Part shown: positions 1-41,118 of the stretch, one piece after another | How positions within the stretch are numbered: position 1 is the first letter of the stretch | Layout of the letters: each line of letters opens with the position of its first letter | Origin: an uncultured Candidatus Saccharibacteria bacterium | Lineage (GTDB): Bacteria > Patescibacteriota > Minisyncoccia > Phycocordibacterales > GWA1-40-21 | Reading direction: 5' to 3' | Length of the DNA: 41,118 nt | Assembly: GCA_964583845.1 (NCBI GenBank) | Contig: CAZOXG010000002.1 | Span: 1 to 41,118, forward strand | The notes under the pieces: model-generated | What the model was told of the DNA's origin: nothing | Database searches by the model: none | What the model saw: the letters and a program-made list of their open reading frames with translations, nothing else | Made by a program: the position numbers and the translations under genes

Positions 1-60
1 GAAGCGGTTTTGTTTTTCTTATCATTCCTAGCTAGGTATACTAATAGTTAAAAAAGGAAT

Positions 61-97
61 AAAAAAACAGAGGTCGGATAATGATCCTTCCTCTGTT
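61..97 (-). terminator. intrinsic terminator ending the 2302..120 operon
   Basis: 7-bp stem ACAGAGG(67-73)/CCTCTGT(90-96). On the minus strand it is followed by a T-run (61-67), about 25 nt past the stop at 120. Confidence 0.55.
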
Positions 98-119
98 CGC
101 GCTATAGGCTGAGTGGTCC

Positions 120-1247
120 CTAGAAAGGACGGTACTTGAGCCTTATGGCACACGGGAAACCGGGTGGGACGTTCTGTTTAACGCCTGACACCATGAACTG
201 GACATCTGTTGCCCCGGCGGGCATGGACAGATGAGTCTGGTCGTCGCTGTCATAGGTCCGGAACTCCTTCGGATATCCGCCTTCCATTTTGTAGCAGGCG
301 GTGACGATGAAGCCAGACGACGCGGTTGCCCAGTTGAGATAACACAGACCTCTCTTGACTGGATAACCACTCGACCACTTGTCGGTAACTGTTATTACTG
401 TATCTGCAGGCACTGACTGTGACGGGGGCGTAATGACAATGGTGTTGCCAGCGCCAGACCGTCCCCATTCGATAAACTGCATCACAACTATACAGACTAT
501 CAGCAGCATTAGAAATTCCCAGACGTTGGCGCCGGAGGGTTTAACCTTGCCGGTGCGTACAGCTGAGAATATCAGGAAGACAACAACTGCGATTATAACA
601 ATCGCGAGCCAGTGTTCAGTTACCCAATCTTTCGACGTAGTAAGCCAAGCACTGTTTGTGGACGTAGTCACGTCATTCGTAGTTGCGGTGGCTGTCGAAG
701 GGGTTACGACTTGCGTCGGAACTTCCTTACCAACTCCCACCGCCTTGTTTCCGTAGTGATAGGAGGTCCACATCAGAATCGCAATGATTGCGACAATGAT
801 TGCAGACACGAGCCAATCACGCCAGGTTACTGCAACTCGTCCGACTATTGTTGAAAACCGAGGCCCTGTCCATTTCCGGGTGAGCCAGATAATGAGGCCA
901 CCAACGACAACCGACAGACACCAGGTGGTGTACTTCTTGAAGTCAATGGAAGCACTCTTTTTTGGACTCACATTAGGAACTACAGGAACGACTTGCGTCA
1001 TTTCCTGCGGTTCGACGGGAGTGACGGTCACGACTTGCGCCGTTTCCGCTTCCGCTACCTTAATTGTCGGTGTTGGGTTATCTTGACGGTTTACGACCCA
1101 GAAGGCCGTACCCCAAATCAAAACAACTACGAGGATGGTTACCCATCCTTTGACTGGTTTCGCCGTGACGGTGAGGTACCAGTGTTTGCTGGTGGCCCAG
1201 GCGATGAGCCCGAGCACCAGCAGGGAGAGTACCAGAATCGTATTCAT
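120..1247 (-). CDS. polytopic membrane protein, unknown function (three TM-TM-Thr/Val/Pro-linker repeats plus a ~110-aa Cys-containing C-terminal domain)
   Basis: 375-aa ORF with AAGGAG 8 nt before the ATG. It starts 14 nt after the upstream SPFH-like gene, so the two form an operon. Hydrophobic pattern read from the translation. G+C visibly above the backbone. Confidence 0.7.
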   Translation of the reverse strand: MNTILVLSLLVLGLIAWATSKHWYLTVTAKPVKGWVTILVVVLIWGTAFWVVNRQDNPTPTIKVAEAETAQVVTVTPVEPQEMTQVVPVVPNVSPKKSASIDFKKYTTWCLSVVVGGLIIWLTRKWTGPRFSTIVGRVAVTWRDWLVSAIIVAIIAILMWTSYHYGNKAVGVGKEVPTQVVTPSTATATTNDVTTSTNSAWLTTSKDWVTEHWLAIVIIAVVVFLIFSAVRTGKVKPSGANVWEFLMLLIVCIVVMQFIEWGRSGAGNTIVITPPSQSVPADTVITVTDKWSSGYPVKRGLCYLNWATASSGFIVTACYKMEGGYPKEFRTYDSDDQTHLSMPAGATDVQFMVSGVKQNVPPGFPCAIRLKYRPF

Positions 1248-1261
1248 ACTTCACACTCCTT

Positions 1262-2302
1262 TCAATGTGTACTGCCACTATCGGTAACAGTTGGGGGTTT
1301 GGCGCCGATATACAGATTTGTAAGTTGCGGCGTATTCTTGAGTTGCATGCCGAGCATGGCTAGACTAACATCCGTTCCCGGGGGGAGGTTGTCAATCAGG
1401 GCTTTGATTTCGGCCTTGGTGGCGTCGCCACGAGCCGTACCAAGGCGTTGGATCTGAGCGGCTTGAGCAATAGATTCAATTTCCAGAATCTTTGCTGCGT
1501 TGTCAGCTATCTTTCTTTGGCGCTCTAGCTCCTGCGCTTGTTTTGTATCTTCCTGGCCGCTCATGGCAACCTTTTGCAAGGTTTTGACCACATCTTTTTC
1601 AGTGAGATCAACACCCGTTCGTGATAGGGCTATTATTTCAAGTCCTGTTTGTTCTTCAATCTGAGTAGTGAAGGACCCTGCGGGCGCCGGTGGGGGCAAG
1701 GTTACTTTTAGGTATTCGCGGAGAGCTACTGCAATATCGCATTCTGTGCCGTTATACATAACCTTGCCATTGTAGACAAGCATGATGTTGTCTTGCGTAC
1801 CGATGATGCTTGTCATCGCCGCATTGATGATACCTAGGATGACTTTTTTAATTTCATCCTCACCGACAAGAAACATAGCCGTGTAAGCTTGTTTCGTTTC
1901 GGTTGTTAGGTTGAAGTGAAACACAAAGGGGACACCTTTAAGTTCCACTGGCAACGTCTCAAGATTCTCAAACACTTGACGATACTTCATTTTCAGAATC
2001 CTGCCCTTATTGGGAATCAGGCCCATGAAGAAATATCCGGTCGTGTGGGCAAACAGTGCACGAAGCGGTCCGACGGGGGCACCTTTTGGCTGACGATCAC
2101 CATTCTGGTCAAAGTGTTTGTCCTTTAACCCACAGTTAATCTCTAGGAGATTTCCCGCTTTGTTGGTGATCGCAATCACCGTGCCTTCTGGCCGTTCGGT
2201 GAATAGTGCGGGAAGCTTTTTGGGGAGCTTGAAAAGCACCCAGAAAGTTAAGACAAAAAACAGAAACCAGAAACCGATAAATAAGTAAGTAAACATGACC
2301 AT
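1262..2302 (-). CDS. SPFH/band-7-like membrane protein (by-eye call)
   Basis: 346-aa ORF with AAGGAGA 6 nt before the ATG. N-terminal anchor FIGFWFLFFVLTFWVLF, a globular middle, and a C-terminal Ala/Gln/Glu-rich helix QAQELERQRKIADNAAKILEIESIAQAAQIQ as in SPFH tails. Confidence 0.5.
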   Translation of the reverse strand: MVMFTYLFIGFWFLFFVLTFWVLFKLPKKLPALFTERPEGTVIAITNKAGNLLEINCGLKDKHFDQNGDRQPKGAPVGPLRALFAHTTGYFFMGLIPNKGRILKMKYRQVFENLETLPVELKGVPFVFHFNLTTETKQAYTAMFLVGEDEIKKVILGIINAAMTSIIGTQDNIMLVYNGKVMYNGTECDIAVALREYLKVTLPPPAPAGSFTTQIEEQTGLEIIALSRTGVDLTEKDVVKTLQKVAMSGQEDTKQAQELERQRKIADNAAKILEIESIAQAAQIQRLGTARGDATKAEIKALIDNLPPGTDVSLAMLGMQLKNTPQLTNLYIGAKPPTVTDSGSTH

Positions 2303-2340
2303 TCTCCTTTTTCCAAGACACTATTGTTTTGACAAGGAAT

Positions 2341-2362
2341 GAAGGCTGGCAAACAGGCCAAA
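2341..2362 (-). promoter_or_regulatory. conserved 5'-leader hairpin motif, copy 1 of 2
   Basis: Minus strand reads TTGGCCTGTTTGCCAGCCTTCA (stem TGGC/GCCA, loop CTGTTT). The homologous motif at 29901-29922 has stem TAGC/GCTA, a compensatory G-C to A-T change. Confidence 0.55.
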
Positions 2363-2407
2363 CTTCAACATCTGAAAGGGCATATAGGCTCCTTTCTTCC
2401 GTATTCT

Positions 2408-2436
2408 ATATTAGCACAAAAGAAGACTAAAGTCAA
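2408..2436 (-). promoter_or_regulatory. sigma70-type promoter of the SPFH-like operon
   Basis: Minus strand TTGACT (2431-2436), 17-nt spacer, TAATAT (2408-2413). Leaves a ~100-nt leader. Confidence 0.6.
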
Positions 2437-2506
2437 GGTAGAAGTGGGGAAGTTGGAATAGCTGGATTGGTGGGGAAATAGGGCTAGTATTAAGGTGCGT
2501 TTAGGG

Positions 2507-2537
2507 TTGACTTTATAATCAAAATAAAGAATAATCT
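2507..2537 (+). promoter_or_regulatory. possible promoter of tRNA-Leu(UAG)
   Basis: TTGACT at 2507-2512 and an AT-rich -10 candidate (ATAATC/TAATCT) about 18-19 nt downstream. The tRNA starts at 2546. Confidence 0.4.
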
Positions 2538-2545
2538 ATGTTAAT

Positions 2546-2626
2546 GCGCGGGTGGTGAAATGGCAGACACGCTAGCCTTAGGAGCTAGTGCCGCAAGGCA
2601 TGGAGGTTCAAGTCCTCTCCCGCGCA
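2546..2626 (+). tRNA. tRNA-Leu (anticodon UAG), type II with long variable arm, no encoded CCA
   Basis: Cloverleaf folded by hand: acceptor GCGCGGG/CCCGCGC, anticodon stem CTAGC/GCTAG, loop CTTAGGA, variable stem GCC/GGC, T arm GGAGG-TTCAAGT-CCTCT. Confidence 0.93.
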
Positions 2627-2659
2627 CAAACAAACTGACTAAAAGTCAGTTTTTTGTTG
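2627..2659. terminator. bidirectional terminator hairpin between the tRNA and mini-element copy A
   Basis: CAAACAAACTGAC-TAAAA-GTCAGTTTTTTGTTG: a GC-poor stem flanked by A-run and T-run. Confidence 0.6.
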
Positions 2660-2832
2660 CGCGGGAAGCAACCTCTGGGAGAGGTTGCGTGAGGACTTGA
2701 AAGGCGGAGCAAATTTTTGATAGTAGTCAAAAATGCGAGCCGGGGTCGAGAAATTTTACGAGCGACGGCGAGTAAAATATTCGTGACCAAGTCCTCTCCT
2801 TAAAGTCGAGGGAAAGACTCCTCTCCCGCGCA
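2659..2832 (-). mobile_element. gene-3'-end-associated mini-element, copy A (type-1 core), behind tRNA-Leu(UAG)
   Basis: Minus-strand core is GTCACGAATATTTTAC-TCGCCGTCGCTC-GTAAAATTTCTCGACCCCGGCTCG-hairpin-CTCCGCCTTTCAAGTCCTC. Inverted tRNA 3'-end pieces at 2659-2665 and 2691-2701. Direct copies at 2788-2799 and 2818-2832. Confidence 0.8.
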
Positions 2833-2862
2833 TAAGTGAGGACAAGACTGTTAATAATTATT

Positions 2863-2892
2863 TTGCAAAAATACATTGGAAAATGGTATAAT
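2863..2892 (+). promoter_or_regulatory. promoter of the DUF3592-like gene
   Basis: TTGCAA (2863-2868), 18-nt spacer, TATAAT (2887-2892). Confidence 0.55.
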
Positions 2893-2945
2893 TTACTGAT
2901 AGCTGATTGCTTTTGCAACCCCAAATATACAAAAATCATAATATT

Positions 2946-3635
2946 ATGAAAAATAAAATTACTAGTTTGGTTGGCGCCATTTTCTTTTTTCTTGGTATCG
3001 GCATACTTATAGGGGGGATTTTCGAATACAAGAGCAACCAGCAATTCCTTCAATCGTCCCAAAAAAGTACTGGAATTGTTACAGATTTAATTCTTGGTGA
3101 TTCTGTTTACTACCCAGTGCTACAATTCCGTACACTTGCAAATAAGACAATTGATTTTAAATCATCAGTAGGTAGCAATCCTCCCTCGTATCGAGTAGGA
3201 GATACTGTGGAAATTTATTACAATCCGACGGATCCATATTCAGCAAAAATATCTGATTTCTGGTCGAATTGGTTTGGAGTTATAATCACTGGTTTTCTTG
3301 GCACTATATTCACGTTTTTGGGTGGAATATTTCTAGGCAGTATGATCAGATCTAGTATGAAGAAAAAATGGTTGTTACAATATGGAAAAAGGATTTCTTC
3401 CGAATTTCAAAAAGTAGAAATAAATGAAAGTTTCTCTGCTAACGGAATTCATCCTTACATTATCGTAAGTCAGTGGCAAGACCCAGAAACCAGAACAATT
3501 CATATCTTTAAAAGTGAAAATATTATGTATAATCCAGAAAAATATATTACTAATAAAAGTATAGATGTGTTAGTAGATCCCATGAATTGTAAAAAATATT
3601 ATACGGACATTAGTTTCTTGCCAAAGTCAGAGTGA
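2946..3635 (+). CDS. DUF3592-like membrane protein (by-eye call)
   Basis: ORF 2907..3635. The ATG at 2946 gives MKNKITSLVG plus a TM. GDTVEIYYNPTDP and a second TM fit the DUF3592 layout. Backbone-like low G+C. Confidence 0.55.
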   Translation: MKNKITSLVGAIFFFLGIGILIGGIFEYKSNQQFLQSSQKSTGIVTDLILGDSVYYPVLQFRTLANKTIDFKSSVGSNPPSYRVGDTVEIYYNPTDPYSAKISDFWSNWFGVIITGFLGTIFTFLGGIFLGSMIRSSMKKKWLLQYGKRISSEFQKVEINESFSANGIHPYIIVSQWQDPETRTIHIFKSENIMYNPEKYITNKSIDVLVDPMNCKKYYTDISFLPKSE

Positions 3636-3660
3636 AATTATTAATGTACTAAATATCTTC

Positions 3661-3727
3661 TTCCTCTGGTTCGCTGCAGCGACCTCAGTCGAAACTCAGT
3701 ATCGAATTATGGCGCAAAGTGGTGCAC
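3661..3727 (+). repeat. decayed older mini-element remnant (C0)
   Basis: 3702-3727 TCGAATTATGG-CGCAAAG-TGGTGCAC parallels the right arm of copy C1 (TTCGAATCCTAC-TCGCAAG..-TGGGTGCAC). Followed by an old hairpin at 3744-3769 and a tRNA-Lys 3' remnant at 3779-3788. Confidence 0.3.
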
Positions 3728-3778
3728 TATGTGGGCAACAACTTTTGTCTTTTGTGTGCTCAAGACAAAGATTCTATA

Positions 3779-3976
3779 AGTAGGAATTTCTTCCTCGACT
3801 AAAACTTCGTCGTCGGGCCACAAAGGCCACTTCCATTTTCTAACACGGAGTACCGTGAAGAAAATCAGGTCGCTCGGTTTTGTCTGGGCACGCTCTCGCA
3901 TGACTTTCTACTGAAAGTCATTGGCTCCGAGCTTCGAATCCTACTCGCAAGTGATAACATCACTTGCTTGGGTGCA
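3779..3976 (+). mobile_element. mini-element copy C1 (type-2 core variant), behind tRNA-Lys
   Basis: Left arm AGTAGGAATT. The core shares GGTCGCTCGGTTT..TGGGCACGC.TC-hairpin-CTCCGAGCT with copy G2. Right arm is TTCGAATCCTAC, then a 24-nt inserted hairpin, then TGGGTGCA, which is the tRNA-Lys 3' half in inverted orientation. Confidence 0.65.
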
Positions 3977-4014
3977 CAATTAAAAAAACTGCTACGCGCA
4001 GTTTTTTTTAATTG
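3977..4014. terminator. bidirectional terminator shared by copy C1 and tRNA-Lys
   Basis: CAATTAAAAAAACTGC-TACG-CGCAGTTTTTTTTAATTG palindrome. Confidence 0.65.
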
Positions 4015-4087
4015 TGCACCCAGTAGGATTCGAACCTACGACCTTGTCCTTAAGAGGGACCTGCTCTACCAACTGAGCTATGGATGC
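4015..4087 (-). tRNA. tRNA-Lys (anticodon CUU), no encoded CCA
   Basis: Minus-strand cloverleaf: acceptor GCATCCA/TGGGTGC, anticodon loop CTCTTAA, T arm with TTCGAAT loop. Confidence 0.9.
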
Positions 4088-4145
4088 ATTTTTACCTAAT
4101 AAAAGTAACAGTTATTTTAAGAAAAATCAAGTAATTTTGCTTTCA

Positions 4146-4174
4146 TTGACATTTATTGATTTGTAAGGTAATTT
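4146..4174 (+). promoter_or_regulatory. candidate promoter of the 4307 gene
   Basis: TTGACA (4146-4151), 17-nt spacer, TAATTT. The leader contains hairpin TAGCAGAC/GTCTGCTA (about 4206-4243). Confidence 0.45.
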
Positions 4175-4306
4175 AAAAACCAGTTCTTTATATATTATTT
4201 CGCTTTAGCAGACAGTATCTTTATTATATGATTTTGTCTGCTACAGCGAAAAACCCGATGTGGGCTAAGCTGAGCAGTATGTAAACTGCTAAGTAGGAGA
4301 AAGACA

Positions 4307-5014
4307 ATGAAACACTCATCGGCAATCCAAATGCTCAGGTTGTCTGAGCTGATCGCAAAGGGGTCAGAACATGCTTTAGAGAGGATTCTTCGGAATCCTG
4401 GAGTCTTTAAAGACCTTCTTGAGGCGGCTGAAATGAGAGAGGGAGATAATCGCTTTCATGGTCAGTCTCGCTGGGAAATTCGCAAGGCCCTTGGTCTTAG
4501 CAAATATCCAGCACCCGAAGTCTTTCAGATCTCTGTTGATGTTAACCCGTCGGTTAGTATTGAAGATTTGATTGGACTTGGAAAGTATCAGTATGTAAGT
4601 GCTGCTATGCAAGAGTCCATCAAGAACAATTTATTTGCCCGGGCCGAAAAGTCTGGAAAGGTTAAGATTTCTATCCTTCACTTTGATAGGGATATCATTT
4701 CCTACAATTCTGGTCACGAAATGTTGGAGGAGGTTGATCCAACTACGATTGAGAAAGAGATGCAAATAATCAATTGCATTCCTTTTAGTCCGAAGTATCG
4801 TCCGTTAAATATTGACGAACTTTTGGCGGTCGGGAGTCAGAAACCCGAGATCCAAAAGAAGTTCCCTTTGGTTGCCTATGGTTTGTTCTCTGGTCAGGCA
4901 AATGTTGCCTTGGACGACAGCGGACCACGACCTGAGCACCGCCGGTTGGTCGAATACAACTTCGACTGTAATGCCTTCTATGACTTCTACCGCATCCTTG
5001 CGGTGGAGACATAA
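4307..5014 (+). CDS. hypothetical protein (higher-GC ORFan)
   Basis: 235-aa ORF with GGAGAAAG 5-6 nt before the ATG. No motif recognised. Weak hairpin plus T-run at 5016-5067. Confidence 0.7.
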   Translation: MKHSSAIQMLRLSELIAKGSEHALERILRNPGVFKDLLEAAEMREGDNRFHGQSRWEIRKALGLSKYPAPEVFQISVDVNPSVSIEDLIGLGKYQYVSAAMQESIKNNLFARAEKSGKVKISILHFDRDIISYNSGHEMLEEVDPTTIEKEMQIINCIPFSPKYRPLNIDELLAVGSQKPEIQKKFPLVAYGLFSGQANVALDDSGPRPEHRRLVEYNFDCNAFYDFYRILAVET

Positions 5015-5121
5015 TCACACATGTTTCTACAACCCGTGCATCTGAATAAGGTGTGTGGGATTTTTTTATGTAAGAATATAATATTAAACATAATGGGGAT
5101 TTGGTGACAAATATTTTCCAA

Positions 5122-5379
5122 GTGCCCAGGATGGGACTCGGTCAGGAATAATTTTCTTATCGACACAAGAAAATTTTCACGACCATTACATGGTCAGTAC
5201 ACCATTTTGGATATTTTATTTCGTTACACTCATAAAATATCTCACAAGGTCTTTCGGTTGGGTCCCTTACCCAATCCTCAACCTGCCTCGCGGCTGGGCA
5301 TTGCTATACCCAGACCCTCTGCCTAAGAAAAATCGGCAAAGGGTACGCTCCGCTTTTCGAGTTCCACCCTATCGGGCAC
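5122..5379 (+). mobile_element. mini-element copy D1 (composite/nested), outer copy behind tRNA-Leu(UAA)
   Basis: Left arm GTGCCCAGGATGGGACTCG matches the tRNA gene strand at 17/19. Then GTCAGGAATAATTTTCTT-ATCGACAC-AAGAAAATTTTCACGACC. A nested second core-like unit lies at about 5192-5245. Right arm is TTCGAGTTCCACCC-TAT-CGGGCAC. Confidence 0.7.
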
Positions 5380-5395
5380 ATACAAAAAAACAGCT

Positions 5396-5480
5396 TGGTG
5401 GACTCGGTCACAGGTTTTTGCTTGCTAGCAAAACCCGCGACCCCGACTCGGCCCGTCGGCCTCCGTCTTTCGAGTCCCAC
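5396..5480 (+). mobile_element. mini-element copy D2 (short type-1 core), inner copy behind tRNA-Leu(UAA)
   Basis: TGGTGGACTCG|GTCACAGGTTTTTGCTTGCTAGCAAAACCCGCGACCCCGACTCGGCCCGTCGGCCTCCGTCTT|TCGAGTCCCAC. Confidence 0.75.
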
Positions 5481-5481
5481 G

Positions 5482-5520
5482 ACCAAAACAAAAACGGCCA
5501 TAAGCCGTTTTTGTTTTGGT
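5482..5520. terminator. bidirectional terminator, overlaps the CCA end of tRNA-Leu(UAA)
   Basis: ACCAAAACAAAAACGGC-CATAA-GCCGTTTTTGTTTTGGT perfect palindrome. Confidence 0.7.
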
Positions 5521-5602
5521 GCCCGGGGTGGGACTCGAACCCGCACGGTGTTACCACCGAAAGATTTTAAGTCTTTTGCGTCTACCATTCCGCCACCCGG
5601 GC
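5517..5602 (-). tRNA. tRNA-Leu (anticodon UAA), type II, CCA encoded
   Basis: Acceptor GCCCGGG/CCCGGGC, anticodon stem AAAGA/TCTTT, loop CTTAAAA, T loop TTCGAGT, 3' ACCA. Confidence 0.92.
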
Positions 5603-5618
5603 GAATATATTTTTGGCC

Positions 5619-5743
5619 TTGAGGCCTGTGCAGAATGGTCAGGAATATTTTGTTCGCCGGCGCTCACAAAATTTCACGACCCTGGCTCGGCCCGGCTGAT
5701 TGCTATCAGCCGACTTCGTGGCCTCTGCCTTTCGATTCTGCCC
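5619..5743 (+). mobile_element. mini-element copy B (type-1 core), behind tRNA-Cys
   Basis: Left arm TTGAGGCCTGTGCAGAATG versus tRNA gene strand TTGAGGCCTAGGGCAGAATCG. Core is GTCAGGAATATTTTGT-TCGCCGGCGCTC-ACAAAATTTCACGACCCTGGCTCGGCC-CGGCTGAT/ATCAGCCG-..GGCCTCTGCCTT. Right arm TTCGATTCTGCCC. Confidence 0.8.
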
Positions 5744-5767
5744 GAAAAAACACTTTCGTGTTTTTTC
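5744..5767. terminator. bidirectional terminator between copy B and tRNA-Cys
   Basis: GAAAAAACAC-TTTC-GTGTTTTTTC. Confidence 0.65.
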
Positions 5768-5770
5768 TTG

Positions 5771-5842
5771 AGGCCTAGGGCAGAATCGAACTGCCGTATA
5801 GAGATTTTGCAGATCTCTGCCTTACCACTTGGCTACTAGGCC
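5771..5842 (-). tRNA. tRNA-Cys (anticodon GCA), discriminator U, no CCA
   Basis: Acceptor GGCCTAG/CTAGGCC, anticodon loop CTGCAAA, T arm GGCAG-TTCGATT-CTGCC. Confidence 0.92.
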
Positions 5843-5974
5843 GATATGTTATTTTACCAACACAAACAAATATCGCAATCCCTTACTGTCTTTATGACCT
5901 TTACCTGGGCAAAGGTCAGTCTTCCTTATACACTATACATATACTTTATACTATCAGGGGGAACGCTTACTATT

Positions 5975-6316
5975 CTAATTTTTATTTATCAAATCGTCAA
6001 TTTTTTGTCGGTTTTTTTCACCGCTGTCTATTTCAAAATCAAACAGTGGTGGACGTCCGATGCGAATATTGTCTATAAAATACTTATAGAATTCACTGCG
6101 ATGACGCTTGGCAAAATTCAAGGCTCCGATTTCTTTGTCTGTTGGTAAAACGGAAAAAAGAATTTTTGCATGTTTGCCGTCTTTTGATAATTTAACATCA
6201 GTTACAGTGATAAGTGAAGTTTGATTGGATTCGCGCTGTAAATATTCAGCCGCTTTCTCGCGAATAGCTTGAATTAGTTTAATATCTCTTTTGCTTTCAT
6301 TTTCTTGTATTATCAT
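5975..6316 (-). CDS. rbfA: ribosome-binding factor A
   Basis: 113 aa. ITVTDVKLSKDGKHAKILFSV matches the RbfA KH-like core. Sits directly downstream of infB, the conserved order. Confidence 0.85.
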   Translation of the reverse strand: MIIQENESKRDIKLIQAIREKAAEYLQRESNQTSLITVTDVKLSKDGKHAKILFSVLPTDKEIGALNFAKRHRSEFYKYFIDNIRIGRPPLFDFEIDSGEKNRQKIDDLINKN

Positions 6317-6317
6317 T

Positions 6318-7823
6318 TTATTTTTCTATTAGTCTGACGGAAATAATTTTGTCACCCGGTGCTACTTCTATATTGGCTTGTAACATACAACCGAATTCCA
6401 CACCGCCACGAACTTCATTGGTCTTAACTTTTTGTTGCTGAAGCTCCTTTATTTTGCCAGCACCAATTTTTACATCCTGACGCATTATTTTTACATCATC
6501 TCCAACATTTAGTAAACCTTCCTCAGCTCGTCCGCCTAAAACATATTTGTCTTTAACACTACTGAAAACTTTAAGTATTTTTGCTCGGCCAGCTTCTTCT
6601 TCAACTTGTATCTTTGGGGTAATGGCCAAAGCTTTTTCTGCCAACCACTCAGTCAGTTTGTAAATAATATCAAAAGTTTTAATTTCTACACCGTCTCGTT
6701 CCGCCAAGTGTTTGGCTTGGGTATCTATTTTTGTATCAAATCCCACCAAGAGTGTGCCAACCTTGCTAGCCGTCAGTTTTACATCGCCTTCAGTGATATC
6801 ACCAATGGTAGCTGAAATAATGTGTATTTTAACTCGGTCGTTTTTAATTTTGGCCATCTCATGAGCGATACCTTCAAGAGCTCCAACATTTTGAGCTTTG
6901 ATCACTACTTGAAGCAGTGCTTGATTCTCTAGTAATTCATCGGTTACCATACAGTTGTTGCTCACTCGTGTCTCTTTGAATGAAGTGGTAAATTCCTCAG
7001 CTTCTTTTTTTGTACTAACGGTTGTAAACGGTGTTCCAACTTTAGGTTGTATGTTAAAACCAATAACACGAACTGGAGAAGAAAAAGTGACATCAGTAAT
7101 TTTTTTACCTTTAAAATCTTCCATCATTCTGGTGGTGGCCCAGGCGTCACCGCAAACAACAAAGTCACCGCTGTGAATTGAACCGTCTTTAATTATAAGT
7201 GTCGCGGAGATACCTTTTTTACTATCCAAGGTGGCTTCGATGACCGCACCTTCAGCTACCCGTTCAGGATGGCCTTTAAGTTCCTCCATCTCAGCTACTA
7301 AAAGTAATAGGTTGAGTAGATCATCTACACCTTTACCAGTTTTGGCAGAAATTGGGACATAAGAAATATCACCACCCATACCTTCAAGGTAAATACCATT
7401 TTCTACTAAACTCATTTTTGTTCTCTCAATATCGGCACCAGGTTTGTCTATTTTGTTGATAGCTACAATGTAGGGAAGTTTACTAGCGACAATACAGTGC
7501 AAAGCTTCTAGTGTTTGTTTTTTAACACCGTCATCAGCTGAGACTACTAAAATGGCAATGTCGGCAACTTCAACTCCACGTGAGCGAATAGCTCCAAACG
7601 CCTCGTGCCCAGGGGTATCCAAGAAAGTAATTTTCTTTTCTTCACCGGCCAAATTTTGACGAACTACTTCATACGCCGAAATCTTCTGGGTAATACCACC
7701 AGCTTCAGAATCAACGATATTGGTCTTGCGAATATAGTCTAGTAGAGTGGATTTACCATGGTCAATGTGACCCATAATACAAACTACCGGCGGTCGCTCT
7801 TGTGTTATTTCTTCTTTAGTCAT
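6318..7823 (-). CDS. infB: translation initiation factor IF-2 (short form starting at the G domain)
   Basis: 501 aa. G motifs [17 protein letters not shown] and NKID, followed by the beta-barrel and C-terminal domains. Confidence 0.92.
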
Positions 7824-7850
7824 AAGCGTTGCCGGTTTTAAACCGACGAG

Positions 7851-8321
7851 TTATCCTCTAGTATTAGCAGATTCTTGGGCTTTTTGCAAAGCTTCTTTTT
7901 CTTCGGCAGTCATTTCAAAAGGTGATTTCATGTTATGAACTGGTTTGGAAAAGACACTGGTGTGATCACGGGAATACAAACTAGAGATAATAACTCCGTT
8001 TCCATGCTCGTTCACAATAGCGGTGGCAAAGCTTTGATTACCACCTTCACCAGCTCCTTTAAAAGGATTGAAACGAATTGTTTCGACACCACTGATCGCA
8101 TGCTGAGATTTTTTATCTAAGATAATTAAGTGATCAATTGTATTAGCCCGAAATTTTTCTAAACTAGCTATCTTGTTTTGAAGTAAAGAAAAAGAGTCAT
8201 CTAGAGTTGAAGATTTACCTGCCAAGAGTTTTCGCAATTTATTTTCCAAACGAATAATCCAAAAGCCAAGAGTTAAGAAAATTAAAACAAGTACAGTTAA
8301 TATATAAATTTCAGTTGTCAT
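7851..8321 (-). CDS. DUF4446-like membrane-anchored protein
   Basis: ATG at 8321 (MTTEIYILTV plus a TM). IRFNPFKGAGEGGNQSFATAIVNEHGNGVIISSLYSRD resembles the DUF4446 core. Call made from memory of the family. Confidence 0.6.
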   Translation of the reverse strand: MTTEIYILTVLVLIFLTLGFWIIRLENKLRKLLAGKSSTLDDSFSLLQNKIASLEKFRANTIDHLIILDKKSQHAISGVETIRFNPFKGAGEGGNQSFATAIVNEHGNGVIISSLYSRDHTSVFSKPVHNMKSPFEMTAEEKEALQKAQESANTRG

Positions 8322-8518
8322 ATAGTAATCTATTTTACTGCAATAAAATATTTTAGGCAAATTTAACGAGAGAGTATATTTGCCAAATAATTCTGACTTA
8401 ATAAAACTGTTAAAATCTCAAAAATTCATTAAAAACTATTGCATTTTTTGAAAAATGATTTATTGTAAAGCACGGAAGTCTTTTCACTCACAAAGTTTTC
8501 ATCTATAGGAGAAGTAAA

Positions 8519-9010
8519 ATGAATCTGCAAAAGTTTTCGAACCCAGCCTATGGGGGAAGCTATCGTTCCTGTTCGGGCATTCGTTGCAAGAACTACGCTG
8601 CCAAGATCGGCAACAGAAAGGTTCAAGTTGATGGTTTACAGTTTGAGTTGACAGGCACGAGAGAATTTCTCGGTTACTGCGACAGCTGCATTAAAGAGTT
8701 GCTTCGTCGGGAATGTCAGAAGTGGTTAACGCACGAAGCAAGTTTTTTCAGTCTTGACCGCTGCTCAAAGATAACCATCGATTGGTTCAATTTTTTTTCT
8801 TGTCTCAAACTCGGTGAAAAGAAACAGTTCGTTAGTTTTCTAAAGTACCTTCGAATACTGGTCAAAAACCCAGTTCGAAACCGTCGCATAAAAATTGAGG
8901 AATCTTTCTTTTGCGACAAGATGGGGACTGAGGTTTTTTACGCCAACGCTACTGTGGTTAGAAAAGTAAAGAAGGAGAAATCTAACTGGTTGTTCTCGCT
9001 CAGGGTTTAG
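8519..9010 (+). CDS. hypothetical Cys-containing protein (moderately higher-GC ORFan)
   Basis: 163-aa ORF with GGAGAAG 6 nt before the ATG. CSGIRC...CDSC pairs near the N-terminus. A strong terminator follows immediately. Confidence 0.6.
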   Translation: MNLQKFSNPAYGGSYRSCSGIRCKNYAAKIGNRKVQVDGLQFELTGTREFLGYCDSCIKELLRRECQKWLTHEASFFSLDRCSKITIDWFNFFSCLKLGEKKQFVSFLKYLRILVKNPVRNRRIKIEESFFCDKMGTEVFYANATVVRKVKKEKSNWLFSLRV

Positions 9011-9012
9011 TT

Positions 9013-9046
9013 GGACCGGTCGCTCTGCGACCGGTCCTTTTCTTTT
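9013..9046 (+). terminator. intrinsic terminator
   Basis: GGACCGGTCGC-TCT-GCGACCGGTCC followed by TTTTCTTTT. Confidence 0.8.
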
Positions 9047-9076
9047 ATACTTTTTTATGTTTTAATATTGCTGCTT

Positions 9077-10291
9077 ATGAAAAAGTTAAAAACCCCAGCC
9101 ATAATATACTGTGATACTGCTGCTACTACACCAGTAGCTTTGCCTGTTCAAAAAGAAATCATCAAGCATTTAAAGGTTACTTTTGGAAATGCTGGTTCTA
9201 TTCATCAAATTGGCGTGACTGCAAATAATGTCCTAAATAATAGTCGTAGGATTGTGGCGGATTTTTTAAAAGCGCGACCTCAAGAAATTATTTTTACTTC
9301 AAGTGGTACAGAATCAAATAATCTGGCTATTATGGGTGTTATTAATGCCTGTTTAGAAAAGGGATATATTGCCAAAGATTTGCATATTATTACTACCAAT
9401 ATTGAACACAGTTCAGTTCGTGAGACATTTTTTCATTTGGAAAAAATTGGCTGCCGGGTAGATTGGCTTTCAGTTGAAAAAAATGGACAATTATCGCCAA
9501 GTGTTTTACGTAAAGCTTTGCGTCCAAATACCATTTTAGTTTCTCTTGCGTATGCTAATTCCGAAATCGGTGTTATTCAACCACTCAGTGATTTAGTAAA
9601 AGAAATTCGTCATGCTCGCAAAACATCCTCAATAAAAATTAGTGAAGATAGTTTGTCTTTTCCATACACTCATCTGGATGCAAGCCAGGCCACACTTTGG
9701 TTGCCGATGAATACTGAAAAACTTGGTGTGGAATTGTTAACTCTTGATGGTCAAAAAATTTATGGTCCGAAAGGGGTTGGTGCGCTGTATATTCGTTCTG
9801 GTGCGACTATTAAATCAATAATGTTTGGAGGTAAGCAAGAAAAAGGTTTAAGACCTGGAACAGAAAATATTCCTCTGATTGCCGGTTTCGCAAAAGCTCT
9901 GACTCTCGTTTCGGCTTTTCAGAAGACTGAACCAGAAAGAATTTTAGCTGTGAGAAACTATTTTGTAAAAAAAATATCCCAAAAGATTCCTGAGGTAATT
10001 ATAAATGGCGATCTTGAAAATCGTTTACCAAATAATGTAAATTTTTCCCTTACTGATTCTGACGCCGAGTATTTGCTATTACAATTGGCAGAAAATGGAA
10101 TTATTTGTTCGGCTAAAAGTGCCTGTTTGGCTGGCGATGCTGGTTCCTACGTTGTTGGTGCTGTATCTGATAACCCGTCGTCCGCTAGATCTTCTTTACG
10201 TTTTACCTTTGGAGATAGTGTTGGTAAAAAGGAAGTTGATAAAATCATCGATGTTTTATCAAAGAATGTGTTTCGGGGTGGATTGATTTAG
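9077..10291 (+). CDS. cysteine desulfurase (class V aminotransferase, NifS/IscS-like)
   Basis: SSGTESNNLAI, PLP-Lys region DGQKIYGPKGVGALYIR, and C-terminal Cys loop SAKSAC. The ATG at 9077 is chosen because the longer ORF start (9011) runs through the upstream terminator. Confidence 0.8.
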   Translation: MKKLKTPAIIYCDTAATTPVALPVQKEIIKHLKVTFGNAGSIHQIGVTANNVLNNSRRIVADFLKARPQEIIFTSSGTESNNLAIMGVINACLEKGYIAKDLHIITTNIEHSSVRETFFHLEKIGCRVDWLSVEKNGQLSPSVLRKALRPNTILVSLAYANSEIGVIQPLSDLVKEIRHARKTSSIKISEDSLSFPYTHLDASQATLWLPMNTEKLGVELLTLDGQKIYGPKGVGALYIRSGATIKSIMFGGKQEKGLRPGTENIPLIAGFAKALTLVSAFQKTEPERILAVRNYFVKKISQKIPEVIINGDLENRLPNNVNFSLTDSDAEYLLLQLAENGIICSAKSACLAGDAGSYVVGAVSDNPSSARSSLRFTFGDSVGKKEVDKIIDVLSKNVFRGGLI

Positions 10292-10317
10292 TCTTCTTTT
10301 TAATCTATTATAACTAT

Positions 10318-11190
10318 ATGGAAAATCTAAATAAACAGCAGTTAATTCTTCTTACTCTGTTAATTACTTTCGTTACTTCAATCGCGACTGGTATCGTGAC
10401 GGTTTCTCTTATGGATCAGGCTCCTAAAAATGTTACTCAAACCATAAACAGAGTCGTTGAACGTACGATTGAAAAAGTTGTGCCGACTAAAGTGGATGGC
10501 AATCAAACTCAACAAACTACTATAAAAGAAACCGTGGTTGTTAAAGAGGATGATAAGGTGACTAGTACTATCGCTGAAAACAGTGGCGCTGTTTTAAGAG
10601 TCTATCGTTTTGTTCCAAACATTGTTGAACAATATTTTATGTGTTTAGGTGTAGTGGTGTCGGCCGACGGTTTAATAGCCGTACCCATTACCGCCGATGT
10701 TGGAAATGGTGATGAAAAGTTTTTGGTCATGTCTAGTAAGGGTGACATAATGAGTACAAAGAAATTGCCGATTGCTCCAAATGCCAGATTCTTCTTCTTA
10801 CGAGTTGATACAGGTGATAAAACCAAAACAGTAAATATTCCGACCGCTAAATTATCAAACAAAGATTTGTCACTCGGACAAACTGTGGTTTCAATCAGTG
10901 GGGAGAAAAGAGATATTATTAGTACCGGTATTGCGGCGAGTTTTATACCTCAGCTTCAAAAAGTTGCTGTGGCCTCAACTACGGCTTCCACTACAGACAT
11001 AGTTGATAAACAATTTAATTTTATTGAAACCGGCATGAGTAATATTTTGTCTGGTGCACCACTTCTTGATTTATACAGTAATTTAATGGGGATGAAAGTT
11101 TCGGGTGAAAATATGTTTGCACCCTCAGGTTTAATTACTTATGAAATGCAGGTTGCCTTGAGTAAAGAAAAAGCCACTGCTAGTAATTAA
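10318..11190 (+). CDS. membrane-anchored hypothetical protein (weak trypsin/HtrA-like C-terminal resemblance)
   Basis: 290 aa with an N-terminal TM. ILSGAPLLDLYSNLMGM is reminiscent of the GNSGGPL..G.L.G segment of S1C proteases, but no clear catalytic His was seen. Confidence 0.45.
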   Translation: MENLNKQQLILLTLLITFVTSIATGIVTVSLMDQAPKNVTQTINRVVERTIEKVVPTKVDGNQTQQTTIKETVVVKEDDKVTSTIAENSGAVLRVYRFVPNIVEQYFMCLGVVVSADGLIAVPITADVGNGDEKFLVMSSKGDIMSTKKLPIAPNARFFFLRVDTGDKTKTVNIPTAKLSNKDLSLGQTVVSISGEKRDIISTGIAASFIPQLQKVAVASTTASTTDIVDKQFNFIETGMSNILSGAPLLDLYSNLMGMKVSGENMFAPSGLITYEMQVALSKEKATASN

Positions 11191-11254
11191 TTTATTTTGC
11201 TAGGTCTGTACCGTTTTTTTAGTATGTTTTATATTTATAATTATTTTAAAAAAT

Positions 11255-13915
11255 ATGCCTCCAATCAACAATTTCACCACCAAAGCTAAAGATGCCATTC
11301 GTCGGGCTCACGAGTTGGCGATTGAGCGTGGTCAGAATCATGTAAACCCGGTTCATTTATTGGCGGCTTTGGTATTTCAAGATGACAGTATCGTTGGTTC
11401 TATTTTAGACAAGATGGAAGTTGATTCTGTTTTGTTGGCCGATTCTTTGGCTGATTCTATTGAAGGCGAAGGCCCAACAAATACAGTCTCTCCATCAGTT
11501 CAAATGTATCTAACACCTGACTTGGCACAAGCTTTGGATGAAGCTGGTAAACAAGCTACTAAAATAAAAGATGAATTTATTTCAACAGAACACTTACTCC
11601 TAGCTTTGATAGAAGTGCCTTCACCAGCCAAGGATCTTTTGGCTCGATTTAAAATTGATAATGAATCAGTGTTGAAAGTTTTAATTGATTTACGAACCAG
11701 CAAGAATTCTGAGGCAATTATTAGTAGAAAACCAAAAATATTAATTAAGTATACTCGCAGTTTAACCAAAATGGCCAAGGAAAACAAACTTGACCCAGTT
11801 ATTGGTCGTGATGAGGAAATTTCTCGTATTATTCAAATTCTCTCTCGTCGTACAAAAAACAATCCTATTTTAATAGGAGAGGCTGGTGTTGGTAAAACCG
11901 CAATTGCTGAAGGTCTGGCTATCCGCATGGCCCAAGGTGATGTACCAGAATCTTTGAAAGATAAAGAATTAATGTCACTGGATTTGGGCATGCTTGTTGC
12001 AGGTACAAAGTATCGCGGTGAATTCGAAGAGCGTTTAAAGAATATTATTAAGGAGGTAGAACGAGCTGAGGGTAAGATTATATTATTTATTGATGAGTTG
12101 CATACAATCGTGGGGGCTGGAGCTTCTGAGGGCTCGCTAGACGCTTCAAACATGTTAAAACCAGCTTTGTCTCGGGGCGAACTGCGGGTTATTGGTGCCA
12201 CTACCTTGCGAGAGTATCAAAAACATATCGAGAAAGATCCGGCTTTGACTCGTCGTTTCCAACCGGTCTATGTAAATGAACCATCCATAGAAGATGCGGT
12301 AGCAATTTTACGTGGCTTAAAAGAAAAATACGAGCTTTACCATGGAGTGCGAATAACCGATGACTCTATTTTGGCAGCGGTCAATCTTTCCAGCCGATAT
12401 ATTTCAGATCGTTTTTTGCCGGACAAAGCTGTGGACTTGATTGATGAAGCTTCATCAGCTTTGAAAATATCATTGGAAAATATGCCACCAATCTTGGAAG
12501 AGACCCGTCGAAAAGTGATGCGTTTGGAAATTGAAAAAGAAGCTTTGAAAAAGGAGGCCGAGGGTGATGATGGAAAAAACGCCAAATCACGGACTAAAAT
12601 TATTGAAAAAGAAATTGCCGACTTGAAGGAAAAAACTTCAGAGACTGAATTGAAGTGGAAAAACGAAAAAGAAACTATTGCAATTATTAAAGCCAAGAAA
12701 AAGGATTTAGAAGTTTTACGATTGGAAGCCGAAGATGCTGAAAGTAAATCTGATTTAACTAAAGCGGCGGAGATTCGTTATGGTAAAATTCCTGGGACTG
12801 AAAAAGAATTGGAAACCGCTAGTAAGCGTTTGAAACGTTTGCAGTCCTCTCGACAAATTTTGAAAGAAGAAATCACTGAAGCTGATATTGCCGCGGTGGT
12901 TTCTCGTTGGACCGGTGTTCCAGTAGCACGGATGCTGGAAGAAGAAGCCGAAAAACTTTGCCGTATGGAAGAAGAGCTCAAGAAACGTGTAGTTGGACAG
13001 GAAGAAGCCGTCAAGAAAATTTCAGATACTATTAAACGATCCCGAGCGGGAATTGCTGATCCTAACAAACCGATTGGTTCGTTCATTTTCCTTGGACCAA
13101 CTGGGGTTGGTAAAACGGAGTTGACCAAAGCACTAGCCGAATTTATGTTTGATTCTGATAAAGCCTTGATCCGTTTGGATATGTCTGAATATATGGAAAA
13201 ACATTCCGTTTCTAAGTTGGTAGGTGCTCCTCCTGGTTACGTTGGTCACGATGAAGCCACTAGTTTTAGTGAGACTGTTCGTCATCGCCCTTACTCTGTT
13301 ATTTTGTTTGATGAAGTAGAAAAAGCTCACCCAGAAGTTTTTAATATGTTGTTGCAAATTTTAGATAATGGTCGCTTAACTGATTCCAAGGGGCGAGTGG
13401 TTAATTTCCGTAATACCGTTATTATTTTGACCTCTAATATTGGTTCTCAACATATTGATAAGATGGAGAGACTTGGATTTAACGCCGACGCTGGGGCTGT
13501 TGGTGACTACAAAGACGCCAAGGCTAAAGTGATGGGTAGTCTCAAAGATTATTTCCGTCCGGAATTTATTAATCGTTTAGATGATATTATTATATTCGAT
13601 ATTTTGAGTCCAGAAGTGATTCGTCAAATCGTTGATATTCAAATTGATATTGTGAAAAAACGTTTGGAAGCTAAAGATATTAGATTGGAAATTTCGAAGG
13701 AGGCCTCAAATCTTTTGGCTAAGGAAGGTTATAATCCACAGTATGGTGCCCGACCTTTGAAACGTTTAATTCAAGAAAAGATTTTAAATCCGGTGGCGCA
13801 TTTTATGATTACTAAGGGAGTACTATCAGGAGGTACTGTCCTGGTGGATGTAAAGAATGGTGCGATTATTGTAGATGCTAAAAAGCGTAAAGGGAAGTTT
13901 GATGAGGTAAAATAA
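11255..13915 (+). CDS. clpB: AAA+ disaggregase ClpB
   Basis: 886 aa. Clp N domain, two Walker A motifs ([16 protein letters not shown]), and a long coiled-coil middle domain. Confidence 0.95.
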
Positions 13916-13940
13916 TCTAGTTGCAGAATTAAAAATGGTA

Positions 13941-13976
13941 AAAAAAACGCAGGCACACCGGGTGCCTGCTTTTTTG
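13941..13976. terminator. bidirectional terminator (clpB / 109-aa gene)
   Basis: A-run, GCAGGCAC-ACCGG-GTGCCTGC, T-run. Confidence 0.8.
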
Positions 13977-14306
13977 TTAGACCTCGACATACCCGGTGAG
14001 AATTTTACTTCTCTTGACCTGTATGGCTTGGACTGATCGGCATAACACCTTTGCTAACTCTTGGTCAGACGGACGATCCGGGGAAGTAATCGTGGTGATT
14101 TCTCCCGGCATCCAAAACTGACCTTTGTTTGTGCTATGTGTTGTCCTAGTGGAGTAGTATGTTTTCTTTAACTCCACCTGTTTTGTAGGGTTCTTTTTCC
14201 TCCATTCTTTATTGGCACAGGTAATACAGACATGGTGACCAGTTGCTTTGCTCTTGTGCCCGTTTTTTTCGCGACCACAAATTGAGCAAATCGCTTTGAC
14301 TTTCAT
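13977..14306 (-). CDS. small zinc-ribbon protein with basic, possibly DNA-binding C-terminus (higher-GC ORFan)
   Basis: 109 aa. CSIC...CITC pairs. C-terminal SDQELAKVLCRSVQAIQVKRSKI is helix-turn-helix-like. Own promoter at 14349-14377. Confidence 0.6.
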   Translation of the reverse strand: MKVKAICSICGREKNGHKSKATGHHVCITCANKEWRKKNPTKQVELKKTYYSTRTTHSTNKGQFWMPGEITTITSPDRPSDQELAKVLCRSVQAIQVKRSKILTGYVEV

Positions 14307-14348
14307 TGGGTTTTCCTGTTGACGGTTTGAGGTTGAGGCTCCGGCGTA

Positions 14349-14377
14349 ATCATAATATAAAAATGTGGAGGTGTCAA
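14349..14377 (-). promoter_or_regulatory. sigma70 consensus-like promoter
   Basis: Minus strand TTGACA, 17-nt spacer, TATGAT. Confidence 0.6.
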
Positions 14378-14384
14378 ATATAAC

Positions 14385-14425
14385 AAAAAGAAAACCCGTA
14401 ACCTTAAGGGGGACGGGTTTTCCTT
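14385..14425 (-). terminator. terminator of the 152-aa gene
   Basis: AAAACCCGT/ACGGGTTTT stem. T-run on the minus strand. Confidence 0.7.
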
Positions 14426-14442
14426 TGGGTTAGGGGTGGGGT

Positions 14443-14901
14443 TTAGATGACGACGTCGGGGATTTTGAAATTTTTGCCTTCAAGTTCTTTTTTTGCTGTC
14501 TCGCAACCAAAGGCTGCGGTCATCAAAGAGAACTGGGAAAGATTGGACAATTTAAGAGCCTTACCCTTCCTTGATTTTGTAGAATAAAAGCTGAGTAGTG
14601 AACCGCAGATTTCCATCCGGCGATTATTAGGAGACACCGAACAGATGTCCGAATAGATTCGCCACAAATGACCGTCACGACAGGCAAGAATATCATCGGC
14701 ACTTTCTACGGCCATAAGAGCAATGAGTCCTACTTCCAGTTCAATAAAATTTCCTTCTGAATCTTTGAGTTCGAGGGTAAACTTTGAACGGGAGTAAAAC
14801 TTCCTTGAGAAAGTTGCTTCCATCAGGTCGAACTTTGATGGTCCGTTGACGATTTCGTAGATGATTTTTTTGGAAGGTACAGACGTTGCTGTGGTTTCCA
14901 T
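14443..14901 (-). CDS. hypothetical protein (higher-GC ORFan)
   Basis: 152-aa ORF with AAGGAG 7 nt before the ATG. About 100-nt leader with hairpins. Confidence 0.7.
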   Translation of the reverse strand: METTATSVPSKKIIYEIVNGPSKFDLMEATFSRKFYSRSKFTLELKDSEGNFIELEVGLIALMAVESADDILACRDGHLWRIYSDICSVSPNNRRMEICGSLLSFYSTKSRKGKALKLSNLSQFSLMTAAFGCETAKKELEGKNFKIPDVVI

Positions 14902-15005
14902 ACGGAACTCCTTTGCTTTTGTTTACACTGTAAGGCAGTGTTGACCTCTTACGGACTACATACACAGCCGAGTTCTGTCGTACAAGACAGAAGATATCTA
15001 ATCGA

Positions 15006-15034
15006 AGAATACTTTAGGTTATCGACTGTGTCAA
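15006..15034 (-). promoter_or_regulatory. sigma70-type promoter of the 152-aa gene
   Basis: Minus strand TTGACA (15029-15034), 17-nt spacer, TATTCT (15006-15011). Confidence 0.55.
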
Positions 15035-15082
15035 GAATAGAAAAAATACATTTGTAATTTAGACTTTTTGCATATTTTGCTT

Positions 15083-15199
15083 GGAAAGGATTTGGTCATG
15101 GATAATTCACTAGTCGTCTCTCGTGAATTTCCACGACCCTGACTCGGCCACACTACCTGCTGGCAGTGGCTTCGCGGCCTCCGTCTTTCAAATCCTTCC
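15083..15199 (+). mobile_element. mini-element copy E (type-1 core), behind tRNA-Tyr
   Basis: GGAAAGGATTTG|GTCATGGATAATTCAC-TAGTCGTCTCTC-GTGAATTTCCACGACCCTGACTCGGCC-hairpin-GCGGCCTCCGTCTT|TCAAATCCTTCC. Confidence 0.8.
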
Positions 15200-15205
15200 T
15201 TGAGC

Positions 15206-15275
15206 AAAATTGGTTTCTTAACCAATTTTACAAAAGAAAAACACCAGTTTAATAATAAACCGGTGTTTTCTTTTG
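15206..15275. terminator. two consecutive AT-rich hairpins between copy E and tRNA-Tyr
   Basis: AAAATTGGT-TTCTTA-ACCAATTTT, then GAAAAACACC..GGTGTTTTC flanked by A-run and T-run. Confidence 0.55.
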
Positions 15276-15359
15276 TGCGCAGGGAAGGATTTGAACCTTC
15301 GTAGTCCATTGGACGATTGATTTACAGTCAATTGCGATTGACCACTCCGCCACCTGCGC
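15276..15359 (-). tRNA. tRNA-Tyr (anticodon GUA), type II, no CCA
   Basis: Acceptor GCGCAGG/CCTGCGC, anticodon loop CTGTAAA, long variable arm, T arm GAAGG-TTCAAAT-CCTTC. Confidence 0.92.
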
Positions 15360-15482
15360 AATGGGGAGATTATAAAGCCTTTTTTTAAAAAAGACAAGAG
15401 GACTTGCTTATAGGTTTACCTAGTGTTAATTTTAATATAGAAAAACAAAGTACAAACAGTGCCAAAAGGGAAAGGAAGTGTA

Positions 15483-15866
15483 ATGATGAGAACTTACCTT
15501 GTAGCGAGGTTTCCCGTTATTAACCTCATTCTCTGGTCACTGGAAGCGGTTAAATTACTGAATCTGGTCAAAGATCCAAAGGCTTGTGTGGACGCTCGTT
15601 ACGAGGTGTATGAGTCAGTTGTTTTCTTTGCCAATTCGGTTGAAAAGAAACTGATCGAGGGACATACTCTCAACGAATCATTTGACCTTTCAGAGCGCCT
15701 GTTGGAAACAGCTATTAGAGGGGAAATTCCTCATCGCTGCAAAATGCCTCTGGTGGTTGAGATATTGAGCCGTCACTCAACAAGAGCTCACGAACTCAAG
15801 TCCTGGTACGACACTCGTTGTCTTGCAAAAGAACAAGACATAACTCAACATGAGTTCGTCGGGTAA
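15483..15866 (+). CDS. hypothetical protein (higher-GC ORFan)
   Basis: ORF 15459..15866. The ATG at 15483 lies about 5 nt after GGAAAGGAAG. No motif recognised. Confidence 0.65.
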   Translation: MMRTYLVARFPVINLILWSLEAVKLLNLVKDPKACVDARYEVYESVVFFANSVEKKLIEGHTLNESFDLSERLLETAIRGEIPHRCKMPLVVEILSRHSTRAHELKSWYDTRCLAKEQDITQHEFVG

Positions 15867-15895
15867 ACCAAAAGATTGAGACCAAATATTGGTCG

Positions 15896-15924
15896 GCCGC
15901 TGGAATATTACCCAGCGGCTTTTA
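15896..15924 (+). terminator. intrinsic terminator
   Basis: GCCGCTGG-AATATTAC-CCAGCGGC followed by TTTT. Confidence 0.75.
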
Positions 15925-16037
15925 TATTATAATTATCACATATATGCTATTGTCTTTAAAAATGAGATATGATATAAAATAATTGGGTGAATCGGTTGCC
16001 GATTTCCTAAAACCAATCAATCTGGAGGGAGTAAAAA

Positions 16038-16172
16038 ATGCTACAACAGTCCTGGTTCGCATGGTTCTTTGGACAGTTCAAAGAGAAGAAATTCGAGGCA
16101 GGCTTCCTGCTTCTCATTATCGTTTTGCTTGCGTGGTCACTGACAGTGCAAGTCAAAATTCCCACTCCATAA
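16038..16172 (+). CDS. 44-aa single-TM peptide (below the ORF-track cutoff)
   Basis: GGAGGGAG 7 nt before the ATG. Translation is MLQQSWFAWFFGQFKEKKFEAGFLLLIIVLLAWSLTVQVKIPTP. Its stop lies 16 nt before a strong terminator. The 88-aa track ORF in another frame runs through that terminator. Confidence 0.55.
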   Translation: MLQQSWFAWFFGQFKEKKFEAGFLLLIIVLLAWSLTVQVKIPTP

Positions 16173-16187
16173 ACTTTGGGGCTCTCT

Positions 16188-16220
16188 GCTCCGTCGCATC
16201 TCGCGACGGAGCGTTTTTTT
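16188..16220 (+). terminator. intrinsic terminator
   Basis: GCTCCGTCGC-ATCTC-GCGACGGAGC followed by GTTTTTTT. Confidence 0.8.
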
Positions 16221-16267
16221 ATAATAAAAGACGCGTAACCATTATATAGATTACGCGCCGGTGTGAA

Positions 16268-16540
16268 TTATCGGATCAGTCTCCTGTTGAAAAGGTGATG
16301 TTCGTCTCTTCGTAAATAACATTCTTCGGCTGAAAGCCAGATACCAAAACGTGGGATTGGAAAGAGATCGCGCCAGTGATCAATTGGTTCATAATCAGGT
16401 AGCTTTAAATAACCAATGATAGCTATAGCCAATTCTTCTTCTCTTTCTCGTTGTTCTATTTGTTCTCCGACCTTCTTGATCCGAGCCTCTTCTTGTGGAT
16501 CTTGAGAATGTGCCTTAATAGTTTTATATTTGTTTTTCAT
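16268..16540 (-). CDS. hypothetical 90-aa protein (higher-GC ORFan)
   Basis: GGAGAT 6 nt before the ATG. Charged N-terminal helix. No motif recognised. Confidence 0.6.
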   Translation of the reverse strand: MKNKYKTIKAHSQDPQEEARIKKVGEQIEQREREEELAIAIIGYLKLPDYEPIDHWRDLFPIPRFGIWLSAEECYLRRDEHHLFNRRLIR

Positions 16541-16636
16541 GGTTCATCTCCAAAGTTCGATGTTGAGAACCATTCTAAAACTCCTTAGTCAGTTTATCAC
16601 ATTTACATTTTGAATCCACTACATTATTATTTGTTT

Positions 16637-17767
16637 ATGACTTTCCAAAGACCTAAAGGTATTAGAACATGGCTAGAAATAGACAGTAAAGTTGTTGAAA
16701 AAAATTTAAAAGTTTTTCGCTCAATTATTCCAGAATCTGTAAAAATTATGGCTGTAGTTAAATCCAATGCTTATGGACATGGACTTTGGGATTTTTCTAA
16801 AATGATTAAAGATAAAGTTGACTGGTTAGCAGTTGATTCTGTTGTTGAGGCTTTGGCCTTACGTCGTGAGGGAATAGATAACCCGATTTTAGTTTTAGGT
16901 TATACTTTGCCTGAAATGTTAGAGGAGGCTGTTAAAAATAATATAAGTATCACGGTTTCTAGTTTTGAGTATTTTAAACACTTTAAGAAGTTTCAGTACA
17001 AACTAAAAATTCATATTAAAGTTGATACGGGTATGCACCGGCATGGATTTATGATTAACGATATGCAGAGAGTATTATTTGAAATCGCCAAGTGTAAGGA
17101 TAAGATTCAAGTAGAAGGTTTGTTTACCCACTTTGCGATGGCTAAAAACCCGGCGTTAGCTTCAGATACTAAAAAACAAATTTCACTTTTTAGTGAATGG
17201 CGTAACGCTTTTGCTAAGGCAAATTTTAATCCTCTATGTCATGCTTGTGCTACTGGTGGCACGCTTTTGTTTAGTGAGGCTCATTTTGATATGGTAAGAA
17301 TTGGAATCGGTTTATATGGTATTTGGCCCGCCAAAGAAACTATGTCATTTTTAAAGGGTGAAATTAAATTAGAGCCAGTTATGTCCTGGAAGAGTTTAAT
17401 CGCTGAAACTAAAATAGTACCAGCTGGAGATAGAATAGGTTATGATTTTACTGAAAAATTTGATAAAGATACTAAAGTGGCAATGATACCGATTGGCTAT
17501 TGGCACGGATATCCGCGGGCCCTATCCGGGATTGGTCGGATATATGTTGGCGGTGTCTCTTGTAAGGTTCTTGGACGGGTTTGTATGGATATCATTATGA
17601 TAGATGTAACTGAGGTTAAAAAACTTGAGGTAGGTCAGGAAGTTGAAATTATGAGTAGAGAAATATCTTATGATAATTCTGGTGCGAATCTAGCAGATTT
17701 GGCAGGGACAACCACTTATGAATTTTTGACGAGAATCAATCCTTTAATAAAAAGAATTTATAAATAG
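16637..17767 (+). CDS. alr: alanine racemase
   Basis: PLP-Lys motif AVVKSNAYGHG and C-terminal beta domain with GYWHGYPR. The ATG at 16637 is preferred over the TTG at 16610. Confidence 0.9.
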   Translation: MTFQRPKGIRTWLEIDSKVVEKNLKVFRSIIPESVKIMAVVKSNAYGHGLWDFSKMIKDKVDWLAVDSVVEALALRREGIDNPILVLGYTLPEMLEEAVKNNISITVSSFEYFKHFKKFQYKLKIHIKVDTGMHRHGFMINDMQRVLFEIAKCKDKIQVEGLFTHFAMAKNPALASDTKKQISLFSEWRNAFAKANFNPLCHACATGGTLLFSEAHFDMVRIGIGLYGIWPAKETMSFLKGEIKLEPVMSWKSLIAETKIVPAGDRIGYDFTEKFDKDTKVAMIPIGYWHGYPRALSGIGRIYVGGVSCKVLGRVCMDIIMIDVTEVKKLEVGQEVEIMSREISYDNSGANLADLAGTTTYEFLTRINPLIKRIYK

Positions 17768-17855
17768 TTAGATTCACAATTTCATTTTTATGGATTGACG
17801 CAAGCGTGTATTTGTGATACCTTTTGTATAGATTTTACCAACCACGGAGGAAAAC

Positions 17856-18107
17856 ATGACAAATAAAAAAATGTTTCTTGCGCCATTGATGGCGGCTTGT
17901 GGAGCATCATCATCCCAAACAGTTTTTATTGTGAAACCTTGCCCAGTAAGTGAGTCCCCTGAATTTTTGTCAAAATCCATGTTGACACTGAAAACTGAAC
18001 ATGGAAAAGCTTCAGTCTGTCCATCACCGGCTGGCAAAAAACGTCAGAACAATGATTTTGGTCACAGTAAAAATTGTAAGTGGCCGGGGCGCAAAGTTCA
18101 GTTCTAA
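17856..18107 (+). CDS. small putative lipoprotein (83 aa)
   Basis: GGAGGA 5 nt before the ATG. The signal peptide ends in LMAAC (lipobox-like). Confidence 0.55.
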   Translation: MTNKKMFLAPLMAACGASSSQTVFIVKPCPVSESPEFLSKSMLTLKTEHGKASVCPSPAGKKRQNNDFGHSKNCKWPGRKVQF

Positions 18108-18132
18108 ACTTAAAATAAGGAGGAACGTTCAA

Positions 18133-18387
18133 ATGAAGACTTTTTTCGCAGGCACTTTTATAATATTCGTTGGCTTATTCTTGCTTTATTCAGCTGGGGT
18201 TAGTAAACCAGTAACGAAGGATGACTCGAACCCGAGCAAGTTGTGTCAGGCTGTTGTGTCCAGAAGTTTCAGAATCAGGACTCGAATAAAACCCTCCCAT
18301 GTGCCGGTCAAAGGCAATAAAAACCTAGTACTGAAATCACAGGTAGAAGAGTCTTGGCAGGGCAGAAATATGGTCAGACAAGTATAA
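18133..18387 (+). CDS. small secreted or membrane-anchored protein (84 aa)
   Basis: AAGGAGGA 8 nt before the ATG. N-terminal hydrophobic helix FFAGTFIIFVGLFLLYSAG. A terminator follows. Confidence 0.6.
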   Translation: MKTFFAGTFIIFVGLFLLYSAGVSKPVTKDDSNPSKLCQAVVSRSFRIRTRIKPSHVPVKGNKNLVLKSQVEESWQGRNMVRQV

Positions 18388-18403
18388 TATTTATGGTCGG
18401 GGT

Positions 18404-18438
18404 GCCAGTGTTCCAATATGGAATGCTGGCCATTTTTT
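18404..18438 (+). terminator. intrinsic terminator
   Basis: GCCAGTGTTCC-AATAT-GGAATGCTGGC (2-nt internal mismatch) followed by a T-run. Confidence 0.65.
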
Positions 18439-18444
18439 ATAGTA

Positions 18445-18473
18445 TTGCATTTTTTATTGATTTAGGTTATACT
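18445..18473 (+). promoter_or_regulatory. promoter of rpmG
   Basis: TTGCAT, 17-nt spacer, TATACT. Confidence 0.6.
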
Positions 18474-18498
18474 CGGAACACTGTAAATAAGAAATAAT

Positions 18499-18657
18499 AT
18501 GTCACAAGATCAACTAATTAAATTGGCCTGCAAAACCTGTAAGAGAACAAATTACTGGTCTCGCAAAAATAAAAAGAAGGTAGAGCGCAAAATTGAGCTC
18601 AAGAAATTCTGTAAATGGTGTAAAAAGAAAACTGTTCACAAAGAATCTAAAAAATAA
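18499..18657 (+). CDS. rpmG: 50S ribosomal protein L33 (below the ORF-track cutoff)
   Basis: 52 aa: MSQDQLIKLACKTCKRTNYWSRKNKKKVERKIELKKFCKWCKKKTVHKESKK. Two CxxC pairs and the L33 pattern. Confidence 0.88.
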   Translation: MSQDQLIKLACKTCKRTNYWSRKNKKKVERKIELKKFCKWCKKKTVHKESKK

Positions 18658-18660
18658 TTT

Positions 18661-18688
18661 AAAAAAACAGGGGAAACCCTGTTTTTTG
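18661..18688 (+). terminator. intrinsic terminator after rpmG
   Basis: A-run, ACAGGG-GAAA-CCCTGT, T-run. Confidence 0.75.
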
Positions 18689-18700
18689 TTACATAATTTA

Positions 18701-19297
18701 ATGTATAATATATTTGTGAAAATTGAACGACCGAAATCTAAACAACCACTTCCAGAAAATGCCAAACTAGTATACAAGGGTATAATTTTTGATACCTACC
18801 AATGGGAAGTAGATGATTATGATGGTACTAAGAAGACATTTGAAAAACTTAAGAGGCCAGATACAGTCATGATAATACCCGTCACTAATGATGGTGAAAT
18901 TATTCTTGCTAATCAAGAGCAACCGGGTAAACAAGTTTCCATTAGTTATCTTGGTGGAAGGGTTGATGAAGGTGAAGATGTGTTAAACGCTGCCAAAAGA
19001 GAATTATTGGAAGAGGCTGGATTAGAAGCGGATGAATGGATCTTGTTTAATGCTATGCAACCAGTTAGTAAGATAGAGTGGTCTGTCTATATATTTATAG
19101 CTAGAAATTGCAAAAAAGTTGCCGAGCAATGTTTAGATGGTGGTGAAAAAATTGAATTACTTAATGTAGATTTTGATAAGTTTATCGAGATGATTTTAGA
19201 TAAAGATTTTAGTGACTTTGGGTTAAGAATTAAATTTCTCGAAGCAAAAATAGATTCTGATAAGATGTCTGAGATTAAAAGATTAATCATTGGCTAG
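18701..19297 (+). CDS. Nudix hydrolase (ADP-ribose pyrophosphatase-like), canonical Nudix box
   Basis: GRVDEGEDVLNAAKRELLEEAGL fits GX5EX7REUXEEXGU exactly. Start moved to the ATG at 18701, since the track start (18593) overlaps rpmG and its terminator. Confidence 0.85.
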   Translation: MYNIFVKIERPKSKQPLPENAKLVYKGIIFDTYQWEVDDYDGTKKTFEKLKRPDTVMIIPVTNDGEIILANQEQPGKQVSISYLGGRVDEGEDVLNAAKRELLEEAGLEADEWILFNAMQPVSKIEWSVYIFIARNCKKVAEQCLDGGEKIELLNVDFDKFIEMILDKDFSDFGLRIKFLEAKIDSDKMSEIKRLIIG

Positions 19298-19338
19298 AAG
19301 ATTCATAATACCCGTCGTCACAGCTGAAGCATGTAAAC

Positions 19339-19462
19339 ATCAGATTCGGTCACGACTTTTTCTTTCGCCGTCGCTCAAGAAAAGTCTCGACCCTAGCTCA
19401 GCATTACTCGCTGGAGCTCGTAATAAGCTTGCGCTTTTCGAATCTGAGTGGGCCCGCATATT
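19339..19462 (+). mobile_element. mini-element copy F (type-1 core), behind tRNA-Trp
   Basis: CATCAGATTCG|GTCACGACTTTTTCTT-TCGCCGTCGCTC-AAGAAAAGTCTCGACCCTAGCTCAG-hairpin-CTTGCGCTTT|TCGAATCTGAGTGGGCCCGCATATT. The 26-nt right arm is a perfect inverted copy of the tRNA 3' half. Confidence 0.85.
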
Positions 19463-19489
19463 AAAAAAACTGCTTATTAGTAGTTTTTT
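19463..19489. terminator. AT-only hairpin at the centre of the 26-nt inverted repeat
   Basis: AAAAAACT/AGTTTTTT stem. The flanking arms extend the palindrome to 19437-19515. Confidence 0.6.
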
Positions 19490-19495
19490 AATATG

Positions 19496-19567
19496 CGGGC
19501 CCACTCAGATTCGAACTGAGAACCTCGCGTTTGGAGTGCGATGTTTTACCATTGAAACTATGGACCC
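19496..19567 (-). tRNA. tRNA-Trp (anticodon CCA), no encoded CCA end
   Basis: Acceptor GGGTCCA/TGGGCCC, anticodon stem TCGCA/CGCGA (imperfect), loop CTCCAAA, T arm CTCAG-TTCGAAT-CTGAG. Confidence 0.9.
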
Positions 19568-19608
19568 AAGCGCACTTATCTTATAATAAATAAGACCATT
19601 ACGCAAAT

Positions 19609-20265
19609 TTAGATTTTTTTGAGAAATGTCTTTCCGACACTAATACCAACGACCGAACCCATGATAGCACCAGCGACAGCATCAGAAACCCAGTGTATAT
19701 TACTAACTGAAACTCCTAGGCCTATATATGTGGCATATACCAAAGCACTGATTATCAATATTTTATTTTTAGGCCACAGAGTTATTAAAGTAAAAGCCAT
19801 GGCAAAGGCAATCATAGTGTGTGAGGATGGCCAACCCCAAAATATACCGTTTTGAAAAAAACCAAAATTAAAGGTGTTGTGGAGATCAAAAAAAATGTTG
19901 AAGGATTGAGGTGGCGGAGTTCTTCCGGTCACAGCTTTATAGAGAGAAGATAAAGCCCAGGCTAAAATAGCTGATTGACCCAAAGCAAAAGCCAAGTTTT
20001 TTAAATTTAAGGATTTACGAGTTCGAGCAAAAACCAGGAGGATTAAAGGAACGATTATTGGTAATAGAGCCCCTAGTAATACTGATCCGAAGAAAAAATA
20101 ATAAATATTAGGAGATTTATAGAGTTCATAAAATTTATAATCACCATCGACGTAAACTATTATTGCCGTAAAAAGAACACCGATGATCTGTATTAATAAA
20201 TAGTAGCCAGTGAATAAACGTAAAAGACTCTTTTGAAATTTATAGAATAAGTTCGAAAAAAACAT
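19609..20265 (-). CDS. PAP2-superfamily membrane phosphatase
   Basis: 218 aa, multi-TM. Motifs KAVTGRTPP, PSSH and SVSNIHWVSDAVAG approximate the PAP2 signature KX6RP / PSGH / SRX5HX3D. Confidence 0.6.
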   Translation of the reverse strand: MFFSNLFYKFQKSLLRLFTGYYLLIQIIGVLFTAIIVYVDGDYKFYELYKSPNIYYFFFGSVLLGALLPIIVPLILLVFARTRKSLNLKNLAFALGQSAILAWALSSLYKAVTGRTPPPQSFNIFFDLHNTFNFGFFQNGIFWGWPSSHTMIAFAMAFTLITLWPKNKILIISALVYATYIGLGVSVSNIHWVSDAVAGAIMGSVVGISVGKTFLKKI

Positions 20266-20272
20266 GGGTAAA

Positions 20273-21169
20273 TTATAGCATGAACTGGTCTATGGTTTTA
20301 ATTATTTCTTTTTTATCCTCAAGTTTAAACCATTTGATGCGATTGTCTCTTTTGAACCAGGTTCTCTGGCGTTTGGCAAAATGCCAAATTGCCATACAGA
20401 GCTCGTTAATCATTTGTTCATGAGTAATTTTTTTTTGCAAATATAAGGCAAGATATCGATATTCCAAACCAAAGTTTTCTAGTCTCTTCCAAGTGACACT
20501 TTGGCTGTGAAGTTTAGAGACTTCTTTGAGCATTCCATTGTCTAGACGTTTAATTAAACGCTTATGTATTCTGTCTTTCAGTATTTCATCATTGGCATCT
20601 AAGCCAAGTTGTAGAGAATTATATTTGATGTCTTTTTTGATTGGTGGTACGAAACCTAGAGTTTTGGCAATCTCAATCGCTCGAACGATTCTGACTCGAT
20701 TATTTTTGTCTATTCGGTTAAAAGTGTTTTTATCGAGTTTTTCTAGTATAATTAATAGTTTATTTGTTGTAAGTTTTTCAAGTTTAACACGAAGTTTTTC
20801 ATCAGATTTAACTTCTGGAAAAATGACATTATCAACAATGGCTTGAATATAAAAACCAGTACCACCACAAATTATCGGCAGTTTGTCACGGCCGAGAATG
20901 TCGGCAATAATCCCATGAACTTCTTTTTGATACTTGGCGACATTATATTTAGTGTTTGGTTTTACAATATCCAACATGTAATGTTTGACACCCAACATTT
21001 CTTTCTTGGTTATTTTACCAGTACCTAAATCCATATCCTTAAAAACCTGACGGGAGTCGGCACTAATTATTTCGCCATTGAATCGCTGAGCAATTTCTAC
21101 GGCTAGATCACTCTTACCAGTAGCAGTTGGGCCGAGAATGACTAAGATTTTTGGAAGTATATTTTTCAT
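20273..21169 (-). CDS. miaA: tRNA dimethylallyltransferase
   Basis: P-loop GPTATGKS, SADSRQVFKDMDLGTGK, and overall MiaA length. Confidence 0.9.
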   Translation of the reverse strand: MKNILPKILVILGPTATGKSDLAVEIAQRFNGEIISADSRQVFKDMDLGTGKITKKEMLGVKHYMLDIVKPNTKYNVAKYQKEVHGIIADILGRDKLPIICGGTGFYIQAIVDNVIFPEVKSDEKLRVKLEKLTTNKLLIILEKLDKNTFNRIDKNNRVRIVRAIEIAKTLGFVPPIKKDIKYNSLQLGLDANDEILKDRIHKRLIKRLDNGMLKEVSKLHSQSVTWKRLENFGLEYRYLALYLQKKITHEQMINELCMAIWHFAKRQRTWFKRDNRIKWFKLEDKKEIIKTIDQFML

Positions 21170-21486
21170 TACATTTCAAGAAAAATAATACTAGTTAAGC
21201 CGATAACGATGCCAACAATATTCAAAGCTGATAATTCTTCTTTATAAAAGAAAACTCCAACTAGAATACCAACTATAAGAGTTAAAACTGCAAAAATTAC
21301 CATAGCCTTGGATAGACTTTGATATTTAAGTGAGAATGCCCAGAAAAGTGTAGCAGCTGTATAGGCGAGTATGCCCAAAACCAACATGTAGTTTTTGTTG
21401 TGTATAGACCATTCTTTGAAAAGAATGTCACCGATGACTTCCAGAAAAGCTACGGCAGTAACTAGATAGATGAAGTATTGATTCAT
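21169..21486 (-). CDS. small 4-TM membrane protein, SMR/DMT-like
   Basis: 105 aa with four hydrophobic helices and an acidic residue in TM1 (AFLEVIGD). Its stop overlaps the miaA start. Confidence 0.45.
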   Translation of the reverse strand: MNQYFIYLVTAVAFLEVIGDILFKEWSIHNKNYMLVLGILAYTAATLFWAFSLKYQSLSKAMVIFAVLTLIVGILVGVFFYKEELSALNIVGIVIGLTSIIFLEM

Positions 21487-21598
21487 TATGAAGTGATTCT
21501 AGCAGATTTGGGGATGGGGTCAAATAATTAAAAGTTTTTTGAGTTTTTCTCCCGAGTAAGAGGTGTTGGAAGAGAGATTGCCCGAAAATATTAAAATA

Positions 21599-21728
21599 TG
21601 CCGAGAGCGAGACCCGGTTACGAATATTTTTCTTGTTGTCACAAGAAAAATTTCTCGACCCCGGCTCGGCCACTCTCTCTGGTGATAGTGGCTTTGCGGC
21701 CTCCGCCTTTCGAGTCTCTCTCCCGGCA
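21599..21728 (+). mobile_element. mini-element copy G1 (type-1 core), outer copy behind tRNA-Leu(CAA)
   Basis: TGCCGAGAGCGAGACCCG|GTTACGAATATTTTTCTTGT-TGTC-ACAAGAAAAATTTCTCGACCCCGGCTCGGCC-CCACT..AGTGG-CTTTGCGGCCTCCGCCTT|TCGAGTCTCTCTCCCGGCA. Confidence 0.85.
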
Positions 21729-21736
21729 AATACAAG

Positions 21737-21858
21737 TGCCGGATAGAGGACTCGCCCGCACCTCTCGTTTCGCCGTCGCTCAACTCGGTTTGGGCACCGC
21801 CTCACATTTTTGACTACTGTCAAAAATAGGTTCCGGCGTTCGAGTCTCTCTCCCGGCA
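21737..21858 (+). mobile_element. mini-element copy G2 (type-2 core), inner copy behind tRNA-Leu(CAA)
   Basis: TGCCGGATAGAGGACTCG|CCCGCACCTCTCGTTTCGCCGTCGCTCAACTCGGTTTGGGCACCGCCTCA-CATTTTTGACTACTGTCAAAAAT-AGGTTCCGGCGT|TCGAGTCTCTCTCCCGGCA. Confidence 0.8.
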
Positions 21859-21898
21859 CAAAAGAAAAACACTGGAATATTCCAGTGTTTTTCTTTTG
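21859..21898. terminator. bidirectional terminator between copy G2 and tRNA-Leu(CAA)
   Basis: CAAAAGAAAAACACTGG-AATATT-CCAGTGTTTTTCTTTTG perfect palindrome. Confidence 0.75.
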
Positions 21899-21981
21899 TG
21901 CCGGGAGAGAGACTCGAACTCTCACAGTGTTGCCACCGGTGGATTTTGAGTCCACTGCGTCTGCCATTCCGCCATCCCGGC
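21899..21981 (-). tRNA. tRNA-Leu (anticodon CAA), type II, no CCA
   Basis: Acceptor GCCGGGA/TCCCGGC, anticodon stem GTGGA/TCCAC, loop CTCAAAA, T arm GAGAG-TTCGAGT-CTCTC. Confidence 0.92.
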
Positions 21982-22039
21982 AAAAATTACATCTTTAAGA
22001 TTATCAGTTTTATCAAAAAAAGCAATATGGTAAAAATTG

Positions 22040-22068
22040 TTTACAAATCAATTTTAAAATGATATGGT
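22040..22068 (+). promoter_or_regulatory. candidate promoter of the 22112 gene
   Basis: TTTACA, 17-nt spacer, TATGGT. 20 of 25 nt are identical to the promoter region at 40416-40440. Confidence 0.5.
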
Positions 22069-22111
22069 CTTTTAGGTTATTTGGTGGTCTCTAATATAAG
22101 GAGAAATTCAC

Positions 22112-22624
22112 ATGAAGATGCCGTTCAAAGCATTTGCTATTGAAATTGATCGCGCTGGTGCCACAGACCTATTGAAATCGGATGTAATGACTGTCAGTAC
22201 TTTGGACTATTGGTCCAATGATGCTCGGTCCTTATTGCAACGAGAGTTCGCTTTAAGAAGCGAAGTAAATAATCAAGTAATTTGTTTTAAAAAGAAAAGG
22301 CATTATGTTGTGATTCCAGGTTTGTTTTTTGCTGGTTGTACAGACATTGAATCTGTGACAGCTATCGCTAAAAAAGAACTGGATTGTTCTTTCGCTTTTG
22401 TCGAGGATGCTTACTTTTTAAGCAAAGCAGATCCTAATATTTTAGGTTTTCCCCAGGTGATTGTTTTTCACCGTTTGGTTTTGGCTGATTTTTCGACTGA
22501 TTTGTGGCAATTGCTCACAGTTCAAAATTCAAAAGAGAAAGGGGAAGTTCTTTCTGTGGGTGTGATTGCTGAGAATGACTTCATCAAAGATCTCGCAAAT
22601 CGCCATGTCTTGTTTTCACGCTGA
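22112..22624 (+). CDS. hypothetical protein (ORFan)
   Basis: 170-aa ORF with AAGGAGAA 7 nt before the ATG and a strong terminator after it. No motif recognised. Confidence 0.7.
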   Translation: MKMPFKAFAIEIDRAGATDLLKSDVMTVSTLDYWSNDARSLLQREFALRSEVNNQVICFKKKRHYVVIPGLFFAGCTDIESVTAIAKKELDCSFAFVEDAYFLSKADPNILGFPQVIVFHRLVLADFSTDLWQLLTVQNSKEKGEVLSVGVIAENDFIKDLANRHVLFSR

Positions 22625-22640
22625 AAATAGTCAGCGAACT

Positions 22641-22672
22641 ACGTAACCCAATCCGGGTTACGTATTTTTTTT
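22641..22672 (+). terminator. intrinsic terminator
   Basis: ACGTAACCC-AATCC-GGGTTACGT followed by ATTTTTTTT. Confidence 0.8.
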
Positions 22673-22752
22673 CCACAAAATATCAACATTTTCTACGTTG
22701 TTTTATTTTGATATATTATGTTAAAATACAGGTCATAACATTAAGAAATAAT

Positions 22753-23898
22753 ATGGTTCAATTTTATAATGACTCAATTTTTTGGATAGAAATAGAAAAG
22801 GTCAAACCTAATCCATATCAACCTCGTAAAGAGTTTGATGATGCAAAACTCCGTGATTTATCGGAGTCTATTCGTCAGTACGGTATTTTACAGCCCTTAG
22901 TGGTCACTAGAAAGGAGTTTCAGAAGGAGGATGGTGGTTTAGCTGTTGAATACGAACTTATCTCTGGAGAGCGTCGTTTACGAGCATCCAAATTAGCTGG
23001 TCTTTCTCAAGTGCCAGTATTGATCCGTAATTCGGAAGAAAATGATTTGGTTAAATTAGAGTTAGCGATTATTGAAAACTTGCAGCGCGAGGATTTAAAT
23101 GCTGTTGATCGTGCCAGGGCTTTTCAACGTTTAGCTGATGACTTTAAATTTAAGCATACTCAGATCGCGGAAAAGGTGGGTAAGAGTCGTGAATATGTTT
23201 CTAATAGTTTGCGCATTTTATCTTTGCCACCTCACATGTTGGATGCTTTATCTATGGGGAAAATTTCTGAAGGTCACACCCGTCCATTATTGATGTTAGT
23301 GGATCGCCCTGAGGAACAGGAAGTTTTGTTCAAAGAAATCATGTTCAAGAAATTGACGGTTCGTGAAGCGGAAGCTATTTCTCGTCGTGTGGCCTATGAT
23401 CGAGTTCGCAAGAAAGCTTTGGCAATTGATCCAGAAATTGTTGAATTAGAAGAGAAGTTGGCTGAGTCTTTTGGAACCAGGGTTAAGATTGAGAGAAAAG
23501 AAACCGGTGGCAAGATTATGATCGATTTTTTCTCCAATGAAGATCTGCGCGATATTTTAAATTTGATGGAGAATCACAGTAAGGATCCCAATACTGCTTT
23601 GAATCGTCATATCAGTACGATTTTGTCTAAGCGTGAACCGGCCCCAGTGCCAGAAAAGGTAACAGTTGAGAAAGCTATTGCCGATATTATGAGAATGAAT
23701 AATGAAGTAGCTTTGAATACTAGTTCACCTATTCCAGAAGTAATTACTGAAACAAATATTCCCACAATTGTTCCTGAAAATGTTCTACCTGTCATTGATG
23801 AAGAAAAGGCGATTGATGATCGACCGAAGGAAGAGATCATTAAAGCGGAAGAAAGTGACGAAGAAGATTTGTATTCAGTGAAGAATTTCAGTATCTAA
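22753..23898 (+). CDS. parB: ParB/Spo0J-family partition protein with a long acidic/Pro-rich C-terminal tail
   Basis: ParB N-terminal box ISGERRLRAS and an HTH region (QIAEKVGKSREYVSNSLRIL). The ATG at 22753 is preferred. No parA adjacent. Confidence 0.85.
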   Translation: MVQFYNDSIFWIEIEKVKPNPYQPRKEFDDAKLRDLSESIRQYGILQPLVVTRKEFQKEDGGLAVEYELISGERRLRASKLAGLSQVPVLIRNSEENDLVKLELAIIENLQREDLNAVDRARAFQRLADDFKFKHTQIAEKVGKSREYVSNSLRILSLPPHMLDALSMGKISEGHTRPLLMLVDRPEEQEVLFKEIMFKKLTVREAEAISRRVAYDRVRKKALAIDPEIVELEEKLAESFGTRVKIERKETGGKIMIDFFSNEDLRDILNLMENHSKDPNTALNRHISTILSKREPAPVPEKVTVEKAIADIMRMNNEVALNTSSPIPEVITETNIPTIVPENVLPVIDEEKAIDDRPKEEIIKAEESDEEDLYSVKNFSI

Positions 23899-23908
23899 AT
23901 AAAATGAA

Positions 23909-23937
23909 ATGGCCGGCACCTTTCGGTGCCGGCCATT
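23909..23937. terminator. bidirectional terminator (parB / rel)
   Basis: AATGGCCGGCACC-TTTC-GGTGCCGGCCATT with flanking A-run and T-run. Confidence 0.8.
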
Positions 23938-23940
23938 TTT

Positions 23941-25488
23941 TTATTTTCGTTTTTTCTTTTCTTCAATATCTAACTCGTTTCTAATATGTCTTTTGGCCAT
24001 AGTAGTTTTAGCCATATCTATCCATTTAGGTGAAGGTTTGGCAGAATTCTTGGTTATTACTTCAACAATATCGCCATTTTTTAACATGGTATCTAAAGAA
24101 ACTAATTTACCGTTTACTTTGGCACCACTAACATGATGACCAATGTCCGAGTGGATTGCATAAGCAAAATCTATTGGAGAAGATTCGATCGGTAAATCAA
24201 CAACATCCCCCTTGGGAGTAAAAATAAACATACGCGCGGCAAAGAAATCTGATTTTGTGTCATTATCAACTTTGCCGTCGCCATCTTTATCAAAACCCTC
24301 TTTAACTAACTCTTTAATCCAGACCGGGATATCGTTATTAATTACACTGTGGTTATGATTACCGATGAATGGAATTTTCTTTGGCAAAAATTGTTTAAAC
24401 CAAGACATTGAAGAATCTTCTTTAGCGGGTTTATGTCCGTTTACTGAATGACACTCTTTATATGATATATGTGAAGCCACACCGTACTCAGCGTTTCGGT
24501 GCATTTCCTCAGTACGGATTTGGACCTCGACAATGCCGCCATCACCAGTAAAAATCGTGGTGTGCAAACTTTGGTAACCGTTTGGTTTTGGTAAGGCAAT
24601 ATAATCTTTGATACGTCCGGGCAAAGGGCGCCAAATACTGTGAATTATTCCTAAAATTTTATAACACTCAGTAACATCGTGGGTAATGACACGAACTGCT
24701 AAGATATCATATATTTTTTCGATATCATTATCCTTTTTTAAAAGTTTTCGGTATAAACTATAAAGTCCTTTAACGCGATAACCGGTGTGAATATCTAAAA
24801 CATTTTCTTTAGCCAGAGCTTTCTTTAATGACTTAATATATTTTTCTAAAACTGGCAAAGTTTCGCGACTTTTCTCTTTAATTAGTTCTTTGATTTTTGC
24901 GCATTCTTTTGGATAAACATAAGAAAAAGCTAGGTCTTCCATTTCTGAACTGAGTTTTCTGATACCTAAACGATAGGCGAGTGGAGCAAAGATGTCTAAT
25001 GTTTCAAGGGCGATACGAAGTTGTTTGTCTGGTCGGACATATTGCAAGGTTCTCATATTATGCAAACGATCTGCACACTTGATTACTAGAACGCGCAAGT
25101 CTTGAGACATTGCTACAAAAAGTTTTTGCAAGGACCCGATATATCTTTCTGCTCCTCGATATTTATATTTACCGAGTTTAGTGACACCAGTAATTAAAAA
25201 TAATATTTCATCACCAAATTCTTTTTTAACTTCCTCTGGAGTGGCTTTACCATCTTCAATACAGTCATGTAGTAGACCAGCGGAGATTGTAACAGAGCCC
25301 ATTTTGATACCGGCCAAATTCTTGGCGGTTTCAAAAACGTGAATAAAATACGGTTCACCAGAAAAACGAGCCTGTCCGTCGTGGGCTTTCTCGGCAAAAT
25401 TATAAGCTTTAGTTATAAGCTCAATATCTTCCTTGGTAGGGGATTCCATTAAATCAATTATTTCTTTAACGTTGGCCATATTTGTCAT
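23941..25488 (-). CDS. rel: RelA/SpoT homologue (HD hydrolase + synthetase + TGS, no ACT-type C-terminal region)
   Basis: HDCIEDG (HD domain), synthetase region DILAVRVI..YQSLHTTI, and a TGS-like end FTPKGDVVDLP..GAKVNGKLVSL. Start uncertain (ATG at 25488 or 25479; the track ORF extends to 25515). Confidence 0.85.
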   Translation of the reverse strand: MTNMANVKEIIDLMESPTKEDIELITKAYNFAEKAHDGQARFSGEPYFIHVFETAKNLAGIKMGSVTISAGLLHDCIEDGKATPEEVKKEFGDEILFLITGVTKLGKYKYRGAERYIGSLQKLFVAMSQDLRVLVIKCADRLHNMRTLQYVRPDKQLRIALETLDIFAPLAYRLGIRKLSSEMEDLAFSYVYPKECAKIKELIKEKSRETLPVLEKYIKSLKKALAKENVLDIHTGYRVKGLYSLYRKLLKKDNDIEKIYDILAVRVITHDVTECYKILGIIHSIWRPLPGRIKDYIALPKPNGYQSLHTTIFTGDGGIVEVQIRTEEMHRNAEYGVASHISYKECHSVNGHKPAKEDSSMSWFKQFLPKKIPFIGNHNHSVINNDIPVWIKELVKEGFDKDGDGKVDNDTKSDFFAARMFIFTPKGDVVDLPIESSPIDFAYAIHSDIGHHVSGAKVNGKLVSLDTMLKNGDIVEVITKNSAKPSPKWIDMAKTTMAKRHIRNELDIEEKKKRK

Positions 25489-25668
25489 TGTATTACTTCT
25501 ATAATTTTTAGGCAAATATTATTGTGATTTTTATATATATACGTCTCTGCGAAACTTTGCGAAGTAGTCCAGAAATCAGAATATCCATTAATACTAATGA
25601 AGACTGAGCTGGATTGCTTCGTCAGAATTCGCAGTGACGACATTCGTTAGTGATTAGTATTTTTACAT

Positions 25669-25714
25669 TAAAAAACCGCTTAGCTTTTCCCAGAGAGGAA
25701 AAGCCAAGCGGTTT
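25669..25714 (-). terminator. terminator of the 25725..26291 gene
   Basis: 18-bp imperfect stem AAACCGCTTAGCTTTTCC/GGAAAAGCCAAGCGGTTT. T-run on the minus strand. Confidence 0.75.
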
Positions 25715-25724
25715 GGCACAACCC

Positions 25725-26291
25725 TTATCCAGGGTGCCAATTAAAGAGACGATGCTTGATGCAGGCGGGTGTATGTCCTTTCCTCGGAATCAAGACAACC
25801 TTCACGGCCTGCAAAGTTTTCGATATGACCGCTACCTCATCCTTGGTCATAAAGTAAGCTGGTACATTGGACTGTTGTCCGTTGACCAACACTTTCTTGG
25901 CTCCACCACGCGTGATAAGGTCGCCGGTACTCGGACAGACCTGTACCATCACAAGATTTGTCTTCGGTGATGAGGCTTGAATGCACCACAGGTGATCCAT
26001 GGCATCCACGACGGCGCCGAAGACCAAGGTCTCGTCGCCATCATTGGATTGACACAGGCCGCGAGTGACAAGCTCTCCCTCAAGCTGGCTCACATTGACG
26101 AAGTCTTTACCGAGAGACTCTGTAGCCAGGCGGAGGATTGCTCTATGAAAGCGTTCGCTTTCGTCAAGAATACCTTGGCAAGTTGGCCGAAGGCAATTTG
26201 GAAACTGGCTGTCGGTTGTCAGGATGGCACTGAGAGTACCATCTACTTCTGCCACCACCAGTATCAAACTGACCGATCTCGTCTCTTTCAT
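25725..26291 (-). CDS. Nudix-fold-like protein with degenerate Nudix box (paralogue B)
   Basis: 188 aa with AAGGAGA before the ATG. GILDESERFHRAILRLATESLG keeps GX5EX7R, but REUXEE has become RLAxES. Alignable by eye to 28268..28795. Confidence 0.6.
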   Translation of the reverse strand: MKETRSVSLILVVAEVDGTLSAILTTDSQFPNCLRPTCQGILDESERFHRAILRLATESLGKDFVNVSQLEGELVTRGLCQSNDGDETLVFGAVVDAMDHLWCIQASSPKTNLVMVQVCPSTGDLITRGGAKKVLVNGQQSNVPAYFMTKDEVAVISKTLQAVKVVLIPRKGHTPACIKHRLFNWHPG

Positions 26292-26372
26292 TTGTTGGTC
26301 TCCTTAGAATTGTTTGTCGTGCAGAAGAATTGCCTTCTGCTAATCCAAAAACACTATAACATTTTTTATTAG

Positions 26373-26424
26373 AAATGGCAAATTAAAACCCCACACCAGG
26401 ACTTCCGAAGGGAAGTGAGTTGGT
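26373..26424 (-). repeat. 52-bp direct repeat, copy 1 (terminator hairpin plus -35 box)
   Basis: AAATGGCAAATTAAAACCCCACACCAGGACTTCCGAAGGGAAGTGAGTTGGT. 49/52 identical to 28199-28250. On the minus strand: hairpin ACTTCC-CTTC-GGAAGT, then GGGGTTTTAATTTGCCA. Confidence 0.85.
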
Positions 26425-26446
26425 TGTGCTGTAACAAACGCCTTAT

Positions 26447-28123
26447 TTATTTTCCTGGAGAAAAAGCCTGATCAAAATCAATTAAATATAACCTAGGAAA
26501 ACGATTAAAATCTGGTTTACCATTTTCATTTCTAAAAAATCTTAGACAAAAGTTGCCATCGTGAGGGTGACCATGTTCAAAATTTATACTACTTAACACC
26601 GCCTTTATTTTATTTTTTTGTTCTTCAAGTTCAGATTCAAATTTAGTTGATATTTCTTTCCACCTAGCCAAACTAAGATCTAAGACTCCACTATACACCC
26701 TAATTGAACCATTCTTATTAATGCTAAATGATTGGATTGGTTCTATTGGAACGTAATCAAAACCAGCCTGCTGCCACAGTTTCCAATTCTCATATATAGA
26801 TTGCCACGATAGAAAAGCTTCTGGTGTAATTTCTCTTATTATCGTTTTGTCTTTTAAGTCACCACCAAGTAAAATAGTTTCTGAACCTGTCTTATCAAAA
26901 TTAGCTCGAGAGAATTTTTCTTTTCTTACTGCTCCATTTTTGTATAATGCTGGTTTAATCAAGTATTCTTCTAAACCTTTTTCCTTCATTAATTTATACA
27001 ACCCTTTCCTTTCATTTTTGGGAATATAGTCAATCATTCCAATTGATGAGGTTTGCACTTTAGGATCAACACTTTCTAAACTCTGTCTAATCCTTAGTAA
27101 AACATTCTTCCACAAGGAAGGCTTTTCCGGCTCAGAGACAAAATTAATGTTATCAACTGATAGTATTTGAATCTCTAGATTTGAATGAGACAAACCTTCC
27201 CTGATAAGACTAGCTCTCTCATTTACAGGAGCAAACCGAATATTTTCAGCCGATATTTTTTGTACTTCTGGGTTAGGGTGATTAAAACCGTCTTTAATAA
27301 GGAGTGTTATTTCATCTTTGGGAGCATCGCCCATCATTAAAGCTGATGTAATTTGAACTTCTGGATTTGAATGAGACAAACCTTCTCTAATAAGTGTTGA
27401 TCTTTCGTCTCCAAATGCTCTTTCAATTATTTTAACTGATTCCACCTGAACTTTTGGGTTAGGGTGTTTTAAACATTCTCTAATAAGATTAGCTATCATA
27501 TTTTCAGGAGCAAACCGAATATTTTCAGCCGATATTTTTTGTACTTCTGGATTAGAGTGATTTAAACCTTCTTCAATAAGCGATAATGTTTTAGTTACTG
27601 GAGCATTGTCCAATAATTTGGCCGATGTAATTTGAACTTCGGAGTCAGTACTATTTAATCCATTTTTGATTTTTTGTAAAACAATTTCTCGCAGAAAACC
27701 CTTTTGAGTTTTAGGTGCAAACCAAATAGTTTCAGACGAAATTATTTGTACTTCTGGGTTGAGATGACTTAGACCTTCTTCAATAAGTGGTGTTATCTCA
27801 TCTTCTGATATAAATTTAATAGCCTCGGCTGCTGCTTTTTGCACCTCAGGGTCAGAATTAGCTAAGCCTTCTTTAATAAGAAAGAATGTTTTTGAGTTAG
27901 GAGTGAATAGACTTTCATTAATTTCATGCACCAAAGGTGAAATTTTCTTCTCTTTATTTTTAGTAATAATTAAATCAATCTTCTCATTATTTCTAATTTT
28001 ATCCTCTTTGTATCTATCAAAACTATGTTCAGTTATCTGATTTTGCCCAGGAATTTCATACATTTTCAAATATTTTGGTAGTGGTGACTCAGGACTTTCA
28101 ATTTTTTGCACAGGTCTTTCCAT
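26447..28123 (-). CDS. HEAT-repeat protein (about 9 repeats of ~31 aa) with a C-terminal protein-kinase-like domain
   Basis: Repeats of EGLxHxNPEVQxxSAxxIxFAP. The C-terminus has HGHPHDGNFCL (catalytic-loop-like) and LYLIDFDQA (DFD). The ATG at 28123 is preferred (MERPVQ). Low G+C. Confidence 0.7.
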   Translation of the reverse strand: MERPVQKIESPESPLPKYLKMYEIPGQNQITEHSFDRYKEDKIRNNEKIDLIITKNKEKKISPLVHEINESLFTPNSKTFFLIKEGLANSDPEVQKAAAEAIKFISEDEITPLIEEGLSHLNPEVQIISSETIWFAPKTQKGFLREIVLQKIKNGLNSTDSEVQITSAKLLDNAPVTKTLSLIEEGLNHSNPEVQKISAENIRFAPENMIANLIRECLKHPNPKVQVESVKIIERAFGDERSTLIREGLSHSNPEVQITSALMMGDAPKDEITLLIKDGFNHPNPEVQKISAENIRFAPVNERASLIREGLSHSNLEIQILSVDNINFVSEPEKPSLWKNVLLRIRQSLESVDPKVQTSSIGMIDYIPKNERKGLYKLMKEKGLEEYLIKPALYKNGAVRKEKFSRANFDKTGSETILLGGDLKDKTIIREITPEAFLSWQSIYENWKLWQQAGFDYVPIEPIQSFSINKNGSIRVYSGVLDLSLARWKEISTKFESELEEQKNKIKAVLSSINFEHGHPHDGNFCLRFFRNENGKPDFNRFPRLYLIDFDQAFSPGK

Positions 28124-28198
28124 AGAAGAAATATAGCATAAAACTATATTAGTTTCGAATTTTGATAAAATATAAAAGTGTATATGGTAAGGCAATAA

Positions 28199-28250
28199 AA
28201 ATGGCAAATTAAAACCCCACACCAGGACTTCCGAGGGGAAGTGAACTGGT
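28199..28250 (-). repeat. 52-bp direct repeat, copy 2
   Basis: See 26373-26424. Lies 17 nt past the stop of 28268..28795 and supplies TTGCCA as the -35 box for the HEAT gene. Confidence 0.85.
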
Positions 28251-28267
28251 GGAGGTTTGGGATAGAC

Positions 28268-28795
28268 TCATGATAGTTTGTTGAAGAGTTCGGAGGCAAT
28301 TTTGACCGCCTTGAGTTCGTCATCAAACATGGTGATACCCTCAAGTGGGGCTCCGGCCATCATCATTTCCTTGGTTGCGATTCTCACGTTGGGCAGGTCT
28401 CCCCGGTGGATTTTGACCAGGCCACCGGTGCTGGGGCCGAGTCTAATCCAGTCGAGCGATTCAAGGGAGACCACACACCCGAAGGTGGTCATCTCTTTCT
28501 TGTTAGTGACCAAAGTCACCAATTCGGTCAGTCCGGTTTCTTCGCCAATCCTTTTGATGTGGTCGGCGAAATGTGGGCCGAGTTCTTCTTCAATTTCACG
28601 CATCAGACCGGCAATAGGAGTTTCGCCGGCATTGAGTTTGCCGTGGCAAGTGACTTGTGTCACGCCAGCAAAGAGTGAAGGGCTCATTTCACGTTCGGTG
28701 CTATAGGCACCACGTTTTTGACCAATCGCGACCATCTGTCCATCAAGGTCCGTGATGAGAACAATCAGTCCGGCACCTTTTTCTTTTTCCGACAT
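28268..28795 (-). CDS. Nudix hydrolase-like protein with intact Nudix box (paralogue A, higher GC)
   Basis: 175 aa with AAGGAGA 7 nt before the ATG. GKLNAGETPIAGLMREIEEELG fits GX5EX7REUXEEXG. Confidence 0.75.
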   Translation of the reverse strand: MSEKEKGAGLIVLITDLDGQMVAIGQKRGAYSTEREMSPSLFAGVTQVTCHGKLNAGETPIAGLMREIEEELGPHFADHIKRIGEETGLTELVTLVTNKKEMTTFGCVVSLESLDWIRLGPSTGGLVKIHRGDLPNVRIATKEMMMAGAPLEGITMFDDELKAVKIASELFNKLS

Positions 28796-28831
28796 GGAGT
28801 GTCTCCTTTGTATGGTTCAGTGAACAGTGTC

Positions 28832-28851
28832 ATCAGAAAACGTTTTCTGAT
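28832..28851. promoter_or_regulatory. perfect 20-bp palindrome in the leader of 28268..28795
   Basis: ATCAGAAAACGTTTTCTGAT, lying between the candidate promoter (TTGACA near 28885) and the RBS. Confidence 0.5.
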
Positions 28852-28904
28852 CAAGTTCGTTCATTTACACAATATAACTAATTTCATCTTTGTCAAATAT
28901 ATAT

Positions 28905-28943
28905 AAAAAAACACCTCAAGGCCGATAGGTCAGCCTTGAGGTT
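28905..28943 (-). terminator. terminator of 28957..29850
   Basis: ACCTCAAGGC-10 nt-GCCTTGAGGT. T-run on the minus strand. Confidence 0.8.
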
Positions 28944-28956
28944 GAGGACATATGAA

Positions 28957-29850
28957 TTATCCTTTCTTGTCATTCGCATTCGTTGGACGGTGATAGTCTT
29001 CCATCACCACGTCCCGGATTTGATACCGGGTGATTTCCTTGTTGATGTTCATGGGTAGGCTCGGAAAGCCAATGCAATCCTTGCCGATTATCAACTGGTA
29101 GGGCTCGTTGGTCGAGTTCTCGTACCAGATGGGATCATAGGTGATGTAGCGATGCTTCACCCAGTCCTTTTCTGGTTTGTCGACCAACTCGAGTTCCCAC
29201 TTTTTGAACAGCGTAAAGGCCCAGCCGTGTTTCTTGCCATCGTCGGTAACGACGGCGAAGATACAGGGAACGTCGCCGAAGGTACAGCCGGTGCCGGGAA
29301 TGTTACCGGACCTGTGAACACGGCCAGCTCCCGATGTCGCTGCGAAGCTTTCAATCACCACGGCGTCTTTGGGAAAGGCGTACAGGTCGGCGATGTCGCG
29401 ACCCTTGTTCAGTTCCCAAAGCGGCAGAAGACAGGCGCTGCGCTTACATGTTTTGGGGTTCACACCTTCACTGATCACGAGCTGAGGCAGTTCGTGAAAA
29501 TAAATGACGGCGTTCGGTGGCACGCAAGGGAGAGTTTGCAGTTTTCCGTCATGGCAGACGAGGGTACTGCAAGCATAACGCATGAGTCTGAACTCTGGCC
29601 AGGTGGATTCGTAGTAAACCGTGACGACGTGGGGTTCGCACTCTGACACCTCCAGTTCTATCGCTTTCTTGCCGGTCGGGAACTCCATCGGTATAACGAC
29701 CTTGCTCCGGTCGTTCCAGATCTCGATACCTCCCTTGGCCTTCTTGGCATAGGCCACATTGTTCTTGTTGGGCGAACCGGGAATAAAGAACTTCACCGGA
29801 TCTTTGATGCTCATGGATTCGACTTGGATACGAGTGAATTCCTTCGTCAT
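28957..29850 (-). CDS. hypothetical Cys-rich protein (highest-GC ORFan in the window)
   Basis: 297-aa ORF with AAGGAG 8 nt before the ATG. 12 Cys. No motif recognised. Confidence 0.75.
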   Translation of the reverse strand: MTKEFTRIQVESMSIKDPVKFFIPGSPNKNNVAYAKKAKGGIEIWNDRSKVVIPMEFPTGKKAIELEVSECEPHVVTVYYESTWPEFRLMRYACSTLVCHDGKLQTLPCVPPNAVIYFHELPQLVISEGVNPKTCKRSACLLPLWELNKGRDIADLYAFPKDAVVIESFAATSGAGRVHRSGNIPGTGCTFGDVPCIFAVVTDDGKKHGWAFTLFKKWELELVDKPEKDWVKHRYITYDPIWYENSTNEPYQLIIGKDCIGFPSLPMNINKEITRYQIRDVVMEDYHRPTNANDKKG

Positions 29851-29900
29851 GGTGTGACTCCTTTTCTTTTTACTTTATTGACATTTTACAAACAACACTG

Positions 29901-29922
29901 TGAAAGCTAGCAAACAGGCTAG
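29901..29922 (-). promoter_or_regulatory. conserved 5'-leader hairpin motif, copy 2 of 2
   Basis: Minus strand CTAGCCTGTTTGCTAGCTTTCA. See 2341-2362. Confidence 0.55.
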
Positions 29923-29937
29923 TTTCGGTTCAAAAAC

Positions 29938-29966
29938 ATACTATAACATAATATCTATTTAGTCAA
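29938..29966 (-). promoter_or_regulatory. promoter of 28957..29850
   Basis: Minus strand TTGACT, 17-nt spacer, TAGTAT. Confidence 0.6.
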
Positions 29967-30003
29967 TATAATATAGACAATATATGAATTTTGTTATATT
30001 TAA

Positions 30004-30032
30004 GTTGACAGCAGTAATTATATAGTATATAA
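30004..30032 (+). promoter_or_regulatory. consensus sigma70 promoter (divergent)
   Basis: TTGACA, 17-nt spacer, TATAAT. An exact consensus match. Confidence 0.75.
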
Positions 30033-30100
30033 TTTTTACCGAATTGGTTTCATGTCTGAAGGCATGGAATAAGAAGCTTCAATTTTTAAGGAGACAGAAA

Positions 30101-30307
30101 ATGTATACGGAAATGCCCAAACAGTCGTCTACTTTCATGGAACTAACAGTCTTCACTACCGGTTTTTTGGTCGGTATCTGGAGTCTGGGAATTGCTGAAC
30201 TGCGTTTCTGGGACACCGAAAGGCGTCGCGCCTTGTTCTATGTTTCCGTTACGGAACTTTACGGTCTTCAGGCCAGCATTCTATTTCTCGGTACCTACCA
30301 ACGGTAG
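30101..30307 (+). CDS. 68-aa single-TM protein
   Basis: AAGGAGA 7 nt before the ATG at 30101 (in frame within track ORF 30044..30307). TM is LTVFTTGFLVGIWSLGIA. Two terminator hairpins follow. Confidence 0.6.
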   Translation: MYTEMPKQSSTFMELTVFTTGFLVGIWSLGIAELRFWDTERRRALFYVSVTELYGLQASILFLGTYQR

Positions 30308-30371
30308 TGTACATCAAGCCATCCGGCTCATCGGTCCCTCAAGGATCGGAGCTGGGTGGTTTTTTAATTAA

Positions 30372-30409
30372 TACCGCCCGGCTCGCAAAGCGAGCCGGGC
30401 GGTATTTTA
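30372..30409 (+). terminator. intrinsic terminator (second of two)
   Basis: TACCGCCCGGCTCG-CAAAG-CGAGCCGGGCGGTA followed by TTTTA. A weaker hairpin plus T-run lies at about 30322-30365. Confidence 0.75.
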
Positions 30410-30411
30410 AT

Positions 30412-30495
30412 TTATTTTGTGTCTGCAACCTCAGCCAGTTTATGTGGATTATGATTAGGACAATTCTTATCACTACATCTATCTGGTATGGTCTT
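30412..30495 (-). pseudogene. displaced 3'-terminal fragment of topA (27 codons plus stop)
   Basis: Minus-strand translation is KTIPDRCSDKNCPNHNPHKLAEVADTK*. The first 20 aa are identical to the end of intact TopA, with 12/60 nt different and all differences synonymous. Confidence 0.8.
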
Positions 30496-30497
30496 TG

Positions 30498-30628
30498 GTC
30501 ACAAATATTTTCTCGCCGTCGCTCAAAAATTTTGCCGACCCCGGCTCAGTATTGCTCGTTGCTACTCGCAATATACTTCCGCCTCACAAAAACTAAAAAC
30601 AGACAGCGAAGACTGTCTGTTTCTTACA
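30498..30628 (+). mobile_element. mini-element copy H (type-1 core plus terminator), behind topA
   Basis: GTCACAAATATTTTC-TCGCCGTCGCTC-AAAAATTTTGCCGACCCCGGCTCAG-TATTGC..GCAATA-TACTTCCGCCTCAC, then the AAACAGACAG-6 nt-CTGTCTGTTT hairpin (30597-30622) directly before the topA stop. Confidence 0.85.
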
Positions 30629-32824
30629 TTAGTTTGTTAATTTATGCGGATTATGATTCGGACAATTCTTATCAGAACAGCGATCGGGAATAGTTTTTGT
30701 GCCAACCATCATCAACTCACCACATAACTTACATTTTTCTCCAGTTGGTTTAGTTTTGATTATATATTTGCAATCAGGATAATTTGAACAACTATAGAAA
30801 ATTCCAAATCGTCCACGCTTTTCAGTCATCATACCTTTTTTACACTTTGGACATTCAACACCAGTGGAGTTCAATCTCTCCATTTCTTTATCTTTTTTTA
30901 TAAACTTACATTTCGGATAATTACCACAAGCGATAAACTTACCAAATTTTCCTTCACGTTCAAACAAGTTTGATTTACCACATTGCGGGCAAAGTTCACC
31001 AGTATCTTTTGGTCCCGCAATTTCAATTCCGTCCATTTTAAGTGCTCCTTGACACTCTGGATATTTGGCGCAACTCAAAAACTTGCCAGTGCGTCCAAGC
31101 TTGATCACCATCGGTCCTTTACAAACTGGGCATTTAAATTCGGCACCTGCTTCACCAAGATTAGTAATTTTTTCTACTCCTTCTTTAGCCTTAACATCTG
31201 CTAAGAACGGGCCATAAAAATCCTTCAAAGTTTTGACGTATTGAGCTGTTCCGTTGGCAATATTGTCCAGTTTGTCTTCCATGTCGGCGGTAAAAGTATC
31301 ACTGATATATTTGCCAAAATTATCTTCCAAGAAAGTACTGACAGTCTCACCGGTGTCAGTTGGTTTGAGAGCTCTTTCTATTTTTTCAACATAACCACGA
31401 TCCTGAATCGTCTTAATAATAGAAGCATAAGTAGAAGGACGGCCAATACCTCTTTTTTCTAATTCTTTAATCAAACCCGCTTCAGTATAACGTGGTGGTG
31501 GTTCGGTACTTTTTTCCTGATCTTTAATTTCAATTAGTTTAAGAGTCTCACCAACAGTGATACTTGGTAGTTCTACATCTTCACCACGAGCCTGAGGGTC
31601 GGCGATTAACCAACCGTCAAAGATAACGCGGGACCCATTGGCGGTAAAATCTGGAATCTCACCAGTACCAATTTTTACAATTATTTTACTACGAGCGATT
31701 TTGGCATCAGTCATCTGAGAAGCCACAGTTCTTTGCCAAATCAATTTATAAAGTTTGGCTTGTTCAGGTGTAAAACGAGAACTAGTTTCTAAAGCAAAGT
31801 TAGTTGGACGGATGGCTTCGTGAGCTTCTTGGGCATTTTTACTTTTGGCAGCGAAAGTGCGAGGAGATAAATAATTTTCTCCATAGTTAGTTTTTATAGT
31901 TGCAAAGATTTTTTCTTGAGCTTCTTTGGAAAGGTTGGTACTGTCCGTACGCATATAACTGATGAAACCACCTTCGTAAAGTTTTTGAGCAATACTCATG
32001 GTTCGAGCCGGAGCAAAACCAAGACGGGAAGAAGCAGTTTGTTGCAAGGTGGAAGTGATGAATGGGGCTTTTGGTTGACGTTTAGCTTCGGTTTCATTTA
32101 GATCAGAAATCACCCAGGAATTTGTTTTGCCATAAGCAACAATACGTTTCATTTCTTCTTCGGTTTTTGGTTTTTCTTCACACTCTAAAGGCAAAGGTAA
32201 CTTTTTTGTGGTTTCAGTATCGGCAGTTATCACCCAATATTTTTCAGGAACAAATGCGCGAACTTCACGTTCGCGCTCTACAATAATACGTAGGGCTGGT
32301 GACTGAACACGTCCAGCGGATAGTCCGTAGCGAACTTTTTTCCAAATCAAACCAGAGAGATCGTAACCAACGAGACGATCTAAAACACGGCGAGCTTCTT
32401 GAGCTTGGCGTAAGTTCTCGTCAATTAAGCGTGGGTGAGTCAAAGCTTCTTCGATCGCGGATTTCGTGATTTCATGAAAAGCCACACGTTTTGGATTATG
32501 AAGACCAATAGCCTCCTTCAAATGCCAAGCAATTGCTTCACCTTCACGGTCGGGGTCAGTCGCAAGTAAAACTTCTTCTGCTTCACTAGAGAGTTTTTTT
32601 AATTCCGCGACCACTTTTTCTTTGCCCGGAGAAATTTCGTAAGTGGGAACGAAGCCTGCGGGAATATCAATCGCCTTTTTGTTACTTTTTGGTAAGTCAC
32701 GAATATGACCGATACTTGCCTTTACTATATAACCTTCACCGGCATATTTGGTTATTGTGTTGGCTTTGGCAGGGGACTCCACGATCAATAATTTAAAACT
32801 TTTTGGTGAACTTGTATTACTCAT
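30629..32824 (-). CDS. topA: DNA topoisomerase I with four C-terminal zinc ribbons
   Basis: Toprim start LLIVESPAKA, type IA core, and four CxxC..CxxC modules. The ATG at 32824 is preferred over the TTG at 32833. Confidence 0.93.
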   Translation of the reverse strand: MSNTSSPKSFKLLIVESPAKANTITKYAGEGYIVKASIGHIRDLPKSNKKAIDIPAGFVPTYEISPGKEKVVAELKKLSSEAEEVLLATDPDREGEAIAWHLKEAIGLHNPKRVAFHEITKSAIEEALTHPRLIDENLRQAQEARRVLDRLVGYDLSGLIWKKVRYGLSAGRVQSPALRIIVEREREVRAFVPEKYWVITADTETTKKLPLPLECEEKPKTEEEMKRIVAYGKTNSWVISDLNETEAKRQPKAPFITSTLQQTASSRLGFAPARTMSIAQKLYEGGFISYMRTDSTNLSKEAQEKIFATIKTNYGENYLSPRTFAAKSKNAQEAHEAIRPTNFALETSSRFTPEQAKLYKLIWQRTVASQMTDAKIARSKIIVKIGTGEIPDFTANGSRVIFDGWLIADPQARGEDVELPSITVGETLKLIEIKDQEKSTEPPPRYTEAGLIKELEKRGIGRPSTYASIIKTIQDRGYVEKIERALKPTDTGETVSTFLEDNFGKYISDTFTADMEDKLDNIANGTAQYVKTLKDFYGPFLADVKAKEGVEKITNLGEAGAEFKCPVCKGPMVIKLGRTGKFLSCAKYPECQGALKMDGIEIAGPKDTGELCPQCGKSNLFEREGKFGKFIACGNYPKCKFIKKDKEMERLNSTGVECPKCKKGMMTEKRGRFGIFYSCSNYPDCKYIIKTKPTGEKCKLCGELMMVGTKTIPDRCSDKNCPNHNPHKLTN

Positions 32825-32947
32825 TTCCAACAAGTATTACACGAAAATATCAAAACAGGCAAATTTTTGAAAAGTTTTGGTGAATAATTTTCGCACTTTT
32901 TTTAATAATATTGTATAATGAAACGGAAACTTATTGTTATTAAACTT

Positions 32948-33580
32948 ATGCTTAAAAATAAAACACTCTGGTTGTTTATGGTTGTTGGAATCGGTTTTGT
33001 TGGTTATTTACTTTTTTTGATAAATACTACCAATGCACCGGTTTATACAGCGACTCAATTAAACTCAATTAATATAAATTCTACTTCAACAGATGATATT
33101 GTGTCTGTAAGTTCTGATGGTCTAGATATCGTAAGAGCTACTACGACCGATAATGATATTTCAATTAGTAGTACAACCAAACCAATTACAAAATATACAG
33201 CAACTGTTTTAAAAAGCGCTGTCGATACTTCCAATGCCGTCACTGTTTTAGAAGGGGCCCGTAATTTAGTAAATGTTACTGCTCCTATAGTTAAGCAAAA
33301 TTTTTATTATTTATTTGGTGGAAAATCAAATTTAATTACCGGCTATGGTTTTACTTTTAGCAATCCATCTACCGCTAGTAGTACAGTGGCTTTAAATAAG
33401 ATAAAAACATATTTAACCAAAAATCAAAATATGGCCATCGATATGATGAATAGTGCAAATTCTGGAATGGGAACTACTTTATATAATGGCAGATATATTT
33501 GTTCGATTTACGAATATTCAATTACGATAGATATGAATGTTTCTAAAACTGTTTCTATCCGTTGTGCCAATAGAAAATAA
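32948..33580 (+). CDS. hypothetical secreted or membrane-anchored protein (backbone GC)
   Basis: ORF 32918..33580. The ATG at 32918 overlaps a TATAAT box (32914-32919), so the ATG at 32948 (MLKNKTLWLFMVVGIGFVGYLLF) is preferred. Ser/Thr/Asn-rich. Confidence 0.55.
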   Translation: MLKNKTLWLFMVVGIGFVGYLLFLINTTNAPVYTATQLNSININSTSTDDIVSVSSDGLDIVRATTTDNDISISSTTKPITKYTATVLKSAVDTSNAVTVLEGARNLVNVTAPIVKQNFYYLFGGKSNLITGYGFTFSNPSTASSTVALNKIKTYLTKNQNMAIDMMNSANSGMGTTLYNGRYICSIYEYSITIDMNVSKTVSIRCANRK

Positions 33581-33587
33581 TTTATTT

Positions 33588-33631
33588 AAAATCAGTCGGT
33601 CAATTCGCAAAGCGAATTGACCGACTGATTT
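33588..33631. terminator. bidirectional terminator
   Basis: AAATCAGTCGGTCAATTCGC-AAA-GCGAATTGACCGACTGATTT perfect palindrome. Confidence 0.8.
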
Positions 33632-34504
33632 TTACTTCAGGTATATTTGTCCTCCGTTCTCAGAAATCAGCCCCTTTATTTCCATTAAAGTTAAAACAGT
33701 ATTTAATTCAGTGATTGTTATATTGGCTTTGATTGCCAAGTCATCACGCTCTAGTGGTTCGGTTAAACATTCAATAATTTTTCTTTCTTCTGGTGAACAA
33801 TCGTCAAGATTTAAAGTTAAGTTGGCGGTTTTGGTTTGTAAGCCTAGAGCCTCTAAAATATCAGCACTTGAAGTTATTGGAGTCGCCCCGAGTTTCAAAA
33901 GTAAATGCGGTCCTTCCGATGTACTAGAAAAAATTGAACCAGGCACAGTAAGAACATCACGATTATAATCAGTGGCCATGCGAGCAGTTATTAAAGTGCC
34001 CGACTTGGCTTCGGCTTCTATGACTAAAATAGCGTGCGAGAGACCGGCCATAATACGATTACGTTGAGGAAACGACCAAGTGGTGGCTTTAAAATTTGGT
34101 TCAAATTCGGAAACAAGGGCTCCTCCTTTTTCAATTACTTTTTCAGCGAGTGATATATTAGTCGAAGGATAAATTGATTTTGGATCAAGACCAGAACCCG
34201 GTACAGCTATAGTCGGTAAACCAGCTTCGATTGCCGCTCGATGAGCTATGGTGTCAATCCCTAAAGCTAGACCCGAAACAATGCAAACCTTACTACCAGC
34301 TAGACCGCTTATTAATTTATGTACTATTTCGGCTCCATAATTGGTATATTTTCTAGAACCAACTACGCAGAGGAACTTGTACCCACTATTTTCTGATGGT
34401 AAATTTCCTGCCAGGTATAATTTTTGTGGTGGTTGAGGAATTTCTAGAAGCCTTTCTGGCCACTCGCTCCTTTCAAATTCACGAATATCAAATTTCATAT
34501 ACAT
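33632..34504 (-). CDS. dprA: DNA-processing protein DprA/Smf
   Basis: GSRKYTNYG..IVSGLALGIDTIAHRAA..AVPGSGLD Rossmann-like DprA core. Start ambiguous (34504, 34498, or TTG at 34516). Confidence 0.88.
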   Translation of the reverse strand: MYMKFDIREFERSEWPERLLEIPQPPQKLYLAGNLPSENSGYKFLCVVGSRKYTNYGAEIVHKLISGLAGSKVCIVSGLALGIDTIAHRAAIEAGLPTIAVPGSGLDPKSIYPSTNISLAEKVIEKGGALVSEFEPNFKATTWSFPQRNRIMAGLSHAILVIEAEAKSGTLITARMATDYNRDVLTVPGSIFSSTSEGPHLLLKLGATPITSSADILEALGLQTKTANLTLNLDDCSPEERKIIECLTEPLERDDLAIKANITITELNTVLTLMEIKGLISENGGQIYLK

Positions 34505-34604
34505 ATATTTTATCAATTAAACATGTTTTTACAAAACTTTTAAGCATTGAATTTTAATTTTGTTGTTATATACTGTCATTATTATAGATTATTAGTAAAA
34601 AACC

Positions 34605-35885
34605 ATGTTAGATATTAAATTTATTCGGGAAAACAAAGATTTGATTATGATGGGGGCGGCTAAAAAGCGCCTCAAGTTTGATGTAGAAGAATTAATTAAA
34701 GCTGATGATAAACGTAAAGAGCTCTTGGCTTTAACTGAGGCTAAACGCGCCGAACAAAACATGGTTTCCTCCAAACTTCCACAGATGACCAACGTGGAAG
34801 AAAAACACGCTCTCTTGGCGGATATGAAAATTCTCAAAGAAAGTTTGCAAAAGGAAGAAGAAGAATTAAAAGAGGTAATGAAGACTTGGCAGACTTTGAT
34901 GTTGTCGGTGCCAAATATTCCCGATATGTCTGTGCCAGAAGGTGAAGATGATTCTCAAAATGTAGAAATTAGTACTTGGGGTGAAGTTCCTAAGTTTGAT
35001 TTTCAAGTAAAAGATCATATTCAATTAATGGAAGCTTTGGATTTGGCTGATTTTGAAAAGGGAACTAAGGTGGCCGGTTTTCGTGGATACTTTCTTAAGA
35101 ATGAAGGTGCTTTGCTTGAACTAGCTTTGTTCCAGTTTGTAACTGATGAATTCATCAAAAAAGGTGACTACGTTCCAATGATTGTGCCGTCTCTAGTTCG
35201 TCGCGACGCTCTTTTGGGTACAGGAATCTTACCTCAAGGTGAAGATGATGTTTACAAGACTCAGGATGGAGATTATCTCGCCGGTACCGCTGAAGTAGCT
35301 ACTATGAGTTATTTTGGCGATACTGTAATAGACAAAAAAGATTTACCTAAAAAAGTAATCGCTTTTTCCCCTTGTTTTCGTCGCGAAGCCGGTTCTTATA
35401 GTAAGGATGTTAAAGGAGCTTATCGTGTGCATGAGTTTTATAAGTTTGAACAAGTTATTGTTTGTGAAGCAAGCCACGAAACCTCAGTAAAGCTTCACGA
35501 AGAATTACGTGAAAATTCTGAAAAACTTTTACAAATTCTTGGTTTGCCTTATCGCGTTGTAATCAATTGTGGTGGCGACCTTGGACTTGGTCAAGTTAAG
35601 AAATACGATATAGAAGCTTGGTCTCCGGCCGCGGGAAAATATCGCGAAACACACTCATGTTCCTACTTTCACGATTTTCAATGCCGACGTCTAAATATTC
35701 GTTACAAGGATGATGAAGGTAAAATGAGAATCGCTCATTCTCTTAATAATACGGCTCTGGCAATGCCACGAGTGTTGATCCAATTGTTGGAAAATAATCA
35801 ACAAGCTGACGGTACAGTAAAAATTCCAGAAGTGTTACAAAAATATATGGGAGGAAAGACAATAATTACTCTAAAGACAAAATAG
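34605..35885 (+). CDS. serS: seryl-tRNA synthetase
   Basis: N-terminal coiled-coil arm, then class II motifs (FRREAGS and the NNTALAMPRVL region). Confidence 0.93.
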   Translation: MLDIKFIRENKDLIMMGAAKKRLKFDVEELIKADDKRKELLALTEAKRAEQNMVSSKLPQMTNVEEKHALLADMKILKESLQKEEEELKEVMKTWQTLMLSVPNIPDMSVPEGEDDSQNVEISTWGEVPKFDFQVKDHIQLMEALDLADFEKGTKVAGFRGYFLKNEGALLELALFQFVTDEFIKKGDYVPMIVPSLVRRDALLGTGILPQGEDDVYKTQDGDYLAGTAEVATMSYFGDTVIDKKDLPKKVIAFSPCFRREAGSYSKDVKGAYRVHEFYKFEQVIVCEASHETSVKLHEELRENSEKLLQILGLPYRVVINCGGDLGLGQVKKYDIEAWSPAAGKYRETHSCSYFHDFQCRRLNIRYKDDEGKMRIAHSLNNTALAMPRVLIQLLENNQQADGTVKIPEVLQKYMGGKTIITLKTK

Positions 35886-35892
35886 AAGGATA

Positions 35893-35937
35893 AAATAAAG
35901 AGCGTGGGTTGGCTTTGCCAACCCACGCTCTTTATTT
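35893..35937 (+). terminator. intrinsic terminator
   Basis: AAATAAAGAGCGTGGGTTGGC-TT-TGCCAACCCACGCTCTTTATTT (imperfect palindrome). Confidence 0.8.
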
Positions 35938-36005
35938 AAGTGCCTTTTTCGGTTATGATAATAGATGAATCGTCACTATTTTTTAAATTAGCAACTTATT
36001 AGCCG

Positions 36006-36839
36006 ATGAAAATTAAAAAGAAACTCAAGGGTCAGTCATATTTAAGACAGAGACGCAGACGCCGATTGATTTTGAAGTTGATTTTAACGGGAATCGGTTT
36101 GTTGGTTTTACTTATCGCAAGTTTTATTTTAGCTAGAATGGATTATTTTCAAGTATCTAAAATCGAAATAGTAGGTAATAAAGCAGTTGACTATAGAAGA
36201 ATTAATATTATTGCTCAGACAGCCTTGGTTGACTATTATGCTTGGCTGATTCCAAAAGGAAATATTATTTGGTACCGGAGTTCGGATCTAGAAAACAAAA
36301 TTGCAAAAGCGATACCACGTCTTTCCTTGGTGGAATCTCAAAGAATTTCTCATAACGCTATTCGTATCACAGTTGATGAAAGAAGGCCTTTTGGTGTGTG
36401 GTGTGATAAAAGTACGCCAGAGAACTGTTTTTTGATTGACGCTCGTGGCCTAATTTTTGATAAAGCACCTTTTTTTTCAGGTCAATTATTTTTTAGGTTC
36501 TATGGAGCACTTGACTCGCAGGAGCCGGTTGGGCTAAGGTATTTGTCTGAGACCCGTTTTACTACTTTATCTAACTTTTTGAGTGGAGTAGAAAATCTGG
36601 GCCTTGATATTAAAAGTATAGAAAAAGACAAAGACAAAGATGATTATTTTACGGTAGTTATAAATGATGGCACCAAGTTATTTATTAGCGATCGTTCTTC
36701 GCTAGAAGTAGCTTTAGCCAATCTGCAAACTCTGTTAACTAACAAGGATTCAATTTTTAAAGAAGTTAACGTTTGGACAAAAGTAGATTATTTGAATTTA
36801 CGTTCAACTGATCAGGCGTTTTATAAAATGAAGAAATGA
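36006..36839 (+). CDS. ftsQ: FtsQ/DivIB-like cell-division protein (POTRA)
   Basis: Basic N-terminus, one TM, then FQVSKIEIVGNKAV, typical of a POTRA start. Confidence 0.55.
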   Translation: MKIKKKLKGQSYLRQRRRRRLILKLILTGIGLLVLLIASFILARMDYFQVSKIEIVGNKAVDYRRINIIAQTALVDYYAWLIPKGNIIWYRSSDLENKIAKAIPRLSLVESQRISHNAIRITVDERRPFGVWCDKSTPENCFLIDARGLIFDKAPFFSGQLFFRFYGALDSQEPVGLRYLSETRFTTLSNFLSGVENLGLDIKSIEKDKDKDDYFTVVINDGTKLFISDRSSLEVALANLQTLLTNKDSIFKEVNVWTKVDYLNLRSTDQAFYKMKK

Positions 36840-37852
36840 TAAAAAATAATTTGAAATTTAAAGATTCTAAAGGGTTTTGGCAGAAATTGCCAACGCCATT
36901 TTTTTGTTTAGCGCCAATGCTGGATGTGACCGATGATTCATTTAGACAGATAATAGCTAAATATAGCCGTCACGGAAAAAATGGTGGTGGACCCGATGTA
37001 TTTTGGACCGAGTTTGTTTCTGCTGACGGACTTGATTCCAAGGGGTTGGAAAAACTCTTACCAATGTTGAAGTTCGATAAAAGAGAAAGACCGATAGTAG
37101 CTCAGGTGTTTACTGCTTCACCTGAACATATGTTCAAAGCAGCTCAAATAATTCAAAATCTCGGTTTCGATGGTTTAGATATAAATATGGGCTGTCCCGA
37201 TAAAGGAGTTCAAAAACAAGGTTCAGGCGCGGCTCTTATAAAAAGTCCGACTCTAGCAAGGGCGGTTATTCGTGCGGCTATCGAGGGCGCTCCCAAACTT
37301 CCAATTTCTGTCAAAACTCGTTTAGGTTATAACAAAGAAGAAATAGAAACCTGGATTCCTGAATTGTTAAAAGAAAATATTTCGGCCCTAACTATTCACG
37401 GTCGGACGAAGAAGGATATGTCTTTGGTGCCAGCTCGTTGGAATTCTATAAAAAAAGTTGTCGAGGTTGTTCGGGCTTCAGGTAAAGATATACCCGTTAT
37501 TGGTAACGGCGACGTTTTTGATCTAAAAGATGGTTTACTAAAGGCTGAAATGTCTGGTTGTGATGGTATTATGATTGGCCGTGGCATTTTTGGTAAACCT
37601 TGGTTGTTTGATAGTAAAAGAAAGGCTGAGCCAGAACTAAAAGAAAAACTAAAAATAATGGTTGAGCACACCGAATTATTTTTGAAAATAATGGGCAAAC
37701 GCAAAGTCTTTGATGTCATGAAAAAACATTACAAGGCTTACGTTGGAGGTTTTGATGGAGCCAAAGAGTTACGCGTTGAACTTATGGTCGCCAAAGATTT
37801 GGCCGAAGTTAAAAAAAATGTAAAAAACTTTGTAAAGTCTAGTAAAATCTAG
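36836..37852 (+). CDS. dus: tRNA-dihydrouridine synthase
   Basis: LAPMLDVTD, DINMGCP (catalytic Cys), VKTRLG and HGRTK motifs. 4-nt overlap with the upstream gene. Confidence 0.88.
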   Translation: MIKNNLKFKDSKGFWQKLPTPFFCLAPMLDVTDDSFRQIIAKYSRHGKNGGGPDVFWTEFVSADGLDSKGLEKLLPMLKFDKRERPIVAQVFTASPEHMFKAAQIIQNLGFDGLDINMGCPDKGVQKQGSGAALIKSPTLARAVIRAAIEGAPKLPISVKTRLGYNKEEIETWIPELLKENISALTIHGRTKKDMSLVPARWNSIKKVVEVVRASGKDIPVIGNGDVFDLKDGLLKAEMSGCDGIMIGRGIFGKPWLFDSKRKAEPELKEKLKIMVEHTELFLKIMGKRKVFDVMKKHYKAYVGGFDGAKELRVELMVAKDLAEVKKNVKNFVKSSKI

Positions 37853-37912
37853 ATCCGTGATATCATACTAATAGATATCCAAGTTCAACCTCAAAGAAAG
37901 GAATGGTGACTA

Positions 37913-38125
37913 ATGGCTAATAAATATTCCAAACTGCATCTGGTGGCTGTGTTGCCAAAGTTGTGCCGTTCCAAGGCAAAACTTTCTCAGTCTTCACGCC
38001 CAAGTGTTTCAACAGCCAAAACATATTTGGTGACTGGTCATTTTATTGGGTGCGTTCCGAGTCCAAATCTCCTGGCCCAAGTTCGGAGAGAAGTTTTGAT
38101 CTCAAGAAAAAGATTCGCACCCTAA
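37913..38125 (+). CDS. possible 70-aa basic protein (frame uncertain)
   Basis: AAAGGAA about 9 nt before the ATG, and the stop lies before the terminator at 38132. An overlapping frame (37963..38175) has codon usage closer to the other islands but no RBS, and it runs through the terminator. Confidence 0.3.
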   Translation: MANKYSKLHLVAVLPKLCRSKAKLSQSSRPSVSTAKTYLVTGHFIGCVPSPNLLAQVRREVLISRKRFAP

Positions 38126-38131
38126 GTGAAT

Positions 38132-38162
38132 TGCTCGAGGAACCACCTCGAGCACTTTTTTG
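38132..38162 (+). terminator. intrinsic terminator
   Basis: TGCTCGAGG-AACCA-CCTCGAGCA followed by CTTTTTT. Confidence 0.8.
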
Positions 38163-38163
38163 G

Positions 38164-38191
38164 TTGCATATTTAAAATAAAAATATAGAAT
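38164..38191 (+). promoter_or_regulatory. promoter of the 38237 gene
   Basis: TTGCAT, 16-nt spacer, TAGAAT. Confidence 0.6.
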
Positions 38192-38236
38192 AGCGCTTAG
38201 GTGTTTCCAATAATTGTTCCAAAAGAAAGGCCAAAA

Positions 38237-38761
38237 ATGAAAACGAAAATTTCGATCGTGCCGTTTGTAAAATTGCCGAAGGTTGGTGTATCCGCACTAC
38301 TGCTTCGTCGCCCTGGTTATGATTTTACAAATTTGCGACCAAACTATTTTCCGTACGTGCTGGAAAGTATGTGTCAGGGTCAATTCAGTGATCAGTACTC
38401 GACTCAACTCGATACTATTAACGAATTGTGTCGGACGAAGGAGTTGGCTGCTGTTTGGTCAGTTTGCGTGGCGATCTCCACGGTGCTCTATGAGAATAAG
38501 ACCATGGCTGGACGGCACCTCGTTTGCGGGTGTATTATCCCTCAACCGAGCAAAAACATCCCTTTGCTAAATCTTGGTGTTGGGGTTGGCGAATTGGTTC
38601 CGATTTCAAGACAGATCTTGCCGTCGGTAATGATTCCCGACGCAAGAATGAAACGTGATGGACCAATGGCCCACCGGGTTTTGGTTGCTCCAACGATTCT
38701 GATTGAGTCAATGGAGAAAGGTTTCGAAACCTTCTCTCATTACAGCACTGAAGTTTGGTAG
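38237..38761 (+). CDS. Nudix-fold-like protein, strongly degenerate box (paralogue C)
   Basis: The ATG at 38237 follows AAAGAAAGG. MCQGQFSDQYSTQLDTINELCRTKEL aligns by eye with TCQGILDESERFHRAILRLATESLG of paralogue B. Catalytic Glu residues are lost. Confidence 0.5.
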   Translation: MKTKISIVPFVKLPKVGVSALLLRRPGYDFTNLRPNYFPYVLESMCQGQFSDQYSTQLDTINELCRTKELAAVWSVCVAISTVLYENKTMAGRHLVCGCIIPQPSKNIPLLNLGVGVGELVPISRQILPSVMIPDARMKRDGPMAHRVLVAPTILIESMEKGFETFSHYSTEVW

Positions 38762-38766
38762 ATTGT

Positions 38767-38801
38767 GGCAAGACTCGATTTGCGAGCTTGCCCTTTTTTT
38801 T
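38767..38801 (+). terminator. intrinsic terminator
   Basis: GGCAAG(A)CTCG-ATTTG-CGAGCTTGCC followed by CTTTTTTTT. Confidence 0.75.
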
Positions 38802-38919
38802 AATCAAAAAACATTCAAATAATGCTGTGTCTATATTGCTAAAGTATTCTGAGAAGTGTTTAATTGTTGCTGAACAAGATGATTGCATCTTGCGTTAAAA
38901 ACTCAAAAAGGAGACTACT

Positions 38920-39123
38920 ATGCCCAACAATGAAACTGATGCTAATGTCATCGGAAGCCAGGATAACCAAGGTTCGGAATTTCCGGATTTCGTCCATCCA
39001 AATATGGCCGAACATGGTCAGGCTGGAAAAGATCAGCCCCTTTGGGATTATGCTTGCCCGGCCGAGGTATCATCGACTGGAGCGTTTGATAGCGTGCCCG
39101 GAGTCATTATCGACGGTCGTTGA
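38920..39123 (+). CDS. 67-aa acidic protein (ORFan)
   Basis: AAGGAGA 7 nt before the ATG. Terminator at 39196. The leader carries hairpin CAAGATG-ATTG-CATCTTG. Confidence 0.6.
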   Translation: MPNNETDANVIGSQDNQGSEFPDFVHPNMAEHGQAGKDQPLWDYACPAEVSSTGAFDSVPGVIIDGR

Positions 39124-39195
39124 TAATTTCTTTTTAGAAGTGTTTACATCTTGTTTGTTATCGATCTTAACCTTATTAAAAGGGAAGTGTCTGTT

Positions 39196-39229
39196 CCACC
39201 CGTGTGCAATTATGCACGGGTGGTTTTTA
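39196..39229 (+). terminator. intrinsic terminator
   Basis: CCACCCGTG..CACGGGTGG followed by TTTTTA. Confidence 0.75.
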
Positions 39230-39276
39230 TTTGTCATTAAGTTATACTATATTCATTATTATTTTATAGATTAAAC

Positions 39277-40335
39277 ATGTCCAAAATTCAAAAAGATCAA
39301 GTTGAAAATTCCGCCACTCTTTATAGAAAATACCGCCCACAATCCTTTAAGGAAGTGGTTGGACAAGATCATATAACACATACACTCGAAGCTTCCATAA
39401 AAAATGGCAATATTGGGCACGCTTATCTTTTTTGTGGCTCTCGTGGTACTGGTAAAACTTCGTTGGCCCGTATTTTTGCCAAAGCAATCGGCTGTACTCC
39501 AAATGATCTTTATGAATTAGATGCTGCTTCACACACTCAAGTAGAAAATATCCGCGAGTTGAACGAAGCTGTGAATACTCTGCCTTTTGAATCTTCTTAC
39601 AAGGTATACATTTTAGATGAGGTACACATGCTCTCCAAGAACGCTTGGAATGCGCTTTTAAAGACTTTAGAGGAGCCACCTCAACACGCTGTCTTTATTC
39701 TAGCGACGACTGAGTTGGAGAAAGTACCCGAAACAGTTGTCTCTCGCTGTCAGTCATTTATTTTTCGTAAGCCGACTCAAGCTATTCTCAAGGAGATGGT
39801 TTTGAAGCTGGCAAAAAGTGAAGACTTTAAGTTGGAACCCGCTTCTGCTGATTTGATTGCATTTTTAGGAGATCGTTCATTCCGCGACACTCAGAGTATT
39901 TTGCAAAAGGTGATTGGAGCTTCATCAGACAAAAAGATTTCTGTCGAGGAAGTATTAGAAATTACAGGTGCACCAAGATCGGAATCAGTTAATGGTTTTA
40001 TTTCAGCCATTGATAGTCAAAATATTGAGGATGGTTTGCAAGCAATTTCAAAAATAGCAGAAGAGAATATTGATCCAGAAATTTACATTAAAATGATTTT
40101 AGAAAAAGTTCGCAATATTCTATTGCTCAGACTTTCGCCAAGTACCGCTGAAAAGATTCGCGATAAATATTCAGATCAAGATTTTACTTTTATTGATAAT
40201 TTGGCCAAGAAAAAAGAAGTTAAAATTAATTCCAATGTTTTAGCAGGACTTTTGTGTACTAGCGATGAGATTCGTAAATCTAGTGTGCCAGAAGTTACTC
40301 TTGAATTATGTTTGTATAGTTTGCTGGGGGAATAG
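39277..40335 (+). CDS. dnaX: DNA polymerase III gamma/tau-type clamp-loader subunit (short, 352 aa)
   Basis: Walker A GSRGTGKTS, Walker B ILDEVHML, sensor VSRCQ. Confidence 0.9.
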   Translation: MSKIQKDQVENSATLYRKYRPQSFKEVVGQDHITHTLEASIKNGNIGHAYLFCGSRGTGKTSLARIFAKAIGCTPNDLYELDAASHTQVENIRELNEAVNTLPFESSYKVYILDEVHMLSKNAWNALLKTLEEPPQHAVFILATTELEKVPETVVSRCQSFIFRKPTQAILKEMVLKLAKSEDFKLEPASADLIAFLGDRSFRDTQSILQKVIGASSDKKISVEEVLEITGAPRSESVNGFISAIDSQNIEDGLQAISKIAEENIDPEIYIKMILEKVRNILLLRLSPSTAEKIRDKYSDQDFTFIDNLAKKKEVKINSNVLAGLLCTSDEIRKSSVPEVTLELCLYSLLGE

Positions 40336-40367
40336 TCAAGATTAGATACTACAATAAATAAGCAACA

Positions 40368-40408
40368 AACCCGGTTTTTTCACAAGCAAAAAACCGGACT
40401 TTGTTTTT
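40368..40408 (+). terminator. intrinsic terminator after dnaX
   Basis: CCGGTTTTTT-7 nt-AAAAAACCGG followed by a T-rich tail. Confidence 0.65.
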
Positions 40409-40415
40409 ATCGACT

Positions 40416-40444
40416 TTGACAAATCAATAAAAACATGATAAACA
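40416..40444 (+). promoter_or_regulatory. candidate promoter of the 40489 gene
   Basis: TTGACA, 17-nt spacer, TAAACA. 20/25 nt shared with 22040-22064. Confidence 0.5.
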
Positions 40445-40488
40445 ATATAATGAAGTTCTAGTACCAATTTATAACGGAGGAAGTGACA

Positions 40489-40947
40489 ATGAACAAGACT
40501 TTTTGTTTGAAGGCCGAGATCTTGACCGGAAACACAGTTTCAGTCTTTGAATTTCGCGGACATGTACACAAGCAGTCCCCAATCGGACTTATTCTTGATG
40601 AAACTCAATTCTACTCGACCTGGGGTGAGGTACCGTCTGGTATCCACCATGAAATCGAAATCTTGAGACCGCCGGTCTGGGTCAATGACAACTGGCCGGC
40701 GAGAATTCATACTTATCGGCCGGTAACTGACAACACCAGACACTTCGTATGCTATCCGCGACCGATTCCGGATGAGAGGAAACTTGAAGAAGTTATCAAG
40801 TTGTGGTGTGTGGGTACGGCTTATACACTGCTTACAGATAATGACTTTCAGTTACACCCACTGATAGTCGCTGGCAATAAGCCTGCTTTCTTCGAGGAGA
40901 TGGAGCGAGTCTACGGTATCCGTTTCCTCACGTTCGAGATACTCTGA
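40489..40947 (+). CDS. hypothetical protein (higher-GC ORFan)
   Basis: GGAGGAAG 6 nt before the ATG at 40489 (the track start at 40483 is a GTG). 152 aa. No motif recognised. Confidence 0.7.
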   Translation: MNKTFCLKAEILTGNTVSVFEFRGHVHKQSPIGLILDETQFYSTWGEVPSGIHHEIEILRPPVWVNDNWPARIHTYRPVTDNTRHFVCYPRPIPDERKLEEVIKLWCVGTAYTLLTDNDFQLHPLIVAGNKPAFFEEMERVYGIRFLTFEIL

Positions 40948-41066
40948 AAACGAGATCTGAATGTTAATCAAAACCATCGCGCATGCTGTGCCGGTGGTTT
41001 TATATTTAAATACTGGATTTTATTATTCTTTTATAGTAAATTAGAGCAGTTAGTTGAAAGTGTTAT

Positions 41067-41118
41067 TGCCAGATCGTCTAAAGGTAGGACAGTGGCCTTT
41101 GAAGCCATCAATCTTGGT
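41067..41118 (+). tRNA. tRNA-Gln (anticodon UUG), 5' part only, truncated by the window end
   Basis: TGCCAGA acceptor strand, D arm GTCT-AAAGGTA-GGAC, anticodon stem GTGGC/GCCAT, loop CTTTGAA. Confidence 0.7.

Follow-up and report, generated by a model that had tools for sequence, protein, structure and literature searches.

Small GC-richer gene islets, mostly led by Shine-Dalgarno sites, lie among Shine-Dalgarno-less housekeeping genes in a Paceibacteria contig

The question raised by this 41,118-nucleotide stretch of chromosomal DNA from an ultra-small patescibacterium (the window, analyzed at its full length) is whether the GC-richer segments scattered among its AT-rich housekeeping genes form a gene class of their own, and where such a class would have come from. 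The original prediction, made by eye, held that these segments prefer the codons AAC, AAG, TTC, GAC, and ATC, make up roughly a quarter of the window, and are compatible with a common foreign source. In the window, whose GC content is 39.5%, the 22 backbone genes had a third-position GC (GC3) of 0.285 ± 0.033 (range, 0.21 to 0.34), compared to 0.472 ± 0.090 (range, 0.30 to 0.68) for the 20 open reading frames (ORFs) in the predicted segments (Mann-Whitney P = 6.6e-8), and GC1 (P = 0.01) and GC2 (P = 4e-4) were likewise above backbone in the island ORFs. All five codons named above rose from backbone to islands (AAC, 0.25 to 0.48; AAG, 0.24 to 0.43; TTC, 0.21 to 0.46; GAC, 0.24 to 0.50; ATC, 0.18 to 0.42), as did every G/C-ending codon, e.g., CTG (0.05 to 0.22) and ACG (0.07 to 0.20). 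The segments sum to 11,269 bp, or 27% of the window. ORF 22112-22624 (GC3, 0.35) is nearer to backbone composition, as had been noticed, and low GC3 was also found at 16268-16540 (0.30), 17856-18107 (0.35), 15983-16249 (0.37), and 37913-38125 (0.39). The GC peaks at 5251-5750 and 21501-22000 correspond to tRNAs and structured-RNA elements and do not involve the protein islands. The GC-normalized dinucleotide distance delta* was 82 between islands and backbone, compared to 36 ± 10 within the backbone (maximum, 65; 300 splits), and random halves of the islands were mutually as similar in this signature as size-matched backbone halves.

The genes flanking the islands (the pairs RelA-TopA, Dus-DnaX, DUF4446-cysteine desulfurase, and MiaA-(tRNA)-ParB) are adjacent in L092, L003, L005, and about 20 other relatives; the relatives compared are family-level Paceibacteria, with TopA 58 to 65% and ClpB 67 to 72% identical. 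When the loci of these syntenic relatives were searched by tblastn with the island proteins, no match was found. The DUF4446 and cysteine desulfurase genes, between which the 163-amino-acid (aa) ORFan sits, abut in L092, L093, L094, and L097, where that ORFan is missing; the 170-aa ORFan is missing in L092, in which nothing separates the tRNA/element locus from MiaA on one side and ParB on the other. Both the shift in GC3 and codon usage and the lack of positional conservation across the lineage agree with the predicted mosaic. In a sister lineage (L083, L175, and L177), the islets occur at the same sites with a GC3 of 0.46 to 0.68, and dN/dS is mostly 0.04 to 0.19, with a value of 0.26 indicating that the 375-aa membrane protein is fast-evolving; presence at the same sites together with low dN/dS (0.04 to 0.26) marks these as real, selected genes. 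The islet between RelA/SpoT-HD and TopA is present there minus the low-GC HEAT-repeat gene at 26447-28222, and turnover is seen at single genes, one of 152 aa being confined to the window and one of 198 aa, led by a Shine-Dalgarno (SD) site, to the sister lineage. Three island proteins were searched against 5.8 billion proteins, and every relative recovered was near-identical; for the 344-aa protein, just two homologs were found in a set of that size. Altogether, the results support the view that the islands make up a class of non-core genes with a distinct composition (Table 1).

Table 1. Islet features in the window and their sister-lineage counterparts
Position	Strand	Feature	Composition, signals, and remarks	Sister-lineage comparison
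120-1247	-	375-aa multi-pass membrane protein, Thr/Val-rich linkers	GC 0.52, GC3 0.58, SD AAAGGAGT	ortholog in contig L177 61% identical, dN/dS ~0.26
1262-2296	-	344-aa protein, N-terminal TM helix and long C-terminal helix	GC 0.47, GC3 0.50, SD AAAGGAGA	87.5% identical, pN/pS 0.12
4307-5014	+	235-aa ORFan	GC 0.45, GC3 0.48, SD GTAGGAGA, terminator 5033-5059	partial ortholog 68% identical, pN/pS 0.24
8519-9010	+	163-aa Cys-rich ORFan	GC3 0.51, SD ATAGGAGA, strong terminator 9013-9037	91% identical, dN/dS 0.15
13977-14306	-	109-aa zinc-ribbon-like protein (CxxC...CxxC)	GC3 0.49, 11/12 promoter 14377-14349, bidirectional terminator 13949-13969	vs L175, dN/dS 0.044, dS 1.5
14443-14901	-	152-aa ORFan	GC3 0.44, SD AAAGGAGT	window lineage only
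15483-15866	+	127-aa ORFan	GC3 0.44, weak SD GAAAGGAA	66% identical, pN 0.20, pS 0.80
16038-16172	+	44-aa SD-led small membrane protein	from blind SD scan; terminator 16187-16213	84% identical, pN/pS 0.24
16268-16540	-	90-aa protein	GC3 0.30 (backbone-like) yet SD TTTGGAGA	78% identical, pN 0.13, pS 0.81; SD AAGGGGGT
17856-18107	+	83-aa putative lipoprotein	SD-led, GC3 0.35	55% identical
18133-18387	+	84-aa membrane protein	SD-led, GC3 0.46	29% identical
22112-22624	+	170-aa ORFan	GC3 0.35, strong SD TAAGGAGA, terminator 22640-22664	60% identical, dS 1.4
25516-30628	.	largest insertion, 5.1 kb between RelA/SpoT-HD and TopA	pair abuts in ~20 relatives	
25725-26291	-	188-aa Nudix-like protein, degenerate Nudix box	GC 0.51, GC3 0.56, SD TAAGGAGA, terminator 25714-25673	dN/dS 0.10
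28268-28795	-	175-aa Nudix hydrolase, intact GX5EX7REUXEEXGU box	GC 0.51, GC3 0.56, SD AAAGGAGA	dN/dS 0.06
28957-29850	-	297-aa all-beta protein	GC3 0.68 (window maximum), SD AAAGGAGT, terminator 28942-28913	dN/dS 0.066
30101-30307	+	68-aa membrane protein	perfect TTGACA-17-TATAAT 30005-30033, SD TAAGGAGA, 17-bp terminator 30370-30406	dN/dS 0.09
37913-39123	+	1.4-kb islet between Dus and DnaX	3 ORFs	
37913-38125	+	70-aa basic ORF	weakest coding evidence	dN/dS 0.34
38237-38761	+	174-aa possible third Nudix-like paralogue	weak hhalign match to the Nudix protein, E 0.002	
38920-39123	+	67-aa acidic ORF	SD-led	
40489-40947	+	152-aa ORFan	GC 0.47, GC3 0.54, SD ACGGAGGA	

Nearly all of the island genes are ORFans, the exceptions being the Nudix hydrolase with its two likely Nudix-like paralogues and the 297-aa all-beta family. 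The Nudix fold predicted at 28268-28795 was confirmed by a Pfam match (PF00293, 26.8 bits with a cutoff of 21.1; E = 5.8e-6), and this protein aligned with the 188-aa protein in hhalign (probability 66%, E = 5.5e-5, 32% identity over 112 columns). The SPFH fold proposed for the 344-aa protein found no Pfam or PDB match, and its AF2 model reached a pLDDT of only 38. Family searches with the 375-aa protein and the 152-aa protein at 40489-40947 gave no match, the 152-aa ORFan at 14443-14901 had no homolog beyond its own 90% cluster, and nothing in sister contig L175 corresponds to segment 14380-15260. The 297-aa protein (AF2 pLDDT 86.8) was predicted to adopt a fold with no PDB or BFVD match (TM ≤ 0.27); its family consists of 11 clusters, patchily placed, among 1.84 billion proteins. 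One homolog is again GC-rich (GC3 of 0.59 amid neighbors at 0.25), and homologs elsewhere are also SD-led, with SD-less neighbors. For ORF 15983-16249, the 44-aa ORF inside it is the likelier true gene and is called as a gene in L175 also; the 127-aa ORFan is likewise called in L172, and island membership of the 90-aa protein is borderline. Given their low identity to the sister counterparts, the 83-aa and 84-aa genes are either very fast-evolving or replaced. ParB, next to the diverged 170-aa ORFan, is 97% identical between the lineages, with a dS of 0.24.

Island genes had also been described as carrying their own near-consensus promoters, a strong AGGAG site, often a structured leader of about 100 nt, and usually a strong terminator. 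We found one perfect promoter, one 11/12 match (both in Table 1), and three 10/12 matches (28896-28869, 26381-26353, and 15034-15006), and strong terminator-like hairpins lie downstream of most island genes. The SD contrast was stronger than had been stated, with a site in 15 of 20 island genes (strong AAGGAG) compared to 0 of 22 backbone genes. A blind scan of the window returned 20 SD-led ORFs (null, 4.5 ± 1.7), 13 of them the island genes themselves, and the SD is kept in sister orthologs while adjacent leader bases diverge. As to the leaders, the length holds roughly, at an estimated 36 to 120 nt, but folding better than shuffles (z ≤ −1.5) was seen in only 4 of 12. Low-GC accessory genes (the HEAT-repeat gene, a Nudix gene, and 19609-20265) have native-type, SD-less starts. 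About 11 of the 22 backbone genes, but no island gene, have a −10-like box 6 to 15 nt ahead of the ATG; a box placed so close to the start suggests that backbone mRNAs may be leaderless or near-leaderless. Across the clade, the core is SD-less with A/T-rich upstream regions, and SD-led, GC-richer orphans next to SD-less core genes also occur at other loci. No description of a translation-initiation signal difference marking islands was found in the full-text literature searched. Of Parcubacteria 16S genes, only 48% were found to carry the anti-SD motif (PMC9297842), a figure that we counted against the reading given next.

We consider it most probable, at roughly 0.6, that the islets are old, horizontally acquired, moron-like accessory cassettes from an SD-using source, kept under selection. 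About 10 islets (0.5 to 2.6 kb, 1 to 5 genes each) would have been inserted between conserved housekeeping genes in the ancestor shared by a genus-level group of Paceibacteria, most likely through horizontal transfer from users of canonical bacterial expression signals. Each cassette would comprise a sigma-70-type promoter, a 36- to 120-nt leader with a strong SD, an ORF, and an intrinsic terminator; native genes, by contrast, would be AT-rich and SD-less, often with the −10 box 6 to 15 nt before the ATG. Purifying selection would have retained the cassettes as functional genes, their predicted products being membrane- or lipoprotein-type proteins, Nudix-like paralogues, a novel all-beta family, and small proteins that are Cys-rich or of zinc-ribbon type, and their SD sites and high GC3 would be actively maintained, with no amelioration. 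Because no recombinase is seen, a possible route would be transformation together with illegitimate recombination where intergenic regions or tRNA loci permit insertion. No donor was found, the island dinucleotide signature being no nearer to the sampled GC-richer relatives than to its own backbone.

Fourfold-site GC (GC4) of the islands was 0.59 in the window and 0.61 in the sister lineage, with SW at 116 and WS at 129. Island turnover equals that of old backbone genes (lambda of 0.23 versus 0.24), with divergence near-saturated; passive decay under the backbone substitution process would require an ancestral GC4 of about 0.95 and misfits the site patterns (chi-square, ~22). A GC4 that stays near 0.6 in both lineages, although divergence is almost saturated, points to maintained GC, not a fading donor signal. 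Foreign composition alone does not account for the present island GC, which a force of ΔS≈1.4 holds, and the stationarity was counted against a plain foreign-composition reading. The islands as decaying remnants were rejected on the grounds of purifying selection and steady-state GC.

Stationary GC4 in both lineages would also be explained by a native specialized class of fast-turnover, lineage-specific genes with SD-dependent initiation, whose GC-rich codons are held by linked selection, acting for instance on the stability, structure, or decoding of the mRNA; such genes might, for example, serve nucleotide housekeeping or encode proteins of the surface or of host interaction. We regard this explanation as unlikely, though worth serious weight. 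It is favored by the conserving selection on the SD, by an island signature nearer to its own backbone (78 to 82) than to most relatives (up to 250), by the recurrence of the gene class, if not the individual genes, in several relatives, by L032, which combines an intact anti-SD with an SD-less core, and by the likely paralogy of the three Nudix-like genes, which suggests within-genome diversification. Against it stand the lack of orthologs in relatives with conserved synteny, the patchiness of the 297-aa family, and the shift in GC1, GC2, and amino-acid usage, which extends beyond synonymous sites; moreover, low-GC accessory genes with native-type signals indicate that accessory status alone is insufficient for this composition.

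In the version that follows the original prediction, integrative elements or prophages would have entered at tRNA genes and left the islets as cargo or decayed remnants, the GC-rich tRNA-adjacent elements being their ends. An islet does adjoin five of six clear element loci, the 3' arms of the elements copy the 3' end of the adjacent tRNA in a way reminiscent of att sites, and the cassette anatomy is like that of phage morons. However, neither the window nor about 60 kb of sister-lineage sequence contains an integrase, transposase, or phage gene, searches of PHROGs, INPHARED, IMG/VR, and PADLOC gave no matches, and the islands are not flanked by att-like direct repeats. The elements next to tRNAs instead form a covarying three-way-junction RNA, with compensatory changes in 22 of 34 pairs, and no element lies near 8519-9010, 25725-26291, 37913-39123, or 40489-40947. 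Elements of the same RNA family sit beside tRNAs in relatives that lack islands, including the orthologous MiaA-ParB site of L092, and their interpretation as insertion scars was rejected for this reason. With islet genes constrained rather than decaying, we judge this origin improbable. Of the foreign-source claim, there survives a distinct non-core class with its own dinucleotide signature and different translation signals, absent from relatives; the attribution to integrating elements or phage does not stand.

Still more doubtful is translational selection: the islets may be native genes expressed at high levels, in which efficient translation has favored C-ending codons and a strong SD. 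Near-consensus promoters, strong SDs, and the preference for NNC over NNT in every two-fold pyrimidine-ending family would fit, but G-ending codons (AAG, CAG, CTG, ACG, and CCG), GC1, and GC2 rise too, as in a general GC shift, and ORFans missing in relatives do not look like the core genes that are typically expressed at high levels. An artifact, whether from chimeric assembly or binning or from ORFs arising by chance in noncoding GC-rich DNA, is effectively refuted for the main genes and close to negligible overall. GC-rich DNA is expected to yield long chance ORFs inside an AT-rich genome and does so over tRNA/element loci (e.g., 5190-5570, 21428-21967, and 30307-30693), and 15983-16249 and 37913-38125 are dubious among the listed ORFs. 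Against an artifact, the same junctions recur in ENA, JGI, and Logan assemblies made independently, read depth is even and contigs span the island/backbone borders in four lake metagenomes, island indels keep the reading frame in the sister lineage at the low dN/dS given above, and the 297-aa protein has a confident predicted fold. Strain-variant loose ends occur at 22302 and 22807, around ORF 22112-22624.

Among known systems, the horizontally acquired cassettes favored here come closest in anatomy to phage morons, autonomous promoter-ORF-terminator units placed between conserved genes, reportedly described by Hendrix/Juhala et al. in 2000. Like morons, islet genes are single or few, have their own promoter-like and terminator-like signals, interrupt gene pairs that relatives keep side by side, and differ in base composition from their flanks; unlike morons, they sit in a cellular chromosome (IF2, ClpB, TopA, SerRS, and DnaX), have no phage homologs, and are old and compositionally stationary. 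Integron gene cassettes, too, accumulate in a genome as small units of one ORF each with unknown function, but the islets lack IntI, an attC behind each ORF, and an array arrangement, and they are scattered with their own promoters. In Bacteroidota, the anti-SD is intact but little used. Genomes with leaderless transcription ("group C") and "atypical genes" have been delineated by GeneMarkS-2 (PMC6028130), and the core here resembles such SD-less or leaderless cores in having no SD and, ahead of the ATG, either A/T-rich sequence or a closely placed −10 box; unlike in these, the SD-led minority coincides almost perfectly with atypical lineage-specific genes, and its SD is conserved between lineages. 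Patescibacteria carry many horizontally transferred islands, up to 13% of genome length and exchanged mostly within the phylum (PMC12455944), which the islets resemble in being atypical in composition, sporadic, a sizeable share of a streamlined genome, and mostly hypothetical proteins. They differ in being GC-richer, not AT-richer, than the core and in their categorical translation-initiation signal difference, and, compared to classical islands, they are far smaller (0.5 to 2.6 kb) and more finely interspersed, with no integrase or flanking direct repeats. The islets would thus be long-kept acquired genes of a known kind, with the twist of a ribosome-binding site that the housekeeping genes lack; this SD dichotomy between islands and backbone and the stationary GC4 of about 0.6 in the islands were unanticipated.

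The window, with an overall GC content of 39.5%, is made up of two compositionally distinct sets of genes. GC at third codon positions (GC3) averaged 0.285 ± 0.033 (range, 0.21 to 0.34) in the 22 AT-rich housekeeping genes of the backbone, compared to 0.472 ± 0.090 (range, 0.30 to 0.68) in the 20 open reading frames (ORFs) of the GC-richer segments, here called islets (Mann-Whitney p = 6.6e-8), and GC1 (p = 0.01) and GC2 (p = 4e-4) were likewise raised. The segments sum to 27% of the window, in agreement with the original prediction that GC-richer DNA accounts for roughly a quarter of it. The codon shift it had named was also evident, e.g., the codon fraction of AAC rose from 0.25 in the backbone to 0.48 in the islets and that of ATC from 0.18 to 0.42; all G/C-ending codons were more frequent (e.g., CTG, 0.05 to 0.22, and ACG, 0.07 to 0.20), and the change is a general GC shift beyond a preference for NNC codons alone. 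Islet proteins are enriched in Cys, Trp, Pro, Val, and Thr and depleted in Ile and Lys. The GC-normalised dinucleotide signature distance (delta*) between islets and backbone was 82, compared to 36 ± 10 (maximum, 65) for 300 random backbone splits, and random halves of the island set (51 ± 14) were as alike as size-matched backbone halves (51 ± 16). Five ORFs are weak or borderline (15983-16249, 16268-16540, 17856-18107, 22112-22624, and 37913-38125), and the other two GC peaks of the sliding profile, at 5251-5750 and 21501-22000, correspond to tRNAs together with structured-RNA elements. We conclude that the mosaic is real.

The window derives from the chromosome of an uncultured Paceibacteria/Parcubacteria-type (CPR) bacterium sampled from lake water, and the sequencing runs that contain its sequence are lake or freshwater metagenomes. 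It encodes seven tRNAs and the housekeeping proteins RbfA, IF2, cysteine desulfurase, ClpB, Alr, MiaA, ParB, a RelA/SpoT-HD protein, TopA, DprA, SerRS, Dus, and DnaX, among others. The closest GTDB species representatives are Paceibacterota metagenome-assembled genomes, with 58 to 65% identity in TopA; ClpB matches from metagenomes reach 64 to 72%. Islands acquired by horizontal gene transfer are already known in Patescibacteria (PMC12455944).

The original prediction had looked to synteny to tell which islands vary, and the comparison showed the islets to be variable, i.e., missing from family-level relatives and present in a sister lineage. The relatives preserve the backbone order without the islets: in L092, a contig of 35.7% GC, the order is RbfA, IF2, DUF4446, cysteine desulfurase, the homolog of the gene at 10318, and ClpB, followed further on by MiaA, ParB, RelA, TopA, and DprA, and there the genes on either side of the window segments 8519-9010, 22112-22624, and 25725-30307 directly adjoin. 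RelA-TopA and Dus-DnaX are adjacent in L003 and others, and altogether islet-flanking genes are adjacent in about 20 relatives, whose loci gave no match when searched by tblastn with the island proteins. The sister lineage, recovered on three contigs (L083 and L175, from a 32.7/29.9-kb contig, and L177, from one of 25 kb), carries islets at the same positions.

The islets are neither assembly artifacts nor spurious ORFs for the most part. Island/backbone junctions were identical in independent ENA, JGI, and Logan assemblies, and in four lake metagenomes depth was even over islands and backbone, with contigs bridging the borders. Compared to the sister lineage, dN/dS of island genes was 0.04 to 0.19, with 0.26 for a 375-aa membrane protein; for the most diverged small genes, in which dS is saturated, pN/pS was 0.24 to 0.31. 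Island genes are therefore real genes under purifying selection. Two ORFs are doubtful: the 70-aa ORF 37913-38125, with a dN/dS of 0.34, and 15983-16249, in which an internal 44-aa membrane ORF led by a Shine-Dalgarno (SD) sequence (16038-16172) is conserved instead.

Gene content and divergence both vary between the window and its sister. Present only in the window are a 152-aa gene (14443-14901) and three low-GC genes, i.e., the Nudix gene 18593-19297, 19609-20265, and the HEAT-repeat gene 26447-28222, and a 198-aa gene is found only in the sister; metagenome contig ends indicate strain variants at 22302/22807 and 28913. Synonymous divergence was 0.04 to 0.6 over 5.4 to 13.9, 22.7 to 25.5, and 30.5 to 37.9 kb and 1.0 to 1.8 over 13.9 to 21.5 kb, including Alr and MiaA, and likewise in the islets 22112-22624 and 25725-30307 inside low-divergence blocks. 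Most simply, backbone tracts would have been recently exchanged by homologous recombination, with the exchange stopping at or skipping the islets. Against L083, L175, and L177, the window appears as a mosaic produced by recent homologous recombination of two diverged lineages, in which tract ends coincide with islet borders.

Several rearrangements were also seen. The HEAT-like protein has 558 aa (591 aa if the ORF is read from an upstream GTG) with internal repeats of 93 nt (31 aa), and one metagenome holds a variant lacking 279 nt, equal to three repeat units (27225 to 27505). Where the gene is missing, in the sister lineage, two Nudix-like genes are adjacent; the difference reflects either insertion with duplication or deletion by recombination between the 55-nt repeats. 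The 59-nt direct repeat that includes the topA 3' end has a counterpart in L083, which repeats a 20-aa TopA C-terminal fragment (7921-7980), and suggests that this end was partly duplicated when neighboring DNA inserted. Synteny with the sister is lost just past the tRNA-Leu/element locus, at about position 2795. In L177, four tandem low-GC T4SS_pilin (PF18895) genes at 4891-6590, corresponding to DNA just left of window position 1, adjoin the orthologs of 120-2302.

Coordinates of direct repeats, genes preceded by promoter-like hexamers, and structured-RNA elements in the window
Feature	Position	Strand	Remark
Direct repeat, 55 nt, 93% identical	26370-26424 and 28196-28250		Brackets the low-GC, SD-less HEAT-like gene 26447-28222(-)
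Direct repeat, 59 nt, 83% identical	30439-30497 and 30641-30699		topA 3' end and stretch just upstream of element 30485-30602
-10-like hexamers (TATAAT, TATTAT, TAGAAT)	Gene starts, e.g., 10318, 16637, 36836, 32918		End 6-10 nt before ATG
-10-like hexamers, same type	e.g., 19609-20265, 26447-28123, 21169-21486	-	Genes so preceded
Element copy	2684-2800	-	
Element copy	3869-3950		Weak
Element copy	5128-5274	+	
Element copy	5394-5486	+	
Element copy	5626-5748	+	
Element copy	15082-15204	+	
Element copy	19336-19454	+	
Element copy	21604-21726	+	
Element copy	21742-21856	+	
Element copy	30485-30602	+	

The two gene sets also differ in how translation appears to start. All 22 backbone genes lack an SD match (mean anti-SD duplex energy, -0.16 kcal/mol), whereas AAGGAG or GGAGG lies 5 to 9 nt before the ATG in 15 of the 20 island ORFs (mean, -7.5 kcal/mol), as expected from the strong ribosome-binding sites described in the original prediction. 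A blind scan of both strands found 20 SD-led ORFs of at least 40 aa, compared to 4.5 ± 1.7 in locally shuffled sequence; 16 fall within the islets, and 13 of these are the island genes themselves. The sister lineage shows the identical dichotomy, and the SD core is conserved there while the surrounding leader bases have diverged; therefore, the SD is under selection. Low-GC accessory genes start in the native manner, without SD. A -10-like hexamer stands 6 to 15 nt before the ATG in about half of the backbone genes and in no island gene, which suggests that core mRNAs may be leaderless or nearly so and islet mRNAs leadered; a -10 box close to the ATG without SD likewise occurs in L181 and L182, two further contigs.

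The dichotomy extends to the family-level clade, where SD matches of conserved genes occur at the background rate only, and leaderless mRNAs would on these sequence patterns be the norm for its core genome. SD-led orphans are enriched in several clade loci and, where genome GC is low, exceed SD-less orphans in GC. In three unrelated contigs, homologs of the 297-aa island protein are SD-led among SD-less, apparently leaderless neighbors, and one of them is also GC-rich (GC3 of 0.59 versus 0.25). An anti-SD motif was detected in just 48% of Parcubacteria 16S genes (PMC9297842). L032, a contig from a more distant Patescibacterium, has an intact GGATCACCTCCTT, yet 15 of its 15 ORFs lack an SD, and because of this combination an intact but mostly unused anti-SD is plausible.

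Promoter-like and terminator-like signals flank most island genes, consistent with the near-consensus TTGACA-17-TATAAT-type promoters and terminators proposed at the outset, one perfect match lying at 30005-30033. The proposed structured leaders of about 100 nt held up in part: inferred leaders span 36 to 120 nt, and only some are structured. None of the three metatranscriptome runs made from the same lake samples covered the window.

ORFans and acquired genes of most bacteria have a lower GC content than the core and undergo amelioration with time. Islet composition was compared across the divergence from the sister at 659 fourfold-degenerate sites within conserved codons from nine island genes. 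GC at these sites (GC4) amounted to 0.59 for the window and 0.61 for the sister, and the mixed site classes were balanced (116 versus 129). The probability of GC in the sister was 0.70 given GC in the window and 0.47 given AT, a memory term of 0.23; comparably diverged backbone genes (Alr, MiaA, EamA, and 16268-16540) had GC4 of 0.27 and 0.25 with a memory term of 0.24. Relaxation to the backbone equilibrium by the backbone process would need an ancestral islet GC4 of about 0.95, and the table it yields (242, 302, 114) departs from the observed one (270, 245, 144) with a chi-square of about 22, whereas a model held stationary at 0.6 fits. Stationarity corresponds to a modest fixation bias compared to the core, ΔS of about 1.4, to G/C in islets or to A/T in the core. 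With site heterogeneity and saturation as caveats, present islet composition is not simply a fading donor signal; a foreign origin is uncontradicted. In the clade as a whole, the excess of orphan over core GC3 declines with increasing core GC3 (r = -0.60, p = 0.006, zero crossing at about 0.46), a trend given little weight because spurious ORFs would yield the same; the SD-based comparison is more trustworthy.

Nearly all island proteins are ORFans, as the original prediction of unrecognised genes had it. Sequence searches of Pfam, NCBIfam, PHROGs, PADLOC, and PDB returned only Nudix, for 28268-28795, and this fold, which had been named beforehand, was confirmed by PF00293 (26.8 bits against a gathering score of 21.1) and a readable Nudix box, GKLNAGETPIAGLMREIEEELGP, of the pattern GX5EX7REUXEEXGU. 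The 188-aa protein of 25725-26291 has a degenerate box and profile-level similarity only (hhalign E of 5.5e-5, 32% identity over 112 columns); it is likely a divergent paralogue of this Nudix protein, and 38237-38761 is possibly a third. For the 297-aa protein, a search of 5.8 billion proteins gave three near-identical relatives only, and exhaustive HMMER over 1.84 billion representatives gave 11 clusters, with 28 to 42% identity beyond the close ones. Its AF2 model, built from the HMMER-cluster alignment, is confidently all-beta (pLDDT, 86.8), with only weak beta-propeller-like matches in PDB (TM of at most 0.27) and no real Foldseek match in BFVD. For the suggested SPFH/band-7 protein of 346 aa (1262-2296), Pfam, NCBIfam, and PDB sequences gave no match; only its architecture (TM helix, alpha/beta region, and long helix) is SPFH-compatible, and its AF2 model from a 2-sequence alignment is too poor to use (pLDDT, 38). 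The remaining island proteins are small and of membrane, lipoprotein, zinc-ribbon, or Cys-rich type.

The structured-RNA elements form a family of GC-rich three-way-junction RNAs of about 120 nt, convergent to six of the seven tRNA genes. The neighboring tRNA's T-loop and 3' end are copied in the closing helix by its 3' arm, and in an alignment of seven window copies, 22 of 34 predicted pairs show compensatory changes; the copied arm together with a shared bidirectional terminator gives rise to perfect palindromes (21838-21878/21879-21919 and 19437-19468/19484-19515). A covariance model detected 40 copies in loci of close and family-level relatives besides 10 in the window, and no Rfam family matched. 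Because copies are present in relatives without islets, including the orthologous MiaA-ParB site of L092, the elements are an old feature of tRNA loci in the clade and not insertion scars. tRNA/element loci are at most permissive places for insertion, and the family may be a new tRNA-linked RNA or miniature mobile element.

The mosaic is best explained, with a probability of about 0.6, as old, finely interspersed, moron-like acquired cassettes, which would have kept canonical bacterial expression signals in a genome whose native genes do without them. Small acquired gene islets are expected in streamlined Patescibacteria. The chief rival, a native, selection-maintained class of SD-dependent genes, is unlikely. 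A rather unlikely reading, drawn from the start signals and the stationary GC4, is that the clade runs two initiation regimes side by side, with islet GC actively maintained at a ΔS of about 1.4 relative to the core: the AT-rich core would do without SD pairing and would mostly use leaderless or short-leader mRNAs, and fast-turnover accessory genes would be translated through a strong, conserved SD. If true, the mosaic would be a regulatory or functional partition and not merely a record of transfer, e.g., one in which accessory proteins are translated under particular conditions or on host contact. Biased gene conversion as the cause of high GC is unlikely because the apparently recently exchanged low-dS tracts are AT-rich backbone and the non-homogenised islets are skipped. 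De novo origin from the GC-rich RNA elements was rejected, as the covariance model matches no island ORF and homologs of the 297-aa family exist elsewhere.

A donor search by dinucleotide signature gave no candidate, every sampled GC-rich relative being at least as distant from the islands as their own backbone. The proposal of cargo or remnants of integrating elements or phage was not supported, with no mobility or phage gene, viral homolog, or att-like repeat. Neither the window nor the sister contigs carry an integrase, transposase, or phage hallmark gene; PHROGs gave a weak Nudix match only, 50,697 phage records searched by tblastn with the 297-aa and 346-aa proteins gave nothing, INPHARED was without hits, and an IMG/VR profile scan gave no relative. 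A phage or prophage origin was set aside; Foldseek against BFVD likewise brought no real match.

Atypical composition coincides almost one-to-one with a different initiation signal in a clade with SD-less core genes. Neither this coincidence nor the compositional stationarity of the islets was found in the full-text literature searched. SD plus GC3 offers a simple sequence-only marker that separates native from accessory genes in poorly annotated genomes. Being GC-richer and stationary across a divergence at which synonymous sites are nearly saturated, the islets make the clade a natural test case for gene-specific GC, whether by selection, biased conversion, or continued exchange. Their genes are candidates for lineage-specific biology of an uncultured episymbiont group; their products include proteins of membrane and lipoprotein type, Nudix-like proteins that are diversifying, and a confidently folded all-beta family without structural match.

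Among known systems, anti-phage defense is dismissed as the islets' identity, as the PADLOC models gave one weak Nudix-box match (E of 2e-4, 28268-28795). An integron cassette array has IntI and an attC site after each ORF; here, there is no integrase and no shared post-ORF repeat. With classical genomic islands, the islets share composition and codon usage deviating from the core (GC3 and delta*) and a sporadic distribution, being missing in about 20 relatives and present in the sister. They differ in size, at 0.5 to 2.6 kb (largest composite insertion, 5.1 kb) compared to more than about 10 kb, in the lack of integrase, transposase, or conjugation genes by Pfam in the window, L083, L175, and L177, where the T4SS-pilin-like genes of L177 are low-GC, SD-less, and backbone-like, and in the lack of direct repeats or att sites bracketing the GC-rich islets; the only flanking repeat is the 55-nt pair around the low-GC HEAT-repeat gene, and tRNA-end copies belong to the elements. 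A phage moron is located in a (pro)phage genome, whereas the islets sit in a housekeeping backbone; the matches to consensus-type promoters and terminators that flank most island genes may make them autonomous transcription units of the moron kind.

Follow-up and report, generated by a model that had tools for sequence, protein, structure and literature searches.

Can a small hairpin in the 5' leaders of two unrelated operons place both of them under a common control? This question was raised by a preliminary description of a 41,118-nucleotide stretch of DNA (hereafter, the window) from an uncultured Candidatus Saccharibacteria bacterium. According to it, the leader of an operon labelled SPFH-like and that of a gene for a 297-aa Cys-rich protein, both on the minus strand, were homologous over about 75 nt and carried a hairpin with an invariant loop and a compensatory change in the stem. 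The two loci were proposed to form one regulon through a protein- or ligand-binding leader RNA.

The two loci and their genes

The genome to which the window belongs (as contig C2) comprises 794,435 bp in 44 contigs, with 37% G+C and a completeness rating of 94%. The gene content of the window is that of an ordinary chromosome and includes IF-2, RbfA, ClpB, alanine racemase, MiaA, ParB and RelA/SpoT, together with a class-V aminotransferase, topoisomerase I, DprA, SerRS, Dus and seven tRNA genes. Both the small genome and the language-model neighbours of one window protein, which belong mostly to Minisyncoccota, suggest an organism of CPR/Patescibacteria type. The idea that the two leaders mark att sites, as two direct repeats 27.5 kb apart with an island between them, was dropped because the intervening DNA encodes the proteins from IF-2 to RelA/SpoT in the above list. 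The genes, hairpins and promoter-like sites of the two loci are given below.

120 to 1247, minus strand: gene for a multi-pass membrane protein of 375 aa, following the 344-aa gene
1262 to 2296, minus strand: gene for a 344-aa membrane-anchored orphan protein, start probably at ATG 2296 and not at 2302
2341 to 2366, minus strand: hairpin copy c1; outer stem 2363-2366/2341-2344, unpaired U 2362 opposite C 2345, inner stem 2357-2361/2346-2350, loop CUGUUU 2351-2356
2408 to 2436, minus strand: promoter-like site of c1 (consensus match); TTGACT, 17 nt, TAATAT, with TG before the second hexamer; kept in the sister locus
28957 to 29850, minus strand: gene for a 297-aa orphan protein with 9 Cys counted in the translation, the first gene after the c2 leader
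29902 to 29926, minus strand: hairpin copy c2; outer stem 29923-29926/29902-29905, bulged C 29906, inner stem 29918-29922/29907-29911, loop CUGUUU 29912-29917
29938 to 29966, minus strand: promoter-like site of c2 (consensus match); TTGACT, 17 nt, TAGTAT

The most likely start of the 344-aa gene is ATG 2296, preceded by GGAG at a distance of 7 nt; another ATG, further upstream at 2302, is missing in the sister ortholog. The 375-aa gene is probably co-transcribed with it. Among 5.8 billion proteins, the 344-aa protein retrieved itself and one relative at 86% identity, and the 297-aa protein retrieved three relatives, one full-length at 84% and two fragments at 92% and 99%. Exhaustive HMMER analysis of the 344-aa protein gave 3 matches, which beyond the query itself were only two weak local ones. 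A genome-contig search found no relative of this protein, Pfam gave no match even at E up to 10, and a PDB profile search gave 0 matches. No relative of the 297-aa protein was found in viral contigs. Structure predictions of the two proteins were poor (pLDDT 35.4 and 40.6); the low-confidence AlphaFold model of the 344-aa protein (pLDDT 40.6) shows a membrane helix at the N-terminus, a region of mixed alpha/beta structure and, at 233-279, a long helix.

The label SPFH-like drew its support solely from the language-model neighbours of the 344-aa protein: 27 of 30 belong to a single family set, in whose listed clusters 16-31% of the members carry Band_7. Pfam, the PDB profile search and HMMER lent it no support, and we treat the label as only a lead. 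The family of the 297-aa protein is unassignable from sequence searches and model, and the two proteins are unrelated to each other (best BLASTP E 2.5).

Between topA and relA lies a block that comprises the 297-aa gene, at its head, and the NUDIX, HEAT-repeat and 188-aa genes. The block is missing from another genome of the same genus (G001), where relA directly follows topA, and the term island is therefore fair for the 297-aa locus. This variable block contains two copies, 93% identical, of a terminator-like element of 55 nt. Dispersed repeats are present within about 0.6 kb of both hairpin loci. The divergent neighbours of the two loci are a tRNA-Leu gene and a gene for a 68-aa membrane peptide, which has a perfect consensus promoter and no family match.

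The shared stem-loop and its covariation

The proposed homology over about 75 nt dissolved on closer analysis, as only the hairpin core was aligned by MAFFT. Outside the hairpin, the similarity of the leader flanks did not exceed that of shuffles (p 0.24, 0.19 and 0.13), and the two 130-nt upstream regions, with a local alignment score of 28, ranked 639th of 101,926 upstream pairs in the genome. A recent duplication reaching into the coding regions had been named as an origin that would speak against the proposal. The likeness between the two loci was found to stop short of the coding regions and flanks, and hence it does not stem from a recent block duplication. The support for the hairpin comes from covariation and from its outlier status among leader hairpins, and not from sequence similarity. 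Among the blocks that had been listed as shared, the hairpin motif stood, and TTGAA and GC(C/T)TTCA turned out to be the arms of an outer stem; AAAAGGAG-ATG is simply the ribosome-binding site of each gene.

The core of the hairpin reads TGGCCTGTTTGCCAGCCTTCA at 2340-2360 and TAGCCTGTTTGCTAGCTTTCA at 29901-29921, both on the minus strand. These were the sole two matches at up to 3 mismatches in the window and in the whole genome, and 100 shuffles of the window gave 0 matches to the motif at the same tolerance. The shared element is a stem-loop of 25-26 nt with 9 bp, made up of an outer stem of 4 bp (GAAR/YUUC) and an inner stem of 5 bp, with a CUGUUU loop. Five pairs below the loop, where the two stems meet, an unpaired C on the 3' side faces an unpaired U in c1 and nothing in c2. 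RNAfold yielded exactly these structures, at -11.4 kcal/mol for c1 and -8.4 kcal/mol for c2. The thermodynamic z-scores against shuffles were unremarkable (-1.95 for c1, -0.45 for c2 and -1.72 for the third copy, from the sister locus). Both copies are located 44-51 nt upstream of the start codon. As judged from the promoter-like sites, their distance from the predicted transcription start differs, the hairpin lying about 35 nt into the predicted transcript in c1 and about 5 nt from its 5' end in c2. No U-tract is present 3' of the hairpin at c1 or c2, where the tails read AUUCCUUG and ACAGUGUU, and scans of both regions for intrinsic terminators listed neither hairpin.

The compensatory change of a G-C to an A-T pair in the stem is present as proposed, and two further pairs differ between the copies yet stay paired; all 5 stem bases that differ between c1 and c2 keep pairing. 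A third sequence was available from the sister locus (L011), which encodes an ortholog of the 344-aa protein with 86% protein identity and has an upstream region about 86% identical over 259 columns. The hairpin of this locus, GAAGATTGGTCTGTTTACCAACCTTC (L011 462-487), has an unchanged loop. From c1 to the sister, the innermost pair changes from C-G to U-A, a U.G pair changes to U-A and the unpaired U changes to A. The 4 substitutions in 26 nt thus comprise one unpaired position, one compensated pair (two substitutions) and one change of U.G to U-A. When 4 random substitutions were simulated, the probability that all nine pairs survive was 0.11, and 0.027 with at least one double change (transition share 0.67; the share observed between the two lineages was 117/183).

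Taking c1, the sister and c2 together, all 27 of 27 cells were paired; 4 of the 9 pairs had changed on both sides and 5 were invariant, in three sequences of which two are close orthologs. When the partners were slid by 1-3 columns, 19-48% of cells were paired with zero double changes, and 11 of 500 shuffles matched the observed values. The sister ortholog backs the claim of a shared hairpin kept by compensatory change. The c2 leader was also present in runs X1/X2 (sister) and X3 (third variant) at about 82% identity, with no indel listed within 29901-29926.

The leader of c1 carries further elements, which are listed here.

2321 to 2383, minus strand: 20-codon uORF that spans the c1 hairpin; GGAG lies 6 nt before its ATG
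2334 to 2338, minus strand: UCCUU just 3' of the c1 hairpin, with AAGGA (2305-2309) in the ribosome-binding site of the main gene as its predicted partner; kept in the sister without covariation; c1 only
2374 to 2396, minus strand: predicted first hairpin of the leader, pairing the uORF Shine-Dalgarno GAAAGG with CCUUUC; kept in the sister without covariation

The uORF is present as it had been described. Its frame is shifted in the sister by the insertion of 1 nt after codon 4, which gives a 23-residue peptide, unrelated beyond the first four residues. The frame of an internal ATG encodes a similar short peptide in c1 and the sister, with 1 synonymous change versus 4 replacements and an earlier stop. 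By the frame shift, the ratio of changes and the earlier stop, the uORF peptide is under no selection. A conserved leader peptide was thus not found, the frame being shifted in the sister and the matching frame of c2 being without a start codon. Three elements make up the consensus fold of the two c1-type leaders, namely the first hairpin, the shared hairpin and the UCCUU-AAGGA pairing, and covariation was seen in the shared hairpin only. Apart from its hairpin, the c2 leader is unstructured (z +1.04) and without uORF or anti-SD elements.

It was pertinent to ascertain if c2 is the same element as c1. A covariance model (R1) was built from c1 and the sister only. In an unfiltered search of the window, c2 was the top non-self match of R1, with 18.8 bits and an E-value of 0.007; its alignment to the model retained all nine pairs and lacked one base across from the unpaired C. 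After scaling to the length of the genome, the E-value becomes roughly 0.1, the E-values of the tool being rough. The default filtered search of the whole genome with R1 did not report c2. We also enumerated every site of the genome able to form the same architecture with a 6-nt loop (n=2,077). The nearest neighbour of c1 among these was c2, at 19/24 identity, followed by one site at 15/24 and eight sites at 14. Genome-wide, 1,129 of 2.15 million site pairs reached 19/24; the listed pairs at 22/24 or more were all repeated sequence or A-run/T-run terminators, many of them register variants of one site. Among the 83 distinct sense-strand leader sites, only c1 and c2 matched each other at 18/24 or more once A-run/T-run terminators were set aside. 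The data provide moderate evidence, not proof, that c1 and c2 are related by function or descent.

Search for further copies and comparison with known elements

A second model (R2) was built from all three sequences, including c2. In the genome itself, R2 found only c1, c2 and one 15-bit match without resemblance. Among 39 relatives, 7 genomes had a match at E up to 1, none of them convincing. The two best matches, in G021 (27.1 bits) and G023 (24.3 bits), were rejected as both lie inside long ORFs. In the G023 match, the loop is identical and the inner stem pairs perfectly; the match encodes the stretch Leu-Lys-Asp-Gly-Leu-Phe-Ala-Ile-Leu of a membrane protein, whose homologue in the genome under study (on contig C27) is without the motif. 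Of 150 other genomes of the order, 18 gave matches with E-values of 1 or less; the best of these (0.006) is what chance would yield in 150 genomes, and none of the 9 of these 18 that were inspected has the motif.

Pattern searches gave a similar result. The degenerate 20-mer TRGYCTGTTTRCYARCYTTC had 40 matches in GTDB species genomes, spread over many phyla, of which 0 of 40 had the nine-pair architecture, and one chance match in IMG/VR. The 21-mer at up to 3 mismatches matched in 4 of 52 other genomes of the family, all with 3 mismatches and none palindromic, and a reversed control matched once. The 10-mer common to both copies, GCCTGTTTGC, has two other sites in the genome (C14:10302 and C25:1639), of which one follows an unrelated 15-bp palindrome and one is antisense of a gene start; about 0.65 such sites are expected by chance.

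The sole other homologue of the 297-aa protein in 53 genomes of the family belongs to another genus (G008, 45% identity) and is also encoded downstream of topA. Its leader, of about 30 nt, is without the motif, so that the only distant orthologous leader available lacks it. As no further instance was found in the genome or in relatives, the proposed regulon is reduced to two loci. The copy number, 2 in this genome with none convincing in the 52 family genomes (pattern) or the 39 relatives (model), likewise failed to indicate a REP/MITE-type family.

Comparison with Rfam, which had been suggested as a check, gave only the 7 tRNAs in the window and no leader or riboswitch match. At E up to 5, both leaders gave far sub-threshold matches only, rli22 (16.9 versus 80 bits) and SNORD108 (25.3 versus 46 bits, on the other strand). 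Riboswitches are multi-helix aptamers, typically of 35 to over 200 nt, which recur upstream of functionally related genes. The present element is a single hairpin of 25-26 nt and far too small for such an aptamer, its flanks are unrelated, and it had no Rfam match and no recurrence in the genomes searched; nothing thus speaks for a ligand-binding leader.

Other known systems resemble the element in part. Operator hairpins in mRNA leaders that are bound by protein include the phage MS2/PP7 coat-protein operators and the ribosomal-protein leader mimics. The present hairpin is like them in its short stem, which is free to covary, its one unpaired base, its sequence-fixed apical loop and its place in the 5' part of the mRNA to be regulated; unlike these operators, it is clear of the start codon and ribosome-binding site of the main genes and occurs at two sites only. 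The iron-responsive element (IRE) has a comparable five-pair upper stem, six-base loop and single unpaired C five pairs below the loop. However, the C is on the 3' side here and on the 5' side in the IRE, the loop is CUGUUU as against CAGUGN, and no link to aconitase or iron genes was apparent.

Stem-loops at the 5' end stabilise the ompA leader of E. coli and the ermC and aprE leaders of B. subtilis. The c2 hairpin, at about 5 nt from the predicted 5' end, would be in such a protective position, but the c1 hairpin lies about 35 nt in, with another hairpin at the 5' end, and a pure stabiliser needs no fixed loop. Control by a uORF or leader peptide with masking of the Shine-Dalgarno sequence is known from the ermC and cat leaders. 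The c1 leader is similar in having a uORF with its own ribosome-binding site and, inside the uORF, an anti-SD UCCUU predicted to pair with the main SD, but these features are confined to c1 and the peptide is not conserved. Such control cannot explain the shared hairpin because c2 has nothing equivalent. Intrinsic terminators, attenuators and REP/MITE palindromes are likewise stable hairpins in non-coding DNA; in contrast to them, neither copy is followed by a U-tract and the two copies do not form a dispersed family. Resemblances to a sigma-54 promoter, parS, CIRCE and the LexA box were dropped since spacing or sequence did not fit.

Alternative explanations and a possible role

Chance resemblance is the reading under which the c1 hairpin belongs to a uORF/anti-SD leader and c2 is an unrelated 5' stem-loop that shares the 10-mer and a similar stem; we consider it less likely than not, but a serious rival. 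The finding came from a scan over very many windows, the leader pair ranks only 639th by local alignment and its flanks are unrelated. The E-value of c2 under R1 is also modest when scaled to the genome, the filtered search missed c2, and relatives contain equal or better model matches in coding regions, such as the Gly-Leu-Phe-Ala stretch of G023 with the same loop and inner stem. Against this, c2 is a clear outlier among the 2,077 sites (19/24, with the next best at 15/24), c1-c2 is the sole non-terminator leader pair so similar, 5 of 5 differing stem bases keep a pair, and both copies fall in sense-strand leaders, which make up an estimated 3.6% or so of the search space.

The element is also an inverted repeat, and it could act as double-stranded DNA, as an operator at which a dimeric transcription factor would bind and obstruct RNA polymerase immediately downstream of the two promoters. 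The centre of c2 at about +17 from the predicted start is a usual repressor location, and TTGACT with a 17-nt spacer is common to both promoters. The centre of c1, however, is at about +47. The half-sites differ at 4 of 9 positions among c1, the sister and c2 and yet co-vary within each site, which recognition of a fixed DNA half-site by a protein would not demand, and the T/G position of c1 breaks DNA symmetry but pairs in RNA, the U.G pair of c1 being a C/A mismatch on the opposite strand. Neither locus adjoins a regulator gene, as the divergently oriented neighbours are the tRNA gene and the gene for the 68-aa membrane peptide. As the arms change together, a U.G pair is present and an adjacent regulator gene is absent, we favour an element of sense-strand RNA and regard the DNA operator as improbable. 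We give equally little credence to a functionless relic of a small duplicated or mobile module, either a piece of promoter and leader or a REP/MITE-like palindrome. It is true that this genome copies regulatory pieces, as with the duplicated terminator-like element, that dispersed repeats are near both loci, and that both genes are near-orphans in variable DNA; but only two copies exist, with none in the relatives searched and no flanking homology, and a functionless copy diverged by 5 stem bases is not expected to retain all 9 pairs.

That the shared stretch is or was protein-coding seems very unlikely. Both copies read Leu-Phe-Ala-Ser-(Leu/Phe)-His-Ser-(Leu/Val) in one frame, as in a small hydrophobic peptide, several differences between c1 and c2 leave the residue of that frame unchanged or replace it conservatively (a TCC/AGT pair of serine codons is among them), and c1 offers both an ATG and a good ribosome-binding site. 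In c2, however, a stop immediately precedes the stretch in this frame and a start codon is absent, the insertion in the sister displaces the ATG frame, the internal-ATG frame has mostly replacements and an earlier stop, and the 5' arm is unlike as peptide and still pairs. The shared peptide reading was hence treated as a by-product of nucleotide identity.

We put at about 0.5 the probability that the stem-loop is a lineage-restricted cis-acting RNA hairpin that would give both mRNAs a common post-transcriptional input. The two operons that would carry the small stem-loop in their 5' untranslated leaders are unrelated, one consisting of the 344-aa and 375-aa genes and the other beginning with the 297-aa gene at the head of the variable topA-relA block; the stem-loop would act as sense-strand RNA, transcription being inferred from the consensus promoter matches. 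The stem is maintained through compensatory substitutions, and the loop, the two loop-closing pairs (as between c1 and c2) and the unpaired C are fixed. One trans-acting factor, either an RNA-binding protein or a complementary RNA, may then read the loop in both mRNAs. The pattern fits the recognition hairpin of a trans-acting factor better than a purely structural stabiliser, but weakly so: about 28% of the stem bases changed between c1 and c2, and the argument from loop recognition is weak because an unchanged 6-nt loop then has P of about 0.14 by chance.

More tentatively, and with odds that we take to be clearly against it, the hairpin might be the operator of a dedicated RNA-binding regulator confined to a small clade of ultra-small (CPR-like) bacteria, which would couple a membrane-protein operon to the first gene of the topA-relA block. 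If true, this would be a rare, lineage-specific post-transcriptional mini-regulon; a full-text literature search found nothing on such a motif or on cis-regulatory RNA motifs specific to CPR bacteria. The element is probably a new, very narrowly distributed small leader hairpin, and its reach is small, at two loci in one species group. If real, an element of 26 nt would wire two unrelated near-orphan operons of a reduced genome to one post-transcriptional signal, and would offer a way into the study of gene control in uncultivated bacteria with small genomes, which have few regulators.

The lineage-restricted RNA hairpin could have additional effects that differ between the two leaders. In the c2 leader, its position close to the 5' end would also protect the mRNA from decay that depends on the 5' end. 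In the c1 leader, it is placed in the uORF, between the hairpin predicted to mask the uORF Shine-Dalgarno sequence and the UCCUU predicted to mask the main one. It is plausible, from the predicted fold, that translation of the uORF unmasks the main start of the 344-aa gene, and the shared hairpin may tune this opening of the main ribosome-binding site.

Variable block between topA and relA

Window 25600-30600 was compared with the corresponding locus of the same-genus genome G001 (L076, on G001:C12). The topA-relA interval of the window holds a block that includes the 297-aa gene, the NUDIX gene, the HEAT-repeat gene and the 188-aa gene. In G001, relA comes directly after topA and this block is missing. 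G008, a genome of another genus, carries a different block at the topA-relA position, in which the 188-aa, 297-aa and NUDIX genes have homologues. One element occurs twice in the interval:

Window 26370-26424 and 28196-28250: 55-nt duplicated element, 93% identity between copies

One copy is located immediately past the HEAT-repeat stop codon, the other immediately past that of the NUDIX gene. Read on the minus strand, the element is a stem-loop in two parts with a T-run behind it, and so probably represents a terminator that was copied. The duplication shows that regulatory pieces have been copied inside the topA-relA variable block.

Genes next to the two hairpin leaders

The 297-aa gene is preceded by a leader with a CUGUUU-loop hairpin (c2), and divergent from this leader lies a small gene with a promoter of its own (together window 30005-30307):

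Window 30005-30033: perfect consensus promoter, TTGACA, 17 nt, TATAAT

The product is probably a 68-aa membrane peptide with a single span, translated from ATG 30101, which is preceded by AAGGAG. The sister, a related organism, has unrelated sequence of equal length in place of window 30003-30197. The other hairpin leader (c1) precedes the 344-aa gene, the frame of which, as per the ORF list, starts at ATG 2302, only 1 nt past the GGAG (window 2294-2302). ATG 2296 lies 7 nt past the GGAG, and the sister is devoid of the upstream ATG equivalent to 2302. ATG 2296 is the likelier start.

Repeats and partial look-alikes

Two repeat families were present in the window and a third, MITE-like, in the organism's own genome:

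Window 2734-2795, 19360-19434 and 30508-30582: dispersed repeat, ~73% identity between copies
Window 5123-5184, 5637-5681, 15077-15138 and 21599-21660: 45-62-nt repeat family with an internal inverted repeat
C9:18788-18875, C10:23517-23646, C9:24299-24428, C15:3679-3788, C9:7873-8002, C8:8620-8749 and C4:15803-15932: examples of the MITE-like inverted-repeat family

Each of the two motif-bearing promoters (c1 and c2) has a copy of the ~73%-identity repeat at a distance of a few hundred bases, and copies also occur near tRNA genes; when window 2440-5100 was searched, parts of it, 2734-2795 included, had many matches in G001 and in G002, another genome of the genus. Every copy of the 45-62-nt family is adjoined by a tRNA gene. 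Members of the MITE-like family end in G+C-rich palindromes and take up many upstream regions, and the family accounts for the best-scoring pairs of upstream regions in the own genome.

Three further sites were noted:

C25:1636-1648: complement to c1, within the opening 13 bases of an ORF (its ATG and the next 10)
C14, about 10270-10311: perfect 15-bp inverted repeat, with a normal terminator directly before it and the next gene downstream
Window 35899-35931: palindrome with a perfect 15-bp stem, in the spacer separating the SerRS gene from the gene that follows

The C25 site is a 12-base perfect complement to the c1 loop and 3' arm; about one such 12-mer match is estimated to be expected by chance. 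The C14 inverted repeat is followed by the 10-mer GCCTGTTTGC, the same as in hairpins c1 and c2. The palindrome at 35899-35931, probably a terminator, was the third-best match of R1, the covariance model built from c1 and the sister sequence, and was ranked so only because of its UUGGC/GCCAA core.

Follow-up and report, generated by a model that had tools for sequence, protein, structure and literature searches.

What is the structured, non-coding sequence that lies behind one tRNA gene after another in the 41,118-nt window (by which we mean the whole stretch of DNA analysed), and why does each copy carry pieces of the gene that it adjoins? The initial annotation, made from the letters alone, offered two readings: a modular, retargetable insertion element, or a structured RNA. 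On balance we lean towards a family of non-autonomous, non-coding mini-elements, each bringing a replacement 3′ end and usually a two-way terminator, and moved in trans by a putative recombinase.

Ten copies of one element

A covariance model made from 83 copies (five from the window and 78 from other genomes) was run without filters over the whole window. It recovered exactly ten copies, A to J (Table 1), which are those already listed at the same positions, and no copy beyond them. All are read, as had been proposed, on the strand opposite that of the neighbouring gene. Compared with shuffled controls, a strict core pattern matched three times in the window and not once in 100 shuffles.

ARAGORN and Rfam place seven tRNA genes in the window, each with at least one convergent copy behind it. 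Copies C and D, and copies H and I, form tandem pairs, and copy J lies behind topA, a gene called by Pfam. The claim that the copies follow gene 3′ ends therefore holds for all seven tRNA genes and for topA, but elsewhere there are minor classes of site at the tRNA acceptor end, in the D-loop and on the 5′ side. Similarly, the proposed core order, GGTCAC(G/A), hairpin 1, CGACCCYGGCTCGG, hairpin 2 and CTCCGYCTT, is kept in A, D, E, F, G, H and J, but not in B and I, which have a second core type, nor in C, which is a hybrid. The loop TCGCCGTCGCTC, or a one-nucleotide variant of it, is shared by five copies as claimed (A, E, G, I and J), and the pieces of copy A that had been placed at 2607–2626, 2659–2665, 2691–2701, 2788–2799 and 2818–2832 are exact in the sequence. 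In eight of nine copies the 3′ arm matches its own tRNA over 10–20 nt, against 5–8 nt for the other tRNAs of the window, which bears out the statement that the arms match each neighbouring gene.

Table 1. Coordinates and parts of the ten copies and of their target genes. Model match: positions and score in the covariance-model search.
Feature	Positions	Strand	Parts and remarks	Model match
tRNA-Leu(UAG), target of A	2546–2626	+	ARAGORN, Rfam
Copy A, two-way terminator	2627–2658	.	palindromic, between tRNA and element; from sequence
Copy A, inner arm x′	2659–2700	−	inverted copy of tRNA 3′ end: acceptor 2659–2665, T-loop/T-stem 2691–2700; P4 hairpin 2666–2690 between
Copy A, type-1 core	2701–2788	−	pattern, model; order GGTCACG, P2 hairpin (loop TCGCCGTCGCTC), CTCGACCCCGGCTCG, P3 hairpin, CTCCGCCTT	2689–2798 (−), 108 bits
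Copy A, outer arm	2788–2832	−	2788–2799 displaced tRNA 3′-end copy, abuts core; 2800–2817 remnant of type-2 core 5′ end; 2818–2832 second, older tRNA-end copy
Copy B, type-2 core with insertion in loop	3779–4013	+	outer arm 3779–3788; core 3789–3932; inner arm 3933–3944 and 3970–3978, P4 3945–3969 between; terminator 3979–4013	3871–3945, 13.6 bits (E 0.013)
tRNA-Lys, target of B	4014–4087	−
Copy C, distal in tandem pair behind tRNA-Leu(UAA)	5122–5379	+	outer arm 5122–5140; type-1 5′ half, then type-3-like module; inner arm 5356–5379	5130–5232, 41 bits
Copy D	5396–5516	+	outer arm 5396–5406; short type-1 core 5406–5469; inner arm 5470–5485; terminator 5486–5516	5396–5481, 77 bits
tRNA-Leu(UAA), target of D	5517–5602	−
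Copy E	5621–5767	+	strict pattern, model; outer arm 5621–5637; core 5637–5731; inner arm 5732–5743; terminator 5744–5767	5628–5743, 78 bits
tRNA-Cys, target of E	5770–5842	−
Copy F	15083–15274	+	strict pattern, model; outer arm 15083–15094; core 15094–15187; inner arm 15188–15199; P4-like hairpin 15200–15231; terminator 15232–15274	15084–15199, 92 bits
tRNA-Tyr, target of F	15275–15359	−
Copy G	19338–19494	+	outer arm 19338–19348; core 19348–19436; inner arm 19437–19457, exact copy of tRNA-Trp 3′ end; terminator 19458–19494	19338–19449, 79 bits
tRNA-Trp, target of G	19495–19567	−
Copy H, distal in tandem pair	21599–21728	+	outer arm 21599–21616; core 21616–21709; inner arm 21710–21728	21606–21721, 85 bits
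Copy I, type-2 core	21737–21897	+	outer arm 21737–21754; core 21755–21838; inner arm 21839–21859; terminator 21860–21897	21744–21851, 33.5 bits
tRNA-Leu(CAA), target of I	21898–21981	−
Putative original topA terminator	30370–30406		looks like a terminator; next to outer arm of J
Copy J, outer arm	30412–30496	−	displaced original topA 3′ end (KTIPDRCSDKNCPNHNPHKLAEVADTK*)
Copy J	30497–30623	+	type-1 core 30497–30585; short inner arm 30586–30593; terminator 30595–30623	30487–30597, 61 bits
topA 3′ end in use	30629–30697	−	imported copy (KTIPDRCSDKNCPNHNPHKLTN*)

The 3′ end of the target is present twice

In 42 copies we find a direct repeat that is exact over 16 nt or more. Almost without exception its inner end falls 19 nt inside the called tRNA (a few lie at 18 nt, and genes that encode CCA give 21 nt), and its outer end varies from the end of the tRNA to 19 nt past it; the outer arm is the tRNA end repeated outward from the boundary between T-loop nucleotides 55 and 56. 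The exact repeats at tRNA genes are 16 to 38 nt long, and that at topA is about 60 nt long and diverged. The junctions read ..TCG|GTCAC and ..CTT|TCGA, and target sites outside the T-loop have only a loose G|NNCC context in common. The inverted inner arm, x′, always adjoins the core and reaches about 2 nt beyond the junction. Elements that integrate into tRNA genes leave a partial direct repeat of the 3′ end on their far side and an intact gene on the near side, and this is what we find in the 42 exact repeats and in the two ends of topA. The anatomy of the units, their exact junction and the two copies of the target end, one displaced and one a replacement, can be read directly from the DNA. 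It is important to note that this changes the meaning of the arms: their match to the target stands, but they are not simple guides, as the far direct copy is what used to be the 3′ end of the target, now displaced. In its place a copy that arrived with the element completes the gene, most clearly at topA.

At topA, copy J splits a duplicated 3′ end, of which the working copy is imported and the original displaced beyond the core. The two tails encode the same 17 residues by different codons (CGC TGT TCT in the working and AGA TGT AGT in the displaced tail), most synonymous sites within the first eight codons differ, and the topA tail of the element-free L130 is of the displaced type. The copy at topA is present in the window and L128, and absent from L130 and L132. 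Homology begins exactly at the core boundary, which argues for a site-specific cut and against a random homologous crossover.

On the reading that we favour, the elements would be cassette-like satellites rather than genes. Read on the strand of the element, each unit consists of a folded core, forming a three-way DNA junction with hairpins P2 and P3; the short inner arm x′, an inverted target end running some 2 nt past the crossover and often accompanied by an extra hairpin, P4; usually a two-way terminator; and a second 3′ end for the target gene, as its replacement. Such a unit would join the chromosome at one precise point, mostly in the T-loop of a tRNA or tmRNA gene, between nucleotides 55 and 56. 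The element's 3′-end copy would then complete the gene and its terminator would serve it, and the original 3′ end, pushed beyond the core, would pair with x′ as a third helix, P1. A free form, probably circular or single-stranded, would have its replacement end abutting the core, with P1 acting as a duplex mimic of the target site, and a recombinase encoded elsewhere may recognise the junction or the loop TCGCCGTCGCTC and exchange strands at the foot of P1. The displaced copy would later decay, while conversion across the palindrome that x′, the terminator and the tRNA end form would keep x′ the same as that end.

Some observations count against this model. Young copies have direct repeats that stay perfect into the trailer, with an x′ that is imperfect, for which the model needs a close donor or a duplication of the target. 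Several copies are orthologous across species with 66–84% MiaA identity, and would thus be long-lived for selfish DNA. The negative results given below weigh on the same side: neither the window nor the surroundings of 120 loci yielded a recurrent candidate recombinase, no free form or empty allele was seen, and the copies show no recent bursts. The model also does not account for the re-pairing of cores with new targets. Finally, the layouts L082, L086 and L018 do not fit the simple scheme.

Guided insertion and the search for an enzyme

A second explanation, which we regard as rather unlikely, is that x′ is a true guide, made of single-stranded DNA or RNA, which fixes the two cleavage sites by pairing with the target strand, while the core serves as scaffold for a HUH or other enzyme that acts in trans. 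The need for one guide to fit both the target and the 3′ end of the element itself would then give rise to the direct repeat, in an extension of the short guide-to-cleavage-site pairing of IS200/IS605 or of the target loop of the IS110 bridge RNA. The match of each copy's arms to its own target is what a guide would give, as are the constant placing of x′ against the core, an invariant bulged T in P2, and the looseness of the sequence shared by targets outside the T-loop. Near-identical cores with different arms in L113, and similar cores at different tRNAs in different genomes, also suit it. It is on such similar cores that the term retargetable depends: the ORF-less, multi-copy family with its constant core and gene-matched arms has held up, but the retargeting of cores to new targets is only indirectly supported. 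A core scaffold with x′ as guide might amount to a base-pairing-programmed DNA insertion system of Patescibacteria, in which an enzyme acting in trans reads a folded single strand, a cassette enters any site that fits the guide, and the target gene is repaired by the copy carried; we give this only a minor share of our belief.

Several results tell against a guide. The window contains no Y1/HUH or DEDD gene and, in agreement with the initial annotation, no recombinase: none of the 40 ORFs scanned matches such a family, and 17 of the 40 are without any Pfam match. All-against-all clustering of 1750 ORFs around 120 loci, most of them clustered rather than annotated, gave neither a recurrent neighbouring gene nor a candidate recombinase for the elements; of recombinase families only a large serine recombinase recurs, in five loci and next to some of the same tRNAs, and it is in neither the window nor its relatives. 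The strand of the element shows no bias against GC skew (39 versus 45 loci), by which we also reject a lagging-strand bias. Furthermore, no sequence is conserved at the right end of the unit, the repeat far exceeds any known pairing between a guide and its cleavage site, and the symmetry of G:T and A:C pairs reported below opposes an RNA guide scaffold.

The same survey found an HTH protein family in nine loci, likewise absent from the window and its relatives, and the CCA-adding enzyme and YraN, whose presence near elements is mere synteny with certain tRNAs. Units of 100–250 bp hold no ORF and no tyrosine or serine integrase of their own. An autonomous, ORF-carrying relative was sought among orphan 5′ halves and far direct repeats, which proved to be only sequence variants, and the only 2.7-kb interior found consists of two IS3 copies that part one copy from its tRNA.

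Core helices show a DNA-type pattern of conservation

An alignment of 139 copies from 100 loci gives a core folded as a three-way junction, and covariation in it is strong. Standard pairs make up 91% of the paired positions against 66% in shuffled alignments; the covariation score is 0.60, against 0.16 when shuffled and at most 0.13 with slid partners; and 21 of 23 pairs show double changes. Together with the fixed orientation to the tRNA and a terminator in the element's own direction, this could suggest that each tRNA gene has a structured non-coding RNA gene as its partner, convergent to it and mimicking its acceptor/T minihelix or acting as an antisense to its 3′ end. The role of such an RNA would lie in the processing, charging or decay of tRNA, or it would serve as a decoy. 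Even long-diverged relatives keep copies at their orthologous tRNA-Trp and tRNA-Leu sites, and in old copies the inner arm remains identical to the tRNA end.

We nevertheless consider an RNA gene improbable. Structured RNA tolerates G:U far more than A:C, and the core helices do not: 94% of their pairs are Watson–Crick, with 18 G:T against 29 A:C in 2417 cells, whereas the control stems of tRNAs at the same loci have 131 G:T against 11 A:C in 2628 cells (Fisher p = 2e-13). The structured RNA that had been offered as the other reading is thus disfavoured, and the element behaves as inserted DNA rather than as a one-strand RNA. Folded as single-stranded DNA, both strands are alike and both do better than shuffles, with z from −3 to −6 in most copies (for the core of copy A, −5.1 on the − strand and −6.0 on the other). 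There is no conserved promoter, and upstream neighbours follow no pattern, being variously co-oriented, divergent or terminated. In old copies the outer arm has decayed, so the minihelix has not been kept up. An RNA gene is also at odds with the existence of copies that are truncated, nested or in tandem, with a layout common to three or more cores that look unrelated, and with the occurrence of the same core behind topA, where it splits a duplicated coding end.

Database searches gave no family for the core, which the initial annotation likewise could not place in one: it has no match in Rfam 15 or in annotated phage or plasmid collections. At gathering scores, Rfam 15 returned only tRNA and tmRNA in the window and 18 loci, and at E≤10 on positions 2500–6000 only the tRNAs and spurious miRNA-type matches on palindromes. 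A phage origin was rejected, the lone IMG/VR match being a chance one inside an ORF and blastn finding none in phage or plasmid collections. By inspection the core has no hammerhead, HDV, twister or hatchet motif, and the G:U test opposes an RNA, so we also reject a self-cleaving ribozyme or tRNA-like core. Class C group II introns target terminators, have domains I–VI with a catalytic hairpin in domain V and a 5′ GUGYG, and measure at least about 400 nt; we reject them, since the core is only 65–110 nt long and there is no Rfam group II match.

Bare and occupied sites among relatives

The strict pattern occurs in at least 120 species-representative genomes, nearly all of Patescibacteria among the matches listed, and among these the labels of the metagenome-assembled genomes name several phyla. 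About 80% of copies are convergent to the 3′ end of a tRNA or tmRNA gene. Across the loci, 105 of 161 tRNA/tmRNA genes carry an element, and many of the rest have just a plain terminator behind them, free of arm copies; such bare tRNAs coexist with occupied ones in the same genomes. Tandem arrays and nested copies exist, and the conservation of base pairs is of a DNA type. Four syntenic relatives have from one to three or more units at tRNA-Leu(CAA) and differ in core type at tRNA-Tyr. Polymorphism in presence and copy number, which had been named beforehand as a test, is therefore seen at bare and occupied tRNAs, at topA and at tRNA-Leu(CAA). No free form was seen, and a search of metagenomes for the empty allele of a young insertion yielded a single contig, which was filled.

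These data bear on a further explanation, that the units are non-mobile, vertically inherited tRNA trailers that grew by local inverted and direct duplication at terminators, their core being spread by gene conversion. The orthologous copies in relatives agree with this, as do the age and divergence of copies within a genome: core identity is 0.49 within genomes and 0.47 between them, so there is no sign of recent bursts, which we reject. The evidence for conversion between x′ and the tRNA end, which is the precise loss of P4 in the lineage of the window, can be added on the same side. We hold such a trailer to be very improbable, given the bare tRNAs of the same genomes, the variation of unit number and core type at one locus among close relatives, the labels from several phyla, a junction fixed to the nucleotide, and the same core behind topA with an imported gene end.

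A retroelement primed by the tRNA 3′ end, with the outer arm as primer-binding site as in LTR elements, is scarcely credible: the outer arm is complementary to the last 18–21 nt of the tRNA, up to the T-loop, and in 4 of 39 cases with a CCA-less gene a CCA stands in the distal copy, but the complement of a post-transcriptional CCA is missing from the other 35 of 39 arms, the repeats run into trailers, the topA site has no tRNA, and there is no reverse transcriptase in the window or among the recurrent gene families at the 120 loci (whose ORFs were mostly clustered, not annotated).

Relation to known mobile elements

The mini-element that we favour is closest to the phages, ICEs and islands of tRNA genes and to CIMEs, which are integrase-less, cis-mobilisable derivatives of integrative elements in which a remnant lies between att sites and is mobilised by the integrase of the parent element. 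Integration sublocations in tRNA genes were reportedly treated by Williams in 2002, and the ICESt3/CIME work is said to concern Streptococcus thermophilus. Like our elements, all of these target tRNA and tmRNA genes with a T-loop junction, supply a replacement 3′ end so that the gene stays intact, leave the original end beyond the element, as a partial direct repeat, show identity blocks with a fixed inner and a variable outer boundary, accrete in tandem at one site, and can use the 3′ ends of protein genes. The elements differ in being gene-less and only about 100–250 bp long, in their conserved folded three-way junction at the crossover, in the extra inverted copy of the target end inside them, and in occupying, in some cases, nearly every tRNA gene of a genome; moreover, about 160 copies include no cognate integrase or full-length parent.

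Integron cassettes with their attC sites, and folded attP sites of the CTX-phage type, are also small, promoter-less units moved in trans, with a site that is conserved in structure and not in sequence, near-pure Watson–Crick pairing, a conserved bulged base, and a folded strand that mimics a duplex site. We reject attC itself: the junctions are ..TCG|GTCAC and ..CTT|TCGA, the R and L boxes (RYYYAAC/GTTRRRY) and the platform of integrase and attI are lacking, with no integrase in the window, many different gene ends are used instead of one site, and a three-way junction is the rule.

The ends of IS200/IS605, PATEs and REP/REPIN-RAYT elements are, like ours, ORF-less, strand-oriented hairpins at gene ends and terminators, and the IS200/IS605 enzyme recognises a bulged T in a hairpin while its cleavage site is read by base pairing. 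However, these have targets of 4–5 nt without a target repeat, whereas here 18–70 nt of target are present twice; our check for PATEs and REPINs found this repetition of the target, no Y1 HUH gene in the 41 kb, no recurrent transposase family in the 120 loci, and no bias of strand with respect to replication or GC skew. The IS110 bridge (seek) RNA shares with the elements a constant scaffold and target-matching segments. We reject it on the ground that it belongs to an insertion sequence encoding a DEDD recombinase, whereas the elements have no adjacent ORF of any kind and the window no DEDD Pfam family; its helices should tolerate G:U, which those of the elements do not show, and its target match is about 14 nt with only a 2-nt core duplicated. 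MITEs are likewise short, non-coding, multi-copy, intergenic and able to fold back, but the terminal repeats of the elements differ from copy to copy and match the target, there is no target duplication of fixed length (16 to 38 nt, and about 60 nt at topA) and no known parent insertion sequence, and we reject a MITE as well. A full-text search of the literature found no description of elements of this kind.

Patescibacteria have tiny genomes and had been regarded as poor in mobile elements. If the mini-element reading is true, most tRNA genes of many Patescibacteria would be colonised by the smallest integrative units known, cassettes of about 150 bp that combine a spare gene end with a terminator and a folded site of recombination. 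It would also point to a recombinase that accepts many different targets, of interest as a tool. A guide would instead mean a new kind of guided recombination to set alongside bridge RNAs, TnpB/IscB and CASTs, and an RNA gene a widespread new class of RNA standing one-to-one with tRNA genes. As mini-elements, the units would serve as a marker for gene flow between candidate-phyla bacteria, and would explain the breaks in public assemblies at tRNA loci in these organisms.

Ten copies of one element in the window

The window is a piece of a Minisyncoccia/Paceibacterota (Patescibacteria) chromosome with housekeeping genes for IF-2, ClpB, MiaA, ParB, RelA/SpoT, TopA, DprA, SerRS and Dus, and by ARAGORN and Rfam its only known RNAs are seven tRNA genes. 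The initial annotation had listed ten copies of a non-coding element behind gene 3' ends; a covariance model built from 83 copies (78 from other genomes) and run over the window without filters recovers exactly these and no extra one, with scores of 13.6 to 108 bits. All ten (copies A to J) lie on the strand opposite to the neighbouring gene. The coordinates of copy A, behind tRNA-Leu(UAG), the order of the motifs, and the hairpin stems that differ between copies yet remain complementary all agree with the sequence, as does the shared hairpin loop TCGCCGTCGCTC. The arms were also said to fit the neighbouring gene, and they do match their own tRNA better than any other in the window.

All but one of the seven tRNA genes lie on the minus strand, and the plus-strand cumulative GC skew climbs steadily; if the skew marks the leading strand, most of these genes are head-on to replication. 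The element itself has no replication-strand bias. G+C is 0.44-0.50 in window positions 1-2000 and 28000-30000, against about 0.38 elsewhere.

Anatomy of the unit

Read on the element strand, the unit runs from an outer arm, X1 (the reverse complement of the target's 3' end), through the core to an inner arm, x' (a same-sense copy of the target end from T54 onward), then usually a palindromic two-way terminator, and last X2, the real 3' end of the target gene. The type-1 core is a three-way junction: X1 and x' pair as P1, P2 has a GGTC/GACC closing block, an invariant bulged T and a loop of 12 or 4-6 nt, and P3 is closed by GRC/GYC. An extra hairpin, P4, commonly with a GCAG loop, often interrupts x' at the T-stem/acceptor boundary. 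Across 139 copies, 91% of pairing cells pair, against 66% in shuffles, and covariation scores 0.60 (0.16 when shuffled, no more than 0.13 with slid partners); one covarying pair, for example, is A-U in 75 and G-C in 46.

A second core type, in copies B and I, has a like architecture with different junction sequences, and a third is present in copy C and, in relatives, behind tRNA-Tyr. This third family reads ..CTTACAG..CAGTACCCCCGATGG, a hairpin, CTCATCGGGGC and then the tRNA-end copy. Behind tRNA genes its position, arms, P4 hairpin and terminator are as in the other types; it is also nested in type-1 cores after CGACC (copy C, and the topA copy of the syntenic relative L128).

Constraint acts on DNA

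Real RNAs tolerate G:U and not A:C. The control stems (acceptor and T stems of 219 tRNAs from the same loci) hold 131 G:U and 11 A:C in 2628 cells, whereas P2 and P3 of the element, 94% Watson-Crick, hold 18 G:T and 29 A:C in 2417 cells (Fisher p = 2e-13 for the mispair contrast). Either strand, folded as single-stranded DNA, forms the same junction, and no conserved promoter lies upstream of the element, its neighbours being co-oriented, divergent or terminator-separated with no pattern. Thus, we conclude that the helices are under constraint as DNA, both strands equally, and not as one transcript.

Signs of insertion and of a replaced gene end

In 42 copies the 16-38 nt just 5' of GGTCAC repeat the same-strand tRNA gene end exactly and in direct orientation. 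The inner end of this repeat falls between T-loop nucleotides 55 and 56 (..GAATCG/GTCAC versus ..GAATCG/AACC), almost always 19 nt into the ARAGORN call, or 18 nt in a few copies and 21 nt with an encoded CCA; its outer end is variable, with the mode at the tRNA end and a maximum 19 nt into the trailer, including half the terminator. The same genomes contain many bare tRNA genes, followed by a plain terminator and without copies of the arms. Among the syntenic relatives of the window (MiaA identity 84%, 79% and 66%) the tRNA-Trp copy is common to all, tRNA-Leu(CAA) has one to three or more units, the extras truncated, and the core behind tRNA-Tyr is type 1 alone, type 3, both together or a hybrid; two genomes, the window and L128, have the topA copy, and L130 and L132 lack it. 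Tandem and nested copies are common.

A minority of loci have other layouts, at the acceptor end, D-loop or 5' side. In L082 (1718-1970) a core and hairpin sit within a partial second tRNA-Ser copy (nt 1-40, D-loop split), 29 nt from the intact gene, and in L086 (6455-6680) and L018 (about 6200-6400) copies 5' of tRNA-Asn have arms from its 5' end. Relative to miaA, tRNA-Trp together with its element forms one block that is flipped between L130 (11642-11895) and the window (19338-19567). In L037 (1189-3900) two insertion sequences, apparently IS3-family from their ORF translations (OrfA/OrfB, rve-type DDE core), separate a type-1 core from tRNA-Ser, now 2.7 kb apart.

Copy J is the most informative: the working topA end, ..KTIPDRCSDKNCPNHNPHKLTN and stop, is followed by the terminator and the core; directly past the core comes a second topA coding end, ..KTIPDRCSDKNCPNHNPHKLAEVADTK and stop, with a seemingly original terminator. 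The two differ at most synonymous sites over the first eight codons (including AGA/CGC and AGT/TCT), the relative L130, which lacks the element, has the codons of the displaced copy, and the homology starts exactly at the core boundary. Together these observations argue that a diverged copy of the target's 3' end came in with the element, joined at one defined point and not anywhere inside the homologous stretch. By the same logic, tRNA genes would stay intact because the element supplies a replacement 3' end, which would also account for the four tRNA cases with CCA in the distal but not the working copy. CCA-less tRNA genes (48 loci) mostly have 'CA' right after the discriminator base, e.g. 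ACAAAA or ACACAA.

Proposed mechanism and its rivals

In a free form, the carried 3' end would adjoin the core, P1 would be a duplex mimic of the target to about 2 nt beyond the crossover, and a recombinase whose gene lies elsewhere would work at the base of P1, with the conserved loop and bulged T as its likely contact points. Once the element is in place, the displaced copy would decay while x' stayed identical to the tRNA end. The outer arm of copy G (tRNA-Trp) has no acceptor part, and those of copies H and I (tRNA-Leu(CAA)) have mismatches. Young copies, with perfect repeats and an imperfect x', do not readily fit this scheme. P4 has been precisely lost from copies G (19437-19457) and I (21839-21859) relative to their orthologues in L128, L130 and L132, leaving an inner arm that is now an exact tRNA 3' end copy, which suggests gene conversion across the palindrome in the window lineage.

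The nearest functional counterparts are integrative elements with tRNA 3' ends as targets, together with their integrase-less derivatives (cis-mobilisable elements, CIMEs), and the folded site is reminiscent of integron attC and single-strand attP sites. On balance we lean, by a little, towards a gene-end-replacing integrative element shrunk to a folded site and a spare gene end. We consider it improbable that the inner arm works as a true, programmable guide; if it did, the element would represent a new class of system. The element failed the defining tests for an Rfam family, a MITE, an attC site, a bridge RNA and a group II intron.

Enzyme, cargo and mobility

No recombinase family matched among the 40 window ORFs scanned, and clustering of 1750 neighbouring ORFs gave no enzyme candidate; the recurrence of the CCA-adding enzyme and YraN reflects synteny only. 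Outside the window, a large serine recombinase adjoins some of the same tRNAs. These genes lie immediately next to tRNA 3' ends that bear mini-elements as well, in convergent orientation; the L008 gene has its stop codon 28 nt from a type-1 core. No far direct repeats turned up within the 8-kb loci. An unplaced family of 190-270 aa HTH-type ORFs, found in 9 of about 120 element loci but not in the window or its syntenic relatives, matches HTH_23 weakly, contains the LAGLIDADG-like motif LGLGLYIGEG and has no PDB or NCBIfam match.

Our data hold no cargo-bearing relative of the element, and the one contig that turned up when two metagenome scans looked for an empty allele was filled. Divergence among the copies of one genome equals that between genomes, and core type tracks tRNA type weakly; thus movement is old or rare.

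Positions of genes and third-type cores in the window and in element loci (L numbers)
Feature	Locus	Position	Remark
Large serine recombinase	L008	4580-6253	Resolvase + Recombinase + Zn_ribbon_recom
Large serine recombinase	L082	221-1774	as L008
Large serine recombinase	L086	4769-6409	as L008
Large serine recombinase	L066	5924-7435	as L008
HTH-type ORF	L063	1620-2429, 6970-7653	
HTH-type ORF	L021	2792-3454	
HTH-type ORF	L085	6157-6819	
HTH-type ORF	L109	2199-2861	
HTH-type ORF	L008, L022, L051, L058, L075		
Third core family	L128	about 15000-15215	
Third core family	L130	about 15705-15890	
Third core family	L132	about 13600-14000	
Third core family	window	5187-5355	
Third core family	L091, L073, L100		
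Sizeable ORFs	window	120-2302, 4307-5014, 10318-11190, 28957-29850, 32918-33580, 36006-36839, 38201-39274	no Pfam match

Distribution

A strict type-1 core pattern has at least 120 matches in a one-genome-per-species collection. Among the matches listed, nearly all are Patescibacteria (labelled Saccharibacteria, Paceibacterota, Kaiser-, Nomura-, Zambryski-, Morani-, Wolfe- or Yonathbacteria), with a few MAGs labelled Elusimicrobia or Bdellovibrionales. In 100 of the 8-kb loci the covariance model finds 139 copies; a convergent tRNA or tmRNA gene lies within 350 nt of 101 of the 125 testable copies, and 105 of 161 testable tRNA/tmRNA genes are occupied. Nothing comparable was found in Rfam 15 or in phage and plasmid records, a single IMG/VR match was judged to be chance, and a full-text literature search found no description of such an element.

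Public short-read assemblies of the window species (L001-L006, e.g. GCA_037138255.1 JBAXIT010000015.1) consist of 2-5 kb contigs. At least two of these (L001 and L002) stop about 100 nt past an element copy, and a copy is present in all six loci; the elements therefore probably limit assembly of this species' genomes.

Follow-up and report, generated by a model that had tools for sequence, protein, structure and literature searches.

How did several structured units come to lie in series behind one tRNA-Leu(UAA) gene, and does each of them mark a separate arrival at the same tRNA 3' end? The first-pass annotation of the window, by which we mean the whole stretch of 41,118 nt that was analysed, had explained them by tandem and nested accretion of element copies. 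We lean, with somewhat better than even confidence, towards a related reading in which the array is a pile-up of non-autonomous miniature cassettes from a Patescibacteria-wide family that homes to tRNA 3' ends and, occasionally, also to the 3' end of a protein gene. The units follow the order tRNA, terminator hairpin, X', three-way junction, DR, where X' is an inverted copy of the tRNA 3' end and DR is a direct copy of it. All parts of the array are read on the (-) strand, which is the tRNA-sense strand; the neighbouring unit is given last.

5517..5602, (-) strand: tRNA-Leu(UAA) gene with an encoded CCA (5517-5519); ARAGORN, Rfam tRNA 56.5 bits.
5483..5519, (-) strand: trailer/terminator hairpin CCAAAACAAAAACGGC-TTATG-GCCGTTTTTGTTTTGG; sequence.
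5470..5480, (-) strand: X'2, inverted copy (GTGGGACTCGA) of the tRNA T-loop and the 3' strand of the T-stem; sequence.
5407..5469, (-) strand: D2 core, short form (H2 and H3); covariance model R1 95.1 bits, covariation in 38 units.
5396..5406, (-) strand: DR2, short direct copy of the 3' part of the tRNA T-arm (C-GAGTCCACCA); sequence.
5380..5395, (-) strand: spacer AGCTGTTTTTTTGTAT between D2 and D1; ~93% identity between the window and L093.
5357..5379, (-) strand: X'1, full-length inverted copy of the tRNA 3' end (GTGCCCG-ATA-GGGTGGAACTCGA); sequence, weak HMM match.
5346..5356, (-) strand: first part of the outer unit's H2 (AAAGCGGAGCG); common to L093 unit B.
5282..5324, (-) strand: decayed H2-like module AGGCAGAGGGTCTGGGTATAGCAATGCCCAGCCGCGAGGCAGG; weak local similarity.
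5185..5281, (-) strand: 'type-3' core within D1; blastn homologues in L135.
5140..5184, (-) strand: H3(a), the outer unit's intact terminal hairpin GGTCGTGAAAATTTTCTT-GTGTCGAT-AAGAAAATTATTCCTGACC; HMM E=7e-9, covariance model R1.
5122..5139, (-) strand: DR1, direct copy of the tRNA 3' end (GAGTCCCATCCTGGGCAC); sequence.
5095..5121, (-) strand: remnant of a further unit, the 3' strand of H3 (TTGGAAAATATTTGTCACC) plus AAATCCCC; local alignment, sub-threshold HMM match.
5627..5741, (-) strand: neighbouring long-form unit behind tRNA-Cys, between tRNA-Cys and tRNA-Leu(UAA); covariance model 39.6 bits, HMM E=5e-23.

The tRNA-Leu(UAA) gene is both the target and the anchor of the array. The trailer hairpin begins within the tRNA CCA and, with an A-run and a T-run on opposite sides, has the shape of a bidirectional terminator. 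The inner unit that follows, D2 (5396-5480), reads TGGTGGACTCG|GTCACAGG...CTCCGTCTT|TCGAGTCCCAC and is the complete unit that it had been taken for. It is the window's top match (95.1 bits, E=7e-33) to the short-form covariance model R1, which was built from 38 units, i.e., 37 of other genomes and D2 itself, and it was also found by a profile HMM made solely of units from other genomes (44.3 bits, E=1.7e-13). X'2 is the 5' strand of its closing stem H1 and is paired with 5396-5405 by both the minimum-free-energy fold and the model alignment; DR2 is the 3' strand. H2 (AAG-A-CGGAGGCC-GACG-GGCCGAG-T-CGGGG) contains a covarying N/N' pair, a tandem G.A/A.G and GGCC/GGCC, and H3 (GTCGCGGG..CCTGTGAC) is a 15-bp hairpin with a G.U wobble and a bulged A. 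The sense strand of D2 folds at -45.1 kcal/mol compared to -34.7 kcal/mol for the antisense strand.

Covariation (n=38 units) and strand bias were analysed on the gapless alignment A1. H3 was 97% paired with compensatory changes in 11 of its 15 pairs, pair 22:42 being CG in 19 units, GC in 11 and AU in seven, and both the G.U (38/38 units) and the bulged A were invariant. The N/N' pair covaried, with a covariation score of 0.396 against 0.158 for the shuffled alignments (0/500), and the slid controls did not exceed 0.134. Because H3 held 51 G.U and no A.C pairs, the strand was set as tRNA-sense, which was also the more stable fold in every case. The covarying structure on the sense strand, a conserved three-way junction, is established.

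The same kind of unit recurs well beyond this tRNA. The window contains the core pattern seven times, a count that chance would put at 0.33 and that none of 100 shuffles attained, and a unit is present behind 7/7 of the window's tRNAs and behind topA. As many as 61 of 98 core-pattern matches lie 20-90 nt behind a tRNA 3' end, the relative orientation is always the same, and this fixed orientation is likewise established. Related units were found at ≥15 tRNA identities in many Patescibacteria (CPR) classes, across which the core is 82-87% identical to that of D2. Matches to the covariance model were restricted to Patescibacteria-type loci; pattern matches in Actinobacteria and other high-GC non-CPR genomes were discarded as chance because the model matched none of them. 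The units are ~100-260 bp long and lack an ORF, and their cores measure 63-130 nt. X' is the complement of 11-23 nt of the tRNA 3'-terminal segment and the DR copy ends at the discriminator or the CCA, except that the arms of stand-alone type-2 units are not tRNA-related. The duplications measure ~9 nt in 3'-end-type units (L009/L037), 18-21 nt in the T-loop type and ~47 nt at topA, where both copies of the 3' end encode an identical peptide through synonymous codons (CGC/AGA, TCT/AGT, TTA/CTG); by its sequence, the topA 3' end is imported. For the long forms, the sensitivity of nhmmer with the short-form core was too low, and since a strict regular expression caught only seven long-form units, the coordinates of the covariance model matches were taken. 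In Rfam 15, only the seven tRNAs passed the gathering score across the whole window, and at E≤10 the 5050-5780 segment gave chance-level matches only (sucC at 18.6 bits against a gathering score of 50, miRNAs, 5S at 16.6 bits). Full-text literature searches on CPR bacteria and on tRNA-linked repeats and motifs found no description of such units, and the family is apparently previously undescribed.

The outer unit is less regular. In D1 (5122-5379), both arms are tRNA-derived and the core is interrupted by 163 nt. The 17/19 match of the left arm (5122-5140, GTGCCCAGGATGGGACTCG) to the tRNA gene strand, pointed out in the first-pass annotation, was reproduced, but at 5520-5538 rather than at 5519-5537; the right arm (5356-5379, TTCGAGTTCCACCC-TAT-CGGGCAC) is the inverted copy that it had been called, with one mismatch and a 3-nt insertion compared to the tRNA. 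In DR1 together with C5140, both mismatches to the tRNA are C>T and give G.U pairs with X'1, the 5' strand of the D1 stem H1, and the start of DR1, TGACCGAGTCCCAT, is common to L093 unit B. Against an HMM of 41 units from other genomes, 5125-5184 matched positions 69-129 (E=7e-9) and 5348-5369 weakly matched positions 6-27 (E=0.41); the 163 nt stand in place of positions 28-68, with which the remainder of the outer unit's H2 is missing. The beginning of this H2 matches L093 unit B as far as AAAGCGGAG and then diverges. H3(a) was matched by R1 (16.9 bits, E=6e-4) and aligned to the outer unit of tRNA-Leu(CAA) with z=20. Hence, of the two full copies in series that had been proposed, D2 is complete and D1, with positions 28-68 replaced, is not.

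The 5185..5281 segment combines an X'-like piece, which has a small hairpin (TTGGGTAAGGGACCCAA), with a long A/T hairpin (GATATTTTAT-GAGTGTAACGAA-ATAAAATATC, then TGTACT-GACCATGTAAT). Its 5185-5245 part, which had been described as a core-like unit nested inside D1, was matched by neither family model. Blastn revealed homologues in the units behind tRNA-Cys and tRNA-Leu(taa) in L135 (86% over 50 nt with E=4e-9, and 78% over 59 nt; range 78-89% over 50-62 nt) as well as matches in L136, L152 and L167, which are sequence matches alone, locus context aside. As it is homologous to units behind tRNAs in L135, this 5185-5245 part is, on these alignments, a true homologue of a third core type and a real core; 'nested' is indistinguishable from 'mosaic'. 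The CTGGG..CCCAG hairpin and the CTCTGCCT module that had been reported beside it form the decayed H2-like module at 5282..5324, which neither family model detected and whose similarity to the H2 of the tRNA-Cys unit is weak (score 23, z=3.8, 2/300 shuffles; N/N' pair G.G). Further out, the core fragment noted at 5103-5117 (GGTGACAAATATTTT) is present as the 3' strand of another unit's terminal hairpin (~15/16 by eye against the unit at 30480-30595; local-alignment z=10.5). It is part of a third unit's remnant at 5095..5121, whose HMM match is sub-threshold and in the right register (model 98-124, E=1.5) and whose DR belongs to a TTCAAATCC-type tRNA and not to tRNA-Leu(UAA). All of the features described earlier were found in the sequence with their coordinates exact or at most one base off. 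The idea that the outer copies are more decayed holds for the cores, which drop from 95 bits to 17 bits and then to a fragment, but fails for the arms, since those of D1 are longer than those of D2 and nearly as intact. Nor is outward decay a general rule, as at tRNA-Leu(CAA) the core is more degenerate in the inner unit; tRNA-Lys retains no more than degenerate traces.

Relatives show how the array was built. In the orthologous operon infB-rbfA-tRNA(Cys, Leu-taa, Lys, Leu-tag), several relatives contain no unit detectable with the short-form model R1, the tRNA operon spacers of L117 are only 11-56 nt long, and other relatives carry units in many different combinations. The occupied L114 differs from the empty L116 by an insert of ~215 nt and an 18-nt duplication. 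The distal direct repeat of L114 and the sequence beyond it equal the native tRNA end and native terminator of L116, and therefore the insert sits between the tRNA and its old 3' end. This comparison shows, as read from the aligned sequences, that the units are insertions; insertion polymorphism and target duplication with the native trailer kept are established. The first-pass annotation had named an invariant copy number across related genomes as grounds for abandoning accretion, and the copy number proved to be variable.

Turnover is seen even in a strain of 93% nucleotide identity, L093, which has a different array at tRNA-Leu(UAA). One flank aligns with the window at 93% and the other at 80%, and 5072-5452 of the window is unalignable. 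In L093, a lineage-specific unit adjoins the tRNA and a truncated remnant orthologous to D2 (...CCTGTGACCGAGTTCTAAAGCTG) has been pushed outward; the tRNA itself is the same except that it has no encoded CCA and is followed by a different trailer. Because the trailer hairpin is wholly different despite the 93% flanks, it is part of the variable inserted block. The spacer 5380..5395, the 3' end of D2 and X'1 were kept in L093 at ~93% identity, so the spacer is older than the split of both strains. Strain-level turnover is thereby established, as is the mosaicism of the units. The 5' halves of L093 units A and B are 97% identical and their 3' halves are unrelated, the window's D1 agrees with L093 unit B at both ends and differs from it inside, the core type in L122/L123 compared to L125 changes after an identical X'+AAGACGGA, and long and short units alternate in L065; therefore, local duplication, gene conversion and core swapping also shape the arrays. 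In L111, an inner 3'-end-type unit lies ahead of an outer T-loop-type remnant. Of the proposed stacking by re-use of the tRNA 3' end, insertion and outward displacement stood and a simple chronological stack did not, and accretion next to the tRNA is thus partly supported for the array behind tRNA-Leu(UAA), with arrays also being remodelled.

These observations also weigh on the alternative that survives best, which we nevertheless consider unlikely, namely that the unit is a host-beneficial structured non-coding RNA at the ends of tRNA transcription units and that arrays arose by duplication. It might stand in for the tRNA acceptor as a mimic or decoy, be a module for processing or stability, or act as a switch, with X' pairing to either the tRNA 3' end or the DR, and the X / X' / X layout would indeed permit two alternative pairings. 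The tRNA-sense strand, with its strong covariation, tandem G.A, bulged A and invariant G.U, would suit such an RNA, as would the fixed co-orientation with the tRNA, the DR that is often a perfect 19/19 copy of the tRNA end, the canonical terminators that often lie 3' of the DR (L056, L062, L032, L051) and the conservation of the core across CPR classes. However, the unit is dispensable, as R1 finds none in the operon of several relatives and the spacers of L117 are too short for one, and every other occupancy combination of this operon was also seen. Moreover, many copies are decayed, truncated or mosaic, tRNA mimicry would be pointless behind topA with its duplicated 3' end, and the arms of the stand-alone type-2 units are unrelated to tRNA. 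The terminator also precedes the unit at most loci.

In the cassette reading, each unit followed along the tRNA direction brings a copy that replaces the 3' segment of the target between the T-loop and the tRNA end, along with its own trailer or terminator hairpin, then X' and then the core, the three-way junction on the tRNA-sense strand. The original tRNA 3' end is displaced and remains as the DR, whose pairing with X' closes the junction. New cassettes enter at the live tRNA end, and older ones therefore shift outward, free to decay. They also recombine with one another through the conserved core sequences, which yields mosaic or interrupted units such as D1. The core may act as a recognition module for a putative trans-acting enzyme, the complementarity of X' and DR to the target may direct integration or result from it, and the intermediate would be either RNA or folded single-stranded DNA. 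Several points temper this cassette reading. Unit gain at an orthologous tRNA could be explained by homologous recombination with an occupied relative, and presence and absence therefore prove an insertion history and not active transposition. Some X' arms carry hairpin insertions or G.A motifs next to a perfect DR (L114, L028-type units), which argues that the arms were not freshly templated at each insertion. The cross-class conservation of the core (82-87% to D2) could, in turn, mean a host function. A terminator mostly separates the unit from its tRNA, and transcription of the unit in sense would therefore depend on read-through.

The search for an enzyme was negative. The window contains no integrase, transposase or reverse transcriptase, its Pfam matches being housekeeping genes only, and clustering the ORFs within 2.5 kb of the units at ~80 loci gave no recurrent protein family. 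The core pattern had 0 matches in IMG/VR, and there is therefore no link to phages. Neither a mobilising enzyme nor an excised form nor an autonomous copy came to light (window; ~80 unit loci for linked proteins).

The tRNA 3' ends are classic landing sites of integrative elements, and the units follow their logic closely. As in these elements and islands, insertion is into the 3' part of the tRNA with a crossover region from the T-loop, the element supplies a replacement 3' end, the displaced original becomes a direct repeat and successive elements stack at one tRNA; the same logic holds at the topA 3' end. A direct repeat of a tRNA segment beside a reconstituted tRNA, the hallmark of such elements, is seen in L114 compared to L116 (18-nt duplicate), and the difference in trailer and encoded CCA between the window and L093 also fits tRNA reconstitution by an element. 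In contrast, the units are only ~100-260 bp long with no integrase or other gene (no integrase lies beside the att site in the units, the window or among recurrent neighbours), one conserved core serves dozens of targets, and there is an internal inverted target copy (X') and a core that is a covarying three-way junction. It is possible, if rather doubtful, that they represent a previously unrecognised, Patescibacteria-specific class of mobile elements based on a three-way junction of ~65 nt formed by RNA or by folded single-stranded DNA, in which the arms are programmable sense and antisense copies of the target and integration is guided by base pairing or homology. One core would then home to nearly any tRNA 3' end and some protein genes, supplying a replacement end and a terminator.

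Folded single-stranded DNA is central to a second alternative, distinctly unlikely in our view, in which the units are attachment sites comparable to integron attC or CTX-type IMEX and the X'-DR pairing restores the target in duplex form. A tyrosine recombinase, either the host's or an unlinked one, would swap a single strand with the tRNA gene and leave the junction to be resolved by replication, and the units would be mostly empty cassettes, some of them with cargo. Integration of the CTX type, through CTXphi attP(+), leaves target-X ... X'-spacer-X, and the units have this layout with a spacer of ~65-130 nt; they also resemble these systems in the strand-specific fold from two arms, in arrays that grow at a single entry site, as in integrons, in strictly fixed orientation and in cargo-free copies. 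The H1 arms show no G.U/A.C strand bias (27 vs 23), as expected for an origin at the DNA level, the breakpoints of recombination fall within the core or at its edge, and in L001 two units bracket ~3 kb with TIR and SLATT defence genes. Against this stand the lack of a linked recombinase gene (window; ~80 loci) and the arms, which differ at every target (any tRNA, trailers, topA), so that a sequence-specific recombinase cannot explain the targeting. Additionally, only one half of the T-arm palindrome is present in the stem, the core has features more typical of RNA (tetraloops, tandem G.A and invariant G.U), and the GC skew suggests, weakly, that the structured strand is not the lagging-strand template in the window. 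The arms copy the local tRNA end instead of mimicking dif for XerCD or carrying R''/R' core sites, no link to Xer or IntI was seen, the spacer forms a junction that is conserved in sequence and has RNA-like motifs, many different sequences serve as targets, and only the X...X'-spacer-X layout is common with CTX-type IMEX. No integron integrase was found in the window and, read by eye, the core sites (RYYYAAC / GTTRRRY) are absent; the conserved junctions of the unit are AAGNCGGAG and GTGACC, and its ends are tRNA-derived.

An RNA-mediated origin appears very unlikely. Sense transcription would give a small RNA, X'-core-DR, whose acceptor/T minihelix would be tRNA-like, X' would be a primer-binding site for the tRNA 3' end or the arms would be gained by template switching, and cDNA would integrate at the tRNA gene by homology, as in the Neurospora Mauriceville retroplasmid. 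Primer-binding sites of retroviruses and LTR elements are complementary to the 3'-terminal ~18 nt of a tRNA, and the Mauriceville retroplasmid has a tRNA-like 3' end, captures tRNA sequences and integrates at tRNA genes by homology. The units may resemble both in their complement to this tRNA end, in the copy of the tRNA 3' end at the element end and in insertion beside the cognate tRNA gene with duplication of tRNA sequence. Structure confined to the sense strand, the 11-23 nt of X' complementarity with a DR copying the same end to the discriminator or CCA, DRs with CCA beside tRNA genes without it (L006, L003) and long perfect palindromes of tRNA end and trailer, which resemble snap-back products, would all agree with this. 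Nevertheless, no reverse transcriptase is evident or linked to the units (window; ~80 loci), the setting is a bacterial chromosome and not a eukaryote or mitochondrion, a DR that is the former gene end explains the CCA equally well, the DR/X' boundaries at T54/C56 match no known reverse transcriptase stop, and X' arms with hairpin insertions are not simple copies. When the units were compared with tRNA-like structures, long-form X' was found to start opposite tRNA position 72 with the DR ending at the discriminator, the X' of L026 pairs with the CCA itself and D2 has no acceptor part; ARAGORN called no unit as a tRNA.

That nothing new ever arrived, and that local tandem duplication and deletion expanded and scrambled one ancient unit, is equally hard to credit: the 97% identical 5' halves of L093 A and B, the long/short/long/short pattern of L065, which implies block duplication, and the direct repeats flanking the units, which favour unequal crossing-over, point that way, but D2 (short), the outer D1 (long), the type-3 core and the outermost remnant are different subfamilies whose closest relatives lie in other genomes or loci, the DR of that remnant comes from another tRNA type, and L093 departs from the window in its trailer hairpin and CCA status.

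Among known small repeats, MITEs and REPINs are likewise small, multi-copy, intergenic, hairpin-forming and non-autonomous, with intact and decayed copies together and insertion polymorphism between strains. The units differ from them in having no constant terminal inverted repeats, as the arms are locus-specific copies of the local tRNA 3' end, in a duplication of variable length from 9 to 47 bp (~9, 18-21 and ~47 nt) and in their strict position and orientation at tRNA genes. No parent IS or RAYT was found: the window holds no related autonomous IS with a transposase, and nothing recurred within 2.5 kb at ~80 loci. Several other identities were rejected. A group II (class C) intron, as inserted after terminators, would have a six-domain ribozyme with domain V and a length of at least several hundred nt, whereas the core is a three-way junction of 63-130 nt with no Rfam intron match. 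The GA-stem-GA arrangement resembles the flanks of hammerhead stem II, but the CUGA and GAAA boxes are absent and Rfam gave no match to this or similar ribozymes. TIGR-Tas arrays, which occur in CPR and encode dual-strand guides, have 36-nt tigRNAs, a different architecture and no tRNA link. A box C/D or K-turn was also considered for the G.A motif, which has a 1-nt instead of a 3-nt bulge and lacks the C/D boxes.

Taken as miniature cassettes, the units would carry the logic of integrative elements at tRNA 3' ends in a stripped-down form of ~100 nt across a superphylum of tiny genomes, pairing one conserved structured core with arms derived from the target. Should the arms direct integration, the units would amount to an insertion system that is programmable by nature; should the core be a functional RNA, the CPR would have a major RNA family that is as yet uncharacterised. 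Either way, recombination hot spots are marked by the units and expand a tRNA operon that was ancestrally compact, and the units are a source of strain-level variation and of assembly and binning breaks in CPR metagenome-assembled genomes. Their bracketing of defence genes in at least one genome bears on how ultra-small symbionts gain and shuffle accessory DNA. In the operon studied here, the long-form unit behind tRNA-Cys (5627..5741) has an orthologue in L093 and is missing from several relatives.

The array behind tRNA-Leu(UAA), 5098-5520, is described here along the direction of the tRNA gene, on the minus strand, and the sequences and coordinates that the first-pass annotation had given for it were correct, being off by at most one base. 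X' stands for an inverted and DR for a direct copy of the tRNA 3' end, D2 and D1 for the inner and the outer unit, and H1 to H3 for the helices of a unit; L numbers denote loci from other genomes.

5517-5602, minus strand: tRNA-Leu(UAA) gene, CCA encoded
5483-5519: terminator-shaped hairpin after tRNA-Leu(UAA)
5470-5480: X'2, GTGGGACTCGA, reverse complement of the tRNA T-loop and T-stem 3' strand
5407-5469: D2 core
5396-5406: DR2, short direct copy of the tRNA segment that X'2 complements
16 nt: spacer between DR2 and X'1
5357-5379: X'1, full-length complement of the tRNA 3' end (one mismatch, 3 nt inserted)
after X'1: core start, AAAGCGGAGCG
163 nt: other material after the D1 core start
5140-5184: H3(a), intact terminal hairpin
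5122-5139: DR1, 17/19 match to the tRNA end when C5140 is included
5095-5121: remnant of another unit

D2 scored 95.1 bits with R1, the covariance model of the short-form units, and E=1.7e-13 with an HMM built from 41 long-form units of other genomes, while the six other clear units of the window scored 30-60 bits with R1 and were all significant with the HMM; E-values from the quickly calibrated covariance model are rough. In D1, H3(a) and DR1 (5125-5184) gave 16.9 bits with R1 and matched HMM positions 69-129 (E=7e-9), and 5348-5369 matched positions 6-27 (E=0.41) with no separate R1 hit. Because these ends are in the right order and register, 163 nt apart instead of approximately 40, D1 is one outer unit. 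The nested unit (5192-5324) had no match with R1 or the HMM, neither of which covers its core type. However, the first 60 nt of the 163-nt stretch (5185-5245) were 78-89% identical to L135, L136, L152 and L167 (E down to 4e-9), and the L135 matches, located behind tRNA-Cys and tRNA-Leu(taa), are units with a third type of core. Their order is tRNA, terminator, an X' into which a hairpin is inserted, a long A/T hairpin (12-nt loop), GGTCGTGTAACGACC and DR. The shared sequence and layout make the nested element a real family member, as had been proposed; of the full copies in series that had been claimed, D2 is recovered whole, whereas D1 is interrupted and the nested unit is missed by both models. 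The CTGGG..CCCAG / CTCTGCCT module was weakly similar to an H2 (z=3.8), and fragment 5103-5121, the 3' strand of an H3, matched the unit at 30480-30595 at approximately 15/16 by eye (z=10.5), the shuffles behind these z scores keeping mononucleotide composition only; it is followed by AAATCCCC, the DR of a different tRNA type.

Between 12823 and 5453, the sister strain L093 shares 93% identity with the window; it is unalignable between 5453 and 5071, and approximately 80% identical from 5071 on. In its tRNA-Leu, CCA is not encoded and the trailer hairpin is different. Adjoining the tRNA is unit A, a long-form unit with a perfect 18-nt X', after which only the 3' end of D2 and the shared spacer are found; the ends of unit B (X'1+AAAGCGGAG and TGACCGAGTCCCAT) are orthologous to those of D1, but between them lies an ordinary, intact core with no relation to the D1 interior. 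The 5' halves of units A and B are 97% identical, while their H3 differs. Given the shared D2 3' end, spacer and outer ends, D2 and the boundaries of the outer unit are older than the split of the two strains, and the unrelated interiors between orthologous ends indicate that interiors were exchanged. A core swap after an identical X'+AAGACGGA was also found between L122/L123 and L125, and the L065 array alternates long and short units. The accretion model, in which each arrival pushes earlier and more decayed copies outward, is right in outline, and the newer unit of L093 does lie nearest the tRNA, but decay does not progress monotonically with position, and 'nested' is inseparable from 'mosaic'. 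Behind tRNA-Leu(CAA) (21725-21865), the inner unit combines a perfect X' of 20 nt and an intact H2 with a collapsed H3, and the outer unit is the well-preserved one, the opposite of the expected order. The same stacking had been reported at tRNA-Lys (3660-3960), where degenerate traces only are present: a hairpin-interrupted X' and an H2-like piece, with no H3.

Among 80 related loci that were fetched with IF-2 as the anchor, the infB-rbfA-tRNA (Cys, Leu-taa, Lys, Leu-tag) cluster was conserved in the relatives inspected. R1 found no unit in six of them (L095, L097, L100, L106, L117 and L131), the operon spacers of L117 being only 11-56 nt, and in other relatives any subset of the four tRNAs is followed by units. 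In the close relatives L111, L114 and L116, the empty tRNA-Leu(tag) site consists of the tRNA and then the native terminator, whereas the occupied site reads tRNA, new terminator, hairpin, X', core, an 18-nt tRNA-end copy and the native terminator. The distal repeat is therefore the original end of the tRNA, the replacement end and terminator being supplied by the insert. In the window, the ancestral compact operon (as in L095, L100, L106 and L117) is stretched to approximately 3.3 kb (2546-5842) by units and by the insertion of two ORFs, one at 2907-3635 (DUF3592) and one without a Pfam hit at 4307-5014, and tRNA-Leu(tag) is inverted relative to the compact operons.

All seven window tRNAs are followed by a unit in the same relative orientation, plus-strand tRNA-Leu(UAG) included, and an eighth copy sits behind topA. 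Scanning one genome per species with a strict core pattern retrieved 92 stretches, nearly all from Patescibacteria MAGs of many classes (Saccharibacteria, Paceibacteria, Kaiser-, Nomura-, Berkel-, Taylor- and Campbellbacteria, Minisyncoccia). Among the 98 pattern hits, 61 lay 20-90 nt behind a tRNA 3' end, in every case with the orientation of that tRNA, and at least 15 tRNA identities were represented. High-GC genomes from outside the CPR gave a few hits, which are due to chance, as the covariance model finds nothing there. No Rfam family matched the units, and no description of them was found in the literature searched. The count of 'empty' tRNAs (44/134) is inflated, since R1 misses type-3 and degenerate units; not detecting the type-3 core also means that the family is wider than the census shows. 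This core (L135 6075-6235 and 6324-6495; also L136, L152 and L167) consists of the A/T hairpin and GGTCGTGTAACGACC without H2, its arms being tRNA-derived as in other units. Type-2 units (L069 6744-6836; L011 834-930 and 4613-4707; L044 6771-6878; L118/L122/L123 just upstream of infB) share H3, but their closing arms, long and perfect, are not related to any tRNA; the units stand alone in intergenic regions, some at conserved positions beside infB, and that of L069 lies within the loop of a 26-bp hairpin. Many short-form units (L028, L032, L039, L040, L044, L071, L081-L084, L092) carry a conserved AATGATTCGCAAGGnCnGC...GCnGnCCGnGCGAAGCATCATTG hairpin between the tRNA and X' instead of a U-tract terminator, and their X' ends in GAGA, giving tandem G.A/A.G at the H1 base; these units appear to form a separate subfamily that has a second conserved module. 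A 12-13-nt module, AG(C/T)GTAC(C/T)C(A)CG, is conserved as an insertion in DR arms, directly after the T-loop-derived CGAA/CAAA, at different tRNAs and in different lineages (L001, L034, L043, L069, L067, L116).

The gapless alignment of 38 short-form units supports a fold into a three-way junction on the tRNA-sense strand, with H1 formed by X' and DR. H2 comprises GNC/GN'C, tandem G.A/A.G and GGCC/GGCC; its invariance is partly ascertainment by the search pattern, which does not affect the N:N' covariation (CG 19, GC 11, AU 7). H3, which lies outside the pattern that partly shaped this alignment, is a 15-bp hairpin, 97% paired, with compensatory changes in 11/15 pairs; one G.U wobble occurs in 38/38 sequences, a bulged A is invariant, and the loop is AGCA. 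The covariation score was 0.396 versus 0.158 in shuffles (0/500) and at most 0.134 in slid controls. Wobbles in H3 were 51 G.U and 0 A.C, and sense folds were more stable than antisense folds (-45.1 vs -34.7, -48.9 vs -43.9 and -54.0 vs -42.0 kcal/mol), so the core structure is selected on the sense strand only, whereas the unbiased H1 (27 G.U, 23 A.C) makes the arms look like DNA-level copies.

Such strong structural conservation makes a host-functional RNA a serious rival, but the units are dispensable, many copies are decayed, one sits behind topA and others stand alone with unrelated arms. The reading with the best support is that the units are miniature insertion cassettes, a non-autonomous family whose members would home to the 3' ends of tRNAs, duplicate the 3' segment of the target and accumulate beside the live tRNA; older copies would decay, and all copies would recombine via their conserved cores. 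The window encodes no integrase, transposase or RT, no recurrent protein family was found near units, and IMG/VR gave 0 core-pattern matches. CTX/integron integration of folded ssDNA leaves an X...X'-spacer-X layout. The units have exactly this layout, and a folded-ssDNA att site of that kind is a candidate mechanism. An RNA-mediated route is another candidate, in which X', as a complement of the tRNA end, would act in the manner of a primer-binding site, by analogy with such sites and with the retroplasmid. Cassettes could also spread via homologous recombination or transformation, for which the tRNA and DR would provide built-in arms of homology; the window encodes DprA.

The topA unit (30480-30595, minus strand, within 30440-30700) is followed by a second topA 3' end; both ends encode the same 17 residues, PDRCSDKNCPNHNPHKL, with synonymous codons including CGC/AGA, TCT/AGT and TTA/CTG. 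These differences suggest that one copy, in a block of topA 3' end, terminator and unit, was imported from a diverged lineage, which fits an insert that supplies its own replacement end and terminator. In L001 (1253-4615, Saccharibacteria MAG CAZXQA010000001.1), approximately 3 kb lies between two units behind tRNA-Tyr and carries two genes of defence type, for a ThsB-like TIR and a SLATT/DUF4231 protein, with an approximately 160-bp direct repeat (unit 3' half, DR and 90 bp) at both ends; units may thus flank cargo. Some units (L034 337-436, L019 4546-4609, L017 210-309) are preceded by 5' fragments of tRNA-Glu or tRNA-Ser, reaching the anticodon or D arm, with an intact copy of the same tRNA downstream, so tRNA genes were partly duplicated around units. 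Very long perfect palindromes (up to approximately 37 bp) of tRNA 3' end, trailer and complement occur at 19440-19514 and 3964-4025 and, if transcribed through, would compete with tRNA folding.

Follow-up and report, generated by a model that had tools for sequence, protein, structure and literature searches.

A candidate family of gene-less, folded elements joined to tRNA genes at the T-loop in Patescibacteria

Islands and prophages lodged in tRNA and tmRNA genes, the latter being the other classical target of integrases, are catalogued in Islander, and the attP core of mycobacteriophage Ms6 lies in the T-loop of tRNA-Ala. Folded single-stranded recombination sites are known from the attC sites of integrons (57-141 nt) and from the attP(+) hairpin of the CTX phage (XerCD). 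Among small repeats, the miniature elements derived from IS200/IS605 (PATEs) and the REP elements are mobilised by Y1/HUH transposases and insert 3' of a tetranucleotide without target duplication. The genomes of Patescibacteria are thought to be poor in mobile DNA. A regenerated gene with a displaced 3' fragment at a tRNA or tmRNA locus is presented in PMC4383910 and PMC1762012 as a mark of integrase-borne islands.

We analysed a feature of 117 bases (plus-strand positions 15083-15199) downstream of tRNA-Tyr(GTA) in a stretch of 41,118 nucleotides from an uncultured Candidatus Saccharibacteria bacterium, here called the window. The feature is one copy of an apparently undescribed family of gene-less folded elements of Patescibacteria (CPR bacteria). 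The locus is made up of the following parts, where X' denotes the inverted arm and R1 a covariance model whose E-values are rough.

15275..15359, minus strand: intact tRNA-Tyr(GTA), by ARAGORN, Rfam (64 bits) and sequence
15295, 15293 and 15293 down to 15276, minus strand: landmarks of tRNA-Tyr by sequence, namely T54, C56 and the near X (C56 to the discriminator)
15237..15270, minus strand: intrinsic terminator right after tRNA-Tyr, by terminator scan
15206..15229, minus strand: AAAATTGGTT-AAGA-AACCAATTTT, a second small hairpin, located after the terminator and before the inverted arm, by sequence
15187..15206, minus strand: inverted arm X' of the focal copy, plus-strand TTCAAATCCTTCCTTGAGCA, which equals tRNA-Tyr from T54 to the discriminator with 2 mismatches
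15095..15186, minus strand: conserved core of the focal copy (R1, 97.6 bits, E 5e-29)
15077..15094, minus strand: far-side direct copy of the 3' part of tRNA-Tyr, starting at C56 (CAAATCCTTTCCAAGCA), 12/18 identical and 9 contiguous

On the tRNA strand, the far junction of the focal copy reads CATGAC joined to CAAATCCTTTCC, the reverse complement of plus-strand positions 15083-15100, and its near side reads CTCCGTCT then TTCAAATCCTTCC on the plus strand at 15180-15199. The X' arm is identical at 16 of 18 positions, 11 of them contiguous from C56, and is complementary on the tRNA strand to the 3' part of the tRNA. Between the arms the core runs, on the same strand, through AGACGGA, hairpin P3 (15146-15179), GAGUCAG and hairpin P2 (15094-15138). 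The base of P2 is GGUCG/UGACC with an invariant G.U pair, and P3 is closed by a 3-bp helix (GAC/GUC) across a GGA/GA internal loop. The far-side copy pairs with X' into a helix, P1, that closes a three-way junction. On the tRNA strand the predicted fold has an energy of -57.6 kcal/mol (z -7.8); for the opposite strand the value is -46.1 kcal/mol (z -4.2). No promoter-like site was found in front of the focal copy; a strong terminator stands there instead. This terminator probably came in with the element, to judge from relatives, in which orthologous sites are found both empty and occupied and the empty tRNA-Leu and tRNA-Trp sites have none.

R1 recovered 10 copies in the window, including one at the 3' end of topA, with E-values (rough ones, as stated) from 8e-33 to 0.02.

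15081-15200, minus strand: focal copy by tRNA-Tyr, R1 extent
2688..2801, plus strand: copy A, behind tRNA-Leu(TAG) (2546-2627), R1 109.6 bits
3869..3946, minus strand: divergent copy behind tRNA-Lys(CTT) (4014-4087), R1 13.7 bits, E 0.02
5123..5385, minus strand: copy D1, outer of a tandem pair behind tRNA-Leu(TAA), R1 36 bits over 5127-5231
5393..5482, minus strand: copy D2 (short type), inner of the pair, behind tRNA-Leu(TAA) (5517-5602), R1 77.9 bits
5625..5744, minus strand: copy B, behind tRNA-Cys (5770-5842), R1 80.6 bits
19335..19450, minus strand: copy F, behind tRNA-Trp (19495-19567), R1 95.9 bits
21603..21722, minus strand: copy G1, outer of a tandem pair behind tRNA-Leu(CAA), R1 84.2 bits
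21741..21852, minus strand: copy G2 (divergent type), inner of the pair behind tRNA-Leu(CAA), R1 38.6 bits
30484..30598, minus strand: copy at the 3' end of topA, R1 67.3 bits

All seven tRNAs of the window carry a copy downstream, and every tRNA-associated copy found by R1 lies on the same strand as its neighbouring tRNA. Each of the seven is also followed, 40-300 nt downstream, by an inverted copy of its own T-loop and 3' T-stem strand, matching at 12 of 12 positions in six cases and at 11 of 12 behind tRNA-Leu(TAG), which bears out the near-side arm claimed in a preliminary description of this DNA. A degenerate seed pattern taken from the common middle part matched the window six times, compared with 0.00 matches expected from shuffles. 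Individual copies vary around this plan. In copy A, a branch hairpin (2666-2690) interrupts X' precisely where the acceptor part meets the T-stem part; the Lys copy has a branch hairpin at 3946-3967 and an exact 12-nt inverted T-arm at 3933-3944. Copy D1 holds about 150 nt of extra sequence in place of P3, and the far copy of B has a 1-nt deletion (C-ATTCTGC). In copy F, X' together with the trailer repeats the tRNA end perfectly, in inverted orientation, over 32 nt (19437-19468 / 19484-19515), while G2 and the 3' end of tRNA-Leu(CAA) (21898-21981) make up a perfect 41-nt palindrome with no spacer (21838-21919). The open reading frames of the window hold no integrase domain and no recombinase, transposase or reverse transcriptase. 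Extended flanks of the source contig likewise yielded no recombinase; they carry pilin-like genes and GyrA.

A pattern search of one genome per species returned at least 120 loci, nearly all of them in Patescibacteria; because the pattern was seeded from the window copies, divergent subfamilies such as the window's own G2 and Lys copies are under-sampled in this count. The hosts among the matches listed are Saccharibacteria, Paceibacterota, Nomura-, Kaiser-, Zambryski-, Yonath- and Taylorbacteria, with a few Elusimicrobia. One complete genome of Patescibacteria, CP066682.1, has at least two copies. A handful of the pattern matches look like chance. Among the matches listed, 91 of 101 at loci with a tRNA lie no more than 400 nt downstream of one, the sequence adjoining the core copies the T-arm of that neighbouring tRNA, at least 17 tRNA types are targeted, and six apparent orphans sit just behind tmRNA genes.

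The elements are 90-140 nt long, with a core of 60-110 nt, and contain no open reading frame. On the tRNA strand, their parts follow one another in a set order: intact tRNA, short trailer, terminator hairpin, X', GAAAG-RC-GGAG, P3, CGAG-YY-RG, P2 and the direct tRNA copy from C56. The base of P2 is GGUCG/UGACC and the core ends in ..GUGAC; GAAA, GGGUCG and UGAC are invariant. X' corresponds, in reverse complement, to the part of the tRNA that starts at T54 or C56, with a modal contiguous match of 9-10 nt, and its complementarity to the gene from C56 is reliable for 6-10 nt. Its acceptor part may be kept, lost, or set apart by a branch hairpin placed exactly between the acceptor and T-stem parts. 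The shared sequence is thus internal, and the arms, derived from the target, differ with each tRNA. A complete tRNA and a terminator stand ahead of every tRNA-associated copy, and the far copy lies about 120-300 nt from the tRNA end.

This family is absent from the collections that were searched. Only tRNAs passed the Rfam gathering thresholds over the whole window, and Rfam gave nothing on the element within 15000-15400 at E up to 10. Comparison by eye revealed no likeness to the hammerhead, hairpin, twister, pistol, hatchet or HDV cores. No match was found in 2.9 million viral contigs, nor in phage and plasmid collections, and no description of the element turned up in the literature searched, which included one survey of MITEs that does not contain it. 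A LOOT RNA lies beside two copies and is unrelated in sequence and structure. Clustering of the open reading frames within 2.5 kb of 115 copies, in search of a partner gene, gave housekeeping genes and one HTH-plus-YWAEG family, with no cluster of recombinases, transposases or reverse transcriptases. That family was not established as the mobilising enzyme: it lies upstream of tRNAs, occurs also without the element and is absent from the window. No Y1/HUH transposase was found in the 8-41 kb pieces of the genomes examined, nor was any free or circular form of the element seen.

The junction with the displaced gene end lies between T55 and C56. In 54 of the 64 recognisable copies among the matches listed outside the window, the far-side direct copy starts exactly at C56, right after ..TGAC, with an ambiguity of 1 nt in that the junction C may also be read as the last base of the P2 helix (GGUCG/UGACC) and TTC is universal. 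Two more copies among the matches listed start at C56 after a 14-nt insert (CGAAAGTGTACTCA); because these carry both Cs, they argue that the direct copy does start at C56. From C56 to the discriminator, among the matches listed, the copy is identical to the gene at 18 of 18 positions in 26 of 88 loci beyond the window and at 17 of 18 in another 10 of the 88, and the rest are progressively degraded. The direct repeat spans 18 to about 60 nt, with its 5' edge fixed at C56 and a variable 3' edge that often lies a few bases into the trailer. At one locus (L035), a perfect 47-nt direct repeat covering the whole terminator surrounds an imperfect X' and the core.

The preliminary description had quoted seven junction strings from the window, all of which are in the sequence as claimed, and had concluded that the far junction is fixed at the C of TTC. 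The wider set agrees, with 54 of 64 copies among the matches listed starting exactly at C56 and two more doing so after the insert. It had also named two ways in which this conclusion might fail. Scatter of the breakpoints was one, and none was seen among the matches listed, given the same 54 of 64 copies at C56. The other was that the match might reflect nothing beyond the universal TTCRANY consensus; the match extends further, since positions 61-73 agree with the cognate tRNA at 8.80 of 13 positions among the matches listed, compared with 5.13 (sd 0.17) for shuffled partners.

That description had treated the middle of the element as a passive core, a view that did not survive structural analysis. 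RNAalifold, applied to an alignment of 64 copies, gave a three-way junction of 28 pairs, with compensatory changes at 21 of them, conserved on the tRNA strand and containing one G.U pair in 64 of 64 sequences. In this alignment 93.7% of pairing cells are filled by pairs, versus 71.8% in shuffles. The covariation score is 0.60, versus 0.20 in shuffled controls, which keep phylogenetic relatedness in, and 0.08-0.14 with slid partners, which take it out. The pair next to the invariant G.U alternates between G-C (33 sequences) and G.U (24), and the 3-bp helix closing P3 between G-C (33) and A-U (30). P2 is stabler on the tRNA strand in 120 of 122 copies among the matches listed, with a mean energy of -21.1 kcal/mol versus -15.5 on the other strand, and each P2 hairpin has on average 1.5 G.U pairs on the tRNA strand versus 0.16 on the other. 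Mismatches in P1 are A.C as often as G.U, which makes P1 a closing helix without wobble bias. These sequence patterns point to a fold that has been selected on one strand, either as RNA or as single-stranded DNA. We also considered that the element might be read on the strand opposite the tRNA, as an RNA with a tRNA-like 3' end, and rejected this because 120 of 122 copies are stabler on the tRNA strand and the G.U pairs are found there.

Comparison with relatives, suggested earlier as a check on the crossover, was possible at loci anchored on MiaA (at most 63% amino-acid identity), 80 of which keep the order tRNA-Leu(CAA), miaA, ..., tRNA-Trp. All relatives are metagenome-assembled. Copies are present on only 30 of the 119 syntenic tRNAs of these relatives. 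At empty sites the tRNA runs straight into the next gene with no terminator, as in locus L129 (...GGCAC AAAAAA ATG). At occupied sites it is followed by terminator, X', core and old tRNA end, and then by the same short spacer and miaA start as in the empty state. Because the empty orthologous sites have no terminator, the terminator belongs within the inserted unit, which would consist of terminator, inverted arm and core and probably includes a replacement 3' end of the gene. The preliminary description had missed that the inverted arm and the terminator belong to the unit.

Several copies bear traces of how they spread. Pairs of inner and outer copies behind one tRNA occur in the window (D2/D1 and G2/G1) and at three loci elsewhere (L161, L122 and L126), as expected if new insertions strike the functional T-loop and push older copies outward. 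Among the matches listed, the cores closest to those of the window belong to copies at different tRNA types in other genomes; the Leu(TAG) copy, for example, is 84% identical to a Gly(GCC) copy at locus L010. X' is carried by the element rather than copied at insertion, because it is imperfect in 35 of the 36 copies with a perfect far repeat (among the matches listed) and because the X' of locus L121 matches a different allele of Leu(CAA). Pairing of X' in the Glu subfamily is confined to its T-loop part.

Other features bear on what happens after insertion. Old copies have retained the first 6-10 nt of the far arm, but the rest of that arm has decayed towards A and T (locus L128), and three genomes with diverged cores have a perfect far copy in the Glu(CTC) subfamily. 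Both suggest selection on the integrated structure and sit more easily with a function in the host or as RNA than with a fossil insertion. Beside decayed far copies there are near-side palindromes that are perfect over 32-41 nt, trailer included, and these need selection or conversion. Such signs on integrated copies keep alive the rival explanations by a functional transcript or an intron-like RNA, which are weighed below.

The copy at topA has no tRNA beside it. The topA open reading frame (30629-32833, minus strand, with TopA domains) ends in a near copy of its last 20 codons (30641-30699), and a far copy of these codons lies at 30439-30497, with the element between the two. The near gene end reads …KTIPDRCSDKNCPNHNPHKL-TN and a stop, followed by a terminator; X' is the 9-nt TAGTTTTTG, the complement of CAAAAACTA, with which the near copy starts. 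The core ends in GTGAC, and the far copy begins with CAAAGACC and encodes the same 20 residues, then AEVADTK and a stop, beyond which the original terminator forms a second one. The pseudo-site begins with CAAA, and the bases 5' of the junction are CA at topA versus TT in tRNA. The same layout was found at two further loci (L033 and L154), where, as in the window, the near tails are alike (LTN, LTK and LAK, each before the stop) and the far tails host-specific. The far copies show varying decay, and the one at L033 is frameshifted. In the window, near and far copies differ at 12 of 60 nucleotides, all synonymously, including multi-step changes of Arg, Ser and Leu codons. With 12 synonymous and 0 non-synonymous changes, plain duplication in place followed by neutral decay was rejected. 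This leaves two possibilities, that the element brought the near end with it from a diverged donor or that selection acts on both copies. Because the near tails are common to three genomes, the near copy looks imported rather than duplicated in place.

Taking these observations together, we judge somewhat better than even the prospects of a reading in which the feature is a miniature, site-specific mobile element without open reading frame that acts at the T-loop. The preliminary description had argued for a site-specific mechanism there, of the kind used by tRNA-targeting integrases. What stands of that argument is the reproducible, tRNA-specific and non-random breakpoint and the architecture of a tDNA integration; no integrase or open reading frame was found to go with it. 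Roughly half of the credence that we give to this reading goes to a version in which the element acts as a folded single strand. An ordinary integrase working on double-stranded att sites would not suffice, because it leaves the strand-specific fold unexplained. The mobile unit would consist of the replacement 3' end, terminator, X' and core, about 150-250 nt in all. In single-stranded form, its 3' end would pair with X' through the terminator hairpin and so form a rod imitating the double-stranded target, with the core as its cap. A recombinase or nuclease encoded elsewhere might then recognise the GGUCG/UGACC core helix with its G.U or G.T wobble and exchange one strand, ..GAC/C56 of the element for T55/C56 of the gene, homology being tested by pairing with X'. 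The 6-10 nt that are always complementary would be about the length of a crossover region plus half-site, by the logic of the integron attC and the folded attP of the CTX phage. The gene would stay functional with the 3' end and terminator supplied by the element, and the displaced gene end would then decay, except for the 6-10 nt that pair with X'.

Other explanations were weighed against this one. The element might encode a structured non-coding RNA that serves the host in connection with the neighbouring tRNA, an X'-core-X transcript being made by read-through of the terminator; its closing helix would reproduce the cognate T-arm or acceptor sequence, and the RNA could take part in processing of the tRNA end or act towards 3' fragments of tRNA as mimic, decoy or sensor, and duplication of the tRNA end would be just how new copies arise. 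The strong covariation, with an invariant G.U and a second position alternating between G-C and G.U on the tRNA strand, speaks for such an RNA, as do the phylum-wide conservation of the junction sequences, a copy at each of the seven window tRNAs, the retention of the inner 6-10 bp of the closing helix while the far arm decays, and, within the Glu(CTC) subfamily, far copies that follow the tRNA to which they belong. However, a copy present at only 30 of 119 orthologous tRNAs is dispensable for each of them, no promoter-like site but a strong terminator lies ahead of the element, and a tRNA-related role would be senseless at the 3' end of topA. Mismatches of the closing helix also lack the wobble bias of an RNA, A.C being as frequent as G.U, and tandem and truncated copies exist. 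We regard this explanation as doubtful, if a serious contender. A self-guided mobile nucleic acid, which we consider unlikely, would be a single-stranded circle or RNA of about 150-250 nt, folded into a rod, with arms that resemble the target or pair with it; its three-way junction would set its own 3' end at T55/C56 and catalyse or direct strand transfer with minimal help from proteins. Target specificity would then be reprogrammed by changing X' alone, across 17 tRNA types, tmRNA and topA, and the element would represent a new class of guide-directed mobile element that replaces gene ends.

A quite improbable alternative is an intron-like RNA in the T-loop with both "splice sites" at 55/56, such that read-through transcripts lose the near 3' end, terminator, X' and core; the far copy would be the 3' exon of read-through, the near copy would be used by terminated transcripts, and both would be selected. 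This would explain the many perfect far copies (26 of 88 among the matches listed) and the topA far copy that keeps 20 codons despite 12 nucleotide changes, and X' could act as an internal guide pairing with the 3' exon. Yet the core of 60-110 nt is far below the size of group I or II introns, and the ribozyme and intron families gave no match to it at E up to 10; many of the far copies have decayed beyond what a working tRNA would allow, and that of topA at L033 is frameshifted; the gene is complete without splicing. Replication errors without dedicated machinery would have the terminator palindrome prime fold-back synthesis that copies the tRNA end in inverted form, and template switches at near-universal T-loop microhomology (TTCGAATC) bring the core from elsewhere and then return. 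Perfect palindromes, including the spacer-less 41-nt one that runs through a non-functional trailer, would follow naturally, as would junctions in the most conserved tRNA segment and a direct repeat of variable length (18 to about 60 nt). We nevertheless hold such a by-product to be very unlikely: the junction is sharp to 1 nt in 54 of 64 copies among the matches listed, the core is conserved by covariation phylum-wide, X' is imperfect in young copies and hence not freshly copied, and the terminator is imported. The topA target, which has no T-loop, further suggests that the junction does not depend on microhomology. Least probable of all, and barely credible to us, are scars of large islands or prophages inserted into T-loops by tyrosine integrases and later deleted down to attL/attR remnants. 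The targets, tRNA and tmRNA, would be the right ones, and a regenerated gene with a displaced 3' fragment recalls tDNA islands as they are defined in PMC4383910. Against this, the same structured core of 90-140 nt lies between the repeats at well over 100 loci in many classes, no larger form or integrase adjoins the 115 copies examined, viral contigs and phage and plasmid collections gave no match, and independent deletions would not leave a conserved, covarying fold.

If the feature is indeed a site-specific mobile element, Patescibacteria carry an abundant mobile element of an uncatalogued kind, with 10 copies in the 41 kb of this window alone, that gives tRNA, tmRNA and even topA genes new 3' ends and terminators and leaves them unharmed. 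It would be a compact natural case of site-specific insertion at one bond by means of a target-matching arm, a principle that could be programmable. In CPR metagenomes, the element accounts for "pseudogenes" made of tRNA fragments and probably for some of the breaks in assemblies, and the covariance model R1 would improve annotation. It also raises the question of which enzyme recognises the wobble helix GGUCG/UGACC next to the T-loop.

Among described systems, the tDNA islands of tyrosine integrases share with this family the tRNA and tmRNA targets, the restored gene, the displaced direct repeat, the junction in the T-loop and accretion in tandem. Unlike them, the element inserts about 150-250 nt, some 100 times less, with no kilobase cargo; it contains no integrase, no open reading frame fitting in 90-250 nt; the space between its repeats is taken up by an inverted target copy and by a fold that covaries and forms on a single strand; and one family serves at least 17 tRNA types. 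The integron attC and the CTX attP offer an analogy in that structure is kept on one strand, inverted sequences pair to mimic a duplex target, the size is small and the fixed point appears to lie at the foot of a helix. However, the attC consensus RYYYAAC...GTTRRRY is absent, the invariants here being GAAA, GGGUCG and UGAC, the target is the T-loop and not attI or dif, and the arms of the element are specific to each target gene.

PATEs and REP elements resemble it in having no open reading frame, a length of about 100 nt, strand-specific subterminal hairpins, no terminal inverted repeats of their own, a position downstream of genes and many copies per genome. In contrast to these, the core is flanked here by a direct repeat of 18-60 nt and an inverted copy of the target, and no common short target word precedes the junction, where the bases are TT in tRNA versus CA in topA. 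Classical MITEs (Correia, RUP and BOX) are likewise small, non-autonomous and repeated, and often carry terminator or promoter activity; the present element differs from them in that no element-specific terminal inverted repeats are common to all copies, the arms coming from the target, in a duplication that is long and variable at its 3' edge rather than short and fixed, and in a site that is a single phosphodiester bond within a gene. Unlike group I and II introns in tRNA genes, it leaves the gene uninterrupted, and splicing is not needed. We therefore place it among the elements that integrate into tRNA and tmRNA genes, as a miniature form with a single-strand structure and no integrase.

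In some copies of the element, a separate hairpin module splits the inverted arm exactly between its acceptor part and its T-stem part. This branch hairpin, flanked by AC...T, has a 9-bp stem with covariation and a conserved tetraloop that reads CUGC on the tRNA strand and GCAG on the opposite strand. The site that it occupies in the inverted arm is the place of the D and anticodon arms in a real tRNA. It was found twice in the window and in many of the compared loci from other genomes or assemblies (L-numbers):

Window 2666-2690, branch hairpin in the inverted arm
Window 3946-3967, branch hairpin in the inverted arm
Other loci, branch hairpin, for example in L042, L061, L082, L085, L088, and L099

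The core and its far junction vary as well. One subfamily carries a conserved insert of 13-14 nt (CGAAAGTGTACTCA and variants) that separates the core end ..GTGACC from the direct copy of the tRNA 3' end, with the start of this direct copy unchanged at C56 of the T-loop:

Insert-bearing subfamily, L006, L017, L043, L046, L071, L097, L102, L104, L113, L149, and L192

Behind tRNA-Leu(CAA), four copies from related genomes (L128, L131, L130, and L033) share near-identical terminator and inverted-arm segments (AAATAAGAAATTCCCTnnnnGGGAATTTTTTTGT) and have different core subtypes, long and short. It looks as if cores had been swapped between conserved flanks. In copy D1, the outer member of the tandem pair behind tRNA-Leu(TAA) (window 5123-5385, minus strand), hairpin P3 is replaced by some 150 nt of sequence that is unrelated and looks non-coding, perhaps a nested insertion or else a large P3 variant.

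Elusimicrobia assemblies contain element copies of 76-81% G+C downstream of tRNA-Arg(TCG), and the far repeats of these copies are perfect or match at 17 of 18 positions; the family therefore extends beyond Patescibacteria and low-GC genomes:

L051 2681-2793, Elusimicrobia element copy
L056 6304-6417, Elusimicrobia element copy

Two further kinds of repeat occur in the window. A 55-nt direct repeat (26370-26424 and 28196-28250, 93% identity) has a small hairpin (ACTTCC-GAAG-GGAAGT) within it. One of its copies sits just beyond the 3' end of a HEAT-repeat ORF (26447-28222), and the other lies beyond the 3' end of a NUDIX ORF (28268-28795), overlapping the start of the HEAT ORF; the repeat may be a terminator-like module or another gene-end duplication. 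The 93-nt tandem repeats at 27134-27804 (61-84% identity), within the ORF at 26447-28222, are the HEAT repeats of the protein, that is, ordinary coding repeats. In other assemblies of the same organism the region is split into contigs of 2.7-11 kb that carry window proteins (L209, L210, and L212; L211 is a contig of 10.9 kb), and the repeated elements may contribute to these breaks.

A CPR-wide protein family of ~225 aa with more than 2,500 relatives, not encoded in the 41-kb window, has an HTH at its N-terminus and the motif LxxxLYWAEG(S/T)K at its C-terminus. The family's sole Pfam match is a weak one to HTH_23, and one UniRef name starts with "Homing endonuc...". A tRNA gene lies 0-4 nt downstream of the family gene or is overlapped by it, usually in the order dnaX, LYWAEG-family gene, tRNA-Gln(TTG), and there are cases with and cases without an element behind this tRNA:

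L201 2501-3190, LYWAEG-family gene, tRNA at 3194-3267 (example from L201-L208)
L084 1281-1973, LYWAEG-family gene
L138 7640-8032, LYWAEG-family gene
L004 6634-7305, LYWAEG-family gene
L083 661-1326, LYWAEG-family gene

LOOT RNA (Rfam RF03000), whose kinship with the element was rejected as neither sequence nor structure is related, is close to element copies in two loci, in L085 immediately 3' of tmRNA and element on the same strand:

L085 2057-2175, minus strand, LOOT RNA, 71 bits
L014 3852-3985, plus strand, LOOT RNA, 64 bits
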